A stretch of 64,000 bases of DNA from an uncultured Saccharofermentans sp. (GTDB lineage Bacteria; Bacillota; Clostridia; Saccharofermentanales; UBA5734): contig CAXXUX010000001.1 in NCBI GenBank assembly GCA_963677835.2, positions 1,536,362-1,600,361 on the forward strand, given 5' to 3'. Positions 1-64,000 of this stretch are shown piece after piece. The notes beneath the pieces are model-generated. The model saw only the letters and a list, made by a program, of their open reading frames with translations. It searched no databases and was not told the DNA's origin. Positions within the stretch are counted from its first letter, which is position 1. Every line of letters starts with the position of its first letter. The translations under genes were made by a program, and so were the position numbers.

Positions 1-27
1 AAATAATAAAATCAACCAATCGAAGGA

Positions 28-453
28 TTATGGCAGACTCTTTTCATATAGCCTAAGCAAGTAGGCTGCTAATCCAAATAATAGCATGGCCCAGCCGGCT
101 GCTGTGAAAACAATCGAATAAGCAGAGGATGTGCCGGCGATTTCGAAAATGCCGTTCAGCAAACTGCCCAGGGTGAGCGCAGCGATGCCGGAGTTATAGC
201 TGTTGTAGAACAGGCGATAGGATTTAACACGATCTGCTTCCGGCACGAAAAGCCAAAGCAGGAGAAATGGCAGCGATCCGCCAAGCCCAGGGTAGAGAAA
301 CATCAAGGTCATTGATGGTGACGATACGCCATGACCGAATATCGCATAGATTTGATTAAAAATGATGCAGAAGACGGATACGGCCAGATAGGCAATCGCG
401 GTTTTTCCTGCCTGGCGGCTTTTTTTAAACGGATCAGGTGCCAATGTAGACAA
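28..453 (-). CDS. hypothetical integral membrane protein (about 4 TM helices)
   Basis: 141-aa ORF with hydrophobic stretches (AIAYLAVSVFCIIF, LPFLLLWLF, AAGWAMLLFGLAAYLL). Its start overlaps the stop of the upstream glycosidase gene by 20 nt. No family motif recognised. Confidence 0.55.
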   Translation of the reverse strand: MSTLAPDPFKKSRQAGKTAIAYLAVSVFCIIFNQIYAIFGHGVSSPSMTLMFLYPGLGGSLPFLLLWLFVPEADRVKSYRLFYNSYNSGIAALTLGSLLNGIFEIAGTSSAYSIVFTAAGWAMLLFGLAAYLLRLYEKSLP

Positions 454-1420
454 TGTCGCTCACCTGCCTTTCTGAAGATGATTTTCCATTCGAAGGGCTG
501 TTGATGACCTGACCGTTAAACCACATGGTAGAAGAGCCGCCGCCGTCAAGATTGTAGGCCACGGTGCATCCTTTGCCTGCGAGCACCTGCGATAGCTCAA
601 GCAGCGATAAGCCGGCATTGTCGCTTGTTCGCCCGTCGGACACGACGAAGATATAGTGAAGTTCTGATATTTGCCCAATGGCCGTTCGTGGATTGCTGGC
701 CATGGATTGGCTGACTTCGCTGTTTGCCGTGACGGCTATCTGGCCATCTTCAATCAAGGCGGGCCCGAAGGACAGAACCTGCCATACATTGGAATCGACA
801 AGGGATTGGGCGTCGGTCTGGCTCTCGTCAATGATGGAAAAATTGCCCAGGCTGTCGATGGCCAATCCCTCGTCGCTTCCCGATTTCAAAGAGGTGTCCC
901 GGTACAAAATGCCGTTGCGCAGGACAAAACCGTAATCGCGAAAACCATAATAGTCGCCATTGATGGCAAAAAGGGCCTGATTATTCTCGGCTATGTCCGA
1001 TGTAGTGGCTTTGATATTGCGTCCATAAGTACTTTGAGCAAAAGCGGTTTTAAGGTAGTCAATGCTTGAAAGCTGGATATCCGCCACGTAGATGTTCGTA
1101 TCATAGTCGCGAAGTGTTTCAATGGTAATCTTGATGTTTGCGTCCTGGTAGGAATGACTCGTTATGACAGAACCATCGGTTGCAGTCGCAGCTTTTGCAG
1201 CAGTTTTTGGCGATGAAGAGGAGGCCGCAGCCATCGTCGCTGTTGTTGAGGCAAGGCTTAACGGAGTCCCGGCACGCGGGATCACGAATGTGTCCAGCAT
1301 GACAAACGTCACGGCAACTGCCAGGATGATGGAAAAGGCCGCCGCCCATCGATAAGGTTTTCGTAAAAATGTAATCATCGTATTTGCCGCTACCTGACTT
1401 TTTTGTTTTGATAACGCCAT
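434..1420 (-). CDS. phosphodiester glycosidase family protein (DUF2233/NAGPA-like) with N-terminal membrane anchor
   Basis: 328-aa ORF with an N-terminal TM segment (WAAAFSIILAVAVTFVML) and an Ala/Ser/Thr linker. Motifs AINGDYYGF, GPALIEDG, NPRTAIGQ and YNLDGGGSSTM are typical of this family. The start is uncertain (alternative ATG at 1378). Confidence 0.7.
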   Translation of the reverse strand: MALSKQKSQVAANTMITFLRKPYRWAAAFSIILAVAVTFVMLDTFVIPRAGTPLSLASTTATMAAASSSSPKTAAKAATATDGSVITSHSYQDANIKITIETLRDYDTNIYVADIQLSSIDYLKTAFAQSTYGRNIKATTSDIAENNQALFAINGDYYGFRDYGFVLRNGILYRDTSLKSGSDEGLAIDSLGNFSIIDESQTDAQSLVDSNVWQVLSFGPALIEDGQIAVTANSEVSQSMASNPRTAIGQISELHYIFVVSDGRTSDNAGLSLLELSQVLAGKGCTVAYNLDGGGSSTMWFNGQVINSPSNGKSSSERQVSDIVYIGT

Positions 1421-1505
1421 TATCGCTTTTGCGGGTGATTATTTTGTGATCAAGACCTGATATTTGGCTAAATTCCCTGACGAAAACAAAAAAGATTAGA
1501 AATTC

Positions 1506-1545
1506 AGAAGGAAGTCTGATAACATAGAAGGAAGTCTGACAACAT
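1506..1545. repeat. tandem direct repeat, 2 x 20 bp (AGAAGGAAGTCTGAYAACAT), 19/20 identical
   Basis: Read directly: unit 1 at 1506-1525, unit 2 at 1526-1545, with one T/C difference. It lies in the divergent intergenic region between the glycosidase and cupin genes. Confidence 0.85.
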
Positions 1546-1582
1546 CAATGATGTAAAGACAATGCAATATCGGGAGGATCAT

Positions 1583-1921
1583 ATGAACGAGGATTATAAA
1601 AAATGTTACAGCCCGGCCAGTGCCGTGAAAAATGAATTTGGAGAGGGCTATTATCAGGTCGTGATTGAAACCGATCAGATATCTTGCGGCGAAATCCATG
1701 TGCCCCCGCATGCCAAAGCCGGATATGACGCTGGACATCAGGATGCCGACGAAGTGTTCTTTGTTGTCAGTGGAACCGCGACCGTTCATTTTCCCAATTC
1801 AGGCGAAGCTGAGGACGTTCCAGCGGGCTGCTATATCATGATGCCGCGCAGCACGCCCCATACCGTTGCCAACAACACGGATCAAGCATTGACGCTCACT
1901 TTTTCCTGCGTGAAGAAATAG
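1583..1921 (+). CDS. cupin domain protein
   Basis: ORF 1562-1921. The ATG at 1583 follows GGGAGG with 5-nt spacing, whereas 1562 has no RBS. Cupin-like His/Glu pattern (HVPPHAKAGYDAGHQDADEVFFVVSG ... PHTV). Confidence 0.65.
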   Translation: MNEDYKKCYSPASAVKNEFGEGYYQVVIETDQISCGEIHVPPHAKAGYDAGHQDADEVFFVVSGTATVHFPNSGEAEDVPAGCYIMMPRSTPHTVANNTDQALTLTFSCVKK

Positions 1922-3275
1922 GGCAGGAGCTGCTTGGATCCAGGATCTTGTCGGCAAAGATCCCGATAAACAAGATTCGGATAATCGAAGCAAAGATAAA
2001 GAGTATCTGGTATCGGTCCAGCAATGGCTGTCCGTTGCTTTTGCCAAACAGGACAGTTGCCTTTTCAAAAAGGCCAAGGAGTGCTCCGCTGACTAATGTC
2101 GCCGGGGCATTTCCCAATACTGCGGTAAGAACGGAGAAGGTTGCGATATAGGCCGCTTTGTTTTTGGCAGGCGTTTGGGAAATGAGCATGTGCTGGCTGG
2201 CCAGATCGTTGACGCACCAGAAAAATCCACCGATGATAAAGAAGATGACAGGGATCCAGGGATTGCCTCTTTTGGCCAGAATCCAAATGAATCCGAGGGC
2301 GCCAGTTGCGGCAAATGCTATTTTGATGACCGGTTTGCAGCCGACACGGTCGATCATTTTGCCCCAGAAAGGCAGGATGATCAAAGAGGTCAGGCTTGAG
2401 GTGATCAGACAGCCAATGGTATAGGTCATAAAATTGATCTGCATTTCGCCCAGAATGTAATAGGCGAAAAATGGCGAACACAGCATATAGGAAAAGTTCC
2501 AGAGTATCCAGAATAACGTCATGCGACGAAACGGCTTGTTTTTGAGCGGCTCGGTCAGCAATTGGCGAATCGGCATTTTATTTTGAAGCCGTTCTGTTTC
2601 TTGATCGGGGTAGCGGACAAAAAACAAGGTCAGGATATCAATGACACCAAACAGGCCGGCCAGGAGGAAGGCAATGACATATCCCTGATCGCCGCTGAAA
2701 AAATCGAGGATAAAGGCGACAAGGATGCCGATGATCGAAGCCGACAGGATGGCGAACCGGTTGCGCAGCGACAGATATGAACCGCAAATATGGCTGGGCA
2801 CGATATTGGACAGCATCATCGTAAAAGAGACGACCAGATAATTGCCGGCCACAGCAGCCAGGGTTACCAGCGCGACAAAGCTCCAAATAGGATTTTCCCG
2901 GCCAAAATCAGGCATAAAGATGGATAGCAGGGCAAAGATCAGCCATAATCCGCGCTGAATCAGGCCGGCTATGATCGTGATGGTCTGGCAGGCTTTCCGG
3001 GATCGCAAAAGCAGAACCGAATGGAATTGAAAGGCGGCGCCCAAAAACGGCAGTGCGGCGACCAGGCCGAAAATAAAATCGCCCGCGCCAATATGATAGA
3101 TGTAGCCGGTCAAGGCCGAGCCGGTTGTGATGCTGGTAAAAATGCTTCCCAGGGCAATGCTGGCAACAAGGATCCTAAGGTTCTGCCGGGTTCTTGGATT
3201 GCTGATTTCCCATTCATTGAACAAGGTATTCAAATAACCTTTGAACACCTTGCTTTTTAACAAATTAATATTCAT
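1896..3275 (-). CDS. MFS transporter
   Basis: 459-aa ORF that is hydrophobic throughout, consistent with about 12 TM helices. RBS GGCGGAG. It lies 53 nt downstream of the ABC permease gene with no terminator in between. Confidence 0.75.
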   Translation of the reverse strand: MNINLLKSKVFKGYLNTLFNEWEISNPRTRQNLRILVASIALGSIFTSITTGSALTGYIYHIGAGDFIFGLVAALPFLGAAFQFHSVLLLRSRKACQTITIIAGLIQRGLWLIFALLSIFMPDFGRENPIWSFVALVTLAAVAGNYLVVSFTMMLSNIVPSHICGSYLSLRNRFAILSASIIGILVAFILDFFSGDQGYVIAFLLAGLFGVIDILTLFFVRYPDQETERLQNKMPIRQLLTEPLKNKPFRRMTLFWILWNFSYMLCSPFFAYYILGEMQINFMTYTIGCLITSSLTSLIILPFWGKMIDRVGCKPVIKIAFAATGALGFIWILAKRGNPWIPVIFFIIGGFFWCVNDLASQHMLISQTPAKNKAAYIATFSVLTAVLGNAPATLVSGALLGLFEKATVLFGKSNGQPLLDRYQILFIFASIIRILFIGIFADKILDPSSSCPISSRRKK

Positions 3276-3328
3276 ATCGGATCTCCGCCGTTATGCGACT
3301 TTTGCAGTAAACGGATCTGGCTTTTGCC

Positions 3329-4165
3329 TCATCCTTTAACGCTGCCGGCCGCCAGACCGCGCACAAATTGTTTTTGTGTCAGCAGAAACAGGGCAATAAC
3401 CGGCAAAATGGACAGGGTCAGGCCGGCAATAACGACGCCCCAGTTCGTTTCAGTGTTGGAAATCATGCCTTTCAAGCCGACTGTGATGGTTTTCAATTTG
3501 CTTGATTCGATAAAGACCAAAGCGAACATGAATTCATTCCAGACAACACGAACGGACAGCAAAATACTGGTCGCAAGGATGGGCTTGGATATGGGCAGAA
3601 TGACTTTGGCCAAAATCTGATTGATGGTCGCACCATCAACAAATGCCGCTTCTTCCAGCTCTTTGGGAATCGTCAGGAAGTGGGACCATAATAGAAATGT
3701 TGTAAAGGGGATGCGAAAGGCCAGGTTCGGGACGATCATCGCCAGATAGGTGTTGTAGAAATGCAGGGTTTGCAGCAGCTTGTACAACGGAATCAAGGCG
3801 ACTTGCGGCGCAAGCATCAGGCCCGCCATGATGAAAATCAATACCGAGCGGCTCAGTTTGGTTTGAACTCTTGCCAAAGGATAAGCGGCAAGCGTTGAAA
3901 AGACAGTCGCGCCAATGGTCGAGACCACGGTTACAAACAAGCTGTTAAAAAAGTATTGCCCGACACCGGTTTTCCAGACTTTGACAAAATTGGCGAACCG
4001 CCAGACTTTCGGCAAATCCCAGGAGCTGACAAAAATTTCGGCATTGTTCTTGAAACCACAGAGAATCATCCAGATGAAAGGATAAAGGGTCAAGCCTGCC
4101 AGGAAAATCAGCATCAGGAAAAGCAACACGTGGATGGCTCGTTTAGGCAAAATTTTTGTATTCAT
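3329..4165 (-). CDS. carbohydrate ABC transporter permease (MalG/UgpE-like)
   Basis: ORF 3329-4189. The ATG at 4165 is preceded by AAAGGAG with 9-nt spacing. EAA-type loop IPKELEEAAFVDGA. Confidence 0.85.
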   Translation of the reverse strand: MNTKILPKRAIHVLLFLMLIFLAGLTLYPFIWMILCGFKNNAEIFVSSWDLPKVWRFANFVKVWKTGVGQYFFNSLFVTVVSTIGATVFSTLAAYPLARVQTKLSRSVLIFIMAGLMLAPQVALIPLYKLLQTLHFYNTYLAMIVPNLAFRIPFTTFLLWSHFLTIPKELEEAAFVDGATINQILAKVILPISKPILATSILLSVRVVWNEFMFALVFIESSKLKTITVGLKGMISNTETNWGVVIAGLTLSILPVIALFLLTQKQFVRGLAAGSVKG

Positions 4166-4189
4166 GTCAACCAACTCCTTTATTTCCAT

Positions 4190-5071
4190 TCATTGGACTT
4201 TGCCGATTTTGGCTTGCCGCATCTGGATGATCGACAAGGTGAATGTGATCAGGAAAACCAGCACAGCGATTGCTGAAGCATAGCCCATTTCATCATTCCT
4301 GAAACCGGCATTATAAAGGTAAGTCGCCAGGGTATGTGTGGAGGTTCCGGGACCGCCTCCTGTCATGACATAGATTTCATCAAAGACCTTGAAGGCGCCG
4401 ATGATCGTAATGACCATATTGACCAGCGTGGTCTCGGCTACCTGGGGTATGGTGATATGGCGGAATTTGGCGATGGCGCTGGCGCCGTCGATCGTCGCGG
4501 CTTCGTAAAGATCCGCAGGTATTTTCTGAATCGATACGATAAAGAGCATCGTCGTGTAGCCAATGTATTGCCACTGGGATACGCCGATGACCGTAAAGAT
4601 GGCGGAAGCCTTGTTGCCGAGCAGGTCCAGATGGGAAACATCAAAACCAAGCTGGGAGAACAAGGCGTTTATGATGCCCATATTAGGATTGAAGACGAGC
4701 TGGAAAAGGATTCCGCAAACGGTGATGGACATTAATGACGGCAAAAAATATACCGTGCGAAAGACGGGCGATAATTTTCGAAAACGCGTATCCTCAAGAA
4801 TAGCCGCCAGGACAAGCGAGCCGCCAACTTGAAAGATAACGGAGAAGACCGCAAAAAGGATGCAGTTCTTCAATGCGGTCAAGATGACAGCGTCACTGAA
4901 AAACCGGGTGAAGTTTTCCAGGCCGTTCCATTTCAGGTCTGGAGAAAAAGCGCTCCATCGGAAAAGGCTATAGAAAAAATTCATGACCACAGGGTAATAA
5001 ATGAACAAACTACAGATGATTAATGCGGGCAACAGATAAAAGAATAAAACTTTTTGCCTGTTATAGGACAC
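4190..5071 (-). CDS. sugar ABC transporter permease (MalF/UgpA-like)
   Basis: The ORF track starts at 5161, but that extension runs through a GC hairpin. The GTG at 5071 follows AAGGAG with 9-nt spacing and gives a typical N-terminus (VSYNRQKVLFFYLLPAL). EAA loop IPADLYEAATIDGAS. Confidence 0.8.
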   Translation of the reverse strand: MSYNRQKVLFFYLLPALIICSLFIYYPVVMNFFYSLFRWSAFSPDLKWNGLENFTRFFSDAVILTALKNCILFAVFSVIFQVGGSLVLAAILEDTRFRKLSPVFRTVYFLPSLMSITVCGILFQLVFNPNMGIINALFSQLGFDVSHLDLLGNKASAIFTVIGVSQWQYIGYTTMLFIVSIQKIPADLYEAATIDGASAIAKFRHITIPQVAETTLVNMVITIIGAFKVFDEIYVMTGGGPGTSTHTLATYLYNAGFRNDEMGYASAIAVLVFLITFTLSIIQMRQAKIGKVQ

Positions 5072-5120
5072 CGGCCATCGCTCCTTAAAGGTTATTATCA
5101 AACGATTGATCAAAGATTTC

Positions 5121-5148
5121 GGAGAGAGGGGATTTCGCCCCTCTCTCC
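5121..5148 (-). other. intercistronic GC-rich stem-loop after the SBP gene (11-bp stem GGAGAGAGGGG/CCCCTCTCTCC, 6-nt loop)
   Basis: A perfect inverted repeat read in the sequence, lying between the SBP stop (5205) and the permease start (5071). Confidence 0.6.
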
Positions 5149-5204
5149 GATTGGGCAGCAAGGTGACAACGGGATAGGCTGTTGGTCAGGGTTGTTGTCC
5201 AGGC

Positions 5205-6566
5205 TTAATTGCCGCCAAGTTCCACGCGAACGGTCTTGGCGATTGTCTGGATTTCCTGCATGACTTTGGTGGTGTCTTTGCTGTCGAAAATTTCCTGGAT
5301 GTTGGTCAGGTATTTGTCGACAATTCTGGCTTCGAATGCGGTATCGAGCCATTCGGCGATGCCGTCGTACTTCTCGATATACTTCATCGCTTCCATGGTT
5401 TCCGGCAAGGCGGTGTTCTCGTTGACCGCGCCTTTGACCGGGATCGGATAACCGGTTTCTTTGGCAAATTTCGCGGCGTTTTCGCTGTTTGTCATATACT
5501 TCAGGAAAGCGACTGCCACATCCGGGTTTTTACACTTTGAGGATACCATGAACATATCGGCGCCGCCAACAATATATTGTTTTTCGCTCGCGCCTTGTTC
5601 ATAATTCGGGAAACCGAAGAAACCCCAGTTGCCATCGCCCATGTTTTCCTTGTACTTCGGGAAATCGGACAGAACGTCTAGGAATATTCCGCCTTTGCCG
5701 GTGTAGAAAACTTCGCGCATCTGGTAGAAAGTCGTCGAATTGACATTGTTGCTCATATAGCCTTTGGTCTGCAGGCTCTTGAGCAGATCCAGGGCTTGCA
5801 CGTAGCCGGCATCGGTAAATTCACCGGTTTTCGGATTGACATCTTTGACCTGGTTGGCATCCGTGACGCACATTGAATTCAGTGCAGTCAAATAATGGGC
5901 GCCAGCCCAGGGCTGCTGATTGCCAAAAAGAATCGGCGTAACCTTGTTGTCCTTCAGGGTCTGGCAAACCGTCATGAACTGGTCCCAGGTTTCCGGCGCC
6001 TGCAGGCTGTACTGGCTGAAGATTTTTTTGTTGTACATGCACATCAGCAAGTCGAGCCGCATGGGGATGCCGTAGCTCTTGCTTTCAAACGTGCCTGGCT
6101 GGATGGCAGCGTCGATAAAGGAATCGCGCCAGGCGGCGTCTGCTTCAAAGTAAGGATCCAGGGGCAGCACATTGCCGGCCCGGACGAACTTGGCAGCGAA
6201 CTCGCCGCTCCAGGAGAAGAAAATGTCAGGCGTTGAACCGCCGACCATGACCCGGAGCTTGTCTTTGATATCCTGGTCGCCAACCGCTTCCATCTTGATG
6301 GTGACGTTGGGATGTTCGGCGACGAATCCGTCGATAACCGACTGGAAATAAGCCATATTGGCTTCTTCCGGCCACTTGTGCAAGAAGGAGAGGGTGACCG
6401 GCTCATTATTGGCTGTCGTGGTGACGGCGGTTTGGCCCGATGTGGATGTCTGAGCCGGTGATGCCGTAGTCGCCGTGCTGGATGATGTTGTTGCCGAAGA
6501 ACAGCCCGTTGTCAGCAAAATGGAAAAAACTAATAGAATGGCAACAGAGATTAAGTGCTTCTTCAT
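5205..6566 (-). CDS. ABC transporter substrate-binding lipoprotein (family 1, sugar/fructosamine type)
   Basis: The ATG at 6566 follows AAAGGAG. Signal peptide with lipobox LLTTGC, followed by a Ser/Thr-rich linker. Its position in the operon corresponds to that of the SBP gene in the B. subtilis frl operon. Confidence 0.8.
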   Translation of the reverse strand: MKKHLISVAILLVFSILLTTGCSSATTSSSTATTASPAQTSTSGQTAVTTTANNEPVTLSFLHKWPEEANMAYFQSVIDGFVAEHPNVTIKMEAVGDQDIKDKLRVMVGGSTPDIFFSWSGEFAAKFVRAGNVLPLDPYFEADAAWRDSFIDAAIQPGTFESKSYGIPMRLDLLMCMYNKKIFSQYSLQAPETWDQFMTVCQTLKDNKVTPILFGNQQPWAGAHYLTALNSMCVTDANQVKDVNPKTGEFTDAGYVQALDLLKSLQTKGYMSNNVNSTTFYQMREVFYTGKGGIFLDVLSDFPKYKENMGDGNWGFFGFPNYEQGASEKQYIVGGADMFMVSSKCKNPDVAVAFLKYMTNSENAAKFAKETGYPIPVKGAVNENTALPETMEAMKYIEKYDGIAEWLDTAFEARIVDKYLTNIQEIFDSKDTTKVMQEIQTIAKTVRVELGGN

Positions 6567-7444
6567 ACTAAATGCTCCTTTAACCATTGTTTTGATATTG
6601 GCATTTCATAACCGATGGCCCCTTTGATCGAACAGATTTTAGTTGCATAGGCTGTCGCGGCAGACATGCAATCAGACAGGTCTTTTCTAGTCAGTTCAAC
6701 ATTGGGCCGTTCTTTCCGTTTTTCGGTGTGTGCTTTTAAAAATGCTGTGATATAGGCGTCACCTGCACCCATGGTATCAATGATCTGGCCGTCAATTGCG
6801 GGCTGTTCGATAAAATCATGCCCGTTATAGAGAATGGATCCGTCTGCCCCCCGGGTTCCAATGACCAGGCGGCTGCCCAGGGCGTTGACTTTTTTTAATA
6901 GCGCCAGGGTCGAATCGTGATCGAGATGCCCGCAAGAAAGAAAGGCATAGTCGACCCATGGCGCAAATTCCTGAAGCATGGCGTCGTTGAAAAAGTCGGA
7001 AAAATCGAAGGATACCCATTGGCCGGCTGCTTTGATTTTCTGGATTTCCGATAACCGGAGGCGGGCATTGATGCTGGTCGAAACCACATCATACCTCTTG
7101 ATATAGGACAGGTCATTTTCTGTAAGCTCGATCGGGTATTTGCCGGTTACGCCGCCCTGGTTGGTTTTGCCGAATACGCGGTTGCCGTCGATCAGCTCAA
7201 CCATGGCATAGCCGTTCTCGCCTTCGCGATACCGGCAATGACTGATATCGACGCCGGTTTCCCGGATTGCCCTGACAATCCCCAAAGCAAGCTCGTCATT
7301 GCCAAAGACTCCGAGAAAGGCGGAATTAGCCCCCTGCCAGTCTGCGTATACGGCAACATTGTACTCGTTGCCTCCGGGATACATCACGCCAAGTTTGCCA
7401 TAGACATCCATAACATTTAAGCCAATGCTGATTATTCCGATCAT
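6563..7444 (-). CDS. frlD: PfkB-family kinase, fructoselysine 6-kinase-like
   Basis: 293 aa. N-terminus GLNVMDVY...YPGGNEYNVAVYA and the PfkB signature DTMGAGDAYITAF. Adjacent to the SIS deglycase-like gene. Confidence 0.7.
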   Translation of the reverse strand: MIGIISIGLNVMDVYGKLGVMYPGGNEYNVAVYADWQGANSAFLGVFGNDELALGIVRAIRETGVDISHCRYREGENGYAMVELIDGNRVFGKTNQGGVTGKYPIELTENDLSYIKRYDVVSTSINARLRLSEIQKIKAAGQWVSFDFSDFFNDAMLQEFAPWVDYAFLSCGHLDHDSTLALLKKVNALGSRLVIGTRGADGSILYNGHDFIEQPAIDGQIIDTMGAGDAYITAFLKAHTEKRKERPNVELTRKDLSDCMSAATAYATKICSIKGAIGYEMPISKQWLKEHLV

Positions 7445-7465
7445 GACTTTGCTCCGCCAATCAAA

Positions 7466-8464
7466 TTAATATTCGACTTTCCACATATATCTTCTGTTTG
7501 TCCAGGGATGCTGTTTGGCATCCGACAGTTTGCGCAAGTAGACATTATTTAGGATAGACGAAAAGATTAAATGATTAAAGTATTCAACAACTGAATCATT
7601 GATCTGGTTCAGGCCAAGCTCTTTGGCATCCAGAAGGAACAGCCGTTCGCCATAATTCTTGAGGAATTTCAAGGACCGTTCATCGACCGGACGGGTACGG
7701 CCTTCGCTCATCAGGACCACAATGGCCAGATTTTTGTCAACTGCTTCAAACGGGCCGTGCAGAAGTTCGCCGCTATTGACGGTCGGCGAATGGATCCATT
7801 GCATTTCCATCAGATTGCAGATTGAGAAAATATAGGCCGAACCCATGCTTGGACCGCCGCCGATAACGTAGATGACTTTGTCGTCTTTACATTGCTCGGC
7901 AAAGATTTCCGCTTTTGGCAAAGCATATTCGTAGGCCTGGCGATAGATCTTGTCAATAATTTTCATGCCCTGGACCGCGTCGGCATAATGGCTGTAACCT
8001 TCCAGCTGATAGAGCAGTTCGAATGCGAACATCAGGCCGATGCTGGAATTGACATTTTCTACTTTGGATTCGTCAAGGGCAATACTTTCATATTGAATGG
8101 CGTATTCACTGACCGTTGTCAATTCGGATTCCTGAACGTAAAGCGCTACAGTCGCTGCTCCTGCATTACGGGCGGCCTTGGCTGCTTCGGTCGTTTCAGG
8201 GGTTCCGCGCATCGAGCAAAGAACAACAATGCTGTTTTGATCGACGCCTTTGGGCAGGGCATGGACAAACTCATTGCTGGTATAAATGCCGGTGACGAGG
8301 TTGGGCGATTCATGTTCAATCAAATAGAAGGCCGGGTAGAAACCTGCATAGGATCCGCCGCAGGCTACAAAATAGACCCTCTTGATACCTCCTTTCTCTT
8401 TTCTGCTGTCCAGGATCTCTTTGACAATTGGTTGGACATCCATGACGGCGAATTCTCCTTTCAT
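7466..8464 (-). CDS. frlB: SIS-domain protein, fructoselysine-6-phosphate deglycase-like
   Basis: 332 aa. SIS motif VYFVACGGS, with a C-terminus RRYMWKVEY shared with the paralog at 61359-62372. An alternative start ATG at 8443 is preceded by AAAGGAG. Confidence 0.7.
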   Translation of the reverse strand: MKGEFAVMDVQPIVKEILDSRKEKGGIKRVYFVACGGSYAGFYPAFYLIEHESPNLVTGIYTSNEFVHALPKGVDQNSIVVLCSMRGTPETTEAAKAARNAGAATVALYVQESELTTVSEYAIQYESIALDESKVENVNSSIGLMFAFELLYQLEGYSHYADAVQGMKIIDKIYRQAYEYALPKAEIFAEQCKDDKVIYVIGGGPSMGSAYIFSICNLMEMQWIHSPTVNSGELLHGPFEAVDKNLAIVVLMSEGRTRPVDERSLKFLKNYGERLFLLDAKELGLNQINDSVVEYFNHLIFSSILNNVYLRKLSDAKQHPWTNRRYMWKVEY

Positions 8465-8499
8465 GTTAGGTTATTTGGTTGTACGCTGATGTAACGTGT

Positions 8500-8508
8500 T
8501 GTCTGGTG
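8500..8508. promoter_or_regulatory. candidate operator half-site TGTCTGGTG (copy 1) in the frlR/frlB divergent region
   Basis: The identical 9-mer recurs at 8587-8595. This copy lies just downstream of a TATAAC hexamer on the minus strand. Confidence 0.3.
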
Positions 8509-8586
8509 TTATATTCTTCATTAGCGTACCATCGTTTCGCCGGTTTGTCTAGAGCAGAATATTAAATTGCCCGATCAGGCAAAATA

Positions 8587-8595
8587 TGTCTGGTG
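8587..8595. promoter_or_regulatory. candidate operator half-site TGTCTGGTG (copy 2)
   Basis: An identical 9-mer that overlaps the -35 position of a TGnTAGAAT extended -10 promoter (8611-8619) facing the GntR gene. Confidence 0.3.
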
Positions 8596-8660
8596 ATGTA
8601 TGATTTGGCATGATAGAATAAAAATTGAATCTAGAGACAACTAAACGGAGCACAAAAAAC

Positions 8661-9389
8661 ATGGTGAACGATAGAAACCACTCAATAGACGGCACAAGCT
8701 TGCTTTTGTACAAAAACCTGGCCGATCGGATCAGGGACGATATTTTCAACGGCAGATTCAAAGCCAAAGAACAAATTCCAACAGAATTTGATTTGTGCGA
8801 GACTTATCATGTCAGCCGCAGCACCGTCCGCAAGGCCATAGCCGACCTGGTTGACGAAGGCCTTTTAACCAAAGTGCACGGCAAAGGGACTTTTGTCGCT
8901 TCCGCACGGGTCACGCAGCCGGTCAGTGAGTTTAGCAGTTTTACCGGGCGGGCTCGCAATGCTGGGATTGCCGTAACCTCTCAAGTGCTGGATATTGCCT
9001 ATGAATTGCCAACCAACCGGGAAGCCGCTTTTTTCAATATCGATGCCAAGGAAAAAATCCTGGTGGTCCGCCGGTTGCGGTTTGCCAACGGCAAACCGGT
9101 CATGATCGAAACGAACCGCTTCACTTCTGAATTTGATTTTCTGCGGGAAGAGAATCTGGAAGGATCCCTTTATGAAGTTATCCTTCGCCGAAGCGCCAGA
9201 AAGCCAAGTTCCGGCAGCAAGACCATCGAGATCTGCTATGCGACCCCTGAAGAAGCGGAATTGTTGAAAATTCCGCGAGGCAGCGCCTTGATCCTGTTTG
9301 CCGACTCCGTTTTCGACCAGCATGGCCGTGCGCTTCATCTCTCCAAACAGGTCATTCGCGGCGATGAATTCAAGTACCCGATCGGGTAA
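8661..9389 (+). CDS. GntR-family (HutC/UTRA subfamily) transcriptional regulator, FrlR-like
   Basis: ORF 8625-9389 (TTG). The ATG at 8661 follows ACGGAG. wHTH motif IPTEFDLCETYHVSRSTVRKAIADL. Divergent from the frlB-like operon. Confidence 0.8.
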   Translation: MVNDRNHSIDGTSLLLYKNLADRIRDDIFNGRFKAKEQIPTEFDLCETYHVSRSTVRKAIADLVDEGLLTKVHGKGTFVASARVTQPVSEFSSFTGRARNAGIAVTSQVLDIAYELPTNREAAFFNIDAKEKILVVRRLRFANGKPVMIETNRFTSEFDFLREENLEGSLYEVILRRSARKPSSGSKTIEICYATPEEAELLKIPRGSALILFADSVFDQHGRALHLSKQVIRGDEFKYPIG

Positions 9390-9415
9390 AAAACCCTTTT
9401 GGTCAATAATCCATT

Positions 9416-10573
9416 TTAAACAACGGATGGTTCAAAGACCGGTTCGCCTCGGGCGAACCGGTTCAAATCAAGTTTTTCAATCGGAAAATCAGATTTTTCG
9501 CCCAGAATCAACTGGGATATGACAAGGCCGGTTACAGGCCCGAACATAAATCCGTGACCGCTGAATCCGCAGGCCAGATAAAATCCTTTTACGCTGTCGA
9601 CGCCGCCATAGATGGGCTGGCGGTCCGGCGTATTTTCGTAAAGGCCGGACCACTGCCGGAGAACGCTTAATTTGCCAAGCGGCGGAAGCAGGTCGCAGCA
9701 GGTTTTGGCCATTTCCTCGAGAAAATTCCAGGAGGATTTGAGGTTGCAGCCATTAGGCTCATTGGCGTCGCCCCTGCCCATGATAAAGCTTCCGTGCGGG
9801 GTTTGCTGGCAATAAATATTGAGTGAAAAGGACATGACCATTGGTTTTTGGACAGGATCAACCGGCTCGGTAACCAGGATCTGATGCCTTTCCGGAGCAA
9901 CCGGAATTTTGACGCCGACCATTTCCCCGATCTTTGCGGAGTACCCGCCGGCGGCATTGATCACAATCCGGGTCGAGATAAATCCCTTATCGGTGTCCAC
10001 GCCTTTGATCGTGCCATGCTCTGTCCGGATGCCGGTCACTTGAGTATAGGTCAGGATCTTGACGCCCAAACGAATGGCGGCGTTTGCAAAGGCCTGGGTC
10101 GCGTGAAAAGGATTCAAATGCCCGTCTTTTCCGCAGTATGCGGCCAATGATATTTTACGCTCGTCAAGGTAAGGGACGATTTCTTTTGCCTGTAAAGGGC
10201 TCAATAATCTGGATGGGATGTTCAAGCTGTTTTGAAGCTCGACATTTTTCCTGAACTGCTCTTCCTCTTTGGGCGTTGTCGCCACCAACAGGTAGCCGCC
10301 CTGCTTGAATTCGATATCATTTTCATAGCCCAGTTCTTCATTTGCCGTTTCAAAAAAGTCCACGCTGTATTTGGAAAGTTTGCAGTTCATTTCGGTTCCC
10401 CATTGGGTCCGGATTCCTGCGCCGCATCTGCCGGTTGATCCGCTGGCCAGATAGCTTTTCTCGATGACCGCAATATTCTTGACGCCTTTTTTGGCTAGAT
10501 TGTAAGCGATCGAGCATCCGGAAATTCCGCCGCCGATAATGACAACATCAAAAACTCTAGTCATTTTTTTCAT
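9416..10573 (-). CDS. FAD-dependent oxidoreductase, sarcosine-oxidase-beta/HcnC/proline-dehydrogenase-beta-like
   Basis: The ORF track extends to 10768, but ATG 10573 (MKKMTRVFDVVIIGGGISG) follows GGGAG and carries the dinucleotide-binding GGGxxG fold at the N-terminus. Confidence 0.75.
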   Translation of the reverse strand: MKKMTRVFDVVIIGGGISGCSIAYNLAKKGVKNIAVIEKSYLASGSTGRCGAGIRTQWGTEMNCKLSKYSVDFFETANEELGYENDIEFKQGGYLLVATTPKEEEQFRKNVELQNSLNIPSRLLSPLQAKEIVPYLDERKISLAAYCGKDGHLNPFHATQAFANAAIRLGVKILTYTQVTGIRTEHGTIKGVDTDKGFISTRIVINAAGGYSAKIGEMVGVKIPVAPERHQILVTEPVDPVQKPMVMSFSLNIYCQQTPHGSFIMGRGDANEPNGCNLKSSWNFLEEMAKTCCDLLPPLGKLSVLRQWSGLYENTPDRQPIYGGVDSVKGFYLACGFSGHGFMFGPVTGLVISQLILGEKSDFPIEKLDLNRFARGEPVFEPSVV

Positions 10574-11330
10574 CTCCCAGCAATAAATCAAGTTTGATCG
10601 GTTTGGTTGGGGGCCTGAAGGTAGACAGCATGAGATCCTGGATCGGGATATTGTCAAGCGCGGCGATCTCCTGCATGACGAGTTGCCGGCATGTTCTGCC
10701 CTGACAAGAGCCCATGCCGCAGCGGGATATTCTTTTGATTTCATCCAGGCTTTTATAGCCGTTGGCAATCAGCTGTCTGATTTCGCCCAAGGTAATTTCT
10801 TCACACCGGCAAACAATGGTGTGATCGCCAAAATAATCATCCAGCCGGATGTTCCTGACCAAAAATCCCATCTCTTTCGGCACGGCGATGCTGATCACCG
10901 GGGTTTTATCCTGGACTTTGGCGTTTAAGACTTTGATGACGCGCGATCTGCAGACCGGCTTGCCGGCGCGGTCCAGACCGGTGACAAAAGCGCCTTCCCG
11001 GGGAAGCGGCAAAAATTCATAAGGCAATTTGATCAGCGTCTCCGAGGCTGAAAAGGTCTCGTCGACGACAAACATGGCCAGCCCGGGGCATTTGCTGATG
11101 CACACCCCGCAGCCGTTGCATTTTTCCCAATCAACCACCGGGCACTCGTTGATATCCTCCGACGCCAGAATGGCGCCCTTGCTGCAAGCCTTTGAACAGG
11201 GGTTGCAGGGGATTTTCTGAAAACATTCCACAATGACGGCAGGGCCTTGATGAAGCCTTTCCGCTGGCGGCAGGGTTTTTTGAAGCTCTTTTTCTGTAGC
11301 GACACCTGTTTTCTCGATCAAATTGGTCAC
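10557..11330 (-). CDS. iron-sulfur subunit (4Fe-4S ferredoxin-type plus BFD-like 2Fe-2S domains)
   Basis: 257 aa with a GTG start. Cys motifs CNPCSKAC, CNGCGVCISKCP and CRCEEIT...CGMGSCQGRTC. Confidence 0.65.
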   Translation of the reverse strand: MTNLIEKTGVATEKELQKTLPPAERLHQGPAVIVECFQKIPCNPCSKACSKGAILASEDINECPVVDWEKCNGCGVCISKCPGLAMFVVDETFSASETLIKLPYEFLPLPREGAFVTGLDRAGKPVCRSRVIKVLNAKVQDKTPVISIAVPKEMGFLVRNIRLDDYFGDHTIVCRCEEITLGEIRQLIANGYKSLDEIKRISRCGMGSCQGRTCRQLVMQEIAALDNIPIQDLMLSTFRPPTKPIKLDLLLGDEKND

Positions 11331-11332
11331 CC

Positions 11333-12430
11333 CTATTTCATGGAATCGGCCGGAATCATGACTTTTTCCAGTCCTTTAAGGATCTTGCCGCCTGACGGAC
11401 CGCTCCTCAAGGCCTGGAGCTGATCCAGGCAATCCTGCTTTTCAAGCTCGAAGTCTTTAATTTCCAACCCCAGTTTTTTCGCCGCGCATAGACCGGCAAG
11501 CCTGCCTTCAACCATTGCGCTGCTTGCTTCTTCGATCCCGGCGACGTCCCCGGCGACGTAGATATTTTCGACAGTTGTTTCATAGTCGCCATTTCTTAAA
11601 GGAACATGCCCGCCCAGTTCGGGTACATAGATCATTTTGCAGCCGATTTGCCAGAGCAGTTCCGCAAGCGGAGTCAGGCCGACAGCAATGCACAAGACGT
11701 CGGTCTCCAGGTCAAACTCCGAGCCGGGTACGGGTTGCCAGTGCTCATCGAGTTTACATAGCGTGACTTTTTCGAGTTGCTCGTCCCCATGGGCATACCG
11801 GACGGACGTCGACGTGAAGATGGGAACGCCGGCTCTGCGGATTTTTGCCGCATGCACGAGATAGCCGCCGATTTTCGGCGCGGCGTCGATGATGGCCTTG
11901 ACTTGGATTCCTGCCTGCAAAAGCTGGTAGCTGACGATCAGGCCGATGTTGCCTGCGCCGACCATGACGACGCTTTTGCCCGGAGCCACACCGTATAAGT
12001 TCATCAGGGTCTGGACCGCTCCCGCTCCGCAAATGCCGGGAAGGTCATTATTGGGAAACGCGAGGAATTTTTCGGAAGCCCCCGTTGCCGCAATGATTGC
12101 GGCAGGTTTGATCTTTTTATATTTTCGCTCGCTCTCCACGGTCAGTACGCCGTCCTCATAAAGGCCGATGACAGTGGAATCCAGCAAAATATCGATTTTG
12201 TCCTGATAGCGGTCCAGTTCGGCAATCAACAGGCCGGCAATGTCGAAACCTCTTGCGGAGGCGTGCTGCTTGGCAGAGCCGAAGAACATGTGCGTTTGTT
12301 TTAAAAGCTGTCCGCCCAGACCGCCATTCCGATCGATCAAGGTAACTTTGGCTCCCGAAGATGCGGCAGCGATCGCTGCGCATAAACCTGCAGGCCCGCC
12401 GCCCACAATGGCAATATCCGTGTTTGTCAT
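11333..12430 (-). CDS. NAD(P)/FAD-dependent pyridine-nucleotide-disulfide oxidoreductase (HcnB / proline dehydrogenase alpha-like)
   Basis: 365 aa. IAIVGGGPAGL and VVMVGAGNIGL Rossmann motifs. ATGA overlap with the upstream small 2Fe-2S gene. Confidence 0.75.
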   Translation of the reverse strand: MTNTDIAIVGGGPAGLCAAIAAASSGAKVTLIDRNGGLGGQLLKQTHMFFGSAKQHASARGFDIAGLLIAELDRYQDKIDILLDSTVIGLYEDGVLTVESERKYKKIKPAAIIAATGASEKFLAFPNNDLPGICGAGAVQTLMNLYGVAPGKSVVMVGAGNIGLIVSYQLLQAGIQVKAIIDAAPKIGGYLVHAAKIRRAGVPIFTSTSVRYAHGDEQLEKVTLCKLDEHWQPVPGSEFDLETDVLCIAVGLTPLAELLWQIGCKMIYVPELGGHVPLRNGDYETTVENIYVAGDVAGIEEASSAMVEGRLAGLCAAKKLGLEIKDFELEKQDCLDQLQALRSGPSGGKILKGLEKVMIPADSMK

Positions 12431-12735
12431 GTTGATAAATCACCTCTGCCTGCCTGAGTTTTGACGACCATTCCTTCTGACAATTTTTCGGTGCAAACTC
12501 TTACATTGGGCTCCCCGTTGACTTCCATAAAACAAGAAGAGCAATTGCCGATGGCGCAATAAATCCCTCTGGCCCGATTCAAGCGGTGACTATGGCTAAG
12601 AACCCTTATTCCTGCCGCCTGCAGAGCCGCCGCGATCGGTTCTCCTTCAAAGCCTTCGCATTCCTTGCCGTTGAAGGTGAATTTCACGATTTTCTTTTGA
12701 GCAAATGTCAAGATGGGATGCTCGTTAATCCGCAT
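12427..12735 (-). CDS. small (2Fe-2S)-binding subunit (HcnA/SoxA N-terminal-like)
   Basis: The ATG at 12735 follows GGAGG with 7-nt spacing. About 102 aa with the motif CAIGNCSSCFMEVNGEPNVRVC. Confidence 0.65.
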   Translation of the reverse strand: MRINEHPILTFAQKKIVKFTFNGKECEGFEGEPIAAALQAAGIRVLSHSHRLNRARGIYCAIGNCSSCFMEVNGEPNVRVCTEKLSEGMVVKTQAGRGDLST

Positions 12736-12774
12736 TTTCCTGCCTCCATGATCTTCCATCCGGTGATGCTGGCG

Positions 12775-14403
12775 TTACTTCTCCTGCATGAAAGGGTAAT
12801 CAATGGCCACGGACGGGAGAAAAGATTCTTTGATGGAGCGTACGCTCATCCAGCGGTATAAATTGATGGGGCTCCCTGCCTTGTCGTTGGTTCCCGAGGC
12901 GCGCGCGCCGCCAAATGGCTGCTGTCCGACAACGGCGCCGGTCGGCTTGTCGTTGATATAGAAATTGCCGGCCGCATTTTGCAGCGCAGCCTCCATCATG
13001 GCGACCGCCTGCCGGTCTTGGGCGAAAATGGCGCCCGTCAGGGCATAAGGCGATGCGGAATCGCAAATTTTCAGCGTCTCGGCCAGCTCGTCATCGGGGT
13101 AGACATAGATCGACAGGACAGGGCCGAAAATCTCTTCAACCATCGTGCAAAAATCAGGTTTTAAGGCCTGGATGACGGTTGGTTGAATAAAATAACCCTT
13201 GGAATCGTCGTAACTGCCGCAAAGGACCTTGGCGTCAGGCGAATTTTTGGCTTTTTCGATATAGCCGACAATGTTGTCGAATGAATCTTTATCGATCACC
13301 GCACCCATAAAATTGGTGAAGTCGCTGATATCGCCAACCTTCAGCCTGGCAATTTTATCAAGCAGTCCGGTCTCGACCTGCGGCCAGAGGCTTTCCGGGA
13401 TGAATGCGCGGGAAGCGGCGGAACACTTCTGGCCCTGATATTCAAATGAGCCGCGGATCATAGCGGGAACCAGCTGCTCTACGCAGGCGCTCGGGTGTGC
13501 GAAAATAAAATCCTTTCCGCCGGTTTCGCCAACGAGCCTTGGATAAGATGAATAGTTCCTGATGTTTTTCCCGACCTGCTCCCAAACACTCTGAAACACT
13601 TTAGTGGAGCCGGTAAAATGGAAACCGGCCATTTTCGGGTGGCTGAGCACAAATTGGCTGATATCCGAACCTCTGGAAGGAACAAAATTAATCACGCCGG
13701 ATGGCAGGCCCGCTTCCATCAGGAGCTCCATAAAGTAGTAGTTGGACAAAACAGCCGTGGAAGAAGGCTTCCAAACGACCGTATTGCCAGTGATGGCAGG
13801 CGCCACGCCAAGATTGCCGCCGATAGACGTAAAGTTGAAAGGGGTGACGGCGACGACAAAGCCGTCCAATGGGCGATAAACCTGACGGTTCCAGACGCCG
13901 GCCGAGCTTTCGGGCTGTTCGAGGTAAATCTGCTGGGCAAAATAGGCATTAAAACGCAAAAAGTCCACCATCTCGCAAGCGGAGTCAATTTCAGCCTGAT
14001 AAGTCGTCTTGCTCTGCCCGAGCATGGTCGCGGCGTTGAGCTTGTCGCGATAGGGACCTGCCAGAAGCTCTGCGGCCTTTAAAAAGATGGCCGCACGGTG
14101 CTCCCAGGGGAGCGCCTCCCATTCGGCTTTGGCTGCAAGCGCGGCATCGGCCGCCATTTTCAACTCTGCTTCGCCGGCTATACAATATTCGGCAAGAACG
14201 TGTTGATGGTCGTGGGGCATGACGACTTGGGCAACTTTGCCCGTGGTCACTTTTTTGCCGCCGATGATCAGCGGGATAGAAAGACGGCAGCCCGACTGGC
14301 GGGCGAGCTCCTGCTTTAAGGCCATGCGCTCCGCTGTGCCGGGAGCATAGCTGCGGCAGGGTTCATTGACCGGTTTGGCAAGATGGAAAAATGCGTTTGT
14401 CAT
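12775..14403 (-). CDS. pruA: L-glutamate gamma-semialdehyde (1-pyrroline-5-carboxylate) dehydrogenase
   Basis: 542 aa. ALDH motifs VGETGGKDF and QGQKCSAASR, with an N-terminus PVNEP..SYAPG typical of PruA-type enzymes. First gene of the operon. Confidence 0.8.
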   Translation of the reverse strand: MTNAFFHLAKPVNEPCRSYAPGTAERMALKQELARQSGCRLSIPLIIGGKKVTTGKVAQVVMPHDHQHVLAEYCIAGEAELKMAADAALAAKAEWEALPWEHRAAIFLKAAELLAGPYRDKLNAATMLGQSKTTYQAEIDSACEMVDFLRFNAYFAQQIYLEQPESSAGVWNRQVYRPLDGFVVAVTPFNFTSIGGNLGVAPAITGNTVVWKPSSTAVLSNYYFMELLMEAGLPSGVINFVPSRGSDISQFVLSHPKMAGFHFTGSTKVFQSVWEQVGKNIRNYSSYPRLVGETGGKDFIFAHPSACVEQLVPAMIRGSFEYQGQKCSAASRAFIPESLWPQVETGLLDKIARLKVGDISDFTNFMGAVIDKDSFDNIVGYIEKAKNSPDAKVLCGSYDDSKGYFIQPTVIQALKPDFCTMVEEIFGPVLSIYVYPDDELAETLKICDSASPYALTGAIFAQDRQAVAMMEAALQNAAGNFYINDKPTGAVVGQQPFGGARASGTNDKAGSPINLYRWMSVRSIKESFLPSVAIDYPFMQEK

Positions 14404-14726
14404 AAATGATTACTTTTCCTTCCGTTAAGAAATTTATTCTTGCAGCTGCTTTAAAAAACAAATGCATATCGTATAATGTGATTGATGATTTGTTTATCGG
14501 CAAACTGGGTCTGGCAAATGGCTTTTGCTGGAATCGGGCAGACTTAAAGACAATCCGATCACACGAATACGTCTTTTCGGCTTACCGGCGCTTTTGAAGG
14601 CAATCCATAAAATATTATTAATTTATGATGATTTAGTTGAATTATAGCACGTCATCAACAAGGTCTTTTTACTGATTCAATGTTCTACTTTAACCGTATC
14701 TCGTATTCAAAACAGGGGAGTGCAAA

Positions 14727-15449
14727 ATGCGAAAAATAGAAACACATGTTATCGGCATACCATTATCGACATGCGGCCACTCGCACCCCCATGCCCATAT
14801 CCTGATCCCTCTGGCAGAAGCGCTGCAGGTTCATCTGGACGGAAAAGACTACTATATCGACAACCAGCAATTGTGCGTGGTTCTGTCCGGCGTCGTTCAC
14901 CATTGCCTATGCCCGACGGAGATCATCAGCGTCAATATTCCCGAAAGCATGATTAAAAAGAACGATATTGCCGTCTTTGAGAGAAATGTGGTCTTTCCCA
15001 TCGCTGGTGTTCTCGTTCAGCTGGTTGAGCTGATCAAGACCGAGGTGGTTCGCAACCCGGACAGCGACTCGTTGCGCTATCTTTACTATTATCTCTATGA
15101 CAAGCTGGTTGAGGCGAATGTATCCAAATCACAAAAATATATTCAAGAGCATTTCAGCGAAACGATTTCGATAGCCACGCTGGCCCAGATCGAGAATTAC
15201 AACCTCTCCTACTTTACAGACTGGTTCAAAAAGCAAACGGGACTATCGCCCTCCAACTATTTGCGGAATTTCCGCATTGAGAAGGCCAAGGAACTGCTGC
15301 TGAACACCCACTATCGTCTGATCGAAATCGCGATGCAGGTCGGCTATAACAGCAATGCTTCATTTACGCGGGCTTTTAAAGAGACCGCGGGTGTTTCCCC
15401 GATGTCTTACCGGCTCCAGACCTCGCCCTTTCCCGAAAAAGAATCGTGA
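14727..15449 (+). CDS. AraC-family transcriptional regulator
   Basis: 240 aa, RBS GGGGAG. C-terminal double HTH (ISIATLAQIENYNLSYFTDWFKKQTGLSPSNYLRNFRIEKAKELL ... IAMQVGYNSNASFTRAFKE). Confidence 0.85.
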   Translation: MRKIETHVIGIPLSTCGHSHPHAHILIPLAEALQVHLDGKDYYIDNQQLCVVLSGVVHHCLCPTEIISVNIPESMIKKNDIAVFERNVVFPIAGVLVQLVELIKTEVVRNPDSDSLRYLYYYLYDKLVEANVSKSQKYIQEHFSETISIATLAQIENYNLSYFTDWFKKQTGLSPSNYLRNFRIEKAKELLLNTHYRLIEIAMQVGYNSNASFTRAFKETAGVSPMSYRLQTSPFPEKES

Positions 15450-15477
15450 TCCGCTGTCAGGCAGATGGATTTGGCGA

Positions 15478-15502
15478 ACAGCCGGCTAAGCAAGCCGGCT
15501 GT
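15478..15502 (+). terminator. 10-bp hairpin after the araC-family gene, overlapping the ansA stop codon
   Basis: ACAGCCGGCT-aagca-AGCCGGCTGT followed by CTATTTCT. Convergent gene ends. Confidence 0.4.
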
Positions 15503-16493
15503 CTATTTCTCCGGCCAGATTGGCGGCGAACAATTGCCGCGCTTGGCTGTTGTCGCAAGTCTGGCCCAAAATCCACATCAGTTTGGTGACGGCCGCTTCC
15601 GTAGTCATGTCCAGGGCGGAAATGGCGCCGGTGGACAAGACCCGCTGCCCGACCTCGTAGATGGTCAAATCACTGCGGTCGTAAAGGCATTGGCTGCAAA
15701 TCACCACCAGAACGCCGGCATCACTAAGCATTTTCAGCTTGTGGAGCAAATCCCGGTGCAGATAATGGATTCCCCCGGCGCCAAAAGCTTCGATGACAAC
15801 GCCTTTGTAGCCGAGAGCGGGAAGAACATCCAGGATGTCCGGGCTGGTTCCGGGGATCAGTTTGAGCAAAAAAACGCTGGTGGAGATGCCGTCCAGCAAA
15901 GCCGGCCGCTTATCCGGGCTGGCTGCAGGATCCTGGTGTTCGAAGACCCGGAGGCCGTCGGCATAAATCTGGGCCAGGCAAGCCGCATTGACGCTGTGAA
16001 AAGCATCGAAGCCCATGGTGCTGACCTTGACGGCCCTGGTTCCCCGCATGATTTTCCGGTCGAAGGCAACGGTTACCCCCAAAATACCTGCATTGATGGC
16101 GGACATGGCGGTATAGAGATTGGTCCTGGCGTCAGACAAAGGGTTGTTGATCGGTATCTGCGAGCCGGTGAAAACGACGCTCTTGTTGACGTTCTGCAGC
16201 ATGTAGCTGACCGCCGACGCCGTATAGGCCAGCGTATCGGTCCCGTGGGTAATGATGAAACCGTCGTAATTTTGCAGGTGGCCGAAGATCTTGCGGGCAA
16301 TGATCTGCCATTCTTCCGGCTGGATATTGGAACTGTCCATATCAAAAAGCTTCTCATGGTCAATTTCGAAACGGGGCTCGAAGCTGTTTAGACAATCAAG
16401 CAGCACTTCTGACGAGAGGGTTGGTTCCAGCCCCGAATGCCCCATTTGCGAGGCGATGGTTCCACCTGTTGTTAAAAGAAGTATCTTCTTCAT
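15486..16493 (-). CDS. ansA: L-asparaginase, type I
   Basis: 335 aa. N-terminal active-site motif ILLLTTGGTIAS, then ITHGTDT. Confidence 0.85.
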   Translation of the reverse strand: MKKILLLTTGGTIASQMGHSGLEPTLSSEVLLDCLNSFEPRFEIDHEKLFDMDSSNIQPEEWQIIARKIFGHLQNYDGFIITHGTDTLAYTASAVSYMLQNVNKSVVFTGSQIPINNPLSDARTNLYTAMSAINAGILGVTVAFDRKIMRGTRAVKVSTMGFDAFHSVNAACLAQIYADGLRVFEHQDPAASPDKRPALLDGISTSVFLLKLIPGTSPDILDVLPALGYKGVVIEAFGAGGIHYLHRDLLHKLKMLSDAGVLVVICSQCLYDRSDLTIYEVGQRVLSTGAISALDMTTEAAVTKLMWILGQTCDNSQARQLFAANLAGEIDSRLA

Positions 16494-16621
16494 CAGTCTG
16501 AAGTCCTTTCCGCAATAGAAAAGTCTTAAACCTGCCTGTTTTAGGCGTAGGTTCGGCCTGCATGGTTTCTAGCATAACATGATCAAAGTAGCTCGTAAAG
16601 CCGTCACGTTGCCGCAAAATC

Positions 16622-16650
16622 TTGACGCATCGGCTAAACTATGCTATTTT
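16622..16650 (+). promoter_or_regulatory. predicted sigma-A-type promoter (TTGACG-17-TATTTT) of the thi operon
   Basis: Hexamers and spacing read directly. It lies about 15 nt upstream of the riboswitch. Confidence 0.4.
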
Positions 16651-16664
16651 GAAGCGTAATTAAA

Positions 16665-16762
16665 TAGGGATAGTGGGGGAGCTTGTGCAGCAGGCTGAGA
16701 GGAAGTAATCAACTTCGACCCTTAGACCTGATTTGGGTAATGCCAACGGAGGGAGCTGCTGT
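16665..16762 (+). promoter_or_regulatory. TPP (THI-box) riboswitch aptamer
   Basis: Conserved elements GGGGGAGC...CTGAGA (16695-16700) ... ACCTGATTTGGGTAATGCCAACGGAGGGA (from 16726), upstream of thiD. Confidence 0.85.
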
Positions 16763-16774
16763 GATAGATTTTTC

Positions 16775-16801
16775 GGGAGTGCCTGCGGGCGCTCCCTTTT
16801 T
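16775..16801 (+). terminator. intrinsic terminator forming the riboswitch expression platform
   Basis: GGGAGTGCC-tgcg-GGCGCTCCC (one G-U pair) followed by TTTTT. Confidence 0.7.
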
Positions 16802-16827
16802 GGTTGAATTTTGAAAGGAGAACGGCT

Positions 16828-17631
16828 TTGAAAACTTGTCTTTCGATTGCCGGGTCCGACTGCAGCGGCGGAGCCGGAATCCAGGCGGACATCAAGACTT
16901 TTTCCGCAAACGGCTGCTTCGGGATGAGCGTGATCGTTGCTGTTGTTGCGGAAAATACGAGCCGGGTGATTTCGATTCAAGACGTGGAACCAGGCATCAT
17001 TAAAGACCAGATCGATGCGATTTTTGAAGACATCACGGTTGATGCGGTTAAAATCGGCATGCTTTCCAATGTGGCGACGATGACCGCCGTTGCTGAAAAG
17101 ATAAAGCAATATCATCCCCGGATCATAGTCGCCGACCCCGTGATGATTGCCAAAGGCGGCTGCGCCCTGATGCAGCCGGAAGCGCTGGACACCTTGAAAA
17201 ACGAGGTCATCCCGCTTTCTTTTCTGCTTACGCCAAACATACCGGAGGCGCAAACCATTACCGGCCATCCGATCGATTCGGTCGAGGACATGCGGCATGC
17301 CGCCAAACGGATTTATGATATGGGCGCAAAAAATGTGCTGATTAAAGGCGGCCACCTGAAAGGCGACGCCATCGACATTCTCTTTGACGGGAAGGATTAT
17401 CGCTGCTTTTCCAATCAGCGGATCGATGTTAAAAACACCCATGGAACCGGCTGTACCTTATCTTCCGCCATCGCCGCCAACCTGGCCAGCGGCCATACGA
17501 TCGCCGATGCCGTCGGGCTGGCCAAAGCTTATGTGACCAGCGCCATTTTATATTCGTTGAACATTGGACGTGGACATGGACCGACCAACCATTTTTATGA
17601 ATTTTATCAGATGAAAGGACTTCTCAAATGA
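16828..17631 (+). CDS. thiD: bifunctional hydroxymethylpyrimidine / phosphomethylpyrimidine kinase
   Basis: Motif [20 protein letters not shown]. The TTG at 16828 follows AAAGGAG. The ORF-track start at 16804 abuts the terminator T-tract. Confidence 0.85.
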
Positions 17632-18935
17632 AAAATTATCAAACGCAAATGGAAGCAGCCAAAAAAGGAATCATTACTCCTGAAATGGAAACTGTTGCCC
17701 AAAAGGAAAAGATGGACGTGCTAAAGCTTTTGGATCTGGTTGCCTGCGGGACGGTGGCGATTCCAGCCAATATCAATCATACCGCCCTTTCTGCCGAAGG
17801 GATCGGATCAGGCTTGAAAACCAAGATCAATGTGAATCTTGGCATTTCCGGCGACTGCAAAAATTATGACGCGGAAATGCAAAAAGTGGATTTGGCCTTG
17901 AAATTCGGCGCCGAAGCCATCATGGATTTAAGCAATTACGGGAAAACCAACACCTTCCGCAACGAACTGATCAAAAAATCGCCGGCGATGATTGGCACTG
18001 TGCCCATGTACGATGCGATCGGCTATCTGGAAAAGGACTTGCTGGAAATTTCAGCCCGGGATTTTTTGAAAGTGGTCCGGGCCCATGCCGAAGAGGGCGT
18101 TGATTTCATGACGATTCACGCCGGCATCAACCGGCGGTCGGTCGAGGCTTTCCGGCGCGAAGGGCGGCAGATGAACATCGTTTCCCGCGGCGGATCTTTG
18201 CTGTTTGCCTGGATGATGATGACCGGCAACGAAAATCCGTTTTTCGAGTATTACGACGACGTCCTGGAGATTCTCCGGGAATTCGACGTGACCATCAGTC
18301 TTGGCGACGCGCTGCGTCCCGGCTGTATCGATGACAGCTCCGATGCCGGCCAGATCAGCGAATTGATAGAACTGGGCAATCTGACCTTGCGTGCCTGGGA
18401 AAAAGATGTCCAGGTCATGGTGGAAGGTCCGGGGCACATGGCCATGAATGAAATCGCGGCCAATATGGTCATGCAAAAACGCATCTGCCACAATGCCCCG
18501 TTCTATGTGCTTGGCCCTCTGGTAACGGATATTGCGCCCGGCTACGACCATATCACCTCGGCTATCGGCGGTGCGATCGCAGCGGCAAACGGCGCGGACT
18601 TCCTGTGCTATGTGACGCCTGCCGAGCACCTTCGCCTGCCGGATCTTGCCGATGTCAAGGAAGGCATTGTTGCCAGCAAAATAGCAGCCCACGCCGCCGA
18701 TATCGCCAAAGGCATTGCCGGAGCCAGGGACCTGGACAACCAGATGGCCAAAGCCCGCCAGAAGATCGACTGGGATGCCATGTTCGAAATTGCCATCGAT
18801 GGCGAAAAAGCCAAAGACTACTTTGAAAGCACTCCGCCTGCCGACCGGCACACCTGCTCCATGTGCGGCAAAATGTGCGCGGTCCGGACGACCAATATGA
18901 TCCTTGAAGGTAAAAAAGTCGAATTTGAAAGGTGA
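17628..18935 (+). CDS. thiC: phosphomethylpyrimidine synthase
   Basis: 435 aa, overlaps thiD by 4 nt. Conserved blocks [13 protein letters not shown], and a C-terminal Cys cluster CSMCGKMC. Confidence 0.9.
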
Positions 18936-18954
18936 AATCAAACGGTAAACGGAT

Positions 18955-19773
18955 ATGAAAACAATAATGAAAAATTCGGCGGAATTAATAACCCGGCTTC
19001 GCGCCCAGTCGCCCCTGGTACATAACCTGACCAATTATGTGACGGTCAATGATGTGGCCAATGCAGTCCTGGCGATTGGCGCTTCGCCGATCATGGCGGA
19101 TGACAGCGATGAAACGGCAGACATTACGGCCATTTCATCGGCGCTGGTCATTAATATGGGTACCTTGAACAGCCGGACGATCGCTTCCATGATTCTTTCA
19201 GGCAAAAAGGCCAACGAGCTGGGTATCCCGGTTGTGTTCGATCCCGTAGGCGCGGGCGCCTCGAAGCTGCGCAATGATACGGCGGAAAAAATCATGAAAC
19301 AGGTCAAAATCGCTATTTTGCGCGGCAATTTGTCCGAAGTGTCCTTTGTGGCAGGGCTTGCTGTTTCGACAAAGGGTGTTGATTCTTCCGAAGCCGATGC
19401 CGGCAATGACCGCGTGGCAGTCGCGCAAGATGTCGCGAGAAAATTTGGCTTAGTAGCCGCAATCACGGGTGCGGTTGATGTCATTTCCGACGGCGACAGG
19501 GTCGTGAAAATTGCCAATGGCCATCCAATGCTTGCAAGAGTGACAGGGACCGGCTGCATGACCTCGGCTCTGGTTGGCTCTTATGCAGGCGTTTCTTCCG
19601 ACTATCTCACTGCGGCGGCGGCGGGTGTTGCATCGATGGGTATAGCCGGTGAAATTGCCTATGAAAAGGCAGGTTCAATGGGGACAGGCAGCTTTCATAT
19701 CGGCATTATCGACGCCTTGAGCGGCCTGGATGCCGAAACCATTATGCAGAGGGCAAAATTGGATGAAGAATAA
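18955..19773 (+). CDS. thiM: hydroxyethylthiazole kinase
   Basis: 272 aa. Motifs [27 protein letters not shown] and TGTGC. Confidence 0.85.
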
Positions 19774-20389
19774 TATCGACTATACCCTTTACCTTTGCAC
19801 CGACCGTAAACTGATGTCCGCCCAAACGATTGAGGAGTCGGTCGAGCTGGCTATTAAGGGCGGGTGCACGGTTGTCCAATTGCGCGAAAAGGACTGCTCT
19901 TCCCTCGAGTTCTACCAGCTTGCCCTGCGCGTCAGGAAAATAACCAGCCGCTACAAGGTGCCGCTGATGATCAATGACCGCGTGGACATTGCCCTGGCGG
20001 TCGATGCCGACGGCGTTCATGTGGGACAAAGCGATTTTCCGGCAACAGTTGTCCGCCAGATGATCGGCCAGGACAAAATTATCGGCGTTTCGGCGTCCTC
20101 TCTGGCAGAGGCTAAGAAAGCCTGCCTTGACGGCGCCGATTATTTGGGCGTTGGCGCCATGTATGAGACCGGGACAAAAACGGATGCCGAAGTCATTACG
20201 TTAGATGAGCTTAAGGCGATCCGCAAGGCAGTGGAGATTCCGATTGTTGTGATTGGCGGCATCAATAAAAACACGTTGCCGAATTTTAAAGGGATCGGCA
20301 TTGACGGGCTGGCCGTCGTTTCTGCAGTCATTGCCCAGAAAGACATCGCTGCAGCTGCCCGGGAGCTGGTTACCCTGTTTTTGTCTTGA
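19763..20389 (+). CDS. thiE: thiamine-phosphate synthase
   Basis: The ATG at 19763 ([15 protein letters not shown]) overlaps the thiM end by 11 nt. Motifs [20 protein letters not shown]. Confidence 0.85.
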
Positions 20390-20402
20390 ACGTGCCCGGC
20401 GA

Positions 20403-21272
20403 TCAATGAGCGCGCAGCTTCTTTTTCCATAGTTGACCGGTTTTGGTCGCGGCGAGTCCGCCTATCGCTGTTTCACGCAGCGATGCCGGCATGGAGAGGC
20501 CAATCTGGTACATGGCATCGATGACTTCGTCGCAAGGGACGCGGCTTTCAACGCCGGCCAAAGCCATTTCAGCGGCCAGAAAAGCGTTTGAGGCGCCGGC
20601 TGCGTTGCGCTTGATGCAGGGTACTTCGACCAGTCCTGCCAGCGGATCGCAGGTTAGCCCCAGCATATTTTTCAAGGCCATCGCCATCGCGTTGGCCGCC
20701 TGGATCGGCGTGCCGCCGGCCATCTCGGTCAAAGCGGCTGCGGCCATCGCACTGGCTGAGCCGATTTCCGCCTGGCACCCGCCGGCGGCGCCGGAGATGC
20801 AGGCGTTGTTGGCGATAATATAGCCAAAAGCGCCGGCGGTAAAAAAGTAGTTGATGACCTCATCGTCGCTGATGCCAAATTTCTCCTGAGCCGCGATCAG
20901 CACGGCCGGCAAAACGCCGGATGAACCGGCAGTCGGGGTTGCGCAGATCACCCCCATGGACGCGTTGACTTCGTTTGTGGCTATCGCATAGCAGATCGCG
21001 CGAAGCAGCGTTTGATCCGTGATAAACTGGTTCTTGCGGATATAATCATGTAGTTTTAAAGCGTCGCCGCCGGATAATCCAGACAGAGAATAAACGCCTT
21101 GAATGCCTTGTTCAATGGCCCGTTTCATGACTTGATAGCGAAGACGCATGCTCTCCAGGATTTCGGCGGAGCTTTTTCCAGTCAGTTCCATCTCTTGCCC
21201 GAGCATCACTTCATATATTTTGGATTGCTTTTCCTGAGTTTGCTGAATCAATTCTGCAACATTTTTAAACAT
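20403..21272 (-). CDS. sdaAA: L-serine dehydratase, iron-sulfur-dependent, alpha subunit
   Basis: 289 aa with a Gly/Ala-rich core (GGCQAEIGSASAMAA). It follows the beta-subunit gene. Confidence 0.85.
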   Translation of the reverse strand: MFKNVAELIQQTQEKQSKIYEVMLGQEMELTGKSSAEILESMRLRYQVMKRAIEQGIQGVYSLSGLSGGDALKLHDYIRKNQFITDQTLLRAICYAIATNEVNASMGVICATPTAGSSGVLPAVLIAAQEKFGISDDEVINYFFTAGAFGYIIANNACISGAAGGCQAEIGSASAMAAAALTEMAGGTPIQAANAMAMALKNMLGLTCDPLAGLVEVPCIKRNAAGASNAFLAAEMALAGVESRVPCDEVIDAMYQIGLSMPASLRETAIGGLAATKTGQLWKKKLRAH

Positions 21273-21291
21273 AATAACCCGCCGTTCCTGA

Positions 21292-21954
21292 TTATATATT
21301 GATCACGACAACCTTGACGATATGGTCGCACGATTCAATTTCCCGGCTGGTCCCGACCGGGATCGCCTGATCCGTTTCGATCACCATCAGGGCATTTTGA
21401 CCTTTTTCGATCCGGGACACTTCCATATGGCTGATGTTGATTCGATGTTTGGTCAAAACATTGGCGACTGACGCGACTGCGCCGTAAGCGTCCTTATGCA
21501 AAATAAGCATAGCCGGATTTTCTCCGGAGAGCTTCAAGGGAAATCCATTTAATTCTGAAATTTCAACAGCTCCGCCGCCAATCGAAACGCCAGTCAGCTC
21601 GATAGTATCCTGTTGAAAGCTCAATTTGATTTTCAGGGTGTTGGGATGAACCGGAACGGCTTCTTCGCAAAAAAAGCGGACATCGATTCCCTGGTTGCGG
21701 GCAATGGCAATCGAATCGCGGATTCTGGGGTCATCCGTTGCCAACGCCAATATTCCGCCGATAACGGCAACATCGGTGGCATGGCCCTGATAGGTTTCTG
21801 CAAACGATCCGTAAAAATGGATATCGATTTTTTGGGGGACCTGACCGAAAATCTGCCGGGCCAATTGGCCAATCCGGACAGCGCCTGCGGTGTGGGAGCT
21901 CGACGGGCCAATCATGATCGGCCCGATAATTTCAAAAACGCTTCTATATTTCAC
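21292..21954 (-). CDS. sdaAB: L-serine dehydratase, iron-sulfur-dependent, beta subunit
   Basis: The GTG at 21954 (VKYRSVFEIIGPIMIGPSSSHTAG) follows GAGGGTG. C-terminal ACT-like domain. Confidence 0.8.
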   Translation of the reverse strand: MKYRSVFEIIGPIMIGPSSSHTAGAVRIGQLARQIFGQVPQKIDIHFYGSFAETYQGHATDVAVIGGILALATDDPRIRDSIAIARNQGIDVRFFCEEAVPVHPNTLKIKLSFQQDTIELTGVSIGGGAVEISELNGFPLKLSGENPAMLILHKDAYGAVASVANVLTKHRINISHMEVSRIEKGQNALMVIETDQAIPVGTSREIESCDHIVKVVVINI

Positions 21955-22193
21955 AAAAACACCCTCTGGCTTGAAATCTTGATAAACCCATCGTCTGGAG
22001 TATAGCAGCAAAATTCAGTCGTCGTCAAATATTTGCCTGATCATAAGATCGTCATCAAGACCAAAACGTCAGAACCAGGCAGATCGATTTGTGCATTAGA
22101 TCAAGTTTGTACAAGTTATCTGTCTATTTTCACGATTTTCATTTCGTCACTTGATTTTTCACGTCAAACGACTGTAATATATAATTAGCACAA

Positions 22194-22209
22194 CTGGGAA
22201 CGTTCCCAG
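22194..22209. promoter_or_regulatory. perfect 16-bp palindrome CTGGGAACGTTCCCAG, LacI-family operator candidate
   Basis: Read directly, with a central CG as in LacI/GalR operators. It lies just downstream of TAATAT/TATAAT hexamers (22175-22185) and 80 nt upstream of the LacI-family gene. Confidence 0.55.
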
Positions 22210-22289
22210 AAACGTTATCATAAGACATATTATCTTAATTAAAACCCAAAATGACAGAATCATTCGGAAACTTCAGGGAGTAATTGCTG

Positions 22290-23303
22290 ATGCCAAATAA
22301 TATGACCATTAAAGACATTGCCCGGGAATCGGGCTATTCGGTGAGCACGGTATCCCGTGTTCTCAATAACCATCCGGATGTCAGCCGGGAGGCCAAAGAC
22401 GCCATAGCCCGTGTTGTCGAGCAGCACAGTTTTATTCTGAACAGTACGGCCCGGCTGCTCAAGCAGCAGCATAGCCGAAATATTCTGATCATTGTCAAGG
22501 GTACAATGAATCTCTTTTTCTCGAAGATCGTCGAGAAGATGCAGCAGATGATCAGCAGCCACGGCTATAATGCAGTGGTGCACTATCTGGATGAAGAGGG
22601 CGATGAGATAAGGCTGGCCAGCCAGCTTTGCCGTGAACGCAAGCCTTTGGGACTGATTTTTCTTGGCGGCAGCCTTGAAAATTTTCAAAAAGGATTTGCC
22701 CATATCGGACCGCCGACTGTCCTGGCGACCACTTTGACGGGCAAACTGAACTTTAAAAATTTATCCAGCGTCAGCATAGACGATATCAAAGCCGGATCCA
22801 GCGCGATCGATTATCTTTTAGACTTGGGACATCGCCGGATCGGCATCATCGGCGGCAGCTTGAAGCTTTCCTACATCAGCCAGCAACGGTTTTCTGGCTG
22901 CCAGCAAAGTTTTTCGGCGCGGGGCTTAACCTTCGATCCAGATCTTTACCAAAAAGCGAACTTTCATTTCGACAGCGCCTATAACGCGGCGAAAAGCCTT
23001 TTGTCCCGCCAACCGGATTTAACCGCCCTGTTTTGCATGAGCGACGTGATGGCAATCGGCGCGATCCGGGCAATAACCGATTTAAAGCTTAAAGTTCCGG
23101 ACGATGTCTCGGTCATAGGCTTTGACGGCATTGAAATAGGCCAGTATTACAACCCCCGCCTGACGACCGTTTCGCAACCCCAGACGGAACTGGCGGAAAC
23201 AAGTGTCGAGCTTTTGATTGAAAACATCCGGCGGCCGAATGGGGCGAAAGTGATTACCCTGGAGGTCACCCTGACAGAAGGCGAGTCTGCTAGAAAGATT
23301 TAA
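22290..23303 (+). CDS. LacI-family transcriptional regulator (maltodextrin operon)
   Basis: The ATG at 22290 follows GGGAG. HTH MTIKDIARESGYSVSTVSRVLNN. A short hairpin GCCGGA-ttga-TCCGGC at 23322-23337 follows the stop. Confidence 0.85.
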   Translation: MPNNMTIKDIARESGYSVSTVSRVLNNHPDVSREAKDAIARVVEQHSFILNSTARLLKQQHSRNILIIVKGTMNLFFSKIVEKMQQMISSHGYNAVVHYLDEEGDEIRLASQLCRERKPLGLIFLGGSLENFQKGFAHIGPPTVLATTLTGKLNFKNLSSVSIDDIKAGSSAIDYLLDLGHRRIGIIGGSLKLSYISQQRFSGCQQSFSARGLTFDPDLYQKANFHFDSAYNAAKSLLSRQPDLTALFCMSDVMAIGAIRAITDLKLKVPDDVSVIGFDGIEIGQYYNPRLTTVSQPQTELAETSVELLIENIRRPNGAKVITLEVTLTEGESARKI

Positions 23304-23369
23304 ATCCTTATTTGTCATATGGCCGGATTGATCCGGCTTATGAAATATTATTAAGGAGGAGCAGAACTT

Positions 23370-24776
23370 ATGAAAACCTTATCAAAGCTATTAGTCGTTG
23401 CTTTAGTTGTTGCCCTGATGGCGTTGACACTGGCAGCTTGTGCAAAAACGCCAACATCAACGACAACGGGGACAGGCAGTACGGCGACAACCGGAACGAG
23501 TGGGACAACATCGGCAGCTGGAAAGGGTCAGGTGTATTTTTTGAATTTCAAACCCGAACAGGCAGATGCTTATAAGGCAATTGCCACCGAGTATACTGCT
23601 TCGACAGGCGTGGAAGTCAAGATCGAGACTGCCGCTTCCGGCACCTATGAGCAGCAGCTGAAATCGGAAATTGCCAAAACAGATGCACCGACGATATTCC
23701 AGATTAACGGACCGGTTGGCTATGCCAGCTGGAAAGATTATACCGCTGACCTGTCCAAGTCGGAAATTTATGGCCATTTATTGGACAAAAGCATTGCCAT
23801 TACCGATGGCGCTGGCGTTTATGGCATCCCGTTTGCTATTGAAGGCTATGGAATCATCTACAACAATGCCATCATGAGCAAATATTTTGCCTTGAGCGGC
23901 GCGGTCGCCACTTCGATGGACAAAATCAACAGTTTCACCGCTTTGAAGAATCTGGCCGCAGACATGACCGCCAAGAAAGCCAGTCTTGGCATTAAAGGCG
24001 TGTTTGCCTCAACATCGCTGTCTCCTGGTGAAGACTGGAGATGGCAGACCCATCTGGCCAACGTACCGGTCTATTATGAATTCCAGGCCAACAAAGTTGA
24101 CCTGAAATCCGCAGCGGCCACCGCTGAAATCAAATTCCAGTTCGGCGACAATTTCAAACAGCTTTTTGACCTGTATCTGGCAAACTCCACAGTCGACAAG
24201 AAACTATTGGGCAGCAAGACGGTCAATGACTCGATGGCTGAATTTGCCTTGGGCCAGGCCGCCATGGTGCAAAACGGCAACTGGGCTTACGGCCAGATTT
24301 CCGGAGTCGCCGGCAATATCGTCAAAGCTGAAGACGTCAAATTCCTGCCGCTCTATATGGGCATCAGCGGTGAAGAGACCCAGGGTTTGTGCATCGGCAC
24401 GGAGAACTTCTTCTGCATCAACAAGAAGGCTTCTGCCGATGACCAGAAAGCATCCCTTGATTTTCTGACCTGGCTTTACACCAGCGACAAGGGCAAGGCC
24501 CACGTCACCAAAGATCTCGGCTTTATTGCCCCGTTTGACACGTTCGGCGCAGCAGATAAGCCATCTGATCCATTGGCGCAGGAAGTGCTTGCCTGGTCCG
24601 CCAAGGCGAATATCAAAAATGTGCCCTGGAATTTCACCGTTTTCCCGAGCCAGACCTTTAAAGACAATTTTGGCGCAGCCTTGCTGCTTTACGCTCAAGG
24701 CAACAATACCTGGGACGCTGTGAAGAAAACCTTTGTAGACGGCTGGAAGACAGAGAAAGCTGCAGCCGCCAAGTAG
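23370..24776 (+). CDS. ABC transporter substrate-binding lipoprotein (maltodextrin-type)
   Basis: 468 aa, RBS AGGAGG, lipobox LTLAAC followed by a Thr/Gly-rich linker. Confidence 0.8.
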   Translation: MKTLSKLLVVALVVALMALTLAACAKTPTSTTTGTGSTATTGTSGTTSAAGKGQVYFLNFKPEQADAYKAIATEYTASTGVEVKIETAASGTYEQQLKSEIAKTDAPTIFQINGPVGYASWKDYTADLSKSEIYGHLLDKSIAITDGAGVYGIPFAIEGYGIIYNNAIMSKYFALSGAVATSMDKINSFTALKNLAADMTAKKASLGIKGVFASTSLSPGEDWRWQTHLANVPVYYEFQANKVDLKSAAATAEIKFQFGDNFKQLFDLYLANSTVDKKLLGSKTVNDSMAEFALGQAAMVQNGNWAYGQISGVAGNIVKAEDVKFLPLYMGISGEETQGLCIGTENFFCINKKASADDQKASLDFLTWLYTSDKGKAHVTKDLGFIAPFDTFGAADKPSDPLAQEVLAWSAKANIKNVPWNFTVFPSQTFKDNFGAALLLYAQGNNTWDAVKKTFVDGWKTEKAAAAK

Positions 24777-24865
24777 TCCGCAAAAAAAATCAATGGGCGA
24801 GACGGGTGGCCAATGGCAAAAGATACAGCCGGCGGCCACTCGCTATTTGAACAGGAGGTGCAAAG

Positions 24866-25711
24866 GTGCAAAAGAACTTGAGAAAATTCGGTGTCATTTT
24901 TACACTGCCGACCCTGATTGCATTTGCCATTGCCTTTTTGATACCCTTTGTAATGGGCATCTATTTGTCCTTTTGCCGCTTTACAACGGTGACGAACGCG
25001 ACCTGGATAGGGTTTGACAACTATATCAATGCCTTTTCCGGAAATCGCGACTTTCTGAATGCGCTATGGTTCACGGTTCGCTTTGCCGTGGTGACGGTCG
25101 TAACGATCAATGTTTTCGCTTTTACCCTGGCGTCCATATTAACGCGAAAGCTATTGGGAACCAATATTTTCCGGACGATATTCTTCATGCCCAACTTGAT
25201 TGGCGGCATTGTCCTTGGTTATATCTGGCAGCTGATCATCAACGGCGTCCTGATTAATTTTGGCGTCGACATTACCGTTGATGCGGCTTATGGCTATTGG
25301 GGCCTGGTTATCCTGATGAACTGGCAGCTGGTTGGCTACATGATGGTCATCTACATTGCCGGCATCCAGAATATTCCAACGGATTTGATCGAAGCAGCCC
25401 GCATCGATGGCGCCAGCAACTGGCAGATCCTGAAAAAAGTCACGATCCCGATTGTCATGCCGGCGATTACCATCTGCACCTTTTTGACTTTGACCAACTC
25501 ATTCAAGCTGTTTGACCAGAACCTGGCCTTGACCAAAGGCGCGCCAGCCAAACAAACAGCCATGCTGGCTTTGGATATCTACAATACCTTTTACGCCCGC
25601 ACCGGAAGCGAGGGCGTCGGGCAGGCAAAAGCCGTCGTGTTTTTCATGATGGTCGGACTGATCGCTTTCATCCAGCTGCGGCTGACGCGAGGGAAGGAGG
25701 TTGAGTCCTGA
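24866..25711 (+). CDS. sugar ABC transporter permease
   Basis: GTG start after AGGAGG. EAA loop IPTDLIEAARIDGAS. Confidence 0.85.
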   Translation: MQKNLRKFGVIFTLPTLIAFAIAFLIPFVMGIYLSFCRFTTVTNATWIGFDNYINAFSGNRDFLNALWFTVRFAVVTVVTINVFAFTLASILTRKLLGTNIFRTIFFMPNLIGGIVLGYIWQLIINGVLINFGVDITVDAAYGYWGLVILMNWQLVGYMMVIYIAGIQNIPTDLIEAARIDGASNWQILKKVTIPIVMPAITICTFLTLTNSFKLFDQNLALTKGAPAKQTAMLALDIYNTFYARTGSEGVGQAKAVVFFMMVGLIAFIQLRLTRGKEVES

Positions 25712-26565
25712 TGGCTGACCAAAAGACCATCCGATCCCGGAAGGGACGCAATCCGATAGCCTTCGTCTTCATCCTGATTCTTGCCGTGCTCTTTCTCATG
25801 CCGATCGCGATTGTGCTGATGAATTCTTTTAAAGGGCGGTTCTTTATCTCGGACGCCCCCTTTGCCCTGCCCAACAGCGAAACCTATGCCGCTTTCTCCA
25901 ACTATATAACCGGGGTCGTGAAGATCGGCTTTGCATCGGCTTTTGGCTATTCCACTTTCATCACGATATTTTCGGTGCTCATCCTGGTTTTTTTCACCAG
26001 CATGACTGCCTGGTATATCACACGGGTGAAAAGCAAGGCAACTTCGATCATCTATTATCTTTTTGTATTTTCGATGATCGTGCCTTTCCAGATGGTGATG
26101 TTCAGCATGGCCAAGATTGCGAACATTCTTCGCCTGGATACCCCGATAGGAATTCTGGTGATTTATCTTGGCTTTGGGGCAGGCCTTTCGGTTTTCATGT
26201 TCAGTGGTTTTGTCAAAAGCATTCCCATAGAAATCGAAGAGGCCGCGATTATCGACGGCTGCAATCCGCTGCAGTCCTTTTTCAAAGTGGTGATGCCCAT
26301 TTTGAAATCGACGGCGATTACGGTTTCCATCCTGAATACCATGTGGATCTGGAACGACTTTTTACTGCCGTATCTGGTCATCGGAACCAATTATAAAACC
26401 TTGCCGGTGGCCGTGCAGGGGGTTCTTACAGGTTCCTACGGCGGAAAAGACATGGGTGCCCTGATGGCGATGCTGATCTTGTCCATCCTGCCGATCATCA
26501 TTTTCTATTTGAGCAGCCAGAAGTATCTCATCAAAGGCGTAGTTGCCGGCGCTGTAAAAGGCTGA
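25711..26565 (+). CDS. carbohydrate ABC transporter permease
   Basis: 284 aa. The start overlaps the upstream stop. EAA loop IPIEIEEAAIIDGC. Confidence 0.85.
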   Translation: MADQKTIRSRKGRNPIAFVFILILAVLFLMPIAIVLMNSFKGRFFISDAPFALPNSETYAAFSNYITGVVKIGFASAFGYSTFITIFSVLILVFFTSMTAWYITRVKSKATSIIYYLFVFSMIVPFQMVMFSMAKIANILRLDTPIGILVIYLGFGAGLSVFMFSGFVKSIPIEIEEAAIIDGCNPLQSFFKVVMPILKSTAITVSILNTMWIWNDFLLPYLVIGTNYKTLPVAVQGVLTGSYGGKDMGALMAMLILSILPIIIFYLSSQKYLIKGVVAGAVKG

Positions 26566-26608
26566 TGAAACCAAGGGCGGGTAGTTCCTGGCAAAGGGGG
26601 GATGTAAA

Positions 26609-28117
26609 TTGCGAAGCAGCGGCATTCTGATGCCTGTAAGCAGTCTGCCATCACCGTATGGCATTGGCAGCATTGGCAAGGCAGCTTATGAATTTGTCGA
26701 TTTTTTGCATGAAGCCGGCCAGCGCTGCTGGCAGATTTTGCCGATTGGGCCGACCGGTTACGGCGACAGCCCCTATCAGAGTTTTTCGTCCTTTGCGGCG
26801 AATCCGTATCTGATCGATCTGGATATTCTGGCTGAGCAGGGGCTTTTGGAGCCGGAGGAGATTTCGGCCATCCATTGGGGCGATTTGGCGACCCGGGTGG
26901 ATTACGGCTTGCTGTACCAATACCGGTATCCTTTGCTGCGTAAAGCCGTCAGCCGGATCGATCCGGCGGCAGACGGCTTTTTGCATTTTTGCGCCGCCAA
27001 TGAAGAATGGCTGGAAGACTACGCCTTGTTTATGGTGGTCAAGGTCAGCCGGAACATGGCTTCTTTGCGGGACTGGCCGTCTGATTTAAGGAAAAAGGAT
27101 CGGGAGGCTTTGCACAAGATCCGTGAGCAAAGTAATGCCGAGATCGATTTCTGGAAACGGGTGCAGTATCTGTTTTTCCGGCAATGGTTGGCCTTGAAGG
27201 CTTATGCCAATCAAAAGAACATTCGGATTATCGGCGATATCCCCATCTACGTTTCGCCGGATTCAGCTGACCTGTGGGCACAGCCGGAGTTATTCCAAAC
27301 TGATGAAAATCTGAATTTGATTGAGGTGTCGGGATGCCCGCCGGATTCCTTTGCCCCCAAAGGGCAGCTGTGGGGCAATCCGCTTTACGATTGGCCCAAA
27401 CACCAGGATACCGGCTATCAGTGGTGGATCAGGCGGCTAAGGCATGCTGGCAAGGTCTATGATGTTGTCCGGATCGACCATTTCAGGGGCTTTGAAAGCT
27501 ATTATTCCATTCCCGGAAATGCGCAGACCGCAGCTAATGGCCGTTGGCGCCAAGGCCCGGGCTTGCCGCTGATCAAGGCCATCAAGGCGGAATTGCCGGA
27601 ATTGCCGATTATTGCCGAGGATCTGGGCTATGTGACGGCCGAGGTTAAACAGCTTTTGGCACAAAGCGGATACCCTGGCATGAAGGTTTTGCAATTTGCC
27701 TTTGATTCGCGCGAAGGCGGGGATTACATGCCTTATAATTGCCCCAGGAATTCGGTGGTCTATACCGGTACGCACGATAATACGACGACCGAAGACTGGC
27801 AGTATAGCGCCCCGGCTGAAGATGTCCGCTTTGCCAAAGAATTTCTGGATGTAAAATGTCCGGAGGAATTTACCTGGCGATTTATCCGGATGGCCTTGGC
27901 GACAGCAGCGAACACCTGTATAATCCCATTGCAGGATTATCTTGGCCTGGGGTCGGAGGCGAGGATCAACACGCCCAGCACCCAGTCAAACAACTGGCAG
28001 TGGCGGGTCGACCGGCAGCTCTTGACCCGTGGGCTTGCCGCGGAGATAAAAAGGCTGACCTGCTTGTATGGCCGGTGCGCTGATGATTTTTCTGCGACAG
28101 GGCCATTAATAAACTAA
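26609..28117 (+). CDS. malQ: 4-alpha-glucanotransferase (amylomaltase, GH77)
   Basis: 502 aa with a TTG start after AAGGGGGGA. Motifs SGILMPVSSLPSPYGIG, VVRIDHFRGF, IAEDLG, YTGTHDN. Confidence 0.9.
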   Translation: MRSSGILMPVSSLPSPYGIGSIGKAAYEFVDFLHEAGQRCWQILPIGPTGYGDSPYQSFSSFAANPYLIDLDILAEQGLLEPEEISAIHWGDLATRVDYGLLYQYRYPLLRKAVSRIDPAADGFLHFCAANEEWLEDYALFMVVKVSRNMASLRDWPSDLRKKDREALHKIREQSNAEIDFWKRVQYLFFRQWLALKAYANQKNIRIIGDIPIYVSPDSADLWAQPELFQTDENLNLIEVSGCPPDSFAPKGQLWGNPLYDWPKHQDTGYQWWIRRLRHAGKVYDVVRIDHFRGFESYYSIPGNAQTAANGRWRQGPGLPLIKAIKAELPELPIIAEDLGYVTAEVKQLLAQSGYPGMKVLQFAFDSREGGDYMPYNCPRNSVVYTGTHDNTTTEDWQYSAPAEDVRFAKEFLDVKCPEEFTWRFIRMALATAANTCIIPLQDYLGLGSEARINTPSTQSNNWQWRVDRQLLTRGLAAEIKRLTCLYGRCADDFSATGPLIN

Positions 28118-28140
28118 AAAATTAAAGCAAAGGCAAGGGC

Positions 28141-28779
28141 ATGATCATGAAAGTTTTACTGGTTAACGGCAGCCCGCATCAAAAGGGATGCACCTATACG
28201 GCGCTTTGTGAAATTTCCAAAGAATTAGAAAAAGAGGGCATCGAAACGGAGATTTTTCAGCTGGGCTTAAAACCGATCAGGGGCTGCACAGGCTGCGATC
28301 AATGTGTGGATAAAAATCCTGGCCGATGCGTTTATGATGATGATCCGGTCAATATCGCCATTGCCAAGGCGAAAGCCGTCGATGGCTTTATTTTCGGCTC
28401 GCCGGTCCACTATGCAGGAGCCTCAGGGGCCATGACCTCATTTCTGGACAGGCTGTTTTATGCGGGCGGAGACTTGTTCGAATACAAACCCGGGGCCGCA
28501 GTCGTCAGTTGCCGCAGGAGCGGAGCAACGGCCGCTTTTGATCAATTGAACAAGTATTTTACGATTGCCAATATGCCGGTGGTCTCCTCTCAATATTGGA
28601 ACATGGTGCATGGGAACACGCCTTCGGAAGTTGTTCAGGACCTTGAGGGCATGCAAATCATGCGGACATTGGGAAAAAATATGGCTTGGCTGCTGAAATC
28701 GATCGAGGCTGGTCAAAAAGCCGGGATCGCATTGCCTCAAAAGGAAGAGCCGCAATATACGAATTTTATCAGAGCATAG
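28141..28779 (+). CDS. flavodoxin-fold NAD(P)H-dependent FMN reductase / iron-sulfur flavoprotein-like protein
   Basis: 212 aa. MKVLLVNGSPHQKG plus Cys motif CTGCDQC. Alternative start at 28147. Confidence 0.7.
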   Translation: MIMKVLLVNGSPHQKGCTYTALCEISKELEKEGIETEIFQLGLKPIRGCTGCDQCVDKNPGRCVYDDDPVNIAIAKAKAVDGFIFGSPVHYAGASGAMTSFLDRLFYAGGDLFEYKPGAAVVSCRRSGATAAFDQLNKYFTIANMPVVSSQYWNMVHGNTPSEVVQDLEGMQIMRTLGKNMAWLLKSIEAGQKAGIALPQKEEPQYTNFIRA

Positions 28780-28799
28780 CAGAACAGGAGTACATTCAC

Positions 28800-29519
28800 A
28801 TGACAGGCATGGGTACAATTGTCAACGTTTTAGCGGTTCTTGCCGGCGGCTGCATCGGGATGTTTTTGAATAAAGGTTTAAAAAAGCGTTTTCAAATAAT
28901 CATGATGCAGGCATTAGGGGTATGCGTCCTGTTTATCGGGATTGCCGGAGCCTTGAAAGGATTATTTGTCGTCAATGGATCTGCGCTTGAAACTGCCGGG
29001 ATCATGATGATGATCATTTCCATGGTGGCCGGCGCCCTCATCGGTGAAGCGATCGACATCGAAAAGAGAATCGAGACCTTTGGCGAATGGCTGAAGATGA
29101 AAAGCAAAGACGGCAGCGATTCAAAATTTGTGCAAGGCTTTGTATCGACCACGCTGGTCATCAGCATAGGGGCCATGGCCGTAGTTGGCTCCCTGCAGGA
29201 CGGATTGACCGGCGATGCTTCCATGCTCTACGTCAAGGCTATTCTGGACCTGATTGTCGTGATGATTTTCGCCTCGGCATTTGGCAAGGGCGCAATCTTC
29301 TCGGCCATTCCGCTTGGCCTTTTCCAAGGATCGATCACCGCTTTTGCCCACTTCATCGAACCCATTCTTACGCAGCAAATGATATTGAACATATCGCTTG
29401 TCGGTTCCATCCTGATTTTCAATGTCGGGGTCAATATGGTTTTTGACAAGAAGCTCAAGACCGGCAACATGTTGCCGGCCCTTTTGATTGCCGCCATCTG
29501 CAGCGTGATTAAATTTTAG
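28800..29519 (+). CDS. DUF554-family membrane protein
   Basis: The ATG at 28800 follows AGGAG. MTGMGTIVNVLAVLAGGCIGMF is a typical N-terminus for the family. Multi-pass hydrophobic profile. Confidence 0.7.
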   Translation: MTGMGTIVNVLAVLAGGCIGMFLNKGLKKRFQIIMMQALGVCVLFIGIAGALKGLFVVNGSALETAGIMMMIISMVAGALIGEAIDIEKRIETFGEWLKMKSKDGSDSKFVQGFVSTTLVISIGAMAVVGSLQDGLTGDASMLYVKAILDLIVVMIFASAFGKGAIFSAIPLGLFQGSITAFAHFIEPILTQQMILNISLVGSILIFNVGVNMVFDKKLKTGNMLPALLIAAICSVIKF

Positions 29520-29703
29520 TGTAAATCGTATAAACTGACAAGTTAATTTCATGCCTCTTTCAATGCGCTGGCGCGCCTTTTGATGGGCGTTTGCCGGCCT
29601 CTTCAAGTTCGGATCAAATTCTCGACCAAGTCAATATTTTTATAAAATCTCAATAAAAGCAAACTTTTTTGGCAATATATTTTTAATTCCCAGCAAAAAC
29701 ATC

Positions 29704-29732
29704 TTGACAACGATCAAGAAGGGTTATATATT
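29704..29732 (+). promoter_or_regulatory. predicted promoter TTGACA-17-TATATA
   Basis: Consensus -35 hexamer and an AT-rich -10 with 17-nt spacing, upstream of the FCD-domain regulator gene. Confidence 0.45.
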
Positions 29733-29805
29733 TGCAGTATAGTCCTCCTCAATGATGAGAAGGCCAAACAGGCCAAAAAGAACAGGACATTTTGGAAGGC
29801 AGGTA

Positions 29806-30594
29806 ATGTTTTTGGAAAATATTTCGCACGATCTTGAAGATTTGATTGAATTGAACTGCTTTTCATCCAAAAGTGAAGTCATTCAGTATATGATCCTGGA
29901 TTATATGAGCCGTTCGAAAGAGACTGTGGGTTCATGGGCATTGCGGGTGATGCTCGAGTATCGGGGGGTAAGCATCAGCGTGGCATCGGTCGGCCGGGCG
30001 TTGATCGAACTCGACTCCAAAGGCTATACGGAATCCATTTCAACCAAAGGCCGGATTATTGCCGCCAAAGGCCGGGAATTTCTTGAAGAGAAAAAGAATC
30101 TGGTTGAGCACGAATTGCTGCAGAAGAGACTGCTGAAATCAGTGACGCCCCAGGATTACAGCGAATTACTGGATCTGGTGCGGGCCAGACGTTCCCTGGA
30201 AGCCGAATCGGCCCGGCTAGCCGCCAAACGGGCGACTGACCAGGAGAAAAAGCAGTTGCTGGCTAGCCTGAACAATCATATTACGAAAGTTGCCTGCGGC
30301 ATCGACCCGACAAATGAAGCGTTTGATTTTCATATTAAAGTGGCTGAAGCGTCCCATAGCCGGTTCATTTTGGCAACAATCAATCTCTTGATCTATTACA
30401 ACGAGCAGCTCGAATACAATTTCCCCTATCTGGTCACCCGTGAGCTTGGAACACAATATAATCAGGATCACCAGGCCATTGCGGAAGCCATTTTCCAGGG
30501 TGAGCCGGCGGAAGCCGAAAAGGCGATGCGGTTGCATATGACCAATATTCTGGAAGCGCTGAAGAGCCAGGGGAAAATCGAAGAAGCAGAATAA
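29806..30594 (+). CDS. FCD-domain (FadR C-terminal type) transcriptional regulator with atypical N-terminal winged helix
   Basis: ORF 29752-30594. The ATG at 29806 follows GGAAGG and lies downstream of the predicted promoter. The C-terminal region (ARRSLEAESARLAAKRAT...FHIKVAEASHSRF...HQAIAEAI) looks like an FCD domain. Confidence 0.65.
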   Translation: MFLENISHDLEDLIELNCFSSKSEVIQYMILDYMSRSKETVGSWALRVMLEYRGVSISVASVGRALIELDSKGYTESISTKGRIIAAKGREFLEEKKNLVEHELLQKRLLKSVTPQDYSELLDLVRARRSLEAESARLAAKRATDQEKKQLLASLNNHITKVACGIDPTNEAFDFHIKVAEASHSRFILATINLLIYYNEQLEYNFPYLVTRELGTQYNQDHQAIAEAIFQGEPAEAEKAMRLHMTNILEALKSQGKIEEAE

Positions 30595-30647
30595 AGGGCG
30601 GTTCCAGGCCGAGTTAAAGATTAGGCATGAAAATCAATTGAAAGGGT

Positions 30648-31823
30648 ATGACAATGATCTCGTTATCGGAAATTTCAAAAACTGTTGAGCCATCAAGAAT
30701 CCGGAAGATGTTCAATTTGTCGCAAGGGCTGGAAGACATCGTCAGTTTTGCTTTAGGCGAGCCGGATTTTACAGCCTCGCAAAATGTAGTCGATGCAGCT
30801 GTCAAAGCGATGGCGGAAGGAAAGACCAAGTACGCGCCCAACGCCGGCATCGTCCAGCTTCGGAACGCCGTTGCCAGGCACTTGAATCAGAAAATCGGGA
30901 ACGACTATAATCCGGACGATGAAATAATCATCACGACCGGAGGGATGCAGGCCCTGTTCATGTCCATGCTGACCATCCTTGATCCGGGAGACGAAGTGAT
31001 TCTCAGCAATCCTTGCTGGACCAACTATCCGCAGCAAATCAAAATGTGCGGCGGAGTCCCCAAATTTGTCAATGTCTATGAAGAAGATGAATTTGCATTT
31101 ACTGAAGAAAACCTTAGAAATGCCATAACCGGCAAGACCAAGGCAATTGTGATCAATTCACCGGCAAACCCGACCGGCGCGGTAATCAGCCTGGCGTGTT
31201 TGGAAAAAATTGCAGCGATTGCCATCGAATTTGACCTTTACGTCATTTCCGATGAAGTCTATAAATATATTCTTTATGATGGCCTGAAGCATTCAAGCAT
31301 CGCATCACTTCCGGGGATGAAGGAGCGGACGATCATTATCGACAGCTTTTCCAAAACATACGCCATGACCGGATGGCGCGTCGGCTATGCCGCAACCAAT
31401 TCTTCCGTGATCAAGAACATGGTCAAATATCAGGAGAACGTCGCCGCCTGTGTGAATACGCCGGCTCAATATGCGGCACTCGAAGCCCTGGAAGGCCAGC
31501 AGGAACATCTGCATCATATGCTGAACGAATACACCAGAAGGCGCGATTTGATATACGAAGGGATCAATGCCATCCCGGGTTTATCTTGCGCCAAACCTAA
31601 AGGGACTTTCTACTCGTTTATCAATATCAAAAAGACCGGATTATCTTCGGATGATTTTGCCATGCAGCTGCTGAATCAGGAACGGGTTGTCACCATTCCG
31701 GGAAACGCATTTGGCGAAGCCGGGGAAGGATTTATCCGGATTTCGTATGCCACGTCGGAAGCGCTGATCAAAGAAGGGCTTTTGCGCATGCAACGGTTTG
31801 TCAATTCATTGAAGGTCCATTGA
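30648..31823 (+). CDS. pyridoxal-phosphate-dependent aminotransferase, class I (AspB-like)
   Basis: 391 aa with PLP-lysine motif SFSKTYAMTGWRVGY and NSPANPTG. Alternative start at 30654 with better RBS spacing. Confidence 0.85.
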   Translation: MTMISLSEISKTVEPSRIRKMFNLSQGLEDIVSFALGEPDFTASQNVVDAAVKAMAEGKTKYAPNAGIVQLRNAVARHLNQKIGNDYNPDDEIIITTGGMQALFMSMLTILDPGDEVILSNPCWTNYPQQIKMCGGVPKFVNVYEEDEFAFTEENLRNAITGKTKAIVINSPANPTGAVISLACLEKIAAIAIEFDLYVISDEVYKYILYDGLKHSSIASLPGMKERTIIIDSFSKTYAMTGWRVGYAATNSSVIKNMVKYQENVAACVNTPAQYAALEALEGQQEHLHHMLNEYTRRRDLIYEGINAIPGLSCAKPKGTFYSFINIKKTGLSSDDFAMQLLNQERVVTIPGNAFGEAGEGFIRISYATSEALIKEGLLRMQRFVNSLKVH

Positions 31824-31851
31824 CTATTGATGTTGCAGTGAGGAATGCTTT

Positions 31852-33054
31852 GTGGAGATTAATATCGATCGACTGAAGAATAGTCTGGAACGGCTGGGCC
31901 AGATAGGGTTTGAAGAATCGGTTGGCGTAACCAGGCTTGCCTATTCAAAAGAATACGGGCAAAGTGTCGCATTTGTCGAAGCCCTTTTCCAGGAAGCCGG
32001 AATGACCACCCATATCGACCCGGTAGGCAATCTGATCGGCAGATTGGCCGGCGCTTCGGGAAAAACCATCATGATCGGCTCACATATCGATACGGTACCG
32101 GGCGGCGGGATATTTGACGGTTGCCTGGGCGTTATGGGAGGGATTGAATGCGTTAGGACACTCGTCGAAAATCATTATCCAAACAACCATAGCATCGAAG
32201 TTGTGGCCTTTATCGAAGAAGAAGGCAATGTTGTCGGAGGCACATTTGGCAGCAAATGCCTGGTCGGCGACCCGATCGATGATAGCTTTGCCAGTCATTT
32301 TGCATCGGCCGGCCTATCCTTTGAAGCCGTCAGGCAAGCCAGGCGCGATGCCTCGTCGATTGGCTGCTACCTTGAATTGCATATCGAGCAGGGCGGCATA
32401 CTGGACCATGAGAAAATTGCGATTGGCGTTGTCGAAGGGATCGTCGGGATCCACCGGTACAAGATCAAAATCGAAGGCTCGGAAAATCATGCCGGAACAA
32501 CGCCGATGTATCTTCGAGATGACGCCCTCGTCAAAGCCTCGCACATAATCGGCCGGCTGGACACGCTGGTCCGGGAAACGGACAGGGATCTGGTCGGGAC
32601 TGTCGGGGTCATTTCCATTAAGCCCTGCGCGGTCAATGTAATCCCTGGACAAGCCGAATTTGTCATAGAAATGCGGGATAAAAACGTGGCCAACATGGAT
32701 CAGGTCATATCCAGGCTCCAGGCGGAATTTTCCGATTATAAGATGCAAATGGAATGCATTTTACGCGAAGGTGCCACGGCCATGGACAAGAACATTCAGG
32801 ATACCATTCGGCAATCCAGTCAAAAACGGGGGCACGCCTATAAGAATATGTATAGCGGTGCCGGACACGATGCGATTAATCTGGCAAAAGTAACGCCAAC
32901 CGGAATGATTTTCATTCCCAGCATCAAGGGGGTCAGCCATTCAATCAGAGAAAAGAGTGATTGGACTGATGTCAAGAATGGCACAGAGGTGTTGCTTGAA
33001 ACAATTGTCGCATTAGATCGAACGATTAACGATAAGGACGGAACAGTGTTGTGA
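31852..33054 (+). CDS. M20-family Zn-dependent amidohydrolase (N-carbamoyl-L-amino-acid hydrolase / allantoate amidohydrolase / beta-ureidopropionase family)
   Basis: 400 aa with a GTG start after GAGGAA. Motif IGSHIDTVPGGGIFDGCLGV is typical of AmaB/AllC-type enzymes. Confidence 0.8.
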   Translation: MEINIDRLKNSLERLGQIGFEESVGVTRLAYSKEYGQSVAFVEALFQEAGMTTHIDPVGNLIGRLAGASGKTIMIGSHIDTVPGGGIFDGCLGVMGGIECVRTLVENHYPNNHSIEVVAFIEEEGNVVGGTFGSKCLVGDPIDDSFASHFASAGLSFEAVRQARRDASSIGCYLELHIEQGGILDHEKIAIGVVEGIVGIHRYKIKIEGSENHAGTTPMYLRDDALVKASHIIGRLDTLVRETDRDLVGTVGVISIKPCAVNVIPGQAEFVIEMRDKNVANMDQVISRLQAEFSDYKMQMECILREGATAMDKNIQDTIRQSSQKRGHAYKNMYSGAGHDAINLAKVTPTGMIFIPSIKGVSHSIREKSDWTDVKNGTEVLLETIVALDRTINDKDGTVL

Positions 33055-33776
33055 AGATCAAAATCATCAATCCGAATACGACTCTGAGCATGACCAGAAA
33101 CATCGAAGCGGCAGGCAGAAAATATGCCCGGAAAGATACGGACATCCTATGCGTCAGCCCCAGGACCGGTCCGGAAAGCATTGAATGTTATGTCGACGAG
33201 TATCTGGCGGTGCCAGGTGTCCTGGAAGAAATTCTGATCGGGGAAAAGGAAGGTGATGTCGATGCCTATGTGATTGCCTGCTTTGGAGATCCAGGATTGC
33301 AGGCAGCACGTGAATTAACCAAAAAACCGGTAATCGGCATAGCTGAAGCAGCGATTGCCGCTGCCAAAATGCTGGCTCCCTGTTTTTCGGTCGTATCGGT
33401 TCTGGATCGGTCAAGACGCGTTACGGAAGATGTTCTGCAGCTTCATGGCGCCGAGAGATTTTGCAAATCAATCCGCTCAACGGGATTAGGCGTCCTGGAT
33501 TTTGACCGCGACATGGCCAAAGGCCTGGCAGCGCTGGCAGAACAAAGTAAAAAAGCAGTCGAAGAAGACAAGGCGGAATGTATTTTGCTGGGTTGTGCAG
33601 GTTTCGTGCAATTTGTCGAAGATCTGCGGAACCAACTAGGCGTTCCGGTTCTGGACGGCGTAAGTCCTGCTGTCAAATTTGCAGAAGCATTAGTTGATCT
33701 GGGGTTGTCAACCAGTAAAATCAGGACTTGGGGATACCCTGAGAAGAAACAGATAACCGGATATCAGTTTTTCTAA
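33051..33776 (+). CDS. Asp/Glu/hydantoin racemase family protein (hydantoin racemase-like)
   Basis: 241 aa, GTGA overlap with the carbamoylase gene. Two Cys motifs, IACFGDPGL and LLGCAGF. Confidence 0.75.
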   Translation: MKIKIINPNTTLSMTRNIEAAGRKYARKDTDILCVSPRTGPESIECYVDEYLAVPGVLEEILIGEKEGDVDAYVIACFGDPGLQAARELTKKPVIGIAEAAIAAAKMLAPCFSVVSVLDRSRRVTEDVLQLHGAERFCKSIRSTGLGVLDFDRDMAKGLAALAEQSKKAVEEDKAECILLGCAGFVQFVEDLRNQLGVPVLDGVSPAVKFAEALVDLGLSTSKIRTWGYPEKKQITGYQFF

Positions 33777-33938
33777 TCACGACATTCATCTAGTAAAGAC
33801 AATTTCAAAGACCGGGAAATGACATCAATGGGCCGTTTTGGTTATCTCTCGTCAGTGTTTTAGCTTCCTATGAGAAAGATAGGCTTATATTGTTGCGCTT
33901 AATCAGGGTGTATTTGGTTTCGATCAATTTTGGCGTTA

Positions 33939-33966
33939 TTAAAATACCGTCTGATTGGTATTTTAA
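33939..33966. promoter_or_regulatory. inverted repeat TTAAAATACC-N8-GGTATTTTAA, candidate operator
   Basis: Perfect 10-bp arms read directly, ending 34 nt upstream of the SBP start codon. Confidence 0.45.
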
Positions 33967-33999
33967 AATAATTTAATCATCATTCAAGGAGGAAAGAAA

Positions 34000-35010
34000 A
34001 TGAAAAGAACGACCATGATTGCACTTGCGGTTCTGATGATGCTGGCCTTTGTGTTCACTGCCTGCACGCCGGACACCACAACAACCCAGGCGACCACGGC
34101 AGCCGGCAGCACAACCGCTGCAAGCTCAGGCGCAGAGACAACCTCATCCCAGTCTGGCACCTCTGGAAAAATCAAAATCGGTGTCAGCATCAATGCACTC
34201 TCCAATATCCATAACCAAAAGGTGTTTGAAGGCACGCAAAAAGCGGCCAAAGATGCCGGCCATGAAGTCATTGCAACCAATGCAAACGGAATTGCCACCC
34301 AACAGGTCACCGACATCGAGACCTTGATCCAGCAAAGCTGCGATGTTATCATTATCCAAAATGGCGATACTGAAGCCTTGAAGAATGTGGTCAAAGAAGC
34401 AAGCGAACAAGGCATCTACACCATCAGCATGGAATCTGGCTGGATCCCTGGCGTTTCCGCCATGTTCGCCTTGAACGACTTTGCAATCGGTTCGGCTTTG
34501 TATCCGATGGTTGCCGGCGAAATGGGCTTTGCCGGTGAAGTGATCTGCATCAACCACAATGACCACCCGGCTATCCGCGCCAGGCGCAATATCCAGGAAG
34601 CAGTCCTCAAAGAATACACCAACATCAAGAATGTCACGACCGTTACCTCAGGTTTCCCCGGCACCGTGGAACTGGCCTATAAAGGCGTTGAAAGCGCCTT
34701 GCAGGCTCATCCGGATGTCAAAGCGATCTGGGCGACCTTCGACCTGGAAGCGATCGGCGCAGCTCAGGCCTGTAAAGCGCTTGGCAGAGAAGACATCATC
34801 ATTGTTGGCGTTGATGGCGAAGCGGACGCCCTGAAGATGATCAAAGAAGGCGGCCCGATTATCGCAACCGTCATCGGCGATCAGGAATGGTCCACGACCG
34901 AAGCGGTCAAAGCTGCCGAAAAACTTGCAGCAGGAGAAAAAGTCCAGGCCTTCTATTCCATTCCTTTTGAAATCGTCACGAAAGACAATGTAGACAAATA
35001 CATTAGCTAA
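34000..35010 (+). CDS. ribose/monosaccharide-type (CUT2) ABC transporter substrate-binding lipoprotein
   Basis: 336 aa, RBS AAGGAGG, lipobox VFTAC plus a Thr/Ser linker. RbsB-like core (KIGVSINALSNIHNQ...). Confidence 0.8.
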   Translation: MKRTTMIALAVLMMLAFVFTACTPDTTTTQATTAAGSTTAASSGAETTSSQSGTSGKIKIGVSINALSNIHNQKVFEGTQKAAKDAGHEVIATNANGIATQQVTDIETLIQQSCDVIIIQNGDTEALKNVVKEASEQGIYTISMESGWIPGVSAMFALNDFAIGSALYPMVAGEMGFAGEVICINHNDHPAIRARRNIQEAVLKEYTNIKNVTTVTSGFPGTVELAYKGVESALQAHPDVKAIWATFDLEAIGAAQACKALGREDIIIVGVDGEADALKMIKEGGPIIATVIGDQEWSTTEAVKAAEKLAAGEKVQAFYSIPFEIVTKDNVDKYIS

Positions 35011-35026
35011 TCTAAAAACCGATTGG

Positions 35027-35063
35027 CTCCGGGCAAAGGAAAGCCTTTACCCTTTGCCCGGAG
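35027..35063 (+). other. intercistronic stem-loop after the SBP gene (13-bp stem CTCCGGGCAAAGG/CCTTTGCCCGGAG)
   Basis: A perfect inverted repeat with an 11-nt loop, followed by TTCATTC. It lies between the SBP and ATPase genes. Confidence 0.55.
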
Positions 35064-35102
35064 TTCATTCTATGATCCATTCAACGTAAGGAGGAATATA
35101 AC

Positions 35103-36608
35103 TTGCCTTCCGAAAATGTAATATGCATGAAGAACATCGATAAGCATTACGGCGGCATTTACGCGTTGCGCAACGTATGCCTGGAACTGAAAAAAGGTAC
35201 CGTGCATGCGTTGGTCGGAGAAAATGGCGCAGGAAAGTCAACCTTGATGAAAATCCTATCGGGCGTTGTTAAAAAAGACCAGGGAAGCATCGAGCTTTAT
35301 GGTGAAGAAACGGAAATCAACAGCTATGTCCATTCGCAGGAACTGGGCATTGCGCTGGTTCCCCAGGAACTGGCCCTGGTTGATTACTTTTCTGTCAGTG
35401 AAAACATTTTTCTCGGCAGAGAACCCTATCGTAAAGGGACCAAGTTCATCGACTGGAAACGGCTTCACAAAAACACGGCCAATCTGCTTAAAGACCTGAA
35501 GATTGAATTGGATCCCAGAAAGAAGGTCAAGGATCTCAGCGTCTCGGACAAACAGATGCTGGTCATTGCGCGGATACTGTCCCTGAATGCCAACATCATC
35601 ATCATGGATGAGCCGACAGCTAGGCTTGGGCATCACGAAGTCGACAAGCTGCTGGAATACATCAGGTATCTGAAAGCTAACGGGAAAAGCATTATCTACA
35701 TCTCGCACCGGCTTGAAGAGATCTTTACCATAGCCGACGAAGTGACCGTTTTGCGAGACGGCCAGGTCGTTGGCAACATGCCGGTCAATGATTTGGACGA
35801 AAAAGACCTGATCAAGCTGATGGTCAACCGGGCTATCGACAATAACCATAACGAGTATATCAAGAAGAGATTGATTGGCGACGAAATTTTAAGGGTAGAA
35901 AATTTAAGCCGGAAAAATGTGATCAAGGACGCCAGCTTTTCGCTTCACCGCGGTGAAGTCCTCGGATTTTTTGGTATTGTCGGTTCGGGCAGGACCGAAT
36001 TGATCCGCGCGATGCTTGGCATCGACAAGAAAGACACCGGCAATATTTATCTGGAAAACAAACTGGTCCAGTTTAAAAACATCAATGATTCCCTGGAAGC
36101 CGGGCTGGCGCTGGTTCCGGAAGAAAGAAGGCAGCAGGGGCTGGTCCTGAGCCTGCCGATCCGCACCAATGTGACGTTGGGCAGTCTGGAGCGGTTCTGC
36201 AAATTTGGCTTGATCCAGGCTAATCATGAAAAGAAATTCGTATCGCAAACAGTCGACAAACTGCGGCTGGTAAGACGGAGCATTGAACAGAAGGCTTCCG
36301 ATTTAAGCGGAGGGAATCAGCAAAAAGTGGTCCTGGCCAAATTGATCGGCCGGGGCAAAATTAAAATCTACATTTTGGATGAGCCAACTAGAGGAATCGA
36401 TGTCGGCGCCAAGAGTGAAATTTATGCGTTGATATCCAGCATTGCTGAAGAAGGAATCCCGGTGATTGTCATATCATCAGAAATACCAGAGCTGCAAGCA
36501 ATTTGCGACCGCATCATTGTCATGAAAAAAGGACAGGTGGTTACATCTTTGAATAGAGAAGAATTCAGTAATCCGGAAAATATACTGAAACATGCAGTTG
36601 GAGGATAA
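35103..36608 (+). CDS. sugar ABC transporter ATP-binding protein with duplicated NBD (RbsA/MglA-like)
   Basis: 501 aa with a TTG start after AAGGAGG. Walker A motifs GENGAGKST and GIVGSGRTE, and signature LSGGNQQK. Confidence 0.9.
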   Translation: MPSENVICMKNIDKHYGGIYALRNVCLELKKGTVHALVGENGAGKSTLMKILSGVVKKDQGSIELYGEETEINSYVHSQELGIALVPQELALVDYFSVSENIFLGREPYRKGTKFIDWKRLHKNTANLLKDLKIELDPRKKVKDLSVSDKQMLVIARILSLNANIIIMDEPTARLGHHEVDKLLEYIRYLKANGKSIIYISHRLEEIFTIADEVTVLRDGQVVGNMPVNDLDEKDLIKLMVNRAIDNNHNEYIKKRLIGDEILRVENLSRKNVIKDASFSLHRGEVLGFFGIVGSGRTELIRAMLGIDKKDTGNIYLENKLVQFKNINDSLEAGLALVPEERRQQGLVLSLPIRTNVTLGSLERFCKFGLIQANHEKKFVSQTVDKLRLVRRSIEQKASDLSGGNQQKVVLAKLIGRGKIKIYILDEPTRGIDVGAKSEIYALISSIAEEGIPVIVISSEIPELQAICDRIIVMKKGQVVTSLNREEFSNPENILKHAVGG

Positions 36609-36609
36609 C

Positions 36610-37575
36610 ATGATATTACAAGACTCAAAAAAGAAACTAGAAGTGTCTAATTATGCCAAGCGATATGGGACTTTGGTCGGGCTGATCGCTATCTGCGTTA
36701 TCTTTTCGTTTTTAAGCCCGGTCTTTTCAACCATGGGCAACATTTTAACCGTTTTAAGGCAAATTGCGATGCTCAGCATCATGGGCGCCGGCCTGACGGT
36801 CGTCATGATCACCAAGCGCATCGATTTGTCGATTGGCTATTCGGTCAGCTTTCTGGGCATACTTTGCGCGGCGCTGATCGTAGACTACGGCATTCCGATG
36901 TGGCCGGCCATTCTGATTACCCTGGTCGCCGGCATGCTGGTTGGCCTGCTCAACGGCGTTGCCGTCGCGGTGATCGGCATACCCGACTTCATTGCAACCC
37001 TGTCGGTCGGTTTTCTGGTCTCCGGCGTCAATCAGGCCTATACCAAGGGGCACCCGATTTCCGGCCTGCCGGATGCCTTCAATATCTTTGGCGCTTCCAA
37101 AATTATCGGAATACCCAGCGCGATCTTTATCATGTTCGGATTCCTGATCGTCGTCTATATCGTTTTGTCGCATACCAGATTTGGCCGATACACCTACGCC
37201 ATCGGCGGCAATGAAGAAGCGGCCATGATGTCCGGCGTCAAAGTCAAGTTCAACCAGATCATCGGCTATATTCTCTGCGGTGTTGGCGTGGCCATAACCT
37301 CGGTGGTTCTGACATCGCGCCTGGGCTCGGCCCACCCCCTGGCCGGCGATGCTTTGCTGATGGATGCGATCGCCACCGTTTACCTGGGCGGCACGGCTTT
37401 CAAGGAAGGCGAACCTAACCTGGGCGGAACCTTTGTGGGCGCGCTGATCATCGGCGTACTGGGCAACGGACTGACGCTTTTGAATGTTCCCTACTATTAT
37501 CAGAACATCACCAAAGGCCTGGTCATCCTGCTGGCAGTAACCATTACTTCGCTGCAGAGGATCAAGAAAAAATAA
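36610..37575 (+). CDS. ABC transporter permease (RbsC-like)
   Basis: The ATG at 36610 follows GGAGG. Polytopic hydrophobic profile. Confidence 0.85.
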   Translation: MILQDSKKKLEVSNYAKRYGTLVGLIAICVIFSFLSPVFSTMGNILTVLRQIAMLSIMGAGLTVVMITKRIDLSIGYSVSFLGILCAALIVDYGIPMWPAILITLVAGMLVGLLNGVAVAVIGIPDFIATLSVGFLVSGVNQAYTKGHPISGLPDAFNIFGASKIIGIPSAIFIMFGFLIVVYIVLSHTRFGRYTYAIGGNEEAAMMSGVKVKFNQIIGYILCGVGVAITSVVLTSRLGSAHPLAGDALLMDAIATVYLGGTAFKEGEPNLGGTFVGALIIGVLGNGLTLLNVPYYYQNITKGLVILLAVTITSLQRIKKK

Positions 37576-37594
37576 TTGTTAAGGAGATTGTCAA

Positions 37595-38995
37595 ATGAGC
37601 ACGTTGATTAAAAATGGCTGTATTCTGACTGCGGAAAATGAATACCAGGCTGATATTTTTATCGAAAATGAAAAGATCAGCATGATTGCAGATTCGATCA
37701 ATCTCGCGGCAGATACCGTTATTGACGCAAAAGGCAAATATGTTTTTCCCGGCGGCATTGACCAGCACACGCATTTTGACGCGCTGTGCAATTCCGGCGA
37801 CGAAAATACTTCAGGCTACGAGGCGACCGGATCGGTCATTGCCGGCGGCACGACGACCATTGTGGATTATGCGCCGCAAGATCCTGGCTGCGGCCTGATC
37901 GATTCGATTGATCGGCGGATCAACGAGCGGGCCAAAGGCCTGATCGCGGTGGACTTCGCCTTGCATGCCCTGGTTACGGAAGTGTCAGATAAAATATTCG
38001 ATGAACTTCCGCTGCTGGCAGCGCATGGCGTTCCTTCGATCAAGCTTTTCATGGCATACAAGGGCTCGCCGCTTTATGTGGATGACGGAACCTTGTACAA
38101 AACACTTCAAATGTCGACCGAATATGGCGTTACGGTCTTCGTGCATGCTGAAAATGCCGATATCATCAATCTAATGCAAAAACAGCTCGTATCCGAAGGG
38201 AAAACCGAACCCAAATACCACGCGGATTCAAGACCCCCCTTTGTTGAAGCTGAGGCGACACAGCGGGCGATCCTTCTGGCCAGGGCCGTCAACGCGCCCA
38301 TCCATATCGTGCATGTATCCTGCAAGGAAGCCCTGGATGCGATCCGTGATGCCCGTTCCCAAAATTTGCCGGTATTTGCCGAAAGCGTCACCCATCATCT
38401 GGTTTTAACCCGCGAAGAATTGGAGCGGCCTGATTTTGAAGGCGCAAAATATGTCTGTTCGCCGCCGCTAAGAGACAACAGCCATATCGACGCCTTGTGG
38501 GAAGGCCTTCGGAACAATTGGCTGCAAACCATTTCGTCCGACCATTGCGGCATCAACTTCAAAGTCATGAAACATTTTGGCGACGACGATTTTTCACAAA
38601 TCCCCAATGGCAGTCCAGGAGCGGCCGACCGGATGCATATGATCTGGACAAACGGCGTTGCCAAAGGAAAAATCAGCAGGCAACGGTTTGTCGAAGTGAC
38701 TTCGACAAATCCGGCCAAGATCAACGGCATCTATCCCAGAAAAGGTCAGATCGGCGTCGGCGCGGATGCGGATATTGTCATTTTCGACCCGGAGTACCGG
38801 GGCGTGGTCAAATTCAGCGACAACCCCAACGGCGTCGACTATAACGTCTATGAAGGCCGGGAGCAAATCGGCCGCAGCGAAAAGGTGTTGTTAAGAGGCA
38901 AGCTTGTCGTTGACAACGGAAAATTCATTGGCGAAATGGGGCAAGGCCAGTTTATTCCAGGCAAACCGTTTGGCTCTTGCTATCAAAACCTTTAA
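37595..38995 (+). CDS. dihydropyrimidinase / D-hydantoinase (cyclic amidohydrolase)
   Basis: 466 aa. Motifs GGIDQHTHFD, IKLFMAYKG (carbamylated Lys region), VHAEN, IVHVS, FEGAKYVCSPPLR, SSDH, ADADIVIFD. Confidence 0.85.
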   Translation: MSTLIKNGCILTAENEYQADIFIENEKISMIADSINLAADTVIDAKGKYVFPGGIDQHTHFDALCNSGDENTSGYEATGSVIAGGTTTIVDYAPQDPGCGLIDSIDRRINERAKGLIAVDFALHALVTEVSDKIFDELPLLAAHGVPSIKLFMAYKGSPLYVDDGTLYKTLQMSTEYGVTVFVHAENADIINLMQKQLVSEGKTEPKYHADSRPPFVEAEATQRAILLARAVNAPIHIVHVSCKEALDAIRDARSQNLPVFAESVTHHLVLTREELERPDFEGAKYVCSPPLRDNSHIDALWEGLRNNWLQTISSDHCGINFKVMKHFGDDDFSQIPNGSPGAADRMHMIWTNGVAKGKISRQRFVEVTSTNPAKINGIYPRKGQIGVGADADIVIFDPEYRGVVKFSDNPNGVDYNVYEGREQIGRSEKVLLRGKLVVDNGKFIGEMGQGQFIPGKPFGSCYQNL

Positions 38996-39028
38996 ATTGC
39001 AGACCGGTCTTTAAGGTGGTGCGCATTG

Positions 39029-39676
39029 ATGAAAGAGACAACAATCCAGAAAATCAGAGCCGGTAAAATCGTGGCCATTTTCCGCAGGGTGGAATTGGAA
39101 CAGGTGGAAGCTGCAGCTCAGGCGTTAATATCGGGCGGCCTCTCGCTGATTGAAGTGGCGCTGGATCATAAAAGCGCCGAAGGCCGGGAAAATGCGCTGC
39201 AAGCCATCAAGCTGCTGCAAAGCACTTTCAAAGACCGCGTCTTAGTCGGAGCGGGCACCATATTGTCGGAGGAAGACGTGCAAATGGCTTGCGACGCGGG
39301 CGCCCGATACATCATATCTCCCGATACGAACGAAAAAGTCATCAAATGCTGCAACCGGCTGGGCGTCGTATCCATGCCGGGCGCGTTGACTCCCAGTGAA
39401 ATCACGAAAGCGTTCGAATATGGCGCCGATATCGTCAAACTTTTCCCGGCAGGGGAAATGGGCGTCGATTATACGAAAGCAATCATGGCGCCGCTGGGAC
39501 ATCTTCCGCTCGTGGCCGTTGGCGGAATCAACGAAACCAACATCGGTAAATTCATGCAAAGCGGCGTCATTGGCGTTGGCGTCGGCTCCAACCTGGTCAA
39601 TGGCAGCTTGATCAAGGCTGGACGTTTTGAAGAATTGGCCGCCCTTGCGCAGTCGTTTTTCAAGCAGCTCCAGTAG
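39029..39676 (+). CDS. eda: KDPG / 4-hydroxy-2-oxoglutarate aldolase family protein
   Basis: The ATG at 39029 follows AAGGTGGTG. Motifs IVAIFR, IEVAL, GAGTIL, VKLFPAG (Schiff-base Lys region). Confidence 0.75.
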   Translation: MKETTIQKIRAGKIVAIFRRVELEQVEAAAQALISGGLSLIEVALDHKSAEGRENALQAIKLLQSTFKDRVLVGAGTILSEEDVQMACDAGARYIISPDTNEKVIKCCNRLGVVSMPGALTPSEITKAFEYGADIVKLFPAGEMGVDYTKAIMAPLGHLPLVAVGGINETNIGKFMQSGVIGVGVGSNLVNGSLIKAGRFEELAALAQSFFKQLQ

Positions 39677-39712
39677 TTCGACACCCATCAAGTTAAAATT
39701 CTGGAGGAGAAA

Positions 39713-40969
39713 ATGGAAAATAAATATAATCCTTATCAGCAAATGCTATCCATCTTGGATCAGGCCGCCGAAAAACTCGGATTGGCTCAGGATGATTACA
39801 TTGTATTGAAATATCCGGAACGGGAACTGAAAGTCGCTGTTCCGGTCGAAATGGATGACGGAACCTTGAAGGTGTTTACCGGATACCGGATCCAGCATTC
39901 AAGCTCGCGCGGCCCCTGTAAAGGCGGCATCCGCTACCATCCCAGCGTCGATCCGGATGAAGTCAAGGCTTTGGCAGCCTGGATGACCTGGAAATGCGCA
40001 GTAGTCAACATCCCTTACGGCGGGGCCAAAGGCGGGATCGAAGTCGATCCGTCCACCCTGAGCACCAAAGAATTGTCGAGGCTGACCCGGCGCTACACCG
40101 CGGCAATTTTGCCGATATTAGGCCCTGAACGGGATATCCCGGCGCCGGACGTCAATACGGACGCGCGGATCATGGGCTGGATCATGGACACCTACAGCAT
40201 GTTCAAAGGGTATGCGGTGCCTGGCGTTGTCACCGGGAAGCCGATCGAGATCGGCGGGTCGCTTGGCCGCAAGGAGGCAACTGGCCGCGGCGTCACGATT
40301 GTCACGGAAGAGATTGCCTTCCGCGCAGGGTTGCCGATCCAGAAGGCCAAAATAGCGATTCAGGGATTTGGCAAGGTCGGCAGCACGGCGGCAGAATTGT
40401 TTTATGAGAAAGGCTACAACGTTGTTGCCATCAACGATGTGAATTGCGGCCTTTATAATGAAAAAGGGCTGAATATTGCCGAAGTGCTGAAGCACGTGCA
40501 GAACTGCGGGACAATCAAGGGCTATACGGAAAAAGGGATTAAAGAGATCAACAATGAAGAGCTCTTGACGATGGATGTCGACATCCTGGTTCCGGCGGCC
40601 ATGGAAAATCAGATTACGGCAGAAATCGCGAAGCAGATCAAAGCCAAAATCATTGTCGAAGGCGCCAATGGCCCGACAACGACCGAAGCCGATGCCATCC
40701 TGAACGAAAAAGGCATCATTGTCGTTCCGGACATTTTAGCCAATGCCGGCGGCGTTGTCGTATCCTATTTCGAGTGGGTGCAAAACCTCCAGGCCATTTT
40801 CTGGGACGTGCATGAAGTCAATTCCATGCTCAAGAAAATCATGCTAAAAGCCTTTGATGACGTCTACCAGCTGTCCTGCGAGAAAAACGAATCCCTGCGC
40901 ATTTCAGCTTATATGGTTGCCCTTGACCGTGTGGTCAAAGCCAAAAAGATTAGAGGGGTATTCCCTTAA
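39713..40969 (+). CDS. gdhA: Glu/Leu/Phe/Val dehydrogenase, glutamate dehydrogenase-like
   Basis: 418 aa, RBS GGAGGAG. Motifs CKGGIRYHP, PYGGAKGG, GFGKVG. Confidence 0.85.
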   Translation: MENKYNPYQQMLSILDQAAEKLGLAQDDYIVLKYPERELKVAVPVEMDDGTLKVFTGYRIQHSSSRGPCKGGIRYHPSVDPDEVKALAAWMTWKCAVVNIPYGGAKGGIEVDPSTLSTKELSRLTRRYTAAILPILGPERDIPAPDVNTDARIMGWIMDTYSMFKGYAVPGVVTGKPIEIGGSLGRKEATGRGVTIVTEEIAFRAGLPIQKAKIAIQGFGKVGSTAAELFYEKGYNVVAINDVNCGLYNEKGLNIAEVLKHVQNCGTIKGYTEKGIKEINNEELLTMDVDILVPAAMENQITAEIAKQIKAKIIVEGANGPTTTEADAILNEKGIIVVPDILANAGGVVVSYFEWVQNLQAIFWDVHEVNSMLKKIMLKAFDDVYQLSCEKNESLRISAYMVALDRVVKAKKIRGVFP

Positions 40970-41021
40970 TCGCATAGATCCTCCTAAATCCGGCTGATAT
41001 TCAGCCAATCCTCCGTACCAG

Positions 41022-41068
41022 GCGGCCTGCATGTTTAATTGGCTCATGCAGGCCGCTATTTATTTTTC
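41022..41068 (+). terminator. intrinsic terminator (12-bp stem GCGGCCTGCATG/CATGCAGGCCGC plus T-tract)
   Basis: A perfect stem with an 11-nt loop, followed by TATTTATTTTTC. It ends the hydantoin-type operon. Confidence 0.75.
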
Positions 41069-41089
41069 TATCTAAACCGGAAGCAGGGC

Positions 41090-41117
41090 TTGACAATCAC
41101 TATTCGAATGATAATAT
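41090..41117 (+). promoter_or_regulatory. predicted promoter TTGACA-16-TAATAT (TG-extended)
   Basis: Read directly. It is followed immediately by a GGTATATAT motif and a leader of about 230 nt before the first gene. Confidence 0.5.
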
Positions 41118-41354
41118 GGTATATATGAGGTTAAAACTTGTCCATGTCATATACATAAGACAAAAAGATGGCGACTAAAATTGACCTGAAATTTTCATCA
41201 CAAAACCGGACTGCAGACCAGATCTGAAAGACCATTTAGCCAGAGTCACTGTTTGATGTAGACGGAACTGTCACTTCGTCAACAACGGACTGCTGTTGTT
41301 GTGTACAAATCTGCATCTGAAATAGATCCATTGAAAGGGCAAGAAGGAGAAATT

Positions 41355-42185
41355 ATGAAGCTTTCATTTTTTACGGCAAGTCTTGCGCGTTATCCGCTGG
41401 AAAAATGTTTTCAGGTTGCAGCCGACTGCCAATTTGAAGGCGTTGAAATTTGGGGCGGCCGGCCCCACGCCTTTGCGCCGGACTTGAAAGACGGCGATAT
41501 CAATCATTTAAACCAGCTGGCCAAAGACTACAATCTGCCAATTATCGCTTTCGAGCCGGAACAGCCCGTCCATCCTTATAGCATCATGCATCGCAATGAA
41601 AAATGGCGCAAAGAAAGCATGGAATATTTCAGGATTTGCCTGGAGATGACCAAAGCCATGAACGCCAATCTGATGGTCATGGCGCCGCAGCATCCAGGTT
41701 ACGGCACGGATGGTGAAGAGAACTGGAAAATCATGATCGAAGGTTTGCATGAACTGGCAGAATTCGCTGAGAAAATCGGGACGATCCTGTGTTTGGAAAC
41801 CATAACGCAGTATGAAGGAAATCTCCTGACCCGCGCCGATGACTTGGTCCGGGCCATGCGTGAGCTTAAATCGCCCAATGTCAAGGGCATGCTGGATCTG
41901 GTTGCGCCGCTGACCATGGCTGAGCCGGCGTCTGAATACTTTGAAAAACTGGGTGCGGACATGATCCATATTCATCTTGTGGATGGCAATATCAACCATG
42001 AAGATCACTTGATCGCCGGCGACGGCGTCATCCCTTTTGTTGAAACGCTTGAAATGATCGATTCGTATGGCTACCAAGGTTATGGCAGTCTCGAAATCTT
42101 CCAGGAATACAGGATTGATCCGGTCCTGTTTACCAAAAAAGCCGTCCGGGCTGTCCGCGAATGCCAGGCCCAAATGAACAAATAA
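41355..42185 (+). CDS. xylose-isomerase-fold TIM-barrel sugar epimerase, fructoselysine 3-epimerase (FrlC)-like
   Basis: The ATG at 41355 follows AAGGAG. Motif GVEIWGGRPHAFAPDL resembles E. coli FrlC as I recall it. 276 aa. Confidence 0.65.
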   Translation: MKLSFFTASLARYPLEKCFQVAADCQFEGVEIWGGRPHAFAPDLKDGDINHLNQLAKDYNLPIIAFEPEQPVHPYSIMHRNEKWRKESMEYFRICLEMTKAMNANLMVMAPQHPGYGTDGEENWKIMIEGLHELAEFAEKIGTILCLETITQYEGNLLTRADDLVRAMRELKSPNVKGMLDLVAPLTMAEPASEYFEKLGADMIHIHLVDGNINHEDHLIAGDGVIPFVETLEMIDSYGYQGYGSLEIFQEYRIDPVLFTKKAVRAVRECQAQMNK

Positions 42186-42215
42186 TTTTAGCTTAAGGAT
42201 CATAGGAGAAGAAAT

Positions 42216-43100
42216 ATGGCATCATCTATTGACGTGAAAAAGCTCTATCAATGGTGCAGCATCCCAGCTGCCGATCTTGAAAACCATCCGGATTCGAAAA
42301 TTAAATTGAAGGTATTTGCCAGAAAAAATGATGTTTCGTCCCTGGTCGGCAACATGATGGCCGATGAGGTCATCGCAAACAACAAAATCGGCGCCTGTAC
42401 ACGATGGATTCTGCCGGCCGGCCCGATGGCCCAGTATGAAATATTCATCGATCGGGTCAATCACGAACGAATCAGCCTGGAAAATGTTTATGCGTTCCAT
42501 ATGGACGATTTTCTGGATTGGCAAGGGCGGCCTTACCCGGTTGTGAACAATTACTTCAGTCTAAAAGCCAATATGCTTGCGGATTTCTATGGCAAAATCG
42601 ACCCAAAACTTACCATTCCGGAAGAAAACCGGTTTTTCCCCGATATCAACAACATAGACTTGCTTGATAAAAAGATTGAAGAACTGGGCGGGGTCGATAC
42701 GGTTTGGGCCGGTCTTGGCTACAAGGGGCTGGTTGCGTTTTGCGAAGCGCCGAACTCGCCTTATATCGCCATTACCGAGGAAGAATATGCGAATTCCAGG
42801 ACCCGGATCGTCCATTTGAACGAGGACACCCTGATTGCCTGCAGTGAGCGGGATGTGGGCGGCCTGGTCCAAGCCATACCGCCGATGGCGATCACCATCG
42901 GCTTCAAGTCGATGCTTGCGGCGAAACGCGCCGTATTCATTGTCACCACAGGATCCTGGAAACGTACGGCGATCAGGATGTTGATGTTCAGCGAGCCGAC
43001 TCTTGAATATCCGGCCACACTGTTTCCCAAATATATTCCCGAAGTCATCGCGGTTTGCGATGAAAATACCGCGGAACCCCCGCTAAATGGCCAATTTTAA
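42216..43100 (+). CDS. glucosamine-6-phosphate deaminase/isomerase (NagB)-fold protein, divergent
   Basis: 294 aa. ILPAGP, FHMDDF (cf. NagB FNMDEY) and GLGYKGLVAFCEAP (cf. NagB GVGNDGHIAFNEP). Confidence 0.65.
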   Translation: MASSIDVKKLYQWCSIPAADLENHPDSKIKLKVFARKNDVSSLVGNMMADEVIANNKIGACTRWILPAGPMAQYEIFIDRVNHERISLENVYAFHMDDFLDWQGRPYPVVNNYFSLKANMLADFYGKIDPKLTIPEENRFFPDINNIDLLDKKIEELGGVDTVWAGLGYKGLVAFCEAPNSPYIAITEEEYANSRTRIVHLNEDTLIACSERDVGGLVQAIPPMAITIGFKSMLAAKRAVFIVTTGSWKRTAIRMLMFSEPTLEYPATLFPKYIPEVIAVCDENTAEPPLNGQF

Positions 43101-43133
43101 CATTAATTTTTGGGGGAGGAGCATGACTTAAAG

Positions 43134-44120
43134 ATGAATAACGTCCCTGATGTCATTGTTGTCAACGGGCATGGACTGGGCGAGTACTGTAATGTTAAAA
43201 GGATCCCGGTTGCCGGTGAAACCTGCAGGGCCTACAATCGGCACTTCGAGATGGATGCCGGCAAAGGGACTAATGTTGCCTGCGCGATAGGCCGCCTTGG
43301 CGAAAAGGTTGCCTTTATCGGCAAAGGCGGAGACGATGAAGGCGGCAGGCTGGGGACAGTCTGGATGGGCGAATCGCATGTCGATCTGACGCACTACCTG
43401 ATTGATCCGAATGTCGTGACCAACTTGGGATTATGCATTATTGCCGAGAACGGCGAAAATATGCTGCTGGATTTTGATGATGACAAAAACGCCATGACGC
43501 TGGAAGAAACAGATGAGCATATCCGGCAATGCATTGGCGCCAGGTTCATGACAACCGGATTTGGCGTTCCGGTCAAAACCGCCCTTTATGCCGTGACACT
43601 GGCTAAACGGCTTGGCATGTTCACCCTGATGAATGCCAGCCCGCTGCAAGATGATGTGGTTTTACCAAAGATGCCGGATTTGGATGTCCTGGTTGTCAAT
43701 GAAACGGAGGCGGCCCTGCTTTTGGGCCTTCCTAAAGATTCTGGCCAGCCGCCGCCGGAATTGGCCAAAATGCTGCGTGAAAAATATGAATGCCAAAACG
43801 TCATCATTACACTTGGCGCCCAGGGAAGTGCCGCGGCTTCCAAAGATGAGGAATGGTCGATCGAGCCGACAATCGTTGACATGGTCGATGAAACAGGCGC
43901 TGGCGACGGTTATCTGGCAGCGGTCACGGTGTGCCTTTTATGGGGAAGAAGCCTCTATGAGGCGATGCAATGGGCAAGCGTCTACTCAGCCTATCTGGTG
44001 ACATTGCCGGGATCGCTTGCCTGTTACCCGACAATCGACAAGATCGCTGGGATTTTCAAGTCTTTGGGCCAACAGGAGCTGCTTATTAATAAAAACAATT
44101 TGGAGGAACAACATGGGTAA
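43134..44120 (+). CDS. PfkB-family (ribokinase-like) carbohydrate kinase
   Basis: The ATG at 43134 lies downstream of GGGGGAGGAG. Motifs GKGTNVACAIGRLG and DETGAGDGYLAA. Confidence 0.8.
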   Translation: MNNVPDVIVVNGHGLGEYCNVKRIPVAGETCRAYNRHFEMDAGKGTNVACAIGRLGEKVAFIGKGGDDEGGRLGTVWMGESHVDLTHYLIDPNVVTNLGLCIIAENGENMLLDFDDDKNAMTLEETDEHIRQCIGARFMTTGFGVPVKTALYAVTLAKRLGMFTLMNASPLQDDVVLPKMPDLDVLVVNETEAALLLGLPKDSGQPPPELAKMLREKYECQNVIITLGAQGSAAASKDEEWSIEPTIVDMVDETGAGDGYLAAVTVCLLWGRSLYEAMQWASVYSAYLVTLPGSLACYPTIDKIAGIFKSLGQQELLINKNNLEEQHG

Positions 44121-45015
44121 ACATTTTGTCGAAGGTCTGGTTACCGAAACGATTGCGTCTTTTTTTGATGACGGTTCGGTTGATTACGACACAACGGGGG
44201 ACCTGTTCACTTTCCAGGTCGAAAAAGGAGCAAACGGCCTGTTTGTCAATGGTTTGGGCGATGAAGCTTTTTCGCTCAGCCTTGAGGAAAGGGCGAACAT
44301 TGTCAAGGTCGCCGTTGGCCGCTGCCAGAACACCCCGGTAAAAGTCATTGCCGGCGTGATGGTCAACTGGTCCGGCGAAGGGCTAAAACTGATCGAAATG
44401 TATGAAAAGACCGGCTGTGATGCCATCTGCATAGCGGCTCCGCCTTTTTTTGAATGTACCGAGGACGCGCTTTTCGAATATTTTTCAACTTTGATCGGAT
44501 CGACGAGATTGCCGGTTTACCTTTATAACTGCCGCGAAATGGGAACCCTGGTTTCGCCCAGGCTGCTTGGCAAGCTGGCCCGCACTTTTCACAATCTGCG
44601 CGGCTATAAGGATGCGACACGCAATACGGTTCATCTGCTTCAATGCATGATGGAGGTCGCCAATGATGATTTTGACTTTTTATGCGGCTGTGACGGCAGC
44701 TTTTTCATGCACATGATGGTCGGCGGCTGCGGGACGGTTTCCTTTCTCGCGGTTCCTTTCCCGACCGAGGTAAAAGACATTTATACATACTACAAGCAGG
44801 GCGAAATTGAAAAATCCAAGGCAGCCCAGGAAAAAGTGCTCAAATTGCGCTCGGCGCTTCAAAACTCGCCAAACAGCGCGGCATATATGTATGCCCAAAA
44901 ATATACCGGAGGACCATTTGCCCGCAACACGCGCCTGCCCATGGCCATGATCGCGATGGAAGAGGAAGAAATGGCAAAATTGGACCGGATTGCCAAAGAA
45001 CTGGAAATTGGCTGA
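44113..45015 (+). CDS. DapA/NanA-family (class I, Schiff-base) aldolase
   Basis: The ATG at 44113 follows GGAGG and overlaps the kinase stop by 8 nt. Motifs GLFVNGLGDEAFSLS, YLYN, and GYKDAT (catalytic Lys region). Confidence 0.75.
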   Translation: MGKHFVEGLVTETIASFFDDGSVDYDTTGDLFTFQVEKGANGLFVNGLGDEAFSLSLEERANIVKVAVGRCQNTPVKVIAGVMVNWSGEGLKLIEMYEKTGCDAICIAAPPFFECTEDALFEYFSTLIGSTRLPVYLYNCREMGTLVSPRLLGKLARTFHNLRGYKDATRNTVHLLQCMMEVANDDFDFLCGCDGSFFMHMMVGGCGTVSFLAVPFPTEVKDIYTYYKQGEIEKSKAAQEKVLKLRSALQNSPNSAAYMYAQKYTGGPFARNTRLPMAMIAMEEEEMAKLDRIAKELEIG

Positions 45016-45058
45016 ATTTGTCCTCAAGAACATGAAAAAACGCGGGGAGGCGCCTGAA

Positions 45059-45999
45059 ATGCCGGATATTCCAGATATTGTCGTTGTCAACGGGCATGGC
45101 CTTGGCGAATATTGCACTGTCAAGCGAATTCCATTGAAAGGTGAAACGGCGCTTCCTTATAACCGCCATTTTGAGATGGATGCCGGCAAGGGGACCAATG
45201 CCGCAATCGTCATCGCCAGGCTGGGCGGCAAGGTTGCTTTTGTCGGCAAGGCTGGTATGGATGAAGGCGGGAAGCTCGGCGAAAATGGATGGGCGAATCA
45301 GGGGTTGATTTAACGCACTACATTTTGGATCCAAACGTCGAAACGAATCTTGGCTTGGTCATCATTGCCGAAAACGGCGAGAATATGATTCTGAATTTTG
45401 ACGACGACAAAAACGCGATTGCCAAGGACGAGCTGGAAAAGCATCTGAGGCAATGCGCGGGGGCAAAGTATCTGGTCACCGGATTTGAAATCCCGGTTGA
45501 AACATCATTATTCGCGGCCCGGCTGGCCAAAGAAATGGGCCTGTTTGTCCTGATGAATCCAAGTCCGATCGATGAAGCTGTTGAGCTGCCGGAAATGCCG
45601 TTTGTGGATTTGCTTTGTGTTAACGAGACGGAAGCCTGCATTTTGTTAAAACTAAAGCTGCAGGAGGAGCAGGATTGGCAAAAGATGGCGCAAGCGCTCC
45701 GGGAACATTTCAAATGCCCAAACGCCGTCATCACGCTTGGCAAGAAGGGCAGCGCAGCGGCATCTTCTGCGGGGACCTGGGCCGTCGCTCCGACACCGGT
45801 TGTGATGGTGGACGAAAGCGGCGCCGGCGACGGATACCTCGCAGCTTTAACGCTAAATCTCAGTTGGGGGAAACCCTTGCGTGAAGCGATGGAATGGGCC
45901 AGCAAATACTGCGCTTATCTGGTCACACAAAAAGGCTCGATTGCCATCTATCCATACCTGGATCAAATGGAGGGCATCTTTGCCAGACTCAAGAATTAA
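45059..45999 (+). pseudogene. second PfkB-family kinase, paralog of 43134-44120, interrupted by a 1-nt frameshift near 45281-45288
   Basis: ORF 44990-45313 encodes the N-terminal 85 or so residues (PDIVVVNGHGLGEYC...GKGTN...GGKLGE). ORF 45289-45999, in another frame, continues (W)MGESGVDLTHY... colinear with the paralog (GGRLGTVWMGESHVDLTHY). The junction is GGCGAAAATGG. Confidence 0.7.
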
Positions 46000-46019
46000 A
46001 AAACAGGAGGTAGTATCAA

Positions 46020-46832
46020 ATGCAATGGTGTAAAGAATTATTCGGGGTCGAAAAGCCGATTATCGCGCTGCTTCACATGCGGGCGCTGCCTGGAGATCCT
46101 CAATATAAACGGAATGATACGATGAAACAGGTCATCGAGTTCGCCCGGCAGGATTTGCACAACCTGCAGGATGGCGGCGTGGATGGCGTATTATTCTCAA
46201 ATGAGTACAGCATGCCTTACCAGAAGCATGTGCCTTTCCTGATTCCTTCGGCGATGGCGCGCGTCATTGGCGAACTGATGAGTGAAATCCGCGTGCCTTT
46301 CGGCGTTGATTGTGAAGCGGACGCCATGGCTACACTTGATCTTGCCGCTGCAACCGACGCTTCATTTATCCGGGGCACCTTTACGGGCGGATATGTTGGC
46401 GATATCGGCATCATCAACACGGATATTGCCCGGCTTTTGCGCCGGAAGCATGATTTGGGGCTGGATAATCTCCGGATGCTCTACTTTCTGAACTCGGAAT
46501 CCGACGAATACCTGGCCCATCGCGAACTGCCGGCAATTGCCAGATCGATCATCTTCACCTGCAAGCCGGATGCGCTTTGCATATCCGGCGCCAATGCCGG
46601 CCTTGAAGCCAATTCGTCCTGGATTGCCGATGTTCGCGCCGTTACGAACGGCGTACCTGTTTTTTGCAACACCGGCTGCAGTGCGGAAAACATCCGGCAA
46701 AAGCTTGCCATTTCCGATGGCGCGTGTGTCGGCACCGCCTTTAAAGTCGGCGGCAAATTTGACAACCTGGTCGATGGCGAACGGGTCAGGCAATTTATGG
46801 AGCAGGTCATGGTGTACCGCAAGGCACATTAA
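46020..46832 (+). CDS. BtpA/SgcQ-family TIM-barrel protein (function unknown)
   Basis: 270 aa, RBS AGGAGG. N-terminus KPIIALLHMRALPGDP is typical of the family. Confidence 0.7.
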   Translation: MQWCKELFGVEKPIIALLHMRALPGDPQYKRNDTMKQVIEFARQDLHNLQDGGVDGVLFSNEYSMPYQKHVPFLIPSAMARVIGELMSEIRVPFGVDCEADAMATLDLAAATDASFIRGTFTGGYVGDIGIINTDIARLLRRKHDLGLDNLRMLYFLNSESDEYLAHRELPAIARSIIFTCKPDALCISGANAGLEANSSWIADVRAVTNGVPVFCNTGCSAENIRQKLAISDGACVGTAFKVGGKFDNLVDGERVRQFMEQVMVYRKAH

Positions 46833-46875
46833 TCAACATCAGCTAAAAATATATTGTGGTGTAGAGGGAATAAAA

Positions 46876-48399
46876 ATGTCGATGGAATATTTTTGCGGCA
46901 TAGACGTTGGCACCTACGAAACCAAAGGCGTCATTATTGACGGGCAATGCCGGATTATTGCGGAAAACACGGTCAAACACGGTCTGGATAACCCCAAGCC
47001 GAATTATTTTGAGCATGATGCCGAACAGGTCTGGTGGCATGATATTTGTGAAGTTTCGCGCGGCCTGCTGCTGAAAGCGGGGATCAAAAATACCGAAATT
47101 AAAGCGGTCGGCGTGAGCGCCATCAATGCTTGCGTCGTTCCCGTCGACGAAAACGGCGTGCCGCTGCGCAAGGCCATTTTGTACGGCATCGACGCGCGAG
47201 CCGAAGCCGAGATGGCATTCATTGAGCAGTACTACGGCGAAGAGCGCCGCAACCAGCTGTTTAACGGCCGGCCGATTTGTTCGTCGGACTGCATGCCTAA
47301 AATCATGTGGATAAAAAATAACGAGCCGGAGATTTTCCGCAAGACTTCAAAATTTCTGACGTCATCTTCCTACATAACCGCAAAACTGACTGGCGAATAT
47401 GTAATCGACCGCTTCCTGGCGCTTTCTTCCTTCGCGCCCTGCTACAATCCTGATTTGTCCGTCAACAAAGAATTGTGCGAGGAGTTGTACTGCCAATCCG
47501 GGCAGCTGGCTTCTGGCAGGGAATCAACGGATGTTGTCGGATACGTCACGGCAAAAGCTGCCGGGGAAACGGGGCTTTCTGAAGGCACGCCGGTTATCAC
47601 GGGAACGGATGATTCGGCGGCGGAGGCAATCAGCACCGGCGTTACACGCCCGGGCGACCTGATGATCCAACTGGGATCAACGTGCTACATCATCTACTGT
47701 TCCGATAAAATGGTCGTTGATGAGCGGCTTTGGGCAGAAGATTATATTATTCCAGGCACGATCAGCATCGATGGGGGGACAAATGCAGCCGGCGCTTTGA
47801 CAAAATGGCTGAGGGACACGATTTTTACGGATTTTGCAGCAGAACAGGAAAGGACCGGGCAAGATGCCTACGGCAGGATGGCGGCCTGCGCCAGGGAAAT
47901 TCCTGCAGGCTCGGATGGCTTAATCACACTGCCCTATTTTGCCGGCGAACGAACGCCGATCAATGATCTGAACGCCAAAGGCGTCATCTTTGGCCTGCAG
48001 CTGCATCACACCCGCGAACACATCTACCGGTCGGCGCTGGAGGGCATTGCCTACTCGATTGCCCAGCATGTCGACATCATCGAAGAGCACGGGCTAAAAA
48101 TCAATAAACTGATGGCTGTCGGCGGCGGCACGAAAAATCCTTTATGGCTGCAGATTATTGCCGATGTGACCGGACATGCCGTCAATACGGCAAAAGTGAC
48201 CATCGGGGCGTCATACGGCGACGCCATGATGGCGGCAATCGGCGTTGGCCATTTTAAAAGCTATTATGATCTTTCGGAATATATCTCCCCCGATAAAGTC
48301 CTGCGGCCAAACCCGGAAAACCATGCGGTTTATCAATCTTACCAAAAGATTTTTGGACAAATATACCTTGCAACAAAGGAGCTGATGCATATGCTTTAA
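46876..48399 (+). CDS. FGGY-family carbohydrate kinase (xylulokinase-like)
   Basis: The ORF track extends to 46537 in a frame overlapping the BtpA gene. The ATG at 46876 follows GAGGG. Motifs CGIDVGTYETKG and AVGGGTKNPLW. Confidence 0.85.
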   Translation: MSMEYFCGIDVGTYETKGVIIDGQCRIIAENTVKHGLDNPKPNYFEHDAEQVWWHDICEVSRGLLLKAGIKNTEIKAVGVSAINACVVPVDENGVPLRKAILYGIDARAEAEMAFIEQYYGEERRNQLFNGRPICSSDCMPKIMWIKNNEPEIFRKTSKFLTSSSYITAKLTGEYVIDRFLALSSFAPCYNPDLSVNKELCEELYCQSGQLASGRESTDVVGYVTAKAAGETGLSEGTPVITGTDDSAAEAISTGVTRPGDLMIQLGSTCYIIYCSDKMVVDERLWAEDYIIPGTISIDGGTNAAGALTKWLRDTIFTDFAAEQERTGQDAYGRMAACAREIPAGSDGLITLPYFAGERTPINDLNAKGVIFGLQLHHTREHIYRSALEGIAYSIAQHVDIIEEHGLKINKLMAVGGGTKNPLWLQIIADVTGHAVNTAKVTIGASYGDAMMAAIGVGHFKSYYDLSEYISPDKVLRPNPENHAVYQSYQKIFGQIYLATKELMHML

Positions 48400-48406
48400 G
48401 TTAATG

Positions 48407-48434
48407 TTGACATTTGACAAGTGGTATATATAAT
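48407..48434 (+). promoter_or_regulatory. predicted consensus promoter TTGACA-16-TATAAT
   Basis: Read directly. It is overlapped by AAGTGGTATATA (48419-48430), and a second AAGTGGTA lies at 48449-48456. Confidence 0.55.
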
Positions 48435-48496
48435 AGAAACATAGGGGTAAGTGGTAAACAATAGAGCTAAAAGGAGTATGTTTTACTGAAGGGAGG

Positions 48497-49228
48497 TTGA
48501 CTGTCATCAGCAAATACGCGAACCTTGTCAATTCAGATCTGACGGAAAAAATCGAAGAATACATCATCGGCAACAATCTTGGCAGCGGTGACAGGCTGCC
48601 ATCTGAGCGTGATTTTTCCCAGATTCTCGACGTCAGCAGAATGACATTAAGAGATTCCATCAAGAAACTGTGCAATACCGGGGTCCTGGAAAATATTCAC
48701 GGCAAGGGGACCTTTGTGGCACAAAAGCGTGTTTGCATTGATGTTTTGAACTTCTACTCCCCCCGAAAACAATCTGGCGAGGACTGCGATGCAGTAAAGT
48801 ATAAACTGATTGGCATAGAAAAAGTTAAAGCGGAAGGGTCTATTGCAAGACATCTTAATGTTGCCGTTGGAATCGATCTCTATCAGATCAAGCGGCTTCG
48901 GAGCGTTTCAAAGCAAAGATTTGCAATTGAAACGACCTATATCCCAATGAGTTTATGCCCCGGCATTGAAAAATTCGACCTTGAATCCAATCACCTTTAC
49001 AAGACCTACAACAATCATTATCACATGAAGCTCACCCATTCAAATATCGACATTAGCATTGGACAGGCAACTTTCGAAGAAGCCGAATGGTTGGGAATTT
49101 CTGAAGGCGGTTATATTTCTGTTGAAAAAAGGACGTCATTCGATAAGCGTGACGTTCCTTGCGAGCATGTCCTGACCGTCTCAAGCGTCAACAATGTCTA
49201 TTATTTTGCCGATCTTGTCGCTAAGTAA
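48497..49228 (+). CDS. GntR-family (HutC/UTRA) transcriptional regulator
   Basis: 243 aa with a TTG start. Motif LPSERDFSQILDVSRMTLRDSIKKL. Confidence 0.8.
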   Translation: MTVISKYANLVNSDLTEKIEEYIIGNNLGSGDRLPSERDFSQILDVSRMTLRDSIKKLCNTGVLENIHGKGTFVAQKRVCIDVLNFYSPRKQSGEDCDAVKYKLIGIEKVKAEGSIARHLNVAVGIDLYQIKRLRSVSKQRFAIETTYIPMSLCPGIEKFDLESNHLYKTYNNHYHMKLTHSNIDISIGQATFEEAEWLGISEGGYISVEKRTSFDKRDVPCEHVLTVSSVNNVYYFADLVAK

Positions 49229-49404
49229 ATTTTGCCTTTCTTTTTAACCTCTCTCGATAAGACAAAAGTATTGTAAAACAAAGAAAATAAGTATTTAAGC
49301 ATCAGCAAGCCACTCAACGGTGTATTTTGTGCTGCTCGAATTTTCTTTTTTAATGAAACTGCCTGTCGCATGAAAATACTGATTATTTGTCGGAGGGAAT
49401 TATT

Positions 49405-50928
49405 ATGGCTGAAAGGGTAACGTTTGAAGAACAAACCGTTTCTGAACAAACAAAAACCACGGTAAAATCCAAACAAAAAATACGTACGGCTATCGGATAC
49501 ATTTTTGTTGCCTTATGCTTTGTTGTTACCGCCTTTTTTGCGCCGGCGGTCGGCTCGGAATATTATGGATTCTGGAGCGCACTCCCGCCAATTTCGATTT
49601 TTGCCTTCATCCTTTTAACCAAGCATATTCTGGAAGGGTTCTTGTGGTCCGGCTTGCTTGCCGTTTTTATCGAATACCACGAAACATTATTCACACAATA
49701 TATCGATGAAACATTTACCTCGGTCTGCGATCCGGATAACTTTTACGTTGTGCTTCTCTTCTTGTTGATCGGCGTCGTTGTCGTTATCTTGAAAAAGAGC
49801 GGCGCAAGCACTTACTTTGCCCGCTGGATATCCAGCAAGGCGAAAAGCAGCAAGACGGTTTTATTCATTACCTATCTGGTAGGAATTGCCCTCTGCGTTG
49901 ACGACTATACTTCTGCTTTGGCAGGAGGCGCGGCGCTATCGCCGGTCAATGACGAATACCACATCCCGCGTGAAATGACAGCTTACGCCCTGAGGGCCTC
50001 GGTCACAACGCCGGCCTGCCTGGCGCCGATCGGCTCATGGGTCATCTGGACCGCGGCGCTGCTCGAGCAAAATGGCGTTGCGACAGAAGGACAAGGCGTA
50101 ATGGTCTATATGACAAAGCTCCTGCCTTATCTGTTCTTCCCGTTTATTGTCTATATTGTCGGCCTATTGGTCATTTTTGGCGTGATCCCCAAGTTCGGCA
50201 AGATGAAGCGCGCTTATGAACGTGTTGCTGCCGGCGGGCCGCCGGCGCCCGTTGTCGAAAAAACGGCTTATGAAGAAGAAGAAATCGAGAAAGTATCTGA
50301 ACCTCGCAAAGGCGTCAATTTGATTCACTTTTTCCTGCCGATCGCCGCGCTGTTCCTGTTTGGCTACCTGTTTGACTGGAACATGGTTTATGGATTGATT
50401 GCCGCCATCTTTACAACCTTCATCTTCTATATCGTCACCAAAGTTTTTTCCGTTTATGACGCGACCAATAGTGTCTTTGAAGGTTTTTCCTATATGACGC
50501 AGCTGGCGATCATGATGGTTTTCGGCCTGACCCTCTGCCGTGTATGCGGCGAGCTGGGCTTCACCGAATATGTGGTCGGATTGACTCAGAATTTCGTTAC
50601 TCCGCAAATGCTTCCATTCATTATCTTCGTTGTCTTCTGCGCAACAGAATTCCTGGTAACCTTCAACTGGACCTTGTACCTGATTGCGATGCCGATCGTG
50701 GTCGCCCTGGCTTCAAGCACCGGCTCCAATATCTTCCTTTGCCTTGGCGCTCTTGTGTCTTCCGGCGTTTTCGGATACTGCCTGGCTTTTTCCTCGGATG
50801 GCGGCATGTGTGCCTGCGGCGCCTGTGGAATCGACATTTACGAACAGAATACGACACAAATGCCATACATGCTGATTTCGATGGGCTTGTCGGCAATCGC
50901 TTACCTGGCCTGCGGATTCATCCTGTAA
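49405..50928 (+). CDS. NhaC-family transporter
   Basis: The ATG at 49405 follows GGAGGG. About 507 aa, polytopic. Clearly alignable with the paralog at 59014-60474. Confidence 0.75.
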   Translation: MAERVTFEEQTVSEQTKTTVKSKQKIRTAIGYIFVALCFVVTAFFAPAVGSEYYGFWSALPPISIFAFILLTKHILEGFLWSGLLAVFIEYHETLFTQYIDETFTSVCDPDNFYVVLLFLLIGVVVVILKKSGASTYFARWISSKAKSSKTVLFITYLVGIALCVDDYTSALAGGAALSPVNDEYHIPREMTAYALRASVTTPACLAPIGSWVIWTAALLEQNGVATEGQGVMVYMTKLLPYLFFPFIVYIVGLLVIFGVIPKFGKMKRAYERVAAGGPPAPVVEKTAYEEEEIEKVSEPRKGVNLIHFFLPIAALFLFGYLFDWNMVYGLIAAIFTTFIFYIVTKVFSVYDATNSVFEGFSYMTQLAIMMVFGLTLCRVCGELGFTEYVVGLTQNFVTPQMLPFIIFVVFCATEFLVTFNWTLYLIAMPIVVALASSTGSNIFLCLGALVSSGVFGYCLAFSSDGGMCACGACGIDIYEQNTTQMPYMLISMGLSAIAYLACGFIL

Positions 50929-51015
50929 AAATATTGAAAGATTGTTTTGCGGCAAAGGGGTAATGGCGGGCGACCTGGCAAAATAAAATCAGTCGACAAT
51001 TAAAGGAGAATGACT

Positions 51016-51852
51016 ATGTCAAAAATCACGATGTCACAGGTTGCAACCAGCAACTTCACCTATCGTCGCTACACTTTTGACTACTTTTTAAAATCAGCCC
51101 AAAAGCTCGGTGTGGAAAACATCGAGCTGAGTGGCTGCCATCCGCACTTTTCGGTTTATGAAGCTTTGCAGTTTGACGTGAAAAGTCTGGCGAAGCAAAT
51201 CAAAGAACACCATCTGACCGTTTCCGCGATTGAACCAGAACAAAACTTCCTCCCGATCAATATCGCTGCACGTGATCAATACTTTCGCGAACAGAGTGTG
51301 AAGCAGCTCGGCTTCTACATTGAAAACGCCCATGAGTTCAACTGCAGCAAGGTCATTATCTATCCAGGCAAAACGTTAATCAATCATCCCCGTTCGGAGG
51401 CCTGGAAATATTCGCGGGACTCGATTCATCAGCTCAGCAAGCTTGCGAAAAAAAATGACGTAACGATTCTTCTGGAAAGTGTATCGGGATTTGTTTCGGA
51501 CTTGATGACGGACTCCAAAACCGTCAAACGGATGATCGATGAAATCGGCGCCGACAATATCGGCTGCTGCGTCAATTCCTCCGCGGCCTTTGCCGCGGGG
51601 GAAACGCTCGAAGACTATTTCAGGCTCTTCGGCAGTAAAATCGGCATGGTTCAGCTCTCCGACAGTACGGCCGACAATGAACAGCTGGTCTGGGGCGACG
51701 GCGAACAAAATCTTGATGTGCATATCAATACCCTGCGCGAATATGGCTATGCCGGGGCTGTGGCCCTGGAACTGTTTATGGAAGAATTGGCTGATGGCGC
51801 CGAAGAAAACTATGCGGCCTGCATTGAATACTTCAAGAAACATATTGATTAG
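51016..51852 (+). CDS. xylose-isomerase-fold TIM-barrel protein (sugar phosphate isomerase/epimerase family)
   Basis: The ATG at 51016 lies 8 nt after AAAGGAG. About 278 aa. Family call by overall pattern (IELSGCHPHF ... ILLESV ... ALELF). Confidence 0.7.
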   Translation: MSKITMSQVATSNFTYRRYTFDYFLKSAQKLGVENIELSGCHPHFSVYEALQFDVKSLAKQIKEHHLTVSAIEPEQNFLPINIAARDQYFREQSVKQLGFYIENAHEFNCSKVIIYPGKTLINHPRSEAWKYSRDSIHQLSKLAKKNDVTILLESVSGFVSDLMTDSKTVKRMIDEIGADNIGCCVNSSAAFAAGETLEDYFRLFGSKIGMVQLSDSTADNEQLVWGDGEQNLDVHINTLREYGYAGAVALELFMEELADGAEENYAACIEYFKKHID

Positions 51853-51862
51853 GAGAACTGAT

Positions 51863-52723
51863 ATGAAACAACTCGATTTTTCCCAATTCGGCATTATGTC
51901 GGTGCAATATCAGCAATACAGCCTTGACTACTGTCTGGACTCCATCGCCTCAAACGGATTTACGTTCATTGACTTTTGGGGAGGCGCTTCGCACTACTGC
52001 GCGTTTGATACGCCTCCCGAAAAACGCTTGCAGCGCGTTTCGAAAATCCGGCGAATGCTGGATGACCGGGGCTTGAAAATGTCGGTCTTTACCGCTGAGC
52101 AAATCTGCCTGTATCCGATCAATGTGGCGTCATCAAATGATTACGTTCGCAAAAACAGCATAGAAATAGTCAAACGCTACCTGGAAGACACCAAGGAGTT
52201 TGGCGCAGATTACTATTTCATGCAGATGGGTTACGGCCTGTTTGACGAAGATATCGATGCCGCCAGGGCCCGTTCGATTGACGCCCTGAAAGAGATGACC
52301 GAATATGCTGAAAAAATAGGCGTCAAAATGGTGATGGAGCAATTGCAATACTATGAATCCAACCTCTGCCACAATCGGAAAACGTTGAAAGACCTGATTG
52401 ACGCGGTCGATTCCCCGTACCTGACGGCCTGCGTCGACTGTGTTGCAGCGGCTGCTGCCGGCGAATCGGTTGAAAGCTATTATGACGTATTCAATGGCGC
52501 GATCAACCATGCCCATCTTGCGGATGGCTGTCCAACCGGCCACCTGGTGCCGGGCGATGGTGAAAACCCGCTCGAAGACTATCTCAGGACTTTTGCCGAA
52601 CATGACTATAAAGGTTCGATTACCCTTGAAATCAACAACCAGATGTATTTCAACGATCCTGACCAGGCGGTTGCCCGGGCGGCGGACTGGCTGAAAAAAT
52701 GCCCGGTCATTGCCGGATCTTAA
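51863..52723 (+). CDS. xylose-isomerase-fold TIM-barrel protein (sugar phosphate isomerase/epimerase family)
   Basis: The ORF track extends to 51539 in the wrong context. The ATG at 51863 follows AGGAG. 286 aa (IDFWGGASHYCAF ... VMEQL ... TLEIN). Confidence 0.7.
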   Translation: MKQLDFSQFGIMSVQYQQYSLDYCLDSIASNGFTFIDFWGGASHYCAFDTPPEKRLQRVSKIRRMLDDRGLKMSVFTAEQICLYPINVASSNDYVRKNSIEIVKRYLEDTKEFGADYYFMQMGYGLFDEDIDAARARSIDALKEMTEYAEKIGVKMVMEQLQYYESNLCHNRKTLKDLIDAVDSPYLTACVDCVAAAAAGESVESYYDVFNGAINHAHLADGCPTGHLVPGDGENPLEDYLRTFAEHDYKGSITLEINNQMYFNDPDQAVARAADWLKKCPVIAGS

Positions 52724-53511
52724 GTTAATTTCTGAAACTGCGGACGCATGTCCGAGTAGATGGCCACATAACCGAAACCGGCATCTTTGATGCAGTTTAT
52801 GGCATCGCCGGCCATAAAGCCGATGGTGTCAAGGCGGTGAGAATCCGTGCCGATCGTCACGATCTCGCCGCCAAGCTCCCAATATCGCCGGAGTATGGTT
52901 TTTATCCGCCCGAAATTTTTTGAAAAACGATTGCTGGCAGTGTTCACTTCGATCCCCTTGCCTTTTTGCACCAGGGTCGTCAGGATGCTGTCGATCTTGT
53001 CCGCCGCGTTTTTATAATCCATCGGAATAGTTTGAAACTGCTCGATTTTGGAAAGATAATCAATATGCCCCAAGACGCTGAAGTGATCAAAATGCTTGAG
53101 GACATAATCGATCTGTTCAAGATATTCTTGAAAGATCTGCTTAAGTCTTGGGGCCGGATAGATCAGGTTATAGGGGTCAACTTGATCATATTCATGGACA
53201 GATAAAATAATGAAGTCAAGTTCAAGACTTTGCAGATACCGTTCGGCATATTTTAGCGTTTGCCGGGCTGCCCCGGCTTCCAGGCCCATTTTTATATCCA
53301 TGTCCGGGAAAAGGCTGCGGGCTTTTTCAATTTCCTTTTGATAGGCCTTAACATCAAGCGGCACAACTGGATCGCCGGAATAGGATTCAAAATCGGCATG
53401 CTCCGTAAAGCAAATTTGATCAAAGCCGAGCCGGCTGCATTCTGCCGCCATATTCAGCAAGGGTTGATCCGAATCATGAGAAAAGGATGAGTGAAGGTGA
53501 TAATCCCACAT
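52720..53511 (-). CDS. PHP-domain phosphatase, histidinol-phosphatase (HisJ) family
   Basis: 263 aa, RBS GGAGAG. N-terminal MWDYHLHSSFSHDS metal-binding motif. Its 3' end overlaps the convergent TIM-barrel gene by 4 nt. Confidence 0.8.
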   Translation of the reverse strand: MWDYHLHSSFSHDSDQPLLNMAAECSRLGFDQICFTEHADFESYSGDPVVPLDVKAYQKEIEKARSLFPDMDIKMGLEAGAARQTLKYAERYLQSLELDFIILSVHEYDQVDPYNLIYPAPRLKQIFQEYLEQIDYVLKHFDHFSVLGHIDYLSKIEQFQTIPMDYKNAADKIDSILTTLVQKGKGIEVNTASNRFSKNFGRIKTILRRYWELGGEIVTIGTDSHRLDTIGFMAGDAINCIKDAGFGYVAIYSDMRPQFQKLT

Positions 53512-53675
53512 GGCTGCTCTCCATCTGCTGCTGGTATAAATTAATTAATTTAACAGAACATCAATCCGACCAGATTAAATACACCAATATTTAACAAAAG
53601 TATACCACTAAATATAAGAAGTTGTCAAGTTATACAAGATGTTTGGGGAATGATTATTGATTTTCAATGAGGTGC

Positions 53676-53704
53676 TTACAAGTTTGTTTATGTTATGGCA
53701 TAAT
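53676..53704 (+). promoter_or_regulatory. predicted promoter TTACAA-17-CATAAT
   Basis: Read directly, 50 nt upstream of the GntR gene start. Confidence 0.4.
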
Positions 53705-53752
53705 ATGGATAATTATATAATTTTACGCCCAGTGAAATGAAAGGGATTGCCG

Positions 53753-54466
53753 ATGGCCAAGAGGGAAGCGCTCTATTTGCAAATCAGCAATATCATACGC
53801 CGCAAAATCGTACATGGTGAATTGTGCTATGGCCAGCGGATTCCATCTGAACACGATTTGGCCGAGCAATTTTCGATCGATCGTAAAACCTTGCGCCGCG
53901 CCATTTCCGTACTCGTCGAAGAAGGCATACTTACGCGAATCCATGGCAAAGGGACCTATATCAACAAACGCCAGGTTTCCTATGATGTGAATGTTGTCGA
54001 CAATTTTGGCCAGATGCTTTTCAAAAGCGGAATCAGGCACACCTGCAGGCTTCTCCACAAAGAAAAGCGCAAAGCCGGCGTAAAGTATGCCAAAATTCTT
54101 GAGATTGGCGAAAATGACGCGATTTACCGCCTGGTGCGCCTGCGGCTGGGGGACGGGGAGCCGATCGCGCTTCAGAACACCTACGTGGCCTATGATCTGG
54201 TCAACAACATCGAAGATGTTGATTTTGAAATGTATTCGCTCTACGACCTGTTTAGCCAGAACGGCATTTATCCAAACCGTGTCAAAGAAAAATTCCTGTT
54301 CGTGGAACTGTCCAACCCGGAAGCAAAAATGCTTAATATGGAGGAAGGCAGCATGGGATTCATGGTCGAGGATGTCACCTATGACCAGAACGACCGGGTT
54401 GTCGAATATACCAAAGCCTTGATCAATAACGACAATATTGTCATCAGCGCCGATTTGGAATATTAG
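53753..54466 (+). CDS. GntR-family (HutC/UTRA) transcriptional regulator
   Basis: The ATG at 53753 follows AAAGGGA. Motif IPSEHDLAEQFSIDRKTLRRAISVL. Confidence 0.8.
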   Translation: MAKREALYLQISNIIRRKIVHGELCYGQRIPSEHDLAEQFSIDRKTLRRAISVLVEEGILTRIHGKGTYINKRQVSYDVNVVDNFGQMLFKSGIRHTCRLLHKEKRKAGVKYAKILEIGENDAIYRLVRLRLGDGEPIALQNTYVAYDLVNNIEDVDFEMYSLYDLFSQNGIYPNRVKEKFLFVELSNPEAKMLNMEEGSMGFMVEDVTYDQNDRVVEYTKALINNDNIVISADLEY

Positions 54467-54482
54467 CTTTTAATGGGCCGGG

Positions 54483-55196
54483 CTATTTCAATTTGGTCGT
54501 CAGGACGATGCGCCTGCTGTTGGTGAAAGCCTGGTTATATTCAATCACTCTCCCGGTTGTGTCATAGGTTATGTCTGAGATCAGGAAAGTGTAGCTATCG
54601 GGTTCCATGTTCAGATAATTGGCTTCTACGGCAGGAATGGCGGCTGCGTTGACCGTCTCTTTGATTTCGCCGATTTGAATGCCGTTTTTCTCCAGAAGGT
54701 CATAAAGAGAATAAATACTGAAATCAATCCCGTCAAAATTCGGGATCAGTCCGTCCAGAATGAAGGTCTTTTCATAAGCGATTGGCTCGTCGTCGCCATA
54801 CCGGATGCGGATCATCTTGTAAAGCTTGGCCTCGCGGTCAATCTGAAAGATCTTGGAAAGCCTGTATCCAGCGGTTTCCTTGTTAAGGGAGATGATCTTG
54901 CTTTTAACCTTGATGCCTTCCTGTTCCAGCAGACGCGTAAAACCGACCAGCTTTTCCATCGAATATTTAATCGCCGGCTTTTTGATAAAAGTGCCTTTGC
55001 CCTGAAGCCGAATCAGCATGTCTTCGTCGACCAGTAAATCCATGGCTTTGCGAATCGTTTTGCGGTCAATGCCATATTGGGCGGAAAGTTCGCGTTCTGA
55101 AGGCAAGGCCTGACCATAAACGAATTCCTCGTTCAGGATCATCTTTCTGATTCTTTCGCAAAATTGAAGATACAGAGGCATTTTCAAGAACGGCAT
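54483..55196 (-). CDS. GntR-family (HutC/UTRA) transcriptional regulator
   Basis: 237 aa. Motif LPSERELSAQYGIDRKTIRKAMDLL. Alternative start at 55181. Confidence 0.8.
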   Translation of the reverse strand: MPFLKMPLYLQFCERIRKMILNEEFVYGQALPSERELSAQYGIDRKTIRKAMDLLVDEDMLIRLQGKGTFIKKPAIKYSMEKLVGFTRLLEQEGIKVKSKIISLNKETAGYRLSKIFQIDREAKLYKMIRIRYGDDEPIAYEKTFILDGLIPNFDGIDFSIYSLYDLLEKNGIQIGEIKETVNAAAIPAVEANYLNMEPDSYTFLISDITYDTTGRVIEYNQAFTNSRRIVLTTKLK

Positions 55197-55230
55197 TCCT
55201 CGCGATCATCAGTGATCAAATTATAATTGA

Positions 55231-55259
55231 ATTATATAGGAAGGCTATGTGTCTGTCAA
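55231..55259 (-). promoter_or_regulatory. predicted consensus promoter TTGACA-17-TATAAT (minus strand)
   Basis: The reverse complement of 55254-55259 is TTGACA and of 55231-55236 is TATAAT. It drives the GntR gene at 54483-55196. Confidence 0.5.
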
Positions 55260-55286
55260 AAACAAACCTCATGGCGATTGTTTTTG
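55257..55286 (-). terminator. A/T-rich hairpin (CAAAAACAA-N12-TTGTTTTTG) directly after the yjbQ-like stop
   Basis: 9-bp arms read directly. The T-rich 3' arm lies on the transcribed strand. Confidence 0.4.
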
Positions 55287-55288
55287 TT

Positions 55289-55717
55289 TCATTCTCCTAT
55301 AATGCACAGGCTGATCGTCCGCTTTTGCGGCCCGTCGAATTCCGCCAGATAGATTTCCTGGGCGCTTCCGGCTTGAAGCTCGCTGTCCAATATGGGAAAG
55401 GCGCAATGGTTGCCGGTCAGGAGCGATTTTAAATGCCCGGTTGGATTTCCGGCCATCGAACCATATGAATGCAGGAAACGGGCATGGAAGTAAATGTCTG
55501 CTTCAGGCACTTGCCGGGTCAGGAAAGCCAGGATGTCCTTTTCAAGACATTCCAGCTTTTCATTAACCAGGATTCCGGTGGTTGTGTGCTTGGTTATCAC
55601 ATAAATGACACCGCGTGAAACGTGGCTTTCAGCAATTGCCGCTTTGATCTTGTCCGAAATCGGCAGCAGCTGATTGTATTTTTCGGTATAGAGAACCAGT
55701 TCCTTATATTCTACCAT
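55289..55717 (-). CDS. YjbQ/UPF0047-family protein (secondary thiamine-phosphate synthase family)
   Basis: The ATG at 55717 follows GGAGA. Motifs VITKHTTTGILVNE and GHLKSLLTG. Confidence 0.75.
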   Translation of the reverse strand: MVEYKELVLYTEKYNQLLPISDKIKAAIAESHVSRGVIYVITKHTTTGILVNEKLECLEKDILAFLTRQVPEADIYFHARFLHSYGSMAGNPTGHLKSLLTGNHCAFPILDSELQAGSAQEIYLAEFDGPQKRTISLCIIGE

Positions 55718-56579
55718 GGACGTCATCTCCATAAACAAATCTGAGGGCGTTTTGCCCGAGGATCATGTCAAAAAAATCTTCTTGCAGGGGCATTTCCCGA
55801 ATGGCCTGCAGCATCCGTATCTGTTCCAGACGAGGTTCGTCAGAACCGAAAATCACCTGGTGCCGGAAAGTCCGCTCCAGCCAGTCCGGTCCCATGTCGG
55901 TCTGGAAGACTTGATGGTAGAAGGCTTTGGGATTGTCGAAATAGAGCAGGGCGGTATCGGCAAAAATATTAGCGTATTTCAGCAGAAGCATGCAGGTATC
56001 GCCAATCCAGGGCCAGCCAAAATGGGCCAGGCAAATTCTTAATTCGGGGAATCGGAAGGCGACTTCTTCGAACCTCAGGGGATGGGCGTATTTGGCCAGG
56101 GTGCCAGGCTCCAGCGACATGCCTGAATGGAAAATGACCGGCTTGCCGAATTTGATGCAAGTGCGGTAAATGGCGTCCATTTGGGGATCGTCCGGATAAA
56201 ACCGCTGTTTGGATGGATGCAGTTTAAGCCCCATCAGCTTCAAGTGGCAAAAGGCATGCTCCAACCTTTCCAGCGCATCCGGCGAACCAGGATCGATGCT
56301 GGCAAAGCCGATAAACCGGTCCGGATACCGGTCAACTAGAAATTTAACCTGCTCATTGCTTCCGACGCAGGCGCCATTGATCGAGGCGAGGTCGAGCGGC
56401 AGCAAGATCATCTTGTCAATGCCGGCATAATCGCACTGGTTGAAGAGTTGCCGGATAGAAATCCGATCGGTCTTGAAAAGCCCCATTGCCTCCTGGTTGG
56501 CTTTCAGCTGTCCATCGTCGAGTCCCGGTTCATCAAGAAAAGCGGCATGCACATGTGCGTCAATAATTTGCTTTTTCAT
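55704..56579 (-). CDS. amidohydrolase-2 (PF04909-like) metal-dependent TIM-barrel hydrolase
   Basis: The ORF track extends to 56807. The ATG at 56579 follows AGGAG. N-terminus MKKQIIDAHVHA, later LAHFGWPW and FGSDEP. Confidence 0.75.
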   Translation of the reverse strand: MKKQIIDAHVHAAFLDEPGLDDGQLKANQEAMGLFKTDRISIRQLFNQCDYAGIDKMILLPLDLASINGACVGSNEQVKFLVDRYPDRFIGFASIDPGSPDALERLEHAFCHLKLMGLKLHPSKQRFYPDDPQMDAIYRTCIKFGKPVIFHSGMSLEPGTLAKYAHPLRFEEVAFRFPELRICLAHFGWPWIGDTCMLLLKYANIFADTALLYFDNPKAFYHQVFQTDMGPDWLERTFRHQVIFGSDEPRLEQIRMLQAIREMPLQEDFFDMILGQNALRFVYGDDVHGRI

Positions 56580-56592
56580 CGGCTTTCTCCTG

Positions 56593-57381
56593 TCAATCGA
56601 TCCATGGCGCAAATGTCCCGACAACCTGTGCGGCCAGTCTGGCGCCGGCTTGCTGCGCTTCCAGGATGCTTTTGCCCTGCATGATCCGATGGATGAAGCC
56701 GGCAATGTAGCTGTCGCCGGCACCGACTGTATTGACAACTTCGGCCGGATAGATGCCAAATGCATGGAAATCGGTTCCGTCCCAGACCAGGCTCCCGGCT
56801 TCGCCAAAAGTCACGACGCATAAGGTGGCGCCCTGCCTGACAATATCTTTCATGAACAATTCGATTTGCGGATCCCTGTTCGGATAGGAGAAAAAAGCAT
56901 AATCGACTACCGGCGCAATTTGCCGGACTAAAGGATCATTTAACTCGGTGGCAAAGTCAAAGCTTATAGCGACGCCGCGTTTGTGCAAGTCGGGCAGGTG
57001 TTCCTGGGCATTGCCCCAAAATGCCGAATGCACCAGATCGTGTTTGGCAGCGAAGTTAATGTCTTCCGCCGAAAATTCAATATCTTTCATGACGCCCTCG
57101 ACATAGTCGCCGTAAGTTCGTTCCCGGTCGATCAGCTGCATGTACGATACGGCGGTTTGCCCCTGGCAAACATGCAGGTGGGAGACGTCCAGGCCCTGGG
57201 CTGTCAAGGTCAAAAGCATCTCCTGCCCGTAGCGGTCATTGCCGGTCGACGAGATGATGGAAGTCTGTATGCCCAGCTTTTGCATATTGACCGCGAAATC
57301 AACAGCATTGCCAGTCATGTAATAACAATTCAAATCGGTATAATAATCAACACAGTTATCGCCAATTGCTGCAATTTTCAT
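56593..57381 (-). CDS. PfkB-family kinase, fructoselysine 6-kinase (FrlD)-like
   Basis: The ATG at 57381 follows AAAGGA. MKIAAIGDNCVDYY and NTVGAGDSYIAGF. Closest in pattern to E. coli FrlD as I recall it. Confidence 0.75.
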   Translation of the reverse strand: MKIAAIGDNCVDYYTDLNCYYMTGNAVDFAVNMQKLGIQTSIISSTGNDRYGQEMLLTLTAQGLDVSHLHVCQGQTAVSYMQLIDRERTYGDYVEGVMKDIEFSAEDINFAAKHDLVHSAFWGNAQEHLPDLHKRGVAISFDFATELNDPLVRQIAPVVDYAFFSYPNRDPQIELFMKDIVRQGATLCVVTFGEAGSLVWDGTDFHAFGIYPAEVVNTVGAGDSYIAGFIHRIMQGKSILEAQQAGARLAAQVVGTFAPWID

Positions 57382-58975
57382 TTGATGTCCTTTCAATCAC
57401 GCTATTTTGACAAGTGTCTTGCCAAATGATTTTGCCATTGAAAATGGTCAGGGAAACCTTGGCCTCAGGCAGCTTGTCGACCGGCATTGAAAAAATGTTC
57501 CGGTCGAGGACTGCAAGGTCCGCCAGCTTGCCGGCTTCGATTGTCCCGAGCGATTTTTCCTGGAAATTGGCGTATTGCCCGCCGATTGTCCAGGCCCGCA
57601 GGCATTCGGCGACGGTTAGCGCCTGGCTTGGATTAACGCCATTTTCAGGTTTTCCATCCCTGAACCGGCGAGATAGGGCGAGATAAGCCGACAAAGGAAT
57701 GTCAGGCGCTGTCAGCGGCAGATCGGTGCCACAGCAGACATTGACGCCCGCAGCCAGCATGTTGCGATAAGGCCAATAGTTCTTGATCCGGTCCATGCCG
57801 ACAAATTCATATCCATAAAAATCTTCCGAGGTGCCAATGCAATCCATGATCTGCATATAATTGACCGCTGTAATCCCGAGCTTGGCCATCCGCTTTAAAT
57901 CATCCGGCTGCACCATTTCCAGGTCGACGATCATATGGCGGGAGTCTTTTGGGCCATTGGCCTCACGGCATTTCTGGAAGATGTCGATCGTTTTTCGGAC
58001 CGCCTGGTCGCCTTCGGCATGCAGGGCGCACCGGTACCCCTGGCGGTCGGCCTCCAGCACGGTCTTTTCCAGGGCGTCATAGTCGATGATCTGTTCGCCG
58101 AAGCTTTCCGGCCGATTGGCATACGGTTCTAGCAGATGGGCGTTCCATTTGGCAATTTCACCGTCAACCATCAGATTGAAGCCCATGAATTGGATTAACG
58201 GGGAGCTGAAACGCTCGCGGCAAGCTCCGGCGTATTCAAAATCGGCCGGCCGGCCTACCGGCTGGGAAACCAGATTGACCCGATGCATCAGCTGCCCTTG
58301 GCTGGCGAGCTCGTGCAAAACATCCGTAAAACCGGAGTAGTCGTCAAAACCGATTTCCTTGATTGCCGTTACCCCGCGTGCCGCAAGAAAATGACTGAAA
58401 CGCCCGTATTCGGCTTTGATAAACTCCCGGTCAGCGAGGAAATCCTGAAAGACTTTGTAGCAGTTTTCCGCAAAAACCGCATTGCCGTTAAAACCATATC
58501 GCCGGATGGCTGCCTGGTTTAACAGGCAGCCATCCCGGTCCGCGGTAAAGCCCAAAACCGGGCGGGATCCAAATTGTTCAAGCAATTCCAGATCTTTCCC
58601 GGCGTTTTCCAGCACAAAACCGGGCAGGTTATGCCCGAAAACCGGTTTGCCGGCGGGCGTCAGGCTGGCTTGCCGGACAAAAAGCTCACAAGCCTCGCTG
58701 ACAGTCCTGGCTGATGCCAGATCAATCCCCAGCTGCGACCACACCTGTCCGGTGAAGAAAACGTGATTGTCGACAAAACCGGGGCAGACAAGCTGTTCGC
58801 CCAAATCAAGGACTGCCGTATGGTCAGCAAGCCAGGGCCCCATTTCTTCAAGAATGCCGACTGCGGCTATGCGGTCGCCGGCAATGGCGACAAAGCCCGG
58901 AAATGGGGCGTCAACCGGATCGGCGCCGGTATAGAGGCAGGTGGAAACCAGGATCAGATCTGCTTTCTGAATCAT
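57356..58975 (-). CDS. amidohydrolase-3 (YtcJ-like) metal-dependent hydrolase
   Basis: The ATG at 58975 follows GAGGAG. About 539 aa. CPGFVDNHVFF (degenerate HxH), ALHAEGD, CCGTDLP. Confidence 0.75.
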   Translation of the reverse strand: MIQKADLILVSTCLYTGADPVDAPFPGFVAIAGDRIAAVGILEEMGPWLADHTAVLDLGEQLVCPGFVDNHVFFTGQVWSQLGIDLASARTVSEACELFVRQASLTPAGKPVFGHNLPGFVLENAGKDLELLEQFGSRPVLGFTADRDGCLLNQAAIRRYGFNGNAVFAENCYKVFQDFLADREFIKAEYGRFSHFLAARGVTAIKEIGFDDYSGFTDVLHELASQGQLMHRVNLVSQPVGRPADFEYAGACRERFSSPLIQFMGFNLMVDGEIAKWNAHLLEPYANRPESFGEQIIDYDALEKTVLEADRQGYRCALHAEGDQAVRKTIDIFQKCREANGPKDSRHMIVDLEMVQPDDLKRMAKLGITAVNYMQIMDCIGTSEDFYGYEFVGMDRIKNYWPYRNMLAAGVNVCCGTDLPLTAPDIPLSAYLALSRRFRDGKPENGVNPSQALTVAECLRAWTIGGQYANFQEKSLGTIEAGKLADLAVLDRNIFSMPVDKLPEAKVSLTIFNGKIIWQDTCQNSVIERTSNENCSNWR

Positions 58976-59013
58976 TTGCAATCTCCTCGATCAATGGCGA
59001 TATTTGAAAATCG

Positions 59014-60474
59014 TCAGAAAATAAAGCCGGCAACCAGGTACATGACTGCCGAGATGGCAAAGGCGCCCACCTGATAAGGCATGCCTGCCAGGTTGTGATC
59101 ATACAGGTCGACGCCGGTCGCCGCAGCCGTGCAAAGGCCGGCATCCGAAGCGAAGCTTGAATTGCTGCCGAAAAGTCCCGCGCAGAACATGGCCGCCAGG
59201 CACAGGTAGGGATTTGCCCCGGTCGCCGCGGCCAGGGCGATAACGGACGGCATGACCATCATGTACAAAGTCCAGTTGAAGGTGACCAGGTATTCTGTGC
59301 CGCAAAACAAAATGAAGATAATGACTGGCAGCAGGTGAGGATTCAGAACGCCGCTGGTGGCGCTGACAACGAATTCCGTGAAGCCCAGCTCGGAAATCAT
59401 GCCGGTCATGGTGAAGCCGATGACCAGCAAGAAAGTCATTGCCATCATGCTGTTGAAACCATCGATCACCATGGTGAAAATCCGGTCGATCTTGAAAATT
59501 CTTTGAATAAAGAACAGGATGCCCGTGACGACGATCGCCAGGCCAAGGCCGTACTGCATGTTGAAATCAAAGTAGATGCACAGTCCGATCATGGAAACGA
59601 TCGGCACGATAAAAGAGATGAGATTGACGCCCTTTCTGGGCTCGACGATTTCCTCCTCCAGTTCGACGTTTTTTTCGCCGATGTCCACGGGGCCTGCCGG
59701 CAAAGCCGGGCCGCCTGCAGAAACCCGTTCATAGGCCTTTTTGATCAGGCCGATTTTCGGCAGCCAGCCCATGCAGAAAAGAAAACCGAACAACAGGCTG
59801 ACAAAGCAGTAAAACATGTAGGGAACGATTTTCATGTACTCGCCTACGCCGGTTCCGCTGGCTGCAAAATTATTGGTTTCAAGGAGGGACGCTCCAAAAA
59901 TGACCCAAGATCCAATGGGAATTATTGACGAAGTATGGACGGCGCTTGAACGGATAATGAATGCGGTTGCTTCCCTTGGAATGCCAAACTGGTCATTCAT
60001 CGGCGAAAGGCTGGCGCCGGTGACAAAGGCGCAGAGGTAGTCGTCCACACTCAACAGCCAGCTCATGATCCAGGTCAATAAAAGCGCAACCTTGGAGCTC
60101 TTGGCTTTTTTGGCGACTTTGCGGGCAAAAAAGGTAGCCGCGCCGCTCATTTTCAAAAAAGTGATCAAAACGCCAAGCAAAAGGAAGACGATGATCAGGT
60201 AGGCGTTGTCGGGATCGGTGATGGTCCCGGCGATCCGGTCGCTGTAAATCAAGTAGAATCCCCAGCGGTATTTGATGAAAACCGCCAGCACGCCAGACCA
60301 GAGAAAACCTTCGATGACGCTTTTGGTTAAGATGATGAAGACGAAGATGGCAACAGCAGGCAGCATGGCCCAGGCTGCATAATAGTCTTGACTTTCGGGC
60401 GCGAATATCGCTGCCGCCGCAAAGCAGGCCAGCATAAAGACGTATCCGATAGTCTTGCGATTAAGAAACTTCAT
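59014..60474 (-). CDS. NhaC-family transporter
   Basis: The ATG at 60474 follows GAGGGGG. About 486 aa, polytopic. Paralog of 49405-50928. Confidence 0.75.
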   Translation of the reverse strand: MKFLNRKTIGYVFMLACFAAAAIFAPESQDYYAAWAMLPAVAIFVFIILTKSVIEGFLWSGVLAVFIKYRWGFYLIYSDRIAGTITDPDNAYLIIVFLLLGVLITFLKMSGAATFFARKVAKKAKSSKVALLLTWIMSWLLSVDDYLCAFVTGASLSPMNDQFGIPREATAFIIRSSAVHTSSIIPIGSWVIFGASLLETNNFAASGTGVGEYMKIVPYMFYCFVSLLFGFLFCMGWLPKIGLIKKAYERVSAGGPALPAGPVDIGEKNVELEEEIVEPRKGVNLISFIVPIVSMIGLCIYFDFNMQYGLGLAIVVTGILFFIQRIFKIDRIFTMVIDGFNSMMAMTFLLVIGFTMTGMISELGFTEFVVSATSGVLNPHLLPVIIFILFCGTEYLVTFNWTLYMMVMPSVIALAAATGANPYLCLAAMFCAGLFGSNSSFASDAGLCTAAATGVDLYDHNLAGMPYQVGAFAISAVMYLVAGFIF

Positions 60475-60487
60475 GAACAAACCCCCT

Positions 60488-61339
60488 CTAATAATGTGTG
60501 CCATAACCGAATGCGCCATCAACCAGACAATTATTGGCGGAAAATTCTGCTGCAGTCAAAAAAGCCTGCTCAATCTTTGTCTGGTTGATGCGGACATTCT
60601 TTTTCCAGCCCTGTTTCAGTAAACTAATTGAAAATGATGTAAAAAATGAATCTCCGGCGCCCATGGTGTCGACGGCCCTGACCAGCCTGACTTCGCCGCT
60701 GTACTGCCTGACGCCGTCGAAAAGGCTTTGCCCTTTGGTCCCCATCGTTGTCAGCACGTATTTCGTGCCAAACGCAGACACCTTTTTTTGAAGCTGGCTA
60801 ATCGCATCGCCGTCCATGCCTTCACAGGAAAATAAGGCCATGTCGATCCAAGGGCAGATCAACTGCAAATAAGCGTCGTTCCGGAATTCTTCTTCAACTG
60901 AGAAATCAAAAGTAATGTTGGCTTTCAAATTCTTGAGCTTTTTGATCTCGGTCTCGACAGAGGCATAGCAACCGCTGTGGATGAGGTCAAAACCTGCCAG
61001 ATAATCAAAGTCGACTGGTTCAAGAAGGTACGGGCCGTGCTTGGTTTCGCGCAGATCGTCGGCGACAAAGACCCGGTCGCCATCGATCAGGTTGACATCA
61101 CAGCGCTCGGTTGTCGTTCCAGGCGCCGTGCGGCAACGGCTGATTGACACGCCCACATCAAGAAGCGCCGATTTGATGCAGTCAGCTTCCCGGTCGTCGC
61201 CAAACACGCCCAGATAGGCTGCTTCGACGCCGGATTTTTTGGCAAAAACGGCAAAATTGACCGCATTTCCGCCAGGGTACATGACTTTTCGGTTGATGTA
61301 ACGATCGACCACATTGTCGCCATAACCTAGTACTTTCAT
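60488..61339 (-). CDS. PfkB-family kinase, fructosamine kinase (FrlD)-like
   Basis: The ATG at 61339 follows GAGAGG. MKVLGYGDNVVDRY...YPGGNAVNFAVFA and DTMGAGDSFFTSF. Confidence 0.75.
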   Translation of the reverse strand: MKVLGYGDNVVDRYINRKVMYPGGNAVNFAVFAKKSGVEAAYLGVFGDDREADCIKSALLDVGVSISRCRTAPGTTTERCDVNLIDGDRVFVADDLRETKHGPYLLEPVDFDYLAGFDLIHSGCYASVETEIKKLKNLKANITFDFSVEEEFRNDAYLQLICPWIDMALFSCEGMDGDAISQLQKKVSAFGTKYVLTTMGTKGQSLFDGVRQYSGEVRLVRAVDTMGAGDSFFTSFSISLLKQGWKKNVRINQTKIEQAFLTAAEFSANNCLVDGAFGYGTHY

Positions 61340-61358
61340 ACTCGAGCCTCTCAATCTA

Positions 61359-62372
61359 TCAGTATTCCACCACTTTGTAATATCGGCGGAAGGTCAGGTC
61401 ATGCCCGGTGGCATCCTGCAGATGCGGATTGATTCTGCCCAATGCGCCGCAGATGACCAGCGGGGAGAACAACGGACGGAATTTCCCGGAAATGCCGGCC
61501 AGTTCATAGTCTTTGGCATCGTAAACAGTCAGTTTCTTGGTATAGCGCTCGCAGAATTTTTGGATGCGGTCACAGACTGCGCGCGATTCATCTTCGCCTT
61601 TGACAACGACCACATGGGTGTTGTCATCAACAAGCTCCAAGGTGCCATGGAAAAAATCTGACGAATGGACCGACTTGGTGCGGATCCATTGCATTTCTTC
61701 CAGAACGCACATCGCATAGCAATAGACTTCACCCCAGGTATTGCCGCCGGCAGTAAAGATGTGGTAATTCTCATCCTTGTATTTGCGGACAAATTCCGCT
61801 GCTTGAACATCGGCCTTCTCCTTGACCGCGGCCATGGCTTCCGGCAATTTTTCAAGATTTTCGACGAAGTCGGCATAATCCTTCATTTCATTGCGCTTGT
61901 GCAGCAAGTAGCCAAAAAACAGGTACTGGATCAAATAGTCGGCATCGGCCGAGTACGGATCCTTGCTGGTATTGACCACAGAATAGTCAACCAGCTTTTC
62001 CAAAGCTGAATTTTCGGTGCCAAGGCCGCAAATCGTCACAGCGCCGCGCGCTTTTGCATAATTGGCGGATTCGATGATTTCTTTGGTGTTGCCGGAATCT
62101 GACATGAAAAAGACAACGGAATTTTCACCAAGATTGCGGTTGCCGGTTGAAATCAGCTCGGCTGCATTTTCGGCATAAACTTTCAGATCCGACATCTTTT
62201 TGAACATATGCATGAATGGCAGCATGATCGCCAGCGTGCCGCCGATGCCGACCAGGAACACGTTCGCCCTTTTTTCCTGCATGACCTGATCGACAATCGT
62301 TTCAATTTCCGATCGTTTTTGCAAGACCAGGTGCATTTTCCTGATGTATTCGTCTTTGAACTGTTTATCCAT
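61359..62372 (-). CDS. SIS-domain protein, fructosamine-6-phosphate deglycase (FrlB)-like
   Basis: 337 aa, RBS AAGGGAG. Motifs VFLVGIGGT and FFMSDSGNT, with C-terminus RRYYKVVEY. Confidence 0.75.
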   Translation of the reverse strand: MDKQFKDEYIRKMHLVLQKRSEIETIVDQVMQEKRANVFLVGIGGTLAIMLPFMHMFKKMSDLKVYAENAAELISTGNRNLGENSVVFFMSDSGNTKEIIESANYAKARGAVTICGLGTENSALEKLVDYSVVNTSKDPYSADADYLIQYLFFGYLLHKRNEMKDYADFVENLEKLPEAMAAVKEKADVQAAEFVRKYKDENYHIFTAGGNTWGEVYCYAMCVLEEMQWIRTKSVHSSDFFHGTLELVDDNTHVVVVKGEDESRAVCDRIQKFCERYTKKLTVYDAKDYELAGISGKFRPLFSPLVICGALGRINPHLQDATGHDLTFRRYYKVVEY

Positions 62373-62535
62373 AGTATTTCTCCCTTTTCGATTTTCAGTG
62401 ATCGTGCATTATCTTCAAGAATCGGCCGGATTCATGGATGATACAAAAAAACGCAAACAAAATAAGCAGGGCGGAAAAGTTTCTCCTGCATGAGGATTGA
62501 TGACAGGGGGCCTTCTATAATTTATCGGTTATCTT

Positions 62536-63258
62536 TCAAGCGCTCTTGATGTCGATTGTATAATTGATGCGCTTGGCGTTGACGATCGTTTTGGTATATT
62601 CTACCGGTTGATTGTCTTTGGCATAGGCAACCGCCTTTTCGACAAATACCGTGTCGTTTTCGAAAAGATCAAGCAACCGGGCTTCTTGCGCAGACGCCCT
62701 GGACAATTTGACTTCGATGTCTTGTTTGGTCATTTGGATGCCGTATTTCTCACCCAGGACCCGATAAAGCGACAACTTCGCAAAATCATGATTTTCCAGC
62801 CCTTTGCACAGCCTGGCGGGAATATGGGAGACTTCCAGCAGAAGATCTTCTCCATCAATGCTGCGAACCCGGGACAAGACGTAGATTGGACTGCCCTGGG
62901 GGATGCTGAGCAATTCGGCAGCGATCCGGTCCGCCTTGGCGACTGTAATACCGATCATTTTGCTTTTGGCAACCTTCCCCTGGGCCAGGACCGAGTCGGA
63001 AAAAGAAATGAAATCCTTCATGTCGATATGGCATTTTTCCGGCGCGATGAAGTTGCCTTTGCCGTGAATAGAGATAATTCGGCCTTCCAGCTGCATCCTG
63101 CCCAGCGCCTCCCGGATTGTTCCCCGGCTGACGCCGCAAAGCAAGGTCAGTTCCCGCTCCGAAGGCAAAGCGTCGTTTGCCTTCAGCTGGTTTAAATCGA
63201 TATGCTCTTCAATTGCGTCAATGACATCTTCGCGAACCAGGTTGTTTTGCTTGGCCAT
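62536..63258 (-). CDS. GntR-family (HutC/UTRA) transcriptional regulator
   Basis: 240 aa, RBS AAGAGG. Motif LPSERELTLLCGVSRGTIREALGRM. Confidence 0.85.
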   Translation of the reverse strand: MAKQNNLVREDVIDAIEEHIDLNQLKANDALPSERELTLLCGVSRGTIREALGRMQLEGRIISIHGKGNFIAPEKCHIDMKDFISFSDSVLAQGKVAKSKMIGITVAKADRIAAELLSIPQGSPIYVLSRVRSIDGEDLLLEVSHIPARLCKGLENHDFAKLSLYRVLGEKYGIQMTKQDIEVKLSRASAQEARLLDLFENDTVFVEKAVAYAKDNQPVEYTKTIVNAKRINYTIDIKSA

Positions 63259-63382
63259 TTGAATACCTCTTACCGGGATTATTTACCGGGACCATTATCC
63301 ATGCGCCGTATACATGATCCACCACTAGATGAAATGAATATACCACACGAAAAATTGAAAATCAACCATTAAATCGAATAAT

Positions 63383-63411
63383 TTGCTAGCCTTGATTGGG
63401 GCGACTATAAT
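63383..63411 (+). promoter_or_regulatory. predicted promoter TTGCTA-17-TATAAT
   Basis: Read directly, 29 nt upstream of the partial ORF start. Confidence 0.45.
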
Positions 63412-63439
63412 AAAGCTATCTTGACTTTTGGGAAAGGCG

Positions 63440-64000
63440 ATGATGTGGATGTCCGACAGTGTGATGGCCTGGCTTTTAAGCGCGGATGATCTGTCAGTCA
63501 GGTATTTTACCTTGACATCGTTGCTTGGCAAGCCTTTTGACGACCAGGAAGTCCGGCTGGCCCAAAAGGACATCATGGAAAAGGGGCTGGTCCCCAAAAT
63601 CCTGGCCAGCCAAAACGAAGACGGATCCTGGGGCATTCCGGAAAAATTCTATCAGCTAAAATATACCGGAACCGTTTGGACCTTGCTGCTTTTGGCCGAG
63701 CTGGCGGCGGACCCGCTTGACATAAGGATTCAAAAAGCCTGCGAGTTCATCCTTTGGCATTCGCAAAATCCGGAGACAGCCGGCTTTTCATACACTTCAA
63801 GCGCCAAAACCGGCACGGGACTTGCCAGCGGAGTCATCCCTTGCCTGACCGGAAATATGGTTTATAGTCTGATCAAGCTTGGCTATTTGCAGGATAGCCG
63901 GCTCCAACAGGCAATTTCGTGGATAAACACCTGCCAGAGGGCGGACGACGGGATCAATAAAGCGCCGGAGGGAGCCATGTACCAACGTTATGAAATGTGC
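63440..64000 (+). CDS. partial CDS (5' end; runs off the window), possible alpha/alpha-toroid prenyltransferase/squalene-oxidase-repeat-like protein
   Basis: My own translation from ATG 63440 gives 187 codons without a stop (MMWMSDSVMAWLLSADDLSVRYFTLTSLLGK...QNEDGSWGIPEKFYQLKYTGTVWTLLLLAELAADP...). It is absent from the ORF track because it has no stop codon. The family call is tentative. Confidence 0.5.
   Translation, partial: MMWMSDSVMAWLLSADDLSVRYFTLTSLLGKPFDDQEVRLAQKDIMEKGLVPKILASQNEDGSWGIPEKFYQLKYTGTVWTLLLLAELAADPLDIRIQKACEFILWHSQNPETAGFSYTSSAKTGTGLASGVIPCLTGNMVYSLIKLGYLQDSRLQQAISWINTCQRADDGINKAPEGAMYQRYEMC

Follow-up and report, generated by a model that had tools for sequence, protein, structure and literature searches.

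Ten contiguous genes on the plus strand of the 64-kb window (the whole stretch of DNA that was analysed, from an uncultured member of the Clostridia) form a locus that, by our estimate with about even chances, serves the catabolism of an imported 5-monosubstituted hydantoin with a hydroxylated, sugar-like side chain. We infer from the genes each of the reactions as well as their order, their stereochemistry and the substrate. A lipoprotein substrate-binding protein (SBP) and a CUT2 ABC transporter would import the hydantoin, and a two-cysteine racemase would interconvert its C5 enantiomers, so that a stereoselective hydantoinase could use up a racemic (chemically formed) substrate fully. The hydantoinase would open the ring to an N-carbamoyl amino acid, from which an M20 amidase would free the amino acid along with CO2 and NH3; a class-I aminotransferase would pass the amino group to 2-oxoglutarate, which glutamate dehydrogenase (GDH) would regenerate with release of the third nitrogen. 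The product would be a 4-hydroxy-2-oxo acid, most likely a KDG-type 2-keto-3-deoxy-aldonate, phosphorylated by a kinase presumably encoded elsewhere in the genome and cleaved by an Eda aldolase to pyruvate and a triose or aldehyde. The initial annotation had already put forward a functional link between the hyu trio and transamination, aldol cleavage and GDH, and the recurring gene linkage in relatives appears to support this.

The locus is flanked by a predicted promoter and a strong terminator. The initial annotation counted eleven genes, while its own gene list also sums to ten. The sigma-70-like promoter (29704..29732, plus strand), predicted from consensus match only, agrees with the consensus at 11 of 12 positions, the best score in the region; its position stands as annotated earlier, but the hexamer does not, since TTGACA followed by a 17-nt spacer gives TATATT, and TATATA would require a spacer of 15 nt. 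The strong terminator earlier placed at 41022 (41021..41068, plus strand) is confirmed by a perfect 13-bp stem at 41021-41057 followed by a U-rich tail, and none of 200 shuffled sequences folded as stably as this stem (-26.3 kcal/mol, z = -5.3). A terminator scan found no convincing plus-strand terminator inside the gene cluster. In the 223-bp gap between the racemase and SBP genes lies a perfect inverted repeat, TTAAAATACC-N8-GGTATTTTAA (33939-33966, no strand assigned), which occurs nowhere else in the window at 0 mismatches and is a candidate operator or internal promoter region, so the locus may be transcribed as one unit or split into two. Two metagenome contigs encode the same proteins, and the gene calls made there independently agree with the starts used here; all gene families named in the initial annotation were recovered by Pfam and NCBIfam matches. 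Gene identities and intact catalytic motifs are plain to see, as is a gene linkage conserved across Bacillota. The neighbours of the locus in the window are Amadori-product genes, namely FrlD (339 bits, cut-off 247) and FrlC- and FrlB-like genes.

The SBP family comprises 70 homologues at E<1e-30 and is a reliable marker of the cluster family: after dereplication, 25 loci had 5 kb or more of sequence downstream, and in 23 of these a hydantoinase gene adjoins it. A search for the gene set in other genomes, which had been suggested as a check, found it again in numerous Bacillota from gut and soil. SBP relatives in Bacilli and Clostridia are accompanied by the same racemase, ABC, hydantoinase and carbamoylase genes in differing and sometimes interleaved orders, and in the closer relatives a class-I aminotransferase, a KDG-kinase-like PfkB or DGOK, and a pyruvate aldolase (Eda, DHDPS or HpcH) join the set. 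Across fourteen lineages whose SBP is at least 50% identical to that of the window, neighbours within 10 kb include a clear class-I aminotransferase in 10, a PfkB in 9 and a pyruvate aldolase in 8. The added genes and the hyu genes are interleaved, in the orders M20-KdgK-Eda-AT (Cytobacillus), Hyd-AlaDH-AT-Eda-KdgK (locus L001), PfkB/Eda-IclR-AT-M20-Rac-ABC-Hyd-PfkB (L171) and M20-AT-KdgK (Brevibacillus, a kinase without aldolase). DHDPS-family aldolases occur in Evansella and L172, HpcH aldolases in Paratissierella and L172; the kinase of L083 is a DGOK, non-homologous to PfkB, and the distant variant L079 has a carbamoyltransferase and a carbamate kinase instead of the M20 amidase for decarbamoylation. 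Such non-homologous replacements (three aldolase families, two kinase families, GDH or alanine dehydrogenase, M20 or carbamoyltransferase) point to the same chemistry. The gene sets of the relatives support a route from hydantoin through N-carbamoyl amino acid, amino acid and 4-hydroxy-2-oxo acid to pyruvate. The first reading in the initial annotation, conversion of a gamma-hydroxyl or polyol hydantoin to pyruvate, is supported by the recurring aminotransferase, kinase and aldolase genes, but the window itself lacks the kinase. In mouse-gut metatranscriptomes, fragments cover the Faecalicatena-type cluster from the gene of the aminotransferase up to and including those of the hydantoinase and Eda. 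Against the sugar-like substrate, minimal hydantoinase and M20 clusters with the same SBP family, devoid of an aldolase, also occur.

Regulators beside the clusters are of sugar-acid type (FCD, LacI, IclR, SorC). In the window, an open reading frame with alternative starts (29752/29806-30594, plus strand) encodes an FCD-domain regulator of 262 aa when read from the ATG at 29806, which is preceded by a GGAAGG Shine-Dalgarno sequence and matched by an independent gene call. Its FCD domain scores 66.8 bits in Pfam, its winged helix scores as HTH_12 (25.2 bits) and not as the canonical GntR domain, and its top NCBIfam matches, far under cut-off, are carboxylate sensors of the LldR/NanR/PdhR/GlcC type; it probably senses a carboxylate intermediate.

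The importer consists of a CUT2-type substrate-binding lipoprotein (34000..35010; Peripla_BP_4, PF13407, 134.4 bits) with a lipobox ending in FTAC and a Ser/Thr-rich linker, an ATPase with two fused ABC domains (35103..36608; two stretches of PF00005) and an RbsC-like permease (36592/36610-37575; BPD_transp_2, PF02653, 106.3 bits), whose start at 36610 was adopted from an independent gene call. The ATPase best matches AraG/XylG/RbsA-type models (about 496 bits) and the permease scores 240 bits against the RbsC model, in both cases under cut-off. The SBP's matches in the PDB are remote (at most 104 bits) and comprise ribose-, polyol- and inositol-binding proteins, and we take the ligands of its nearest solved relatives to be pentoses, polyols and inositol; the fold alone would not prove a sugar-like ligand, which counts against our preferred reading.

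Of the three hyu enzymes, the M20 carbamoylase (31852..33054) exceeds the TIGR01879 cut-off (360.6 against 204 bits), and its closest structure is the Geobacillus L-carbamoylase 3N5F (234.8 bits; beta-alanine synthase, 165 bits). The racemase gene (33051..33776; PF01177, 189 bits) shares its first 4 bp with the end of the carbamoylase gene, the GTGA at 33051-33054 being as annotated before; the protein is closest to the allantoin/hydantoin racemases 3QVJ and 5LFD and keeps both catalytic-cysteine motifs (VIACFGDPGL and LLGCAGF). The D-hydantoinase/dihydropyrimidinase-family cyclic amidohydrolase (37595..38995; TIGR02033, 514.1 bits, cut-off 393.25) is closest to the D-hydantoinases 1NFG and 1K1D. 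It contains the motifs DQHTH, SIKLFMAYK, VHAEN, VHVS and SSDHC, which presumably correspond to the metal ligands of the family. The stereochemistry of a D-type hydantoinase working with an M20 carbamoylase of L type is puzzling and speaks against our preferred reading.

These enzymes might also serve generic nitrogen scavenging from dihydropyrimidines or from simple or purine-derived hydantoins (allantoin, ureidomethyl-hydantoin), with Eda and GDH as unrelated same-strand neighbours. The hydantoinase is a true member of TIGR02033, as is HyuA of E. coli and C. difficile, the enzyme that opens the ring of ureidomethyl-hydantoin during reductive uricolysis (PMC12507026). The structures closest to the racemase are those of allantoin racemases, and minimal SBP-M20-ABC-Hyd clusters occur in human-gut contigs. 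We nevertheless consider this quite unlikely: genes for PydA, XdhD, YgfK, SsnA, YgeW and YgeX are absent in and beside the cluster, the M20 protein is neither of YgeY type (only 28 bits) nor AllC (273 bits, cut-off 598), and the allantoinase model stays under its cut-off (270 against 358 bits). Moreover, the genes for the aminotransferase, aldolase and kinase lie interspersed among the hyu genes and recur with them in distant lineages far above chance, which by our rough estimate is about 1% per genome for having kdgK or eda within 10 kb.

Hydantoin-5-propionate as substrate, passing through N-carbamoyl-glutamate to glutamate, was the other proposal of the initial annotation; the compound would derive from histidine or ergothioneine, GDH would oxidise the glutamate, and the aminotransferase and Eda would be accessories. 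GDH is indeed part of the operon, ErtE is the second-best match of the M20 protein, and hydantoinases of the Bacilli variants best match ErtD (397 bits). However, the window enzymes fall far under the ErtD (227 bits, cut-off 650) and ErtE (365 bits, cut-off 520) thresholds, whereas the hydantoinase is over that of TIGR02033; ergothionase, thiourocanate and urocanase genes are absent; the closest relative, L001, has alanine dehydrogenase, not GDH; and the aminotransferase, aldolase and kinases would be left with no role. Hence we do not favour it and regard it as highly improbable.

The class-I, AspAT-like PLP aminotransferase (30648..31823; PF00155, 241.8 bits) stays under cut-off with its best NCBIfam matches, the aminotransferase PRK07682 (417 bits) and an archaeal aspartate aminotransferase (410 bits), and its closest solved structures are 1GD9 and 1DJU of P. 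horikoshii (357 bits). The hexameric-type GDH (39713..40969; PF00208 and PF02812) scores 516-521 bits against GdhA models, under the equivalog cut-offs; a GDH 57% identical to it again adjoins the homologous cluster L028 in another position, and L001 has alanine dehydrogenase in its place, a pattern expected of a transdeamination partner. The Eda-family (KDPG/KHG) class-I pyruvate aldolase (39026/39029-39676, the 39029 start being used) exceeds the TIGR01182 cut-off (168.3 against 156.05 bits); among solved structures the KDPG aldolase of T. maritima, 1WA3, is closest to it, with R, E, GAGT, K(LFP), GG and GVGS kept in the alignment, and it is 47% identical to the Eda of L026, which directly precedes a KDG-kinase-like gene. 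For all seven cluster-linked PfkB kinases scanned, the best match is either a model of KDG/KDGal kinases or the kinase portion of a KHG/KDPG aldolase-sugar kinase fusion model, always under the NCBIfam curated cut-offs. It counts against the sugar-like hydantoin that the kinases, aldolases and aminotransferases were assigned by best match, under curated cut-offs. The 64-kb window contains no homologue of KDG kinase, so that its variant falls short of a full KDPG route unless a kinase is encoded elsewhere or Eda takes an unphosphorylated substrate.

The main rival, in our view unlikely, would start from 5-carboxymethylhydantoin (hydantoin-5-acetate, L/D) or dihydroorotate and proceed through N-carbamoyl-L-aspartate, aspartate and oxaloacetate to pyruvate, with M20 as ureidosuccinase, the AspAT-like aminotransferase and GDH yielding oxaloacetate, and Eda as oxaloacetate decarboxylase, an activity that Eda enzymes possess. 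It matches the gene set of the window equally well, using all ten genes and needing no kinase, and the best named aminotransferase matches are aspartate aminotransferases. Acidic side chains would lie within the range of the M20 family, because the second-best model of the window's M20 protein is an N-carbamoyl-L-glutamate amidohydrolase. A carboxymethylhydantoinase and a ureidosuccinase were reportedly described by Lieberman and Kornberg in Clostridium oroticum, a relative of Faecalicatena. The ATCase-like carbamoyltransferase of L079, with carbamate kinase beside it, scores over the PyrB cut-off, but reads PVATSHP at the aspartate-binding RxQxER stretch known from E. coli PyrB. An orotate reductase is absent from the cluster, a dicarboxylate-like ligand is an odd fit for a CUT2 sugar-type SBP, and the KDG-kinase-like PfkB in nine of the fourteen lineages whose SBP reaches 50% identity with that of the window, the DGOK of L083, the Brevibacillus kinase without aldolase and the DHDPS-family aldolases would be left unexplained.

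The same kinases burden a 4-hydroxyglutamate-type route, very unlikely in our estimation, in which a 2-carboxy-2-hydroxyethyl side chain would give 4-hydroxy-2-oxoglutarate by transamination and then, with Eda as KHG aldolase, pyruvate and glyoxylate. The Eda family is bifunctional (KHG/KDPG), AspAT-type enzymes transaminate 4-hydroxyglutamate, the DHDPS family includes KHG aldolases such as mammalian HOGA1, and no kinase is required, as in the window. Yet glyoxylate-handling genes are absent nearby, and we know of no natural source of the 2-carboxy-2-hydroxyethyl hydantoin.

Our preferred substrate shares that last difficulty, as we are aware of no natural 5-(polyhydroxyalkyl)hydantoin and none is described in the literature searched. 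Full-text literature searches found no published description of this gene architecture or pathway, in agreement with the initial annotation. Overall, we conclude that the locus is an apparently undescribed variant of the hydantoin-utilisation systems, one that could reveal the natural role of "hydantoinases".

The locus consists of ten consecutive genes on the plus strand; the initial annotation had spoken of eleven while itself listing ten, and each of the gene families it named was borne out by Pfam and NCBIfam. The first four genes code for an FCD regulator (29806-30594, FCD 66.8 bits), a class-I aminotransferase (30648-31823, PF00155 241.8 bits), an M20 carbamoylase-family amidase (31852-33054) and an Asp/Glu/hydantoin racemase (33051-33776, PF01177 189 bits). 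They are followed by the three genes of an ABC importer, coding for a Peripla_BP_4 binding protein (SBP; 34000-35010, PF13407 134.4 bits), a double-domain ATPase (35103-36608, two PF00005 stretches) and a permease (36610-37575, PF02653 106.3 bits), and then by genes for a D-hydantoinase (37595-38995), an Eda aldolase (39029-39676) and a glutamate dehydrogenase (GDH; 39713-40969, PF00208 and PF02812). GC content is uniform throughout the cluster, and the gene starts are those also called independently on two metagenome contigs whose proteins are identical. A promoter-like site (TTGACA-17-TATATT, 11/12 consensus matches) lies at 29704, and the terminator 3' of the GDH gene forms a perfect 13-bp hairpin (-26.3 kcal/mol, z = -5.3). 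Genes for an NADPH-dependent FMN reductase and a DUF554 membrane protein are located directly upstream of the cluster promoter, at 28141-29519 (+); the same pair precedes the cluster on contig L013, which carries a homologous locus.

Distances between the genes range from -4 to 92 bp, the sole exception being a 223-bp gap 5' of the SBP gene. Inside this gap, at 33939-33966, there is a perfect inverted repeat, TTAAAATACC-N8-GGTATTTTAA, present as a single copy within the window. The repeat may represent an operator or an internal promoter and, since the gap holds it, the cluster could be read as one or two transcripts. We rejected an operator common to both intergenic regions, as the repeat has no second copy near the promoter at 29704. 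A riboswitch or leader RNA was rejected as well: Rfam at E≤1 over 29400-41400 returned one sub-threshold minus-strand 'uup' match, which we took as chance. Contig L013, otherwise protein-identical, is offset from the window by 1 bp between 33776 and 34000, implying that one base was inserted or deleted in the putative regulatory gap, either between strains or between assemblies.

The hydantoinase scores 514.1 bits on TIGR02033 (cut-off 393.25) and keeps the motifs of the binuclear-metal site intact: His-x-His, the carboxylated Lys (KLFMAYK), two His and an Asp. A count over the alignments puts its identity to the D-hydantoinases 1NFG and 1K1D at roughly one half. The M20 enzyme passes the test for N-carbamoyl-amino-acid amidohydrolases (TIGR01879, 360.6 bits, cut-off 204), and its nearest structure is the Geobacillus L-carbamoylase 3N5F (234.8 bits, versus 165 for beta-alanine synthase). 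Thus, a D-type hydantoinase stands beside an L-type carbamoylase, a stereochemically puzzling pairing. Both cysteine motifs, ACFGDPG and GCAGF, are present in the racemase; their cysteines are presumably the catalytic ones, as in the S. meliloti enzyme. The nearest solved relatives of the racemase are allantoin/hydantoin racemases (200 bits to 3QVJ). Eda passes the class-I aldolase test (TIGR01182, 168.3 bits, cut-off 156.05) and, compared with the T. maritima KDPG aldolase 1WA3, keeps the Schiff-base K(LFP), E, R, GAGT and GG/GVGS phosphate-loop motifs. The aminotransferase resembles P. horikoshii AspAT/AroAT; its assignment, like those of GDH and of the kinases found in related clusters, is based on scores below the equivalog cut-offs. 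With a Peripla_BP_4 SBP, one polypeptide carrying two ABC domains and a BPD_transp_2 permease, the transporter has the composition of the CUT2 family (TC 3.A.1.2). The SBP itself is a lipoprotein, distant (104 bits or less) from the solved CUT2 proteins, whose ligands we take to be ribose, polyols or inositol. A 337-aa ORF at 61359-62372(-), considered as a second SBP inside the window, turned out to be a SIS-domain FrlB-like protein instead.

The SBP served as a starting point for collecting related loci. There were 70 SBP homologues at E<1e-30, and loci were gathered from species-representative genomes (14), metagenomes (57) and exact-protein look-ups (8), their genes being mapped by BLASTP against reference proteins. 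Once dereplicated at 90% SBP identity, they represent 34 lineages. The hydantoinase gene adjoins the transporter in 23 of the 25 lineages with at least 5 kb of downstream sequence, and most also carry an M20 amidase gene, which makes this SBP family a marker for clusters of the hydantoin type. In 14 lineages, the SBP shares 50% or more of its residues with that of the window; within 10 kb, 10 of these have a clear class-I aminotransferase gene, 9 a PfkB kinase gene and 8 a pyruvate aldolase gene. By a rough estimate, the chance of encountering kdgK or eda within 10 kb is about 1% per genome. Seven cluster-linked kinases were scanned, and all seven had their best match with either a KDG/KDGal-kinase model or the kinase part of the model for the fused KHG/KDPG aldolase-sugar kinase, in each case below the curated cut-offs. 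Overall, the same gene combination recurs across lineages of Bacilli and Clostridia, and this conservation supports the main interpretation of the initial annotation, that a hyu trio is coupled to transamination and aldol cleavage; the substrate is a matter of inference.

Genes of the lower pathway lie interspersed among the hyu genes, in several different orders, and individual steps are filled by non-homologous alternatives. Deamination is represented by an aminotransferase or by a dehydratase with RidA, decarbamoylation by M20 or by an ATCase-like carbamoyltransferase with carbamate kinase (L079, a soil locus), the amino-group sink by GDH (the window and, in a different position, locus L028) or alanine dehydrogenase (L001), phosphorylation by PfkB or, in locus L083, DGOK, and aldol cleavage by Eda, DHDPS or HpcH. 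Such a pattern argues for one conserved chemical logic. The racemase and ABC proteins retain 50-79% identity across Bacilli and Clostridia, while the hydantoinase and M20 of the Bacilli variants are only 31-35% identical to those of the window and belong to another subfamily, with ErtD and allantoinase as best matches. The better-conserved racemase-transporter module thus represents the constant core.

Three architectures recur. Type A, to which the window belongs, combines the aminotransferase (AT), M20, racemase (Rac), ABC, hydantoinase (Hyd) and pyruvate aldolase genes, usually with a PfkB kinase gene. In a Clostridia MAG whose SBP is 79% identical (L001), the order is FCD-M20-Rac-ABC-Hyd-AlaDH-AT-Eda-KdgK, KdgK denoting the KDG-kinase-like PfkB protein; in Faecalicatena contorta and gut contigs (L023), it is AT-M20-Rac-ABC-Hyd-Eda-IclR-KdgK. 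Cytobacillus (L025) has LacI-Rac-ABC-Hyd-M20-KdgK-Eda-AT, and the Brevibacillus cluster (L020) ends with Hyd-M20-AT-KdgK. In Evansella cellulosilytica (L017), KdgK-Eda-UxuA comes first and is followed by FCD-AT-Rac-ABC-Hyd-M20-DHDPS, while Paratissierella (L022) has an extra HpcH aldolase gene. Two metagenome contigs (L171, L172) carry additional PfkB, Eda, HpcH, DHDPS, RraA-like and transaldolase-family genes. In mouse-gut metatranscriptome assemblies, the Faecalicatena-type cluster is represented by fragments that reach from the aminotransferase gene to the hydantoinase and Eda genes, which shows that this cluster is transcribed in vivo; its operon structure is not settled by the fragments. 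The sequencing runs matching the window itself were all contig runs of the DNA type, none of them RNA. The second-closest relative (L170, SBP 72% identical) has the FCD-AT-M20-Rac-SBP order of the window. Its M20 and racemase genes, at 8047-9957, are each in two ORFs, which may reflect long-read assembly frameshifts or real pseudogenes, and three serine-recombinase genes lie just upstream.

Type B has the composition Rac-ABC-M20-Hyd-nitroreductase, to which some loci add a PALP gene of the Thr/Ser-dehydratase-like kind. Among its members is a second cluster assigned to the window's own genome and located outside the window (L015/L016, 9217-16774), in which Rac-SBP-ATPase-permease-nitroreductase-M20-hydantoinase genes are accompanied by a LysR regulator; its SBP paralogue, P0041, is 53% identical to the window SBP. 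A contig attributed to this genome, that of an uncultured Clostridia member, encodes a CysRS whose identity to that of the nearest species representative, a MAG labelled Mageeibacillus, is only 68%. The nitroreductase gene recurs in at least six lineages (L015, L018, L022, L025, L032 and L044-type), and its product may act on the hydantoin ring or on the C5 substituent. Nitroreductase-fold CDO-like genes are enriched beside hydantoin racemases (preprint 10.1101/2023.09.25.559410), and this enrichment may bear on Type B clusters.

Type C is a minimal SBP-M20-ABC-Hyd set with a YheO-like regulator, sometimes with RidA or a dehydratase, and is common in human-gut contigs. Similar minimal clusters, with a YheO-like PAS/HTH_22 regulator, were seen in L062-L085 (human-gut contigs), L057, L072, L083 and L172. 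Since RidA and a Thr/Ser-dehydratase-like PALP gene are often found with them, their substrates may be hydantoins of beta-hydroxy amino acids; L083 additionally has genes for Eda and a DGOK-family 2-keto-3-deoxygalactonate kinase.

On the basis of gene identity, motif integrity and linkage, the signature common to these clusters would be the conversion of a hydantoin into an N-carbamoyl amino acid, then an amino acid and a 2-oxo-(3-deoxy)-hydroxy acid, followed by phosphorylation and aldol cleavage. In the window, the ABC system would import a 5-substituted hydantoin with a hydroxylated, sugar-like side chain. The racemase, acting together with a stereoselective hydantoinase, would allow a racemic substrate to be fully converted, and its very presence suggests that the substrate is formed chemically. 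The M20 enzyme would then free CO2, NH3 and the amino acid, which the aminotransferase and GDH would transdeaminate. The resulting KDG-type acid would be phosphorylated by a kinase encoded elsewhere than in the window, and Eda would split the phosphorylated acid into pyruvate and a triose. A tblastn search of the window with the seven cluster-linked KdgK-like proteins gave only 23-26% matches, to ribokinase/FrlD-like PfkB genes; the window thus has no KDG-kinase homologue, and in particular none adjacent to the aldolase gene, where a KDG/Entner-Doudoroff module would have it.

The best rival leads through aspartate: 5-carboxymethylhydantoin or dihydroorotate would give N-carbamoyl-aspartate, aspartate, oxaloacetate and finally pyruvate, with Eda acting as an oxaloacetate decarboxylase. 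Such a route employs all ten genes of the window, dispenses with a kinase and echoes the classical enzymes of Clostridium oroticum, but it leaves the recurrent kinases and DHDPS aldolases of the relatives without explanation. Locus L079 also speaks against it. At 4309-19134 of this peat/soil metagenome contig (Ga0187873_1000894), the hydantoinase gene is followed by genes for an ATCase-like carbamoyltransferase (TIGR00670, 287 bits, cut-off 237), an aminotransferase, carbamate kinase, Eda and KdgK. The ATCase-like protein has PVATSHP in place of RxQxER, the stretch that, judging from E. coli PyrB, we assume to bind Asp. As predicted from its genes, L079 appears to be an energy-conserving variant in which phosphorolysis and ATP formation would take the place of the M20 hydrolase. 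Two further routes, through 4-hydroxyglutamate with KHG as the aldolase substrate or through hydantoin-5-propionate and glutamate, have a low probability; for the latter, the window proteins stay well under the curated models of the ergothioneine pathway (ErtD, 226.8 bits versus a cut-off of 650; ErtE, 365.5 versus 520).

Returning to a sugar-like side chain, the linkage to the importer, the transdeamination pair and the kinase/aldolase genes predicts hydroxyalkyl or polyhydroxyalkyl hydantoins as the substrate class. It is tempting to go further and suppose that the locus is a dedicated pathway for glycation-derived hydantoins, running via a 2-amino-(3-deoxy)aldonate to KDG/KDPG and situated in a genomic island with fructosamine (Frl-like) genes, although we regard this as unlikely. 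Alpha-dicarbonyls and ureas condense to hydantoins, the chemistry of glyoxal having been reviewed (PMC12917490). Hypothetical substrates would be 5-(2,3,4-trihydroxybutyl)hydantoin or its tetrahydroxybutyl analogue. They would arise non-enzymatically, and hence as racemates, from 3-deoxyglucosone or glucosone and urea or, alternatively, from arginine hydroimidazolones after loss of ornithine; a hydantoin of either origin would yield exactly the intermediates that the gene set predicts. The neighbours of the locus include an FrlD gene at 56593-57396(-) (339 bits, cut-off 247), FrlC-like genes at 41301 and 51539, and genes for an FrlB-like SIS protein and a further FrlD-like kinase, and it is these fructosamine-type genes that make the surroundings look like an island for the utilisation of glycation products. 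In the literature searched, no natural polyhydroxyalkyl hydantoin was documented, and nothing relevant was found on polyhydroxyalkyl hydantoins, 3-deoxyglucosone-urea adducts, hydantoinase combined with KDG, or carboxymethylhydantoinase genes.

Two neighbouring gene groups deserve a separate comment. A separate operon at 41090-48399 (+), with its own promoter-like site at 41090 (TTGACA-16-TAATAT with TG), codes for a fructoselysine-3-epimerase-like protein (275 bits versus a cut-off of 305), a NagB-like deaminase, a ribokinase-like PfkB, a DHDPS-family protein, a second PfkB, BtpA/SgcQ and an FGGY kinase; from this content, it looks like an amino-sugar or Amadori-product pathway. The PfkB ORF at 45289-45999 (+) aligns solely to positions 73-297 of the ribokinase model and is therefore possibly 5'-truncated or mis-started. 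The long FGGY ORF (46537-48399, +) overlaps the BtpA gene (46020-46832) by about 300 bp, and its true start probably lies downstream, because homology begins near residue 115. A second Amadori-like cluster, at 55704-63258 (-), comprises genes for a GntR/UTRA regulator, the FrlB-like SIS protein, the FrlD-like kinase, a membrane protein of the Na+/H+-antiporter family, a 541-aa Amidohydro_3 protein, the bona fide fructoselysine 6-kinase already mentioned and an Amidohydro_2 protein. Amidohydro_3 is also the Pfam family of the D-aminoacylase-like UacY.

Although the enzymes are in industrial use, few bacterial D-hydantoinase/racemase/carbamoylase sets have, to our knowledge, an identified natural substrate. 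The cluster family described here joins such a set to a sugar-type ABC importer, a transdeamination pair and a 2-keto-3-deoxy-sugar-acid kinase/aldolase exit, and among its genes are candidates for aminotransferases, carbamoyltransferases and SBPs of new specificity. Its occurrences span gut metagenomes (human, mouse, horse and rumen) as well as fermenters, and its culturable carriers include Evansella cellulosilytica, Faecalicatena contorta, Halalkalibacter oceani, Paratissierella segnis and isolates of Brevibacillus and Cytobacillus. Together with the recently discovered urate route through ureidomethyl-hydantoin, it suggests that hydantoins are a commoner currency of anaerobic nitrogen and carbon turnover than assumed. 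If the glycation reading were true, it would provide a natural substrate and a physiological role for widespread 'D-hydantoinase/racemase/carbamoylase' genes in gut and soil Bacillota, and would add a new class to the Maillard products that gut bacteria mineralise.

Full-text literature searches brought up no account of a hydantoin cluster that combines a CUT2 importer, an aminotransferase and a KDG-type exit. Plain pyrimidine, allantoin, ergothioneine and uricolytic roles were rejected on absent partner genes and curated cut-offs. The PydA-PydB-PydC pathway resembles the locus in that PydB belongs to the same dihydropyrimidinase family as the hydantoinase and some PydC proteins are M20 amidases. 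In contrast to that pathway, no dihydropyrimidine dehydrogenase gene accompanies the cluster (neither its ten genes nor the 17 flanking ORFs scanned include a PydA/DHO_dh-like one), a racemase is included, the M20 enzyme scores higher with an L-alpha-carbamoylase than with beta-alanine synthase (235 versus 165 bits), and the aminotransferase is of class I, for alpha-amino acids, rather than a class-III beta-alanine transaminase. Scores on the allantoin models fall below their cut-offs (TIGR03178, 270.5 bits versus 357.85; TIGR03176, 273.3 versus 597.75), and neither a cupin ureidoglycine hydrolase nor ureidoglycolate enzymes were found in the cluster or its scanned neighbours. The score on a subfamily model, NF006771, is marginally under the cut-off (397.9 versus 399). 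An R. gnavus 'hydantoinase' up-regulated on agaro-oligosaccharides (PMC11581127) proved irrelevant, being a hydantoinase/oxoprolinase-family protein in another cluster.

Further likenesses are found in pathways that act on natural hydantoins or sugar acids. Ergothioneine utilisation employs ErtD, a hydantoin-5-propionate amidohydrolase, and ErtE, an N-carbamoyl-L-glutamate amidohydrolase (NCBIfam NF058538-40). There, too, a hydantoinase-family ring opener and an M20 carbamoylase process a natural 5-substituted hydantoin and the product amino acid feeds a dehydrogenase; however, ergothionase, thiourocanate hydratase and desulfhydrase are absent here, while the Ert system is devoid of the racemase, ABC importer, aminotransferase and aldolase. 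In the Salmonella D-glucosaminate pathway, the DgaE ammonia-lyase forms KDPG, which the DgaF aldolase cleaves. This pathway and the KDG or semi-phosphorylative Entner-Doudoroff module (KdgK-KdgA/Eda) share with the predicted route the passage from an amino-sugar-acid-like compound to a 2-keto-3-deoxy-aldonate and its cleavage by an Eda-family enzyme, and PfkB KDG-kinase-like genes stand beside relatives of the window cluster. The differences are that the amino acid would here come from a hydantoin via a carbamoyl intermediate, that a class-I aminotransferase would carry out the deamination, a role that would fall in other variants to a Thr/Ser-dehydratase-like enzyme with RidA, and that the window copy is without the kinase.

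Most similar among the known systems are the lower half of the recently elucidated reductive uricolytic pathway and the classical hyu clusters. In the former, known from gut anaerobes, SsnA forms ureidomethyl-hydantoin, HyuA opens it to 2,3-diureidopropionate, YgeW/UacY and YgeY lead to diaminopropionate, and YgeX acts on the latter (PMC12507026, PMC12990295). Both systems have a TIGR02033/IPR011778-type hydantoinase in anaerobic Bacillota, acting on ureidomethyl-hydantoin there and, as predicted, on another 5-substituted hydantoin here; in the uricolytic pathway, as predicted here, ureido groups are taken off either by an M20 hydrolase or, as in L079, by the pair of carbamoyltransferase and carbamate kinase, and pyruvate is the end product. 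Unlike that pathway, the locus has no XdhD, YgfK, SsnA, YgeW or YgeX, and with no PALP, SsnA or XDH genes in the cluster, the HyuA-like enzyme is the only member present. Reductive uricolysis was rejected for the relatives as well, since their PALP genes are Thr/Ser-dehydratase-like rather than YgeX. By family, the M20 enzyme is a TIGR01879 carbamoylase and not a YgeY (28 bits versus a cut-off of 321), a transaminase and GDH stand in place of diaminopropionate ammonia-lyase, and an ABC importer, a racemase and finally an Eda aldolase are added.

As in the classical hyu clusters, a racemase, a cyclic-amidohydrolase hydantoinase and an M20 N-carbamoyl-L-amino-acid amidohydrolase are grouped with a dedicated transporter, and the racemase would render racemic 5-substituted hydantoins fully convertible. 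Clusters of this kind are known from Arthrobacter aurescens DSM 3747 (hyuP-A-H-C), Pseudomonas sp. NS671 and Agrobacterium/Sinorhizobium. Unlike in these, the transporter of the window is a CUT2 sugar-type ABC system in place of an NCS1 permease (Mhp1/HyuP), none of which occurs among the annotated neighbours, and the hydantoinase is of the D-hydantoinase type. The window furthermore adds an aminotransferase, GDH and a pyruvate aldolase, to which the relatives add a KDG-type kinase. Since the cluster continues past the amino acid in this way, it most likely encodes complete catabolism of the hydantoin and not just the release of an amino acid.

Follow-up and report, generated by a model that had tools for sequence, protein, structure and literature searches.

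The genome of an uncultured gut-type Clostridia carries several frl-type genes in more than one version within a 22-kb island (41.1-63.3 kb of the 64-kb window, that is, of the whole stretch of DNA that was analyzed). Are these separate paralogous modules, one regulator each, as a preliminary description had proposed, or parts of one composite locus? All genes listed in that description are present, their coordinates matching those given exactly or to within a few codons, and Pfam and NCBIfam searches agree with all of its family calls. Seven further island genes were identified, encoding the AH3, AH2, YjbQ/UPF0047, NagB-like, DHDPS-like, BtpA/SgcQ, and PHP phosphatase proteins. The features are as follows.

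41090-41123, plus: promoter-like site of the plus-strand operon, TTGACA-16-TAATAT with TG; ATGGTATA, which differs from the shared 8-mer GTGGTATA by one mismatch, is also present
41355-42185, plus: FrlC-like sugar epimerase, xylose-isomerase-like TIM barrel (Pfam AP_endonuc_2, 1.8e-39)
42216-43100, plus: divergent NagB-like sugar-phosphate deaminase/isomerase (nagB model, 72.5 bits)
43134-44120, plus (43110-44120 in the Pfam listing; start from the gene call): ribokinase-like PfkB kinase 1 (PfkB, 1e-39)
44113-45015, plus: DHDPS/NanA-family class I lyase (Pfam DHDPS, 2.8e-41; dapA model, 140.6 bits, under the cut-off of 206)
~45032-45999, plus (Pfam match 45289-45999): ribokinase-like PfkB kinase 2, 59% identical to kinase 1
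46020-46832, plus: BtpA/SgcQ-family TIM-barrel protein (Pfam BtpA, 1e-66; TIGR00259, 229 bits, above cut-off)
46873-48399, plus: FGGY sugar kinase, xylulokinase-like (FGGY_N and FGGY_C; XylB model, 304 bits, cut-off 380)
48407-48434, plus: perfect sigma-70-like promoter of gntR1, with GTGGTATA at 48421-48428
48497-49228, plus: HutC-type regulator GntR1 (GntR and UTRA)
49405-50928, plus (49387-50928 in the Pfam listing): NhaC-family carrier 1, NhaC1 (Na_H_antiporter)
51016-51852, plus (51010-51852 in the Pfam listing): TIM2 (AP_endonuc_2; FrlC model, 85.9 bits)
51863-52723, plus (51860-52723 in the Pfam listing): TIM3 (AP_endonuc_2; FrlC model, 145.8 bits)
52720-53511, minus: PHP-domain phosphatase, HisJ family
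53599-53628, minus: promoter-like site of the PHP gene, with GTGGTATA at 53601-53608
53753-54466, plus (start 53747 or 53753 in the Pfam listing): HutC-type regulator GntR2
54483-55196, minus: HutC-type regulator GntR3, with a perfect promoter of its own at 55259-55231
55289-55717, minus: YjbQ/UPF0047 protein (Pfam UPF0047, 3e-27), its start overlapping the end of the AH2 gene
55704-56579, minus: Amidohydro_2 protein AH2 (Pfam, 1.3e-27), hydratase/decarboxylase branch of the superfamily
56593-57381, minus: FrlD1, fructoselysine 6-kinase-type PfkB kinase (FrlD equivalog model, 338.8 bits, cut-off 247)
57356-58975, minus: Amidohydro_3 protein AH3 (Pfam, 2.1e-59)
59014-60474, minus (59014-60522 in the Pfam listing): NhaC-family carrier 2, NhaC2 (Na_H_antiporter)
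60488-61339, minus: FrlD2, second FrlD-like PfkB kinase (FrlD model, 152 bits)
61359-62372, minus: FrlB-type double-SIS deglycase (Pfam SIS; 2.5e-68 to Salmonella FrlB, PDB 8GLR)
62536-63258, minus: HutC-type regulator GntR4
63337-63365, minus: promoter-like site of gntR4, with GTGGTATA at 63339-63346

Enzymes of the island and the upstream module

Judged by its gene content, the 22-kb stretch is a genuine cluster, predicted to degrade sugar-amino-acid conjugates. Over 100 loci in other genomes have the same genes clustered together, and the gene junctions of the island were recovered in independent short-read assemblies. Cultured carriers include [Clostridium] asparagiforme DSM 15981, Enterocloster lavalensis, Clostridium sp. 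Marseille-P3244, and Caproiciproducens galactitolivorans. The stretch is not a compositional island: GC content per 2-kb block is 44-54% inside and 47-54% elsewhere in the window, the single low-GC block (44%) being 48001-50000.

Proximity to GlmS-, KdgK-, or IolE-type proteins had been named as a test of the fructosamine assignment, and the frl-type genes proved to be nearer to fructosamine families. The island SIS protein scores 234 bits against Salmonella FrlB, the 6-P-fructose-lysine enzyme that it resembles, and about 46 bits against GlmS-type isomerase domains. Residues mutated in a study of Salmonella FrlB (PMC10285752; comparison with 8GLR) are kept in it: E224, H240, S91, S93, T96, and E98 are present, and S46 is replaced by T. 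FrlD1 is 41.5% identical to E. coli FrlD and scores 38-49 bits against KDG kinases. For FrlD2, 31.6% identical to E. coli FrlD, FrlD is the top family though the score is under the cut-off of 247. Over its full length, the FrlC-like protein shares 39.6% identity with E. coli FrlC; it scores 275.7 bits with the FrlC model, under the cut-off of 305, with the next family at 61 and IolE at 22 bits. FrlC is the top-scoring model for the TIM barrels of the island. The paralogs are old, as FrlD1 and FrlD2 are 29.5% identical and the TIM barrels 25-28% identical among themselves.

The upstream module, outside the island at 1896-9389, was confirmed, together with the own regulator earlier ascribed to it. 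It comprises a deglycase (7466-8464), an FrlD-like kinase (6563-7444; 187 bits, under the curated FrlD cut-off of 247), a substrate-binding protein with two permeases, a carrier of the MFS type, and a GntR gene (8625-9389). The C-termini of the two deglycases read as previously described, RRYYKVVEY in the island and RRYMWKVEY upstream. The window is predicted to encode two deglycase classes, one Salmonella-FrlB-like in the island and one FraB- and B. subtilis-FrlB-like upstream (8e-92), which is compatible with different substrate classes.

Among the accessory proteins, AH2 has H9, H151, H186, and D247 invariant or nearly so in 26 homologs, and H11 invariant only in a seven-sequence set. The closest structures to its predicted model (pLDDT 91) are BB4693, LigJ, LigW, and ACMSD, and the modeled fold would belong to the hydratase/decarboxylase branch rather than the amide-hydrolysing one. 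AH3 has no canonical HxH motif; the alignment shows an invariant DNHVFF at the expected site. No solved-structure homolog of the BtpA protein was found by sequence. Equivalent clusters elsewhere carry HAD phosphatases in place of the PHP phosphatase. For NhaC-family carriers, no documented fructosamine substrate was found in the literature.

Cassettes and their recurrence in related loci

The island is a mosaic of predicted cassettes that recur together elsewhere. Cassette Ia (GntR4-SIS-FrlD2-NhaC2-AH3) would be self-sufficient, with uptake, kinase, and deglycase functions. Cassette Ib (FrlD1-AH2-YjbQ) appears elsewhere embedded in canonical frlA/B/C/D operons. For instance, FrlA-FrlB-FrlC lies directly upstream of AH2-YjbQ in loci L146, L128, and L161, and FrlD-FrlB-FrlC in L118, L124, and L125, where FrlA is located 3' of YjbQ. 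TIM2-TIM3 and BtpA-FGGY seem to complete an "extended frl" set (SIS, FrlD2, NhaC, AH3, FrlD1, AH2, YjbQ, TIM2-TIM3, and BtpA-FGGY), a single colinear operon in Lachnospiraceae. The operon reads SIS-AH3-FrlD2-NhaC-FrlD1-AH2-YjbQ-TIM2-TIM3-(BtpA, FGGY) in L004, L005, L007, L008, and L009; in L016 the operon lacks NhaC but is otherwise of this composition, L010 and L013 have the genes in another order, and L106 has the gene order of the window. NhaC2 is 60-70% identical to its counterparts in L001, L003, and L106. In related loci TIM2 always adjoins TIM3, and TIM3 is the most conserved protein of the set, with 67-78% identity in most related Clostridia loci possessing the pair.

Co-occurrence was counted in 80 loci containing AH2, which were gathered with peptide patterns and represent the relatives found rather than an unbiased census. 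YjbQ is immediately downstream of AH2 in 78 of them. Kinases of the FrlD-like type occur in 76 loci, 59 of which have two; HutC regulators occur in 65, of which 46 have two. A TIM barrel, FrlC-like or other, is encoded in 67 and a deglycase in 62. AH3 is present in 38 (and also in the short Bacillus/Clostridium version), E. coli-type FrlA (51-68% identical) in 35, and the BtpA and FGGY genes in 30 each. We consider it reasonably probable that the island is a composite catabolic locus for fructosamine (Amadori)-type sugar-amine conjugates, assembled from cassettes co-travelling in many Firmicutes.

A second set, NagB-like, kinase, DHDPS-like, kinase, FrlC-like, and NhaC, is conserved in at least seven genomes, apparently independently, and is sometimes fused or adjacent to the first. 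Its only direct links to frl chemistry are the FrlC-like gene and co-location. NhaC1 is the counterpart of the carrier at the end of the NagB-like set in L017, L019, L020, L022, and L024 (45-56% identical). A single-base difference in a homopolymer (45282-45285) interrupts the kinase 2 gene here; as an assembly with 99.956% identity lacks it, the interruption probably reflects an assembly error.

The plus-strand set (FrlC-like, NagB-like, two ribokinase-like kinases, DHDPS-like, and NhaC1) might instead be an ordinary amino-sugar or sugar-acid pathway unrelated to glycation products, which we regard as possible but rather unlikely. Both kinases score best with the ribokinase model (151.6 bits, cut-off 299.65, and 132 bits, vs 44.8 and 39 bits for FrlD), the top PDB matches of the DHDPS-like lyase are DapA and YagE (~1e-27), and SIS and FrlD genes are absent from the set in L019, L022, and L024. 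The NagB-like protein has no Pfam match and matches glucosamine-6-phosphate deaminases only; of the E. coli NagB residues, D72, E148, R172, and K208 are kept, but all orthologs (69-77% identical, seven genomes) have K for D141 and L for H143, so that the protein is not a standard NagB. Gene neighborhoods also argue against an ordinary pathway. All five second-set loci reaching beyond the second kinase (L018, L019, L020, L022, and L024) have an FrlC-like gene; in L017, TIM2-TIM3 occupies this position and the set is fused with SIS-FrlD2-TIM2-TIM3 in one operon. Further, three genomes (the window, the chromosome OY763424.2, and DXDR01000083) have the set adjacent to the extended frl set, BtpA-FGGY is common to both sets, and in L017-L022 and L024 the second set has its own pair of different GntR types. 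The preliminary view of a fructosamine island is upheld for the frl-type genes; for the ribokinase-like, NagB-like, and DHDPS-like genes, a fructosamine role is not demonstrable.

Regulators and shared promoter motif

GntR1 and GntR4 are of the same type (31.6% identical), as are GntR2 and GntR3 (39.5%). As two HutC regulators occur in 46 of the 80 related loci and each set carries both types, the four regulators form, from sequence comparison, two conserved pairs, each combining two different types, rather than a repressor for each of four modules. The gntR4 gene probably heads the minus-strand operon; no promoter-like site was found between it and the SIS gene. The promoter placed at 41090 in the preliminary description is supported by a site at 41090-41117 matching 10 of 12 positions, with TG. 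The rare 8-mer GTGGTATA has three copies in 64 kb (0.33 expected), every copy at an island promoter, and is clustered in regulatory regions in 14 of 104 cluster loci vs none of 80 control loci. It overlaps the -10 region and, instead of being an operator, could belong to an extended -10 element.

These data bear on the proposal of independent paralogous modules, each with a HutC regulator and each for a chemically different glycated amino acid, which now appears unlikely. The two deglycase classes and three distinct FrlD-like kinases (30-36% pairwise identity) in the window are in its favor, as are the solitary cassette Ia of Bacillus sp. JJ1764 and Clostridium neuense, the shuffling of cassettes from genome to genome, and the own operator-like repeat TGTCTGGTG of the upstream module (at 8500 and 8587). 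However, single loci usually hold two kinases and two regulators, and the segments 49.4-52.7, 55.3-62.4, and 46.0-48.4 kb form one operon in relatives; therefore independent modules are not borne out. FrlD1-AH2-YjbQ itself includes neither a carrier nor a deglycase, the regulators occur as pairs of two types, and GTGGTATA is common to three island promoters.

Least probable, and in our opinion quite doubtful, is that the substrates are biogenic rather than food Maillard products, for instance deoxyfructosyl-glutamine (santhopine), mannopine-type opines of decaying plants, or related natural ketoamines. The Amidohydro_2 family includes lactonases, and gut Clostridia share the extended set with Chloroflexota and with Paenibacillus, Bacillus, Neobacillus, and Metabacillus of soil and rhizosphere, but the nearest structures to AH2 are hydratases and decarboxylases, no opine-type oxidoreductase or cyclase is present within the island, and FrlD1 and the SIS protein are closest to fructose-lysine enzymes. 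Also counted in favor of biogenic substrates are frl-like genes mentioned on the Agrobacterium Ti plasmid (PMC12136445). With such substrates, the accessory enzymes would handle lactone, lactam, or amide forms; the substrate would change and the mechanism would not.

Proposed working of the composite locus

For a composite fructosamine locus, we suggest that the conjugates enter via the NhaC-family carriers and that epimers are fed in by the FrlC-like TIM barrels. FrlD-type kinases would put a phosphate on C6 of the sugar; FrlD1 is a member of this family and presumably has the activity. The deglycase is the level at which catalytic residues are seen to be conserved, in the island SIS protein. 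Promoters sharing GTGGTATA would be held by two pairs of different HutC-type repressors and released upon formation of a phosphorylated intermediate, following the E. coli model, in which fructoselysine-6-phosphate releases the repressor FrlR (bioRxiv 10.1101/2020.01.13.904318).

In the second set, the substrate would be phosphorylated and then split by the NagB-like enzyme, which retains the phosphate site and catalytic Asp of NagB. Speculatively, our best guess for this substrate is an N-substituted aldosamine-6-phosphate of the Heyns type.

Most of the island content has no described pathway, as the preliminary description had anticipated. In particular, AH2 and YjbQ are conserved, yet they occur in no described fructoselysine pathway. 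They may catalyze an extra step, tentatively hydration, elimination, or decarboxylation of the phosphorylated ketoamine or its product, as would be expected from the AH2 fold; such a step has no counterpart in E. coli.

Gene content and promoters of the island

Our preferred reading of the island is an extended frl-type system joined by a linked second set of genes, co-regulated and assembled from cassettes that recur in other genomes. It comprises 22 closely packed genes at 41-63.3 kb of the window, whose G+C content is 50.0%. A compositional island was rejected, as there is no marked GC shift and the sole lower block, at 48001-50000, has a G+C content of 44%. All families named in the preliminary description were upheld by Pfam: three AP_endonuc_2, four PfkB, one FGGY, two Na_H_antiporter (the carriers NhaC1 and NhaC2), one SIS, and four GntR+UTRA proteins. 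The other genes listed below had been absent from that description.

Selected genes of the island
41355-42185, 51010-51852, and 51860-52723: three AP_endonuc_2 TIM barrels (Pfam), namely an FrlC-like protein, TIM2, and TIM3, respectively
42216-43100: NagB-like protein, newly listed
44113-45015: DHDPS-family lyase, newly listed
46020-46832: BtpA/SgcQ protein, newly listed
52720-53511: PHP phosphatase, newly listed
55289-55717: YjbQ/UPF0047 protein, newly listed
55704-56579: Amidohydro_2 protein (AH2), newly listed
57356-58975: Amidohydro_3 protein (AH3), newly listed

The right-hand edge of the cluster is marked by a plus-strand ORF (~63430-64000) that starts just past the island and leaves the window. 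The Rfam scan of the window yielded a TPP riboswitch only (16665-16771, 69.9 bits), which precedes ThiC, ThiM, and ThiE (17628-20389), and no other regulatory RNA; no tRNAs were found. The ThiC protein shares no more than 84% identity with that of any species representative, the nearest ones being uncultured Clostridia of rumen and gut and [Clostridium] polysaccharolyticum, which points to a member of Clostridia that is probably Lachnospiraceae-like.

The four island regulators, GntR1 to GntR4 (gene starts at 48497, 53753, 54483, and 62536), as well as the regulator of the upstream module (1896-9389), have an N-terminal GntR winged helix and a C-terminal UTRA domain. By sequence identity two types can be distinguished among the island regulators, GntR1/GntR4 and GntR2/GntR3. 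In the related loci one regulator of each type is found, the two lying side by side, and thus the four regulators of the window constitute two pairs. The earlier proposal of four paralogous modules, each independently regulated, is therefore unsupported, since the regulators form two mixed pairs and the cassettes are a single operon elsewhere.

Promoter-like sites in the island; GTGGTATA is the shared promoter 8-mer
41090: FrlC-like gene, with a one-mismatch copy of GTGGTATA
48407: gntR1, perfect match, with GTGGTATA at 48421-48428
53628: PHP gene, with GTGGTATA at 53601-53608
upstream of the gene: gntR2
55259: gntR3, perfect match
63365: gntR4, with GTGGTATA at 63339-63346

No promoter-like site was seen between gntR4 and the SIS gene. 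There are exactly three copies of the GTGGTATA octamer in the 64 kb, in the promoters of gntR1, PHP, and gntR4, against an expectation of 0.33; in 100 shuffles this number was never attained. In the related loci the octamer concentrates in the stretch that separates the GntR pair from the first structural gene: at least two copies within 300 bp are present in 14 of 104 cluster loci versus 0 of 80 control loci. Repeats of two to four copies were observed in other genera (for instance, loci L004 at 8761-8931, L005 at 4482-4695, and L009 at 4623-4952), and some copies in the related loci are palindromic (TGGTATACTATACCA). We suggest GTGGTATA as a candidate operator half-site for the pair of HutC-type regulators, although it overlaps the -10 region.

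One gene of the island is split. The second ribokinase-like gene appears truncated (45289-45999), its N-terminal part being continuous from 45032 in another frame. A long-read metagenome contig, ena:ERZ21831265:ctg81777l (369 kb), is 99.956% identical to the window; the 6.9 kb compared contain three one-base homopolymer indels and not a single mismatch. One-base homopolymer differences are at 45282-45285 of the window and also at 45491 and 45614 in the other assembly. At 45282-45285 the window reads AAAA versus AAAAA in this contig, and the longer run restores the frame; therefore, the split is most likely a homopolymer assembly error, and a real pseudogene was rejected because the nearly identical assembly carries the frame-restoring base. 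The homopolymer differences of the same contig break the SIS, NhaC2, and FGGY genes where the window is intact. An exact-sequence look-up of the SIS protein gave no match, owing to an indel in that gene of the other assembly. Apparent frameshifts in DNA from this source should be regarded as possible assembly errors. The junctions from the gene of the kinase FrlD1 (56593-57381) to gntR1 are reproduced by two independent short-read contigs.

Deglycases, kinases, and additional enzymes

Both SIS proteins, each of about 330 amino acids, align end to end with characterized enzymes and appear to be double-SIS deglycases of the FrlB/FraB type. Residues 6-337 of the island protein (61359-62372) align to residues 6-336 of Salmonella FrlB (PDB 8GLR; 2.5e-68). 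Among the catalytic (E224, H240) and substrate-binding (S46, S91, S93, T96, E98) residues of Salmonella FrlB (PMC10285752), all are conserved in the island protein except S46, which is replaced by threonine. The upstream deglycase (7466-8464) aligns by residues 2-332 to Salmonella FraB (8.1e-92), whose structures have been described (PMC12359202), and also to B. subtilis FrlB (9.4e-70), its match to Salmonella FrlB being only 1e-21. With the island protein nearest to Salmonella FrlB and the upstream one nearest to FraB, the window carries two deglycase classes; the identity between the two proteins is 28%. On the E. coli FrlB equivalog NF008481 they score 82.4 and 84.6 bits, below its cut-off of 430; this model centers on E. 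coli-type proteins, with which each shares only about 25% identity. The shared RRY...EY C-terminus, on which the preliminary description had drawn, proved to be a family hallmark found in all three solved deglycases: the island protein has the RRYY...Y terminus in common with Salmonella FrlB, and the upstream one ends in RRYMWKVEY exactly as B. subtilis FrlB.

The upstream module lies outside the 22-kb island and resembles the fra and B. subtilis systems. As in B. subtilis frlBONMD-frlP, its ABC transporter consists of a solute-binding protein and two permeases, the ATPase gene being absent (PMC12632257), whereas the gene order differs and an MFS carrier is added. Unlike in Salmonella fra, the FraE asparaginase and a FraA-type carrier were not found. 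The module has its own, distinct operator-like repeat: the direct repeat TGTCTGGTG at 8500-8508 and 8587-8595, in the divergent region between the FraB-like deglycase gene and the GntR gene. These are the only two copies in the window (expected 0.17), and TGTCTGGTG is probably the operator of this regulator.

Among the PfkB kinases, FrlD1 scores 338.8 bits on the FrlD equivalog NF007321, above its cut-off of 247; FrlD2 (60488-61339) and the upstream kinase, at 152.3 and 187.2 bits, respectively, are below it, and FrlD is still the best family for both. The GAGD nucleotide/catalytic motif is present as VGAGDS in FrlD1 and MGAGDS in FrlD2, both matched by Pfam PfkB. A search of PDB sequences with FrlD2 was uninformative, its sole match being KDG kinase at 1e-10. 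For both ribokinase-like proteins the top-scoring NCBIfam model is ribokinase. On the FrlC model NF007360 (cut-off 305) the FrlC-like protein is near but below the cut-off at 275.7 bits (next family, 61), TIM3 scores 145.8, and TIM2 scores 85.9. Low mutual identities (29.5% between FrlD1 and FrlD2, 25-28% among the three TIM barrels) and higher ones for NhaC1/NhaC2 (47%) and the two ribokinase-like proteins (59%) were observed, and the paralogs are old.

AH2 fits the Amidohydro_2 branch, a TIM barrel with the HxH...H...H...D set of metal ligands: H9, H151, H186, and D247 show little or no variation, and H11 is invariant in the seven-sequence alignment only. The nearest folds to its confident structural model (pLDDT 91) are the uncharacterized BB4693, the hydratase LigJ, and the LigW, gamma-resorcylate, and ACMSD decarboxylases, with TM scores of 0.62-0.76 to BB4693, LigJ, LigW, and ACMSD. 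The model thus places AH2 in the amidohydrolase branch that does not hydrolyze amides, and these fold neighbors make amide hydrolysis, such as deamidation of fructosyl-Gln or fructosyl-Asn, less likely. In AH3 orthologs an invariant DNHVFF stands at the place of the usual HxH metal-binding motif. PDB sequence searches returned only the uncharacterized and uninformative 3igh and 3icj for AH3, and no match for BtpA.

The NagB-like protein has no Pfam match and scores well under all curated cut-offs. It aligns over its full length to E. coli NagB at ~31% identity, but is 35 residues longer at the N-terminus and carries an insertion behind the catalytic loop. It retains the catalytic D72, E148, and both phosphate ligands (R172 and K208), and it probably acts on a sugar phosphate. 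In all seven orthologs, however, D141 of the D141/H143/E148 set is replaced by lysine and H143 by leucine, and the protein is not a standard deaminase.

Related loci in other genomes

The search with AH3 found 16 loci, and the AH2 profile search found 196 relatives, 80 loci being kept for the counts. In Lachnospiraceae and other Clostridia, SIS, AH3, FrlD2, NhaC, FrlD1, AH2, YjbQ, TIM2, and TIM3 form one same-strand cluster, usually joined by BtpA and FGGY and with two divergent GntR genes upstream. Thus, genes spread over three transcription units in the window form one operon in other genomes. The nearest relative of the minus-strand operon, locus L106 from a mouse-gut Lachnospiraceae, has the same gene order with TIM2-TIM3 attached. 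A short version, GntR, SIS, FrlD2, NhaC, and AH3, is present in Bacillus sp. JJ1764 and Clostridium neuense.

YjbQ is directly downstream of AH2 in 78 of the 80 loci. An FrlD-like kinase is present in 76 loci (two kinases in 59), an FrlC-like or other TIM barrel in 67, a HutC regulator in 65 (two regulators in 46), and a deglycase of any class in 62; AH3, BtpA, FGGY, and NhaC are found in 38, 30, 30, and 19 loci, respectively. With the E. coli K-12 FrlABCDR proteins as queries, from which the deglycase and TIM-barrel counts also derive, an E. coli-type FrlA (51-68% identity) was detected in 35 of the 80 loci. For instance, the operon FrlA-FrlB-FrlC-AH2-YjbQ was found in an Anaerolineaceae locus (L146), and FrlD-FrlB-FrlC-AH2-YjbQ-FrlA-GntR-FrlD'-GntR in Clostridium manihotivorum (L125). 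Thus, in many bacteria the canonical frl operons include AH2-YjbQ as an accessory pair, and the E. coli operon represents the reduced form.

The second set has the conserved order NagB-like, kinase, DHDPS-like, kinase, FrlC-like, and NhaC1-like. The search with the NagB-like protein, whose matches are 69-77% identical, led to loci in MAGs of Clostridia, including Faecalicatena, Mediterraneibacter, and Oscillospiraceae, always with a GntR pair and often with FGGY, HAD phosphatase, and BtpA genes close by. In a Faecalibacterium MAG (L017) parts of both sets constitute one operon, SIS-FrlD2-TIM2-TIM3-NagB-like-kinase-DHDPS-like-kinase-NhaC, and the Oscillospiraceae chromosome OY763424.2 carries both sets within 45 kb, much as in the window.

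Individual loci contain additional genes. In the cultured [Clostridium] asparagiforme DSM 15981 (L137, 6579-12737; NZ_CP102272.1, about 2.947-2.968 Mb) the extended frl cluster includes a HAD phosphatase and an SGNH/GDSL-like ORF, with an E. coli-type FrlA permease (55% identity) after YjbQ. The other cultured carriers are Enterocloster lavalensis KCTC 15153, Clostridium sp. Marseille-P3244, Caproiciproducens galactitolivorans BS-1, Clostridium manihotivorum CT4, Paenibacillus macerans, and Neobacillus niacini. In a Clostridiales MAG (L015, 4073-7459) the series NhaC, AH3, and SIS continues with another SIS gene and, as read from the sequence, ORFs resembling mannose-family PTS IIB, IIC, and IID, then with a HAD phosphatase and TIM2-TIM3; this locus would be a hybrid of gfr-type and kinase-type systems. 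In L018, L106, and L137, BtpA is near ORFs that by eye resemble Rpe, UlaE, and AraD.

Comparison with known systems and proposed functions

The E. coli frlABCDR operon draws on the same four families as the island, that is, a PfkB kinase (41.5% identity to FrlD1), a double-SIS protein, an AP_endonuc_2 protein (39.6% to the FrlC-like one), and a HutC-type repressor (25-34%), and many relatives of the island place true E. coli-type FrlA, FrlB, and FrlC (51-68%) in one operon with AH2-YjbQ. On the other hand, the deglycase of the island shares only 25% identity with E. coli FrlB, the carriers are of the NhaC type rather than FrlA, each set has two kinases and two regulators, and AH2, YjbQ, AH3, TIM2/TIM3, BtpA, FGGY, and the phosphatase have no counterpart in E. 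coli frl. No homolog of the APC permease FrlA was found among the 29 proteins of the island and the upstream module that were compared.

The GfrR-type regulator of gfr systems is a sigma-54-dependent activator. Unlike the gfr PTS systems of Salmonella and F. prausnitzii, the window has soluble kinases instead, with no GfrR-type activator and no mannose-family permease or other PTS component among its proteins. A BtpA/SgcQ-family protein is common to the island and the E. coli sgc operon, whereas neither a PTS nor an SgcE-like gene is present in the window.

Other readings of genes in the window were weighed. An amadoriase or opine oxidase at 9416-12430 was rejected, as the best scores of this FAD pair are to beta- and alpha-like subunits of the sarcosine-oxidase type. 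The pair adjoins a gene for L-glutamate gamma-semialdehyde dehydrogenase (786 bits, above cut-off); together these point to proline catabolism, the 9416-14403 locus most likely encoding a proline dehydrogenase complex and a P5C dehydrogenase unrelated to the frl genes. The E. coli php-yhfS-Z cluster, located beside frl, was considered as a relative of the amidohydrolases and set aside, Php having no BLASTP match to any island protein. Anaerobic riboflavin degradation, described in a Lachnospiraceae preprint, involves an unrelated neighborhood of aldolase, oxidoreductases, and riboflavin kinase. A hydantoin-utilization-type cluster is present at 29752-38995, with an FCD-type GntR regulator, an aminotransferase, an N-carbamoyl-amino-acid amidohydrolase, a hydantoin racemase, a sugar-type ABC transporter, and a dihydropyrimidinase/hydantoinase (514 bits); the next genes, as far as 40969, encode KDPG aldolase and glutamate dehydrogenase.

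For the extended frl-type system, we propose that the NhaC carriers would take up the substrate, the kinases would phosphorylate it at position 6, and cleavage would yield glucose-6-phosphate and an amine; by analogy with E. coli FrlR, the phosphorylated intermediate may derepress the regulators. The preliminary suggestion of chemically different substrates is plausible for the upstream module as opposed to the island, and for the NagB-like set as opposed to the SIS-based one.

In the literature searched, no link between YjbQ, BtpA, or these amidohydrolases and fructosamines was found. Tentatively, and with more doubt than confidence, we suggest that FrlD-AH2-YjbQ, often with AH3, BtpA, FGGY kinase, and phosphatase, may extend the fructosamine pathway in an undescribed way, being widespread in Firmicutes and Chloroflexota but absent from the E. 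coli, Bacillus subtilis, and Salmonella models. The substrate of AH2 and YjbQ would then be the phosphorylated ketoamine or the corresponding enol, and the NagB-like set would provide a new, non-SIS route for Heyns-type conjugates. The metal-dependent, hydratase- or decarboxylase-like AH2 together with YjbQ might, for instance, deglycate by elimination or rearrangement, after which the FGGY kinase and the BtpA barrel would take over the resulting sugar. If true, these would be the first physiological roles for the UPF0047/YjbQ and BtpA/SgcQ families.

Cooked food and decaying plant matter are rich in Amadori and Heyns compounds, which shape gut communities, fructoselysine being a source of butyrate. 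To our knowledge, all that is known of the genetics of fructosamine utilization derives from four small model loci. The analyzed loci represent a larger, conserved version of frl in many gut Clostridia and soil Firmicutes, with two kinases, two regulators, and several extra enzymes, and they supply genomic contexts for the two long-uncharacterized families YjbQ/UPF0047 and BtpA/SgcQ. Metagenomic counts of "frlD" and "frlB" that are read as simple fructoselysine pathways probably merge several different chemistries.

Follow-up and report, generated by a model that had tools for sequence, protein, structure and literature searches.

A NagB-fold protein and a ribokinase-like kinase in a conserved seven-gene operon that may belong to an frl-like route for glycated amino acids

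Several bacterial systems that act on glycated amino acids have been described. The Escherichia coli frlABCDR genes serve fructoselysine and psicoselysine, Bacillus subtilis frlBONMD is described as serving alpha-glycated amino acids (PMC12632257), and the Gfr systems of Salmonella and Enterococcus are described for fructoselysine and glucoselysine (Miller 2015 and Wiame 2005, cited in PMC10285752). The deglycases known so far have the SIS fold and are related to GlmS (PMC10285752), and glucosamine-6-phosphate (GlcN6P) deaminase chemistry is reported as common to the SIS and NagB folds (PMC10201695). Here we consider an operon with a NagB-fold protein but no SIS gene. No characterised pathway with its gene set was found in the literature searched, as the original prediction had also held. 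We see about an even chance that the operon is part of a fructosamine-type, frl-like locus whose substrate is lysine or some other amino acid in glycated form, with a PfkB kinase in the role of FrlD and the NagB-fold enzyme in that of FrlB. If true, a NagB-like fold would do work that is done by another enzyme fold in known pathways. The evidence for this pathway is gene content, conservation, residue patterns and fold, and its catalytic steps are predicted.

The operon consists of seven co-directional genes, g1 to g7, on the forward strand at 41355-48399 of the window, which is the whole 64-kb stretch analysed (Table 1). Profile searches and ORF calls upheld all of the gene families first read from the sequence, and the reported 8-nt overlap of g3 and g4 (44113-44120) is real. 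The other intergenic gaps are 30, 33, 16, 20 and 43 nt, and Shine-Dalgarno-like sequences precede most starts (GAAGGAG for g1). An upstream glutamate dehydrogenase gene ends at 40969, and the 385-nt gap that follows fits an operon start at g1. A terminator-like hairpin (41040-41055) precedes the promoter-like site of g1. This site shares the 10-mer TGGTATATAT with the candidate promoter behind g7; the 10-mer was not found in relatives.

Table 1. Features of the operon and of the genes downstream.
Feature	Coordinates	Strand	Basis
Promoter-like site TTGACA-16-TAATAT, TG-extended, ~240 nt 5' of g1 (candidate)	41090..41117	+	Consensus scan only
g1, FrlC-like ketosamine 3-epimerase, xylose-isomerase-like TIM barrel	41355..42185	+	PF01261, FrlC identity
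g2, NagB-fold protein, proposed deglycase/deaminase for phosphorylated amino sugar	42216..43100	+	TIGR00502, AF2, Foldseek
g3, ribokinase-like PfkB kinase, partner of NagB-like gene	43134..44120	+	PF00294
g4, DHDPS/NAL-fold protein; Schiff-base lysine kept, most of catalytic motif lost	44113..45015	+	PF00701
g5, second ribokinase-like PfkB kinase, -1 frameshift	45032..45999	+	Two ORFs, tblastn
g6, BtpA/SgcQ-family TIM barrel	46020..46832	+	PF03437, TIGR00259
g7, FGGY kinase, xylulokinase-like, under XylB cut-off	46876..48399	+	FGGY_N, FGGY_C, TIGR01312
Perfect sigma-70 consensus TTGACA-16-TATAAT, between g7 and regulator gene (candidate)	48407..48434	+	Consensus scan only
GntR/UTRA regulator, HutC-type, FrlR-like	48497..49228	+	PF00392, PF07702
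NhaC-family transporter	49387..50928	+	PF03553
Ea, AP_endonuc_2 protein	51010..51852	+	PF01261
Eb, AP_endonuc_2 protein	51863..52723	+	PF01261

The g2 protein has no Pfam match and scores 72.5 bits against TIGR00502 (cut-off 236.9). Its profile finds only GlcN6P deaminases in the PDB (1e-19), and its AF2 model (pLDDT 86) matches NagB in Foldseek at TM 0.70-0.79, with 6-phosphogluconolactonases behind. The equivalents of Asp72, Glu148, Arg172 and Lys208 are retained; Asp141 has become Lys and His143 Leu. Because these two are missing, the residue pattern suggests that catalysis may differ from that of NagB or be something else. The loss of this ring-opening pair would suit a rare-sugar route without amine release. 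Its substrates would be psicose, allose, tagatose or pentulose-type sugars, and the protein would be just an aldose-ketose phosphate isomerase (or lactonase) alongside ketose 3-epimerases, kinases and an aldolase. AP_endonuc_2 epimerase-like genes are indeed numerous, and the clusters of relatives are rich in RPE, class II aldolase and second FGGY kinase genes. We nevertheless consider this route very improbable, since the g2 motif is NagB-like (MDD/EF), its fold is nearer to deaminases than to lactonases, and the FrlA orthologues, M20/M24 peptidases, saccharopine dehydrogenase, alanine racemase and aminotransferase of related loci argue for an amino-acid moiety.

Those neighbours come from a comparison of 75 loci with a NagB-like gene. 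A ribokinase-like PfkB gene lies near the NagB-like gene in 73 of them and directly adjacent in 64. The extended set (DHDPS-like genes in 28 loci, FrlC-like in 26, at least two kinases in 22) recurs in Clostridia, Spirochaetes and Anaerolineae; the 28 DHDPS-like loci usually also have the FrlC-like epimerase and a second kinase, and five other loci hold all seven families within 10 kb. Given this recurrence across phyla, the set is conserved beyond chance, a point that the original prediction had left to a neighbourhood check. The minimal loci, with the NagB-like gene and kinase, include an FrlONM-like CUT1 ABC system, M20/M24 peptidases, an alanine racemase and an aminotransferase, which fits amino-acid- or peptide-linked sugars; saccharopine dehydrogenase is also found among related-locus neighbours. 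All 13 amino-acid permeases in related loci are FrlA orthologues, and 10 of these 13 loci are free of SIS-like genes within 10 kb. The order frlA-like, NagB-like, kinase, as found in Enterocloster and [Clostridium] asparagiforme, mirrors frlA-frlB-...-frlD.

The g1 protein (PF01261, 136 bits) aligns with E. coli FrlC over 268 aa, ungapped, and reaches 275.7 bits against the NCBIfam fructoselysine 3-epimerase model, whose cut-off is 305. FrlC-type ketose 3-epimerases are present in 24 of the 28 extended loci, and Anaerolineae loci carry FrlC orthologues (60-65%). These genes bear on the Heyns-product route proposed in the original prediction, in which N-substituted 2-amino-2-deoxy-aldoses (glucoselysine or mannoselysine) would be phosphorylated at C6 and the NagB-like enzyme would "deaminate" the N-alkyl GlcN6P to fructose-6-P and lysine. 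This would be the smallest chemical step from NagB, with the carbon skeleton unchanged and the Asp72 base retained, and gluco and manno C2 epimers would suit two or three paralogous kinases. Since an aldose anomeric centre needs mutarotation, aldose-1-epimerase-like genes also speak for the route: DUF4432 adjoins the DHDPS-like gene in 21 of the 28 extended loci, and a PF01263 gene lies near one minimal locus. A division of labour is plausible, since the window also holds SIS-type (Amadori) loci and operons that combine the two types occur. However, the FrlC-type epimerases and FrlA-type transporters point to ketosamines, as in the E. coli annotation (fructoselysine/psicoselysine), and a 3-epimerase would be without an obvious substrate in a 2-amino-aldose. 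Gfr, the sole characterised Heyns system cited in PMC10285752, relies on SIS deglycases and a mannose-type PTS. The sequence itself does not discriminate between Heyns and Amadori substrates; on balance we think the Heyns route unlikely.

A NanA/NanK/NanE/NagB-like route had also been proposed. In such amino-sugar(-acid) salvage the DHDPS-like protein would split a sialic-acid-like compound into pyruvate and a hexosamine, or peptidases would free the hexosamine; a kinase would form the 6-phosphate, BtpA or an AP_endonuc_2 protein would epimerise it, and the NagB-like protein would release ammonia. The NagB fold, a kinase, a NAL-family fold and a barrel are all present, the mutarotase-like DUF4432 beside the DHDPS-like gene is as expected for an aldose lyase product, and minimal loci carry M20/M24 peptidases and amidohydrolases. 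The proteins themselves fit less well. The g4 protein belongs to PF00701 (141.6 bits), but NanA models score it at only 51-56 bits against cut-offs of 281 and 382, and GTTGE has become GLGDE and PYY PPFF, with the Lys161 equivalent kept (GYKDA). This lysine is invariant in the family, position 133 is Tyr or, in many orthologues, Phe, and the carboxylate-binding threonines of GTTGE and Tyr107 are lost family-wide, so that pyruvate-lyase chemistry appears doubtful. The g6 protein (PF03437, 225.5 bits; TIGR00259, 229 bits, cut-off 153.4) yielded no solved homologue by sequence search; its AF2 model (pLDDT 88) has a remote likeness to phosphate-binding barrels (TM 0.5-0.6) and is as near to a dozen others as to NanE. 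NanK (ROK), NanE and NagA homologues are absent from the operon, and FrlR-like regulators, like the orthology to FrlA and FrlC, speak for a different kind of locus. Salvage of this kind therefore seems improbable to us.

The three kinases had been read as implying several phosphorylated intermediates or several alternative substrates. The g3 protein (PF00294, 137 bits) has ribokinases as best PDB matches, and its match to E. coli FrlD is limited to 73 C-terminal residues. In g5, the N-terminal part runs in one frame to a TAA stop (45311-45313) and the remainder is in the -1 frame from 45286/45289; the break is a 1-nt deletion in a run of four A (45282-45285, gaaaatgg). One extra A gives ...GGKLGEKWMGES..., the reading of Youxingia wuxianensis, and all g5 orthologues are continuous over the junction. 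Either a real mutation or a homopolymer assembly error may account for the break. With g3 as tblastn query, g5 gives two HSPs, and the repaired protein is a paralogue of g3 (62% identity). Given this paralogy and the frameshift, alternative (e.g., epimeric) substrates fit better than consecutive steps. The g7 protein (TIGR01312, 304 bits, cut-off 380) is closest in the PDB to 3ifr, an unassigned FGGY kinase, and then to E. coli XylB. Its orthologues (52-66% identity) adjoin NagB-like or BtpA genes in other phyla; BtpA and this kinase recur in Firmicutes, Anaerolineae, Spirochaetes and Fusobacteria as a separable pair, found also at a NagB-less FrlB/FrlD-type locus in Fusobacterium.

Neither a transporter nor an SIS gene was found within 41355-48399, as first noted, but these absences are local. 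Downstream lie a GntR/UTRA regulator (25% identity to FrlR) and then an NhaC-family transporter, both conserved parts of the module in relatives. From its neighbourhood, the transporter is likely the module's uptake system: orthologues (44-54% identity) stand directly 3' of the module in 14 loci. In other relatives its place is taken by an FrlA orthologue, by an ABC system or by a TRAP system. The presence of an NhaC type rather than FrlA in the window itself counts against the frl-like reading. Most extended loci are flanked by one to three GntR/UTRA genes; the window has five such regulators. It also has two SIS+PfkB pairs, at 61359-62372/60488-61354, where a 47% paralogue of the transporter occurs (59014-60522), and at 7466-8464/6563-7444. 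Together with the five regulators, these pairs speak for an frl context. Thus the gene set and coordinates of the original prediction stand, with g5 broken and the transporter and SIS genes missing only from the operon. In the close relatives L013/L017, module and FrlB/FrlD-like genes form one gene string; Ea is 60% identical to the gene between their FrlB/FrlD-like pair and the NagB-like gene, and Eb, 10 nt from Ea, is 74% identical to its counterpart.

Taken together, FrlC identity, FrlA orthologues, locus order and L013/L017 suggest that the general idea of an uncharacterised glycation-product route, with the NagB-like protein as C-N-cleaving enzyme, holds. Judging from genomic context, the cluster would most likely serve to degrade glycated lysine, with cooked food or decaying matter as its source. 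The conserved neighbourhood suggests that the glycated amino acid would enter via the NhaC-type transporter, under control of the GntR/UTRA regulator. The FrlC-like g1 would interconvert the ketosamine C3 epimers (fructose type and psicose type), and g3, given its fold and adjacency to g2, would phosphorylate the terminal primary hydroxyl of the sugar moiety. If functional, g5 would catalyse the same reaction, probably on an epimeric or otherwise related substrate. In g2, the Arg172/Lys208 equivalents would hold the sugar phosphate, the Asp72-equivalent base would enolise beside the C-N bond, and imine hydrolysis would set the amino acid free and leave a hexose (or pentose) phosphate. With the His143/Asp141 pair lost, this chemistry would not be identical to that of NagB.

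We suspect that g4, with its Schiff-base lysine but without the pyruvate-aldolase triad, g6 and g7 are conserved accessory enzymes. As a working guess, g6 and g7 open the pathway to a second ketosamine class, e.g., pentose-derived, and a keto group, of either the sugar or a product, may be the target of g4. The ketosamine model leaves the need for these three, and for the DUF4432 of relatives, unexplained; the aldose-1-epimerase-like genes hint at an aldose intermediate, which would be unexpected if only ketosamines were involved. Simple replacement of FrlB is also not the whole story, because an SIS gene shares a gene string with the NagB-like gene in L057, L074/L075 and L017. The original interpretation is thus borne out for families and general idea, and weakened in its Heyns route, its Nan-like route and its reading of the three kinases as a sign of several intermediates.

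Among known systems, E. coli frlABCDR shares with this locus FrlC (40% identical to g1), a PfkB-superfamily kinase and a GntR/UTRA regulator, and in relatives the NagB-like gene directly follows an FrlA orthologue (45-53%). It differs in that SIS-fold FrlB is replaced in position by the NagB-fold protein, the kinases here are ribokinase-like rather than FrlD orthologues, the transporter is NhaC-type, and DHDPS-like, BtpA and FGGY genes are added. B. subtilis frlBONMD resembles the window's own true frlB/frlD/ABC locus (3329-8464) and the Anaerolineae minimal loci, in which a CUT1 ABC binding protein and two permeases accompany a kinase and a C-N-cleaving enzyme, although in the latter that enzyme has another fold. 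Gfr, as described in the source cited above, is likewise a glycated-lysine route via a 6-phosphate and a deglycase, including the Heyns product glucoselysine; its mannose-family PTS and SIS-fold deglycases are both lacking in this operon.

The sialic acid route (NanA-NanK-NanE-NagA-NagB) also has a sugar kinase alongside NAL/DHDPS-fold and NagB-fold proteins, whereas the operon lacks a ROK kinase, NanE and NagA, and g4 is without the residues for pyruvate binding and activation. The E. coli sgc operon (sgcR-E-A-Q-C-B-X) encodes SgcQ, 45% identical to g6, together with SgcE, much as BtpA accompanies an RPE-like epimerase in relatives, but has PTS components and the M42 peptidase-like SgcX and lacks an FGGY kinase and a NagB-like gene. 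Finally, NagB, the type I glucosamine-6-phosphate deaminase, shares with g2 its fold and the four retained residues. In contrast to NagB, to which it is 25-29% identical, g2 has Leu for His143 and Lys/Arg for Asp141, a 33-aa N-terminal extension and an insert of ~10 aa, lacks the allosteric C-terminus, and belongs to a gene type paired with a ribokinase-like kinase.

By the evidence collected here, fructosamine (frl-type) catabolism is the most likely setting of the operon at 41355-48399. ORF and family scans confirmed the original prediction of seven consecutive + strand genes (here g1 to g7) with an 8-nt overlap between g3 and g4; the other intergenic gaps are 16-43 nt, and ribosome-binding sites lie ahead of most gene starts. 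The functional extent of the operon runs past 48399. It was predicted to lack a transporter, which holds inside 41355-48399 and fails beyond it, as an NhaC-family gene continues on the same strand. Counterparts of all four downstream genes (the GntR/UTRA regulator, the NhaC gene and the AP_endonuc_2 genes Ea and Eb) occur in related loci. The predicted lack of a SIS deglycase stands for 41355-52723, where a domain scan for an FrlB/FraB-type SIS-fold deglycase found no SIS domain, and does not extend to the rest of the window, in which SIS genes are present.

Features of the operon and of the neighbouring loci, in coordinates of the window
Feature	Position	Strand	Remarks
MFS transporter	1896-3275		
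frlBONMD-like locus (B. subtilis type)	3329-9389	-	SIS/PfkB/CUT1-ABC: SIS 7466-8464, PfkB (FrlD-like) 6563-7444, SBP_bac_1 5205-6587, two permeases 3329-5161
GntR/UTRA, divergent	8625-9389		part of the frlBONMD-like locus
DAO-family FAD oxidoreductase	9416-10768	-	beside frl-like locus
2Fe-2S/sarcosine-oxidase-A3-domain protein	10557-11330	-	
Pyr_redox_2 protein	11333-12430	-	
Aldehyde dehydrogenase	12775-14403	-	
Hydantoin-utilisation-like string	29752-40969	+	FCD-type regulator, aminotransferase, M20 amidohydrolase, Asp/Glu/hydantoin racemase; sugar-type ABC system (Peripla_BP_4, double ABC ATPase, BPD_transp_2); hydantoinase-like amidohydrolase, KDPG/KHG aldolase, glutamate dehydrogenase
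g1	41355-42185	+	AP_endonuc_2; NCBIfam fructoselysine 3-epimerase 275.7 bits, cut-off 305
g2	42216-43100	+	NagB-like; TIGR00502 72.5 bits, cut-off 236.9; no Pfam match
g3	43134-44120	+	PfkB, ribokinase-like
g4	44113-45015	+	DHDPS; PF00701, 141.6 bits
g5	45032-45999	+	PfkB, ribokinase-like; ORF split
g6	46020-46832	+	BtpA/SgcQ; both curated cut-offs exceeded (PF03437 225.5 bits, cut-off 30; TIGR00259 229.2 bits, cut-off 153.4)
g7	46876-48399	+	FGGY_N and FGGY_C both present; TIGR01312 (XylB) 304.3 bits, cut-off 380.25
GntR/UTRA regulator	48497-49228	+	PF00392 + PF07702; 25% identity to FrlR
NhaC-family transporter	49387-50928	+	
AP_endonuc_2, Ea	51010-51852	+	
AP_endonuc_2, Eb	51863-52723	+	
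PHP-domain (histidinol-phosphatase-like)	52720-53511	-	
GntR/UTRA	53747-54466	+	convergent pair with next, between the two glycated-amine loci
GntR/UTRA	54483-55196	-	
Second glycated-amine-type locus	55704-63258	-	
Amidohydro_2	55704-56600	-	52% identical to gene inside Anaerolineae NagB-like clusters
PfkB (FrlD-like)	56593-57396	-	41% to E. coli FrlD
Amidohydro_3	57356-58981	-	
NhaC paralogue	59014-60522	-	47% identical to NhaC after operon
PfkB (FrlD-like)	60488-61354	-	second glycated-amine-type locus
SIS, FrlB-like	61359-62372	-	second glycated-amine-type locus
GntR/UTRA	62536-63258	-	second glycated-amine-type locus

Given its 40% identity to E. coli FrlC over the full length, g1 probably has FrlC-type activity, its score being just below the curated threshold. 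The match of g3 to E. coli FrlD is restricted to 73 C-terminal residues (NF007321 45 bits, cut-off 247), and g3 is predicted to belong to the same superfamily without being an orthologue. Both g3 and g5 are ribokinase-like, are 62% identical to each other, and neither is a FrlD orthologue; FrlD-like genes occur elsewhere in the window. The likely transporter of this module is an NhaC-family gene instead of a FrlA APC permease or a FrlONM ABC system, and the regulator at 48497-49228 fits the FrlR type at family level only. For the nan/nag set, ROK, NanE and Amidohydro_1 were not matched by the proteins scanned in 41355-52723. Because defining features of these systems were tested and are lacking here, the operon is not a frl, nag or nan system sensu stricto.

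The AF2 model of g2 (pLDDT 86) has the NagB fold, and Foldseek places NagB structures first (E about 1e-19, TM 0.70-0.79), with 6-phosphogluconolactonases clearly behind; Pfam Glucosamine_iso was not matched at E<=0.001. In NagB, Asp72 is the enolising base, and His143, Asp141 and Glu148 open the ring. The equivalents of E. coli NagB Asp72 (D97, in FHMDDF) and Glu148 (E177) are invariant in the g2 family, and R212 and K249 align with Arg172 and Lys208. NagB His143 is replaced by an invariant Leu172 and Asp141 by Lys/Arg, a 33-residue N-terminal extension and a ~10-residue insert are present, and the allosteric C-terminus is missing. This residue pattern suggests that the enolisation machinery and the phosphate site were kept and the ring-opening device lost. 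It fits a sugar-phosphate substrate that would come from the adjacent kinase, and a chemistry that may be related, not identical, to that of NagB. The subfamily is small: a search of 1.84 billion representatives yields 39 clusters at 50% identity (E<=1e-30). One cluster of g2-type proteins at 90% identity is present on 446 contigs.

Sampling one genome per GTDB species gave 78 loci, which were scored by tblastn with reference proteins; counts refer to the 75 loci in which the NagB-like gene reaches at least 45% identity. A ribokinase-like PfkB gene is present in 73 of the 75 and directly adjacent to the NagB-like gene in 64, and 28 have a DHDPS-like gene. Among those 28 loci, an FrlC-like epimerase was found in 24, two or more kinases in 21, the mutarotase-like DUF4432 in 21, an NhaC-type transporter in 14, an amino-acid permease in 13, BtpA in 12 and a g7-type FGGY kinase (52-66% identity) in 10. 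All seven families occur within 10 kb in five other loci, from two Oscillospiraceae/Eubacteriales MAGs, Faecalicatena, Mediterraneibacter and a Sphaerochaetaceae. This recurrence indicates that the gene association is real and old, but modular. The modules are a NagB-like and kinase core, a DHDPS-like/DUF4432/epimerase/kinase sub-module, which in Enterocloster and [Clostridium] asparagiforme stands apart as a divergent operon, and a BtpA and FGGY pair. In Fusobacterium ulcerans, BtpA (56% to g6) and FGGY (52% to g7) occur without the NagB-like gene, beside an FrlB-like SIS gene, an FrlD-like PfkB, a GltS-type symporter and a GntR/UTRA gene. The gene order in a Lachnospiraceae lineage (446 contigs) is NagB-like, PfkB, DHDPS, PfkB, AP_endonuc_2, NhaC, GntR. 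The closest relative (77% identity) has the order SIS, FrlD-like PfkB, two AP_endonuc_2, NagB-like, PfkB, DHDPS, PfkB, NhaC, and its two AP_endonuc_2 proteins are 60% and 74% identical to Ea and Eb.

Some further arrangements were seen in the numbered related loci (L011, L047 and so on), which are NagB-like gene neighbourhoods in other genomes. The DUF4432 gene (~365 aa) lies at or near the DHDPS-like gene, for example in L047 (2039-3133), L034 (5195-6283), L059 (12853-13956) and L011 (15440-16537), and is absent from the window. Tandem duplicate NagB-like genes are followed by one kinase gene in L051-L053, L055 and L058 (Oscillospiraceae MAGs) and in L085 and L086. A SIS gene directly follows the kinase in L074, and weaker matches suggest the same for L075, L077 and L084; in L074 a simple ORF call gives kinase and SIS as a single 667-codon ORF. 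A second BtpA module occurs beside NagB-like clusters (L011/L018 1161-8172; L021, L034, L036, L043, L048, L090) and includes an FGGY gene (~25% to g7), an RPE-family epimerase, AP_endonuc_2, a class II aldolase and sometimes a HAD phosphatase.

The contents of the related loci bear on the substrate. Anaerolineae loci have FrlC orthologues at 60-65%, and the amino-acid permeases are FrlA orthologues in 13 of 13 cases (45-53% to the E. coli fructoselysine/psicoselysine transporter), with a SIS-like gene absent within 10 kb in 10 of these 13 loci. In other loci there are, in addition, genes for M20/M24 peptidases, an alanine racemase, an aminotransferase or a saccharopine-dehydrogenase-like protein, neighbours that would suit sugars bound to an amino acid or a peptide. 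These amino-acid-related neighbours contradict a pure rare-sugar isomerase route, which we consider very improbable. A route specific to Heyns products, one of the two originally proposed, would be chemically the nearest to NagB, and the mutarotase-like neighbours speak for it; the FrlC/FrlA orthology speaks against it, and we regard it as unlikely.

Our main reading is that of an frl-like locus for glycated amino acids. In this scenario, substrate uptake would come first, g1 could carry out an optional C3 epimerisation, g3 (and g5) would phosphorylate the sugar, and g2, by enolisation and imine hydrolysis, would set the amino acid free and leave a sugar phosphate. The FrlD/FrlB logic would thus be run by different folds, a proposal from sequence and models to which we give about an even chance. 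The known deglycases have the SIS fold and are related to GlmS (PMC10285752), and GlcN6P deaminases occur with either fold, NagB or SIS (PMC10201695). Such convergence therefore has a precedent. A plain replacement of FrlB as the full explanation was set aside, given that some relatives carry SIS and NagB-like genes in one string; there, each of the two cleaving enzymes probably has a substrate of its own.

The frl-like reading leaves g4, g6 and g7 unexplained. In g4, the Schiff-base lysine (Lys161 of E. coli DapA) is kept in GYKDA, and 28 orthologues all share G[YF]K[DN]A. The catalytic triad and carboxylate cradle of DHDPS comprise Thr44/Thr45 of GTTGE, Tyr107 and Tyr133. In the g4 clade GTTGE has become G[LF]G[DGA]E and PYY has become PP[FL][FY]; Tyr133 is Tyr in g4 and Phe in many orthologues. 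Without the triad and cradle motif, the standard pyruvate-lyase mechanism is doubtful, and against the NanA models g4 scores 51-56 bits (cut-offs 281 and 382). Hexosamine or sialic-acid-like salvage, in which such an aldolase would act as a lyase, is disfavoured by this degraded motif and by the absence of NanK, NanE and NagA, and appears decidedly unlikely. g6 is 45% identical to E. coli SgcQ, and a sequence search found no solved relatives. Its model remotely resembles generic phosphate-binding barrels (GGGPS, ThiE, PRAI, KDPG/KDPGal aldolase, HPS, RPE; Foldseek, TM 0.5-0.6), which supports a putative phospho-ligand without pointing to a specific reaction; the matches gave no special support to a NanE-like epimerase. 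No biochemical function is assigned to BtpA/SgcQ in the literature searched. The closest structure to g7 is an unassigned FGGY kinase, followed by xylulokinase. As guesses, g7 and g6 could form a branch for pentose-derived ketosamines, and g4 could play a Schiff-base role on the keto group of the sugar.

The N-terminal 93 codons of g5 are in one frame, which ends at a stop at 45311-45313, and the remainder (a 236-codon ORF) is in the -1 frame. Relative to all orthologues, which are continuous across the site, one base is missing from the A-run at 45282-45285; adding one A there gives GGKLGEKWMGES, as read in Youxingia wuxianensis. Either g5 has recently become a pseudogene, or the break is a homopolymer error of the assembly. 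Programmed frameshifting was set aside, as there is no classical slippery heptamer at the site and a 1-nt loss in the A-run is simpler.

By pattern match only, the 385-nt gap 5' of g1 contains a promoter-like site and a terminator-like hairpin, and the stretch that separates g7 from the GntR/UTRA gene has a perfect -35/-10 consensus. The 10-mer TGGTATATAT is exact at 41117-41126 and 48422-48431, overlapping the -10 of both promoter-like sites. It could be an operator for a local regulator; as a shared operator it was set aside, given this overlap with the -10 consensus and its absence from 15 related loci. An Rfam scan of 40900-53000 (E<=1) for leader RNA gave a single chance-level match, with no lysine riboswitch or T-box.

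The window is rich in frl-type loci, and has five GntR/UTRA regulators in all. The genes at 9416-14403 look like a secondary-amine oxidase of the opine/sarcosine-oxidase type, and may provide another means of cleaving N-substituted amino acids. The hydantoin-utilisation-like string, which ends 385 nt 5' of g1, pairs a sugar-type binding protein with hydantoinase genes, an odd combination.

Heated food is rich in Amadori and Heyns compounds, on which gut microbes feed. The bacterial routes in the literature that we found use SIS-fold deglycases (FrlB, FraB, GfrE/F), and the Intestinimonas paper describes a kinase and a SIS deglycase only. The literature searched describes neither this gene set as a pathway nor a link of these families to one. 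A broader, joint reading is tentative and, in our view, somewhat unlikely to hold: members of the NagB-fold family would be the first ketosamine/fructosamine-6-phosphate deglycases outside the SIS fold and, with a non-pyruvate DHDPS-fold Schiff-base enzyme, the BtpA/SgcQ barrel and a xylulokinase-like kinase, would form a multi-branch anaerobe route for several Maillard classes (e.g., hexose- and pentose-derived ketosamines, possibly Heyns products). If so, this would be the first biochemical function for BtpA/SgcQ, E. coli SgcQ included. If a second fold does carry out deglycation, gut-metagenome marker surveys of 'fructoselysine-degrading capacity' would miss carriers. The cluster offers a testable context for three orphan groups (the NagB subfamily, the remodelled DHDPS-like clade and BtpA/SgcQ). 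Experimental work is feasible because cultivable carriers exist, namely [Clostridium] asparagiforme DSM 15981, Enterocloster lavalensis, Youxingia wuxianensis, Helcococcus sueciensis, Neobacillus bataviensis, Longilinea arvoryzae and Fusobacterium ulcerans.

The functional assignments made throughout are inferred from sequence, fold and neighbourhood. We describe the operon as a putative frl-like locus in which the cleaving enzyme and the kinase are of another type and which has three orphan accessory enzymes in addition. The second BtpA module of its relatives recalls the SgcE/SgcQ pairing in the E. coli sgc operon. In three Enterocloster-group genomes the gene order is frlA-like, NagB-like, kinase, so that the NagB-like gene occupies the place of frlB in E. 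coli, and the minimal loci resemble B. subtilis frlBONMD except that they have another cleaving enzyme.
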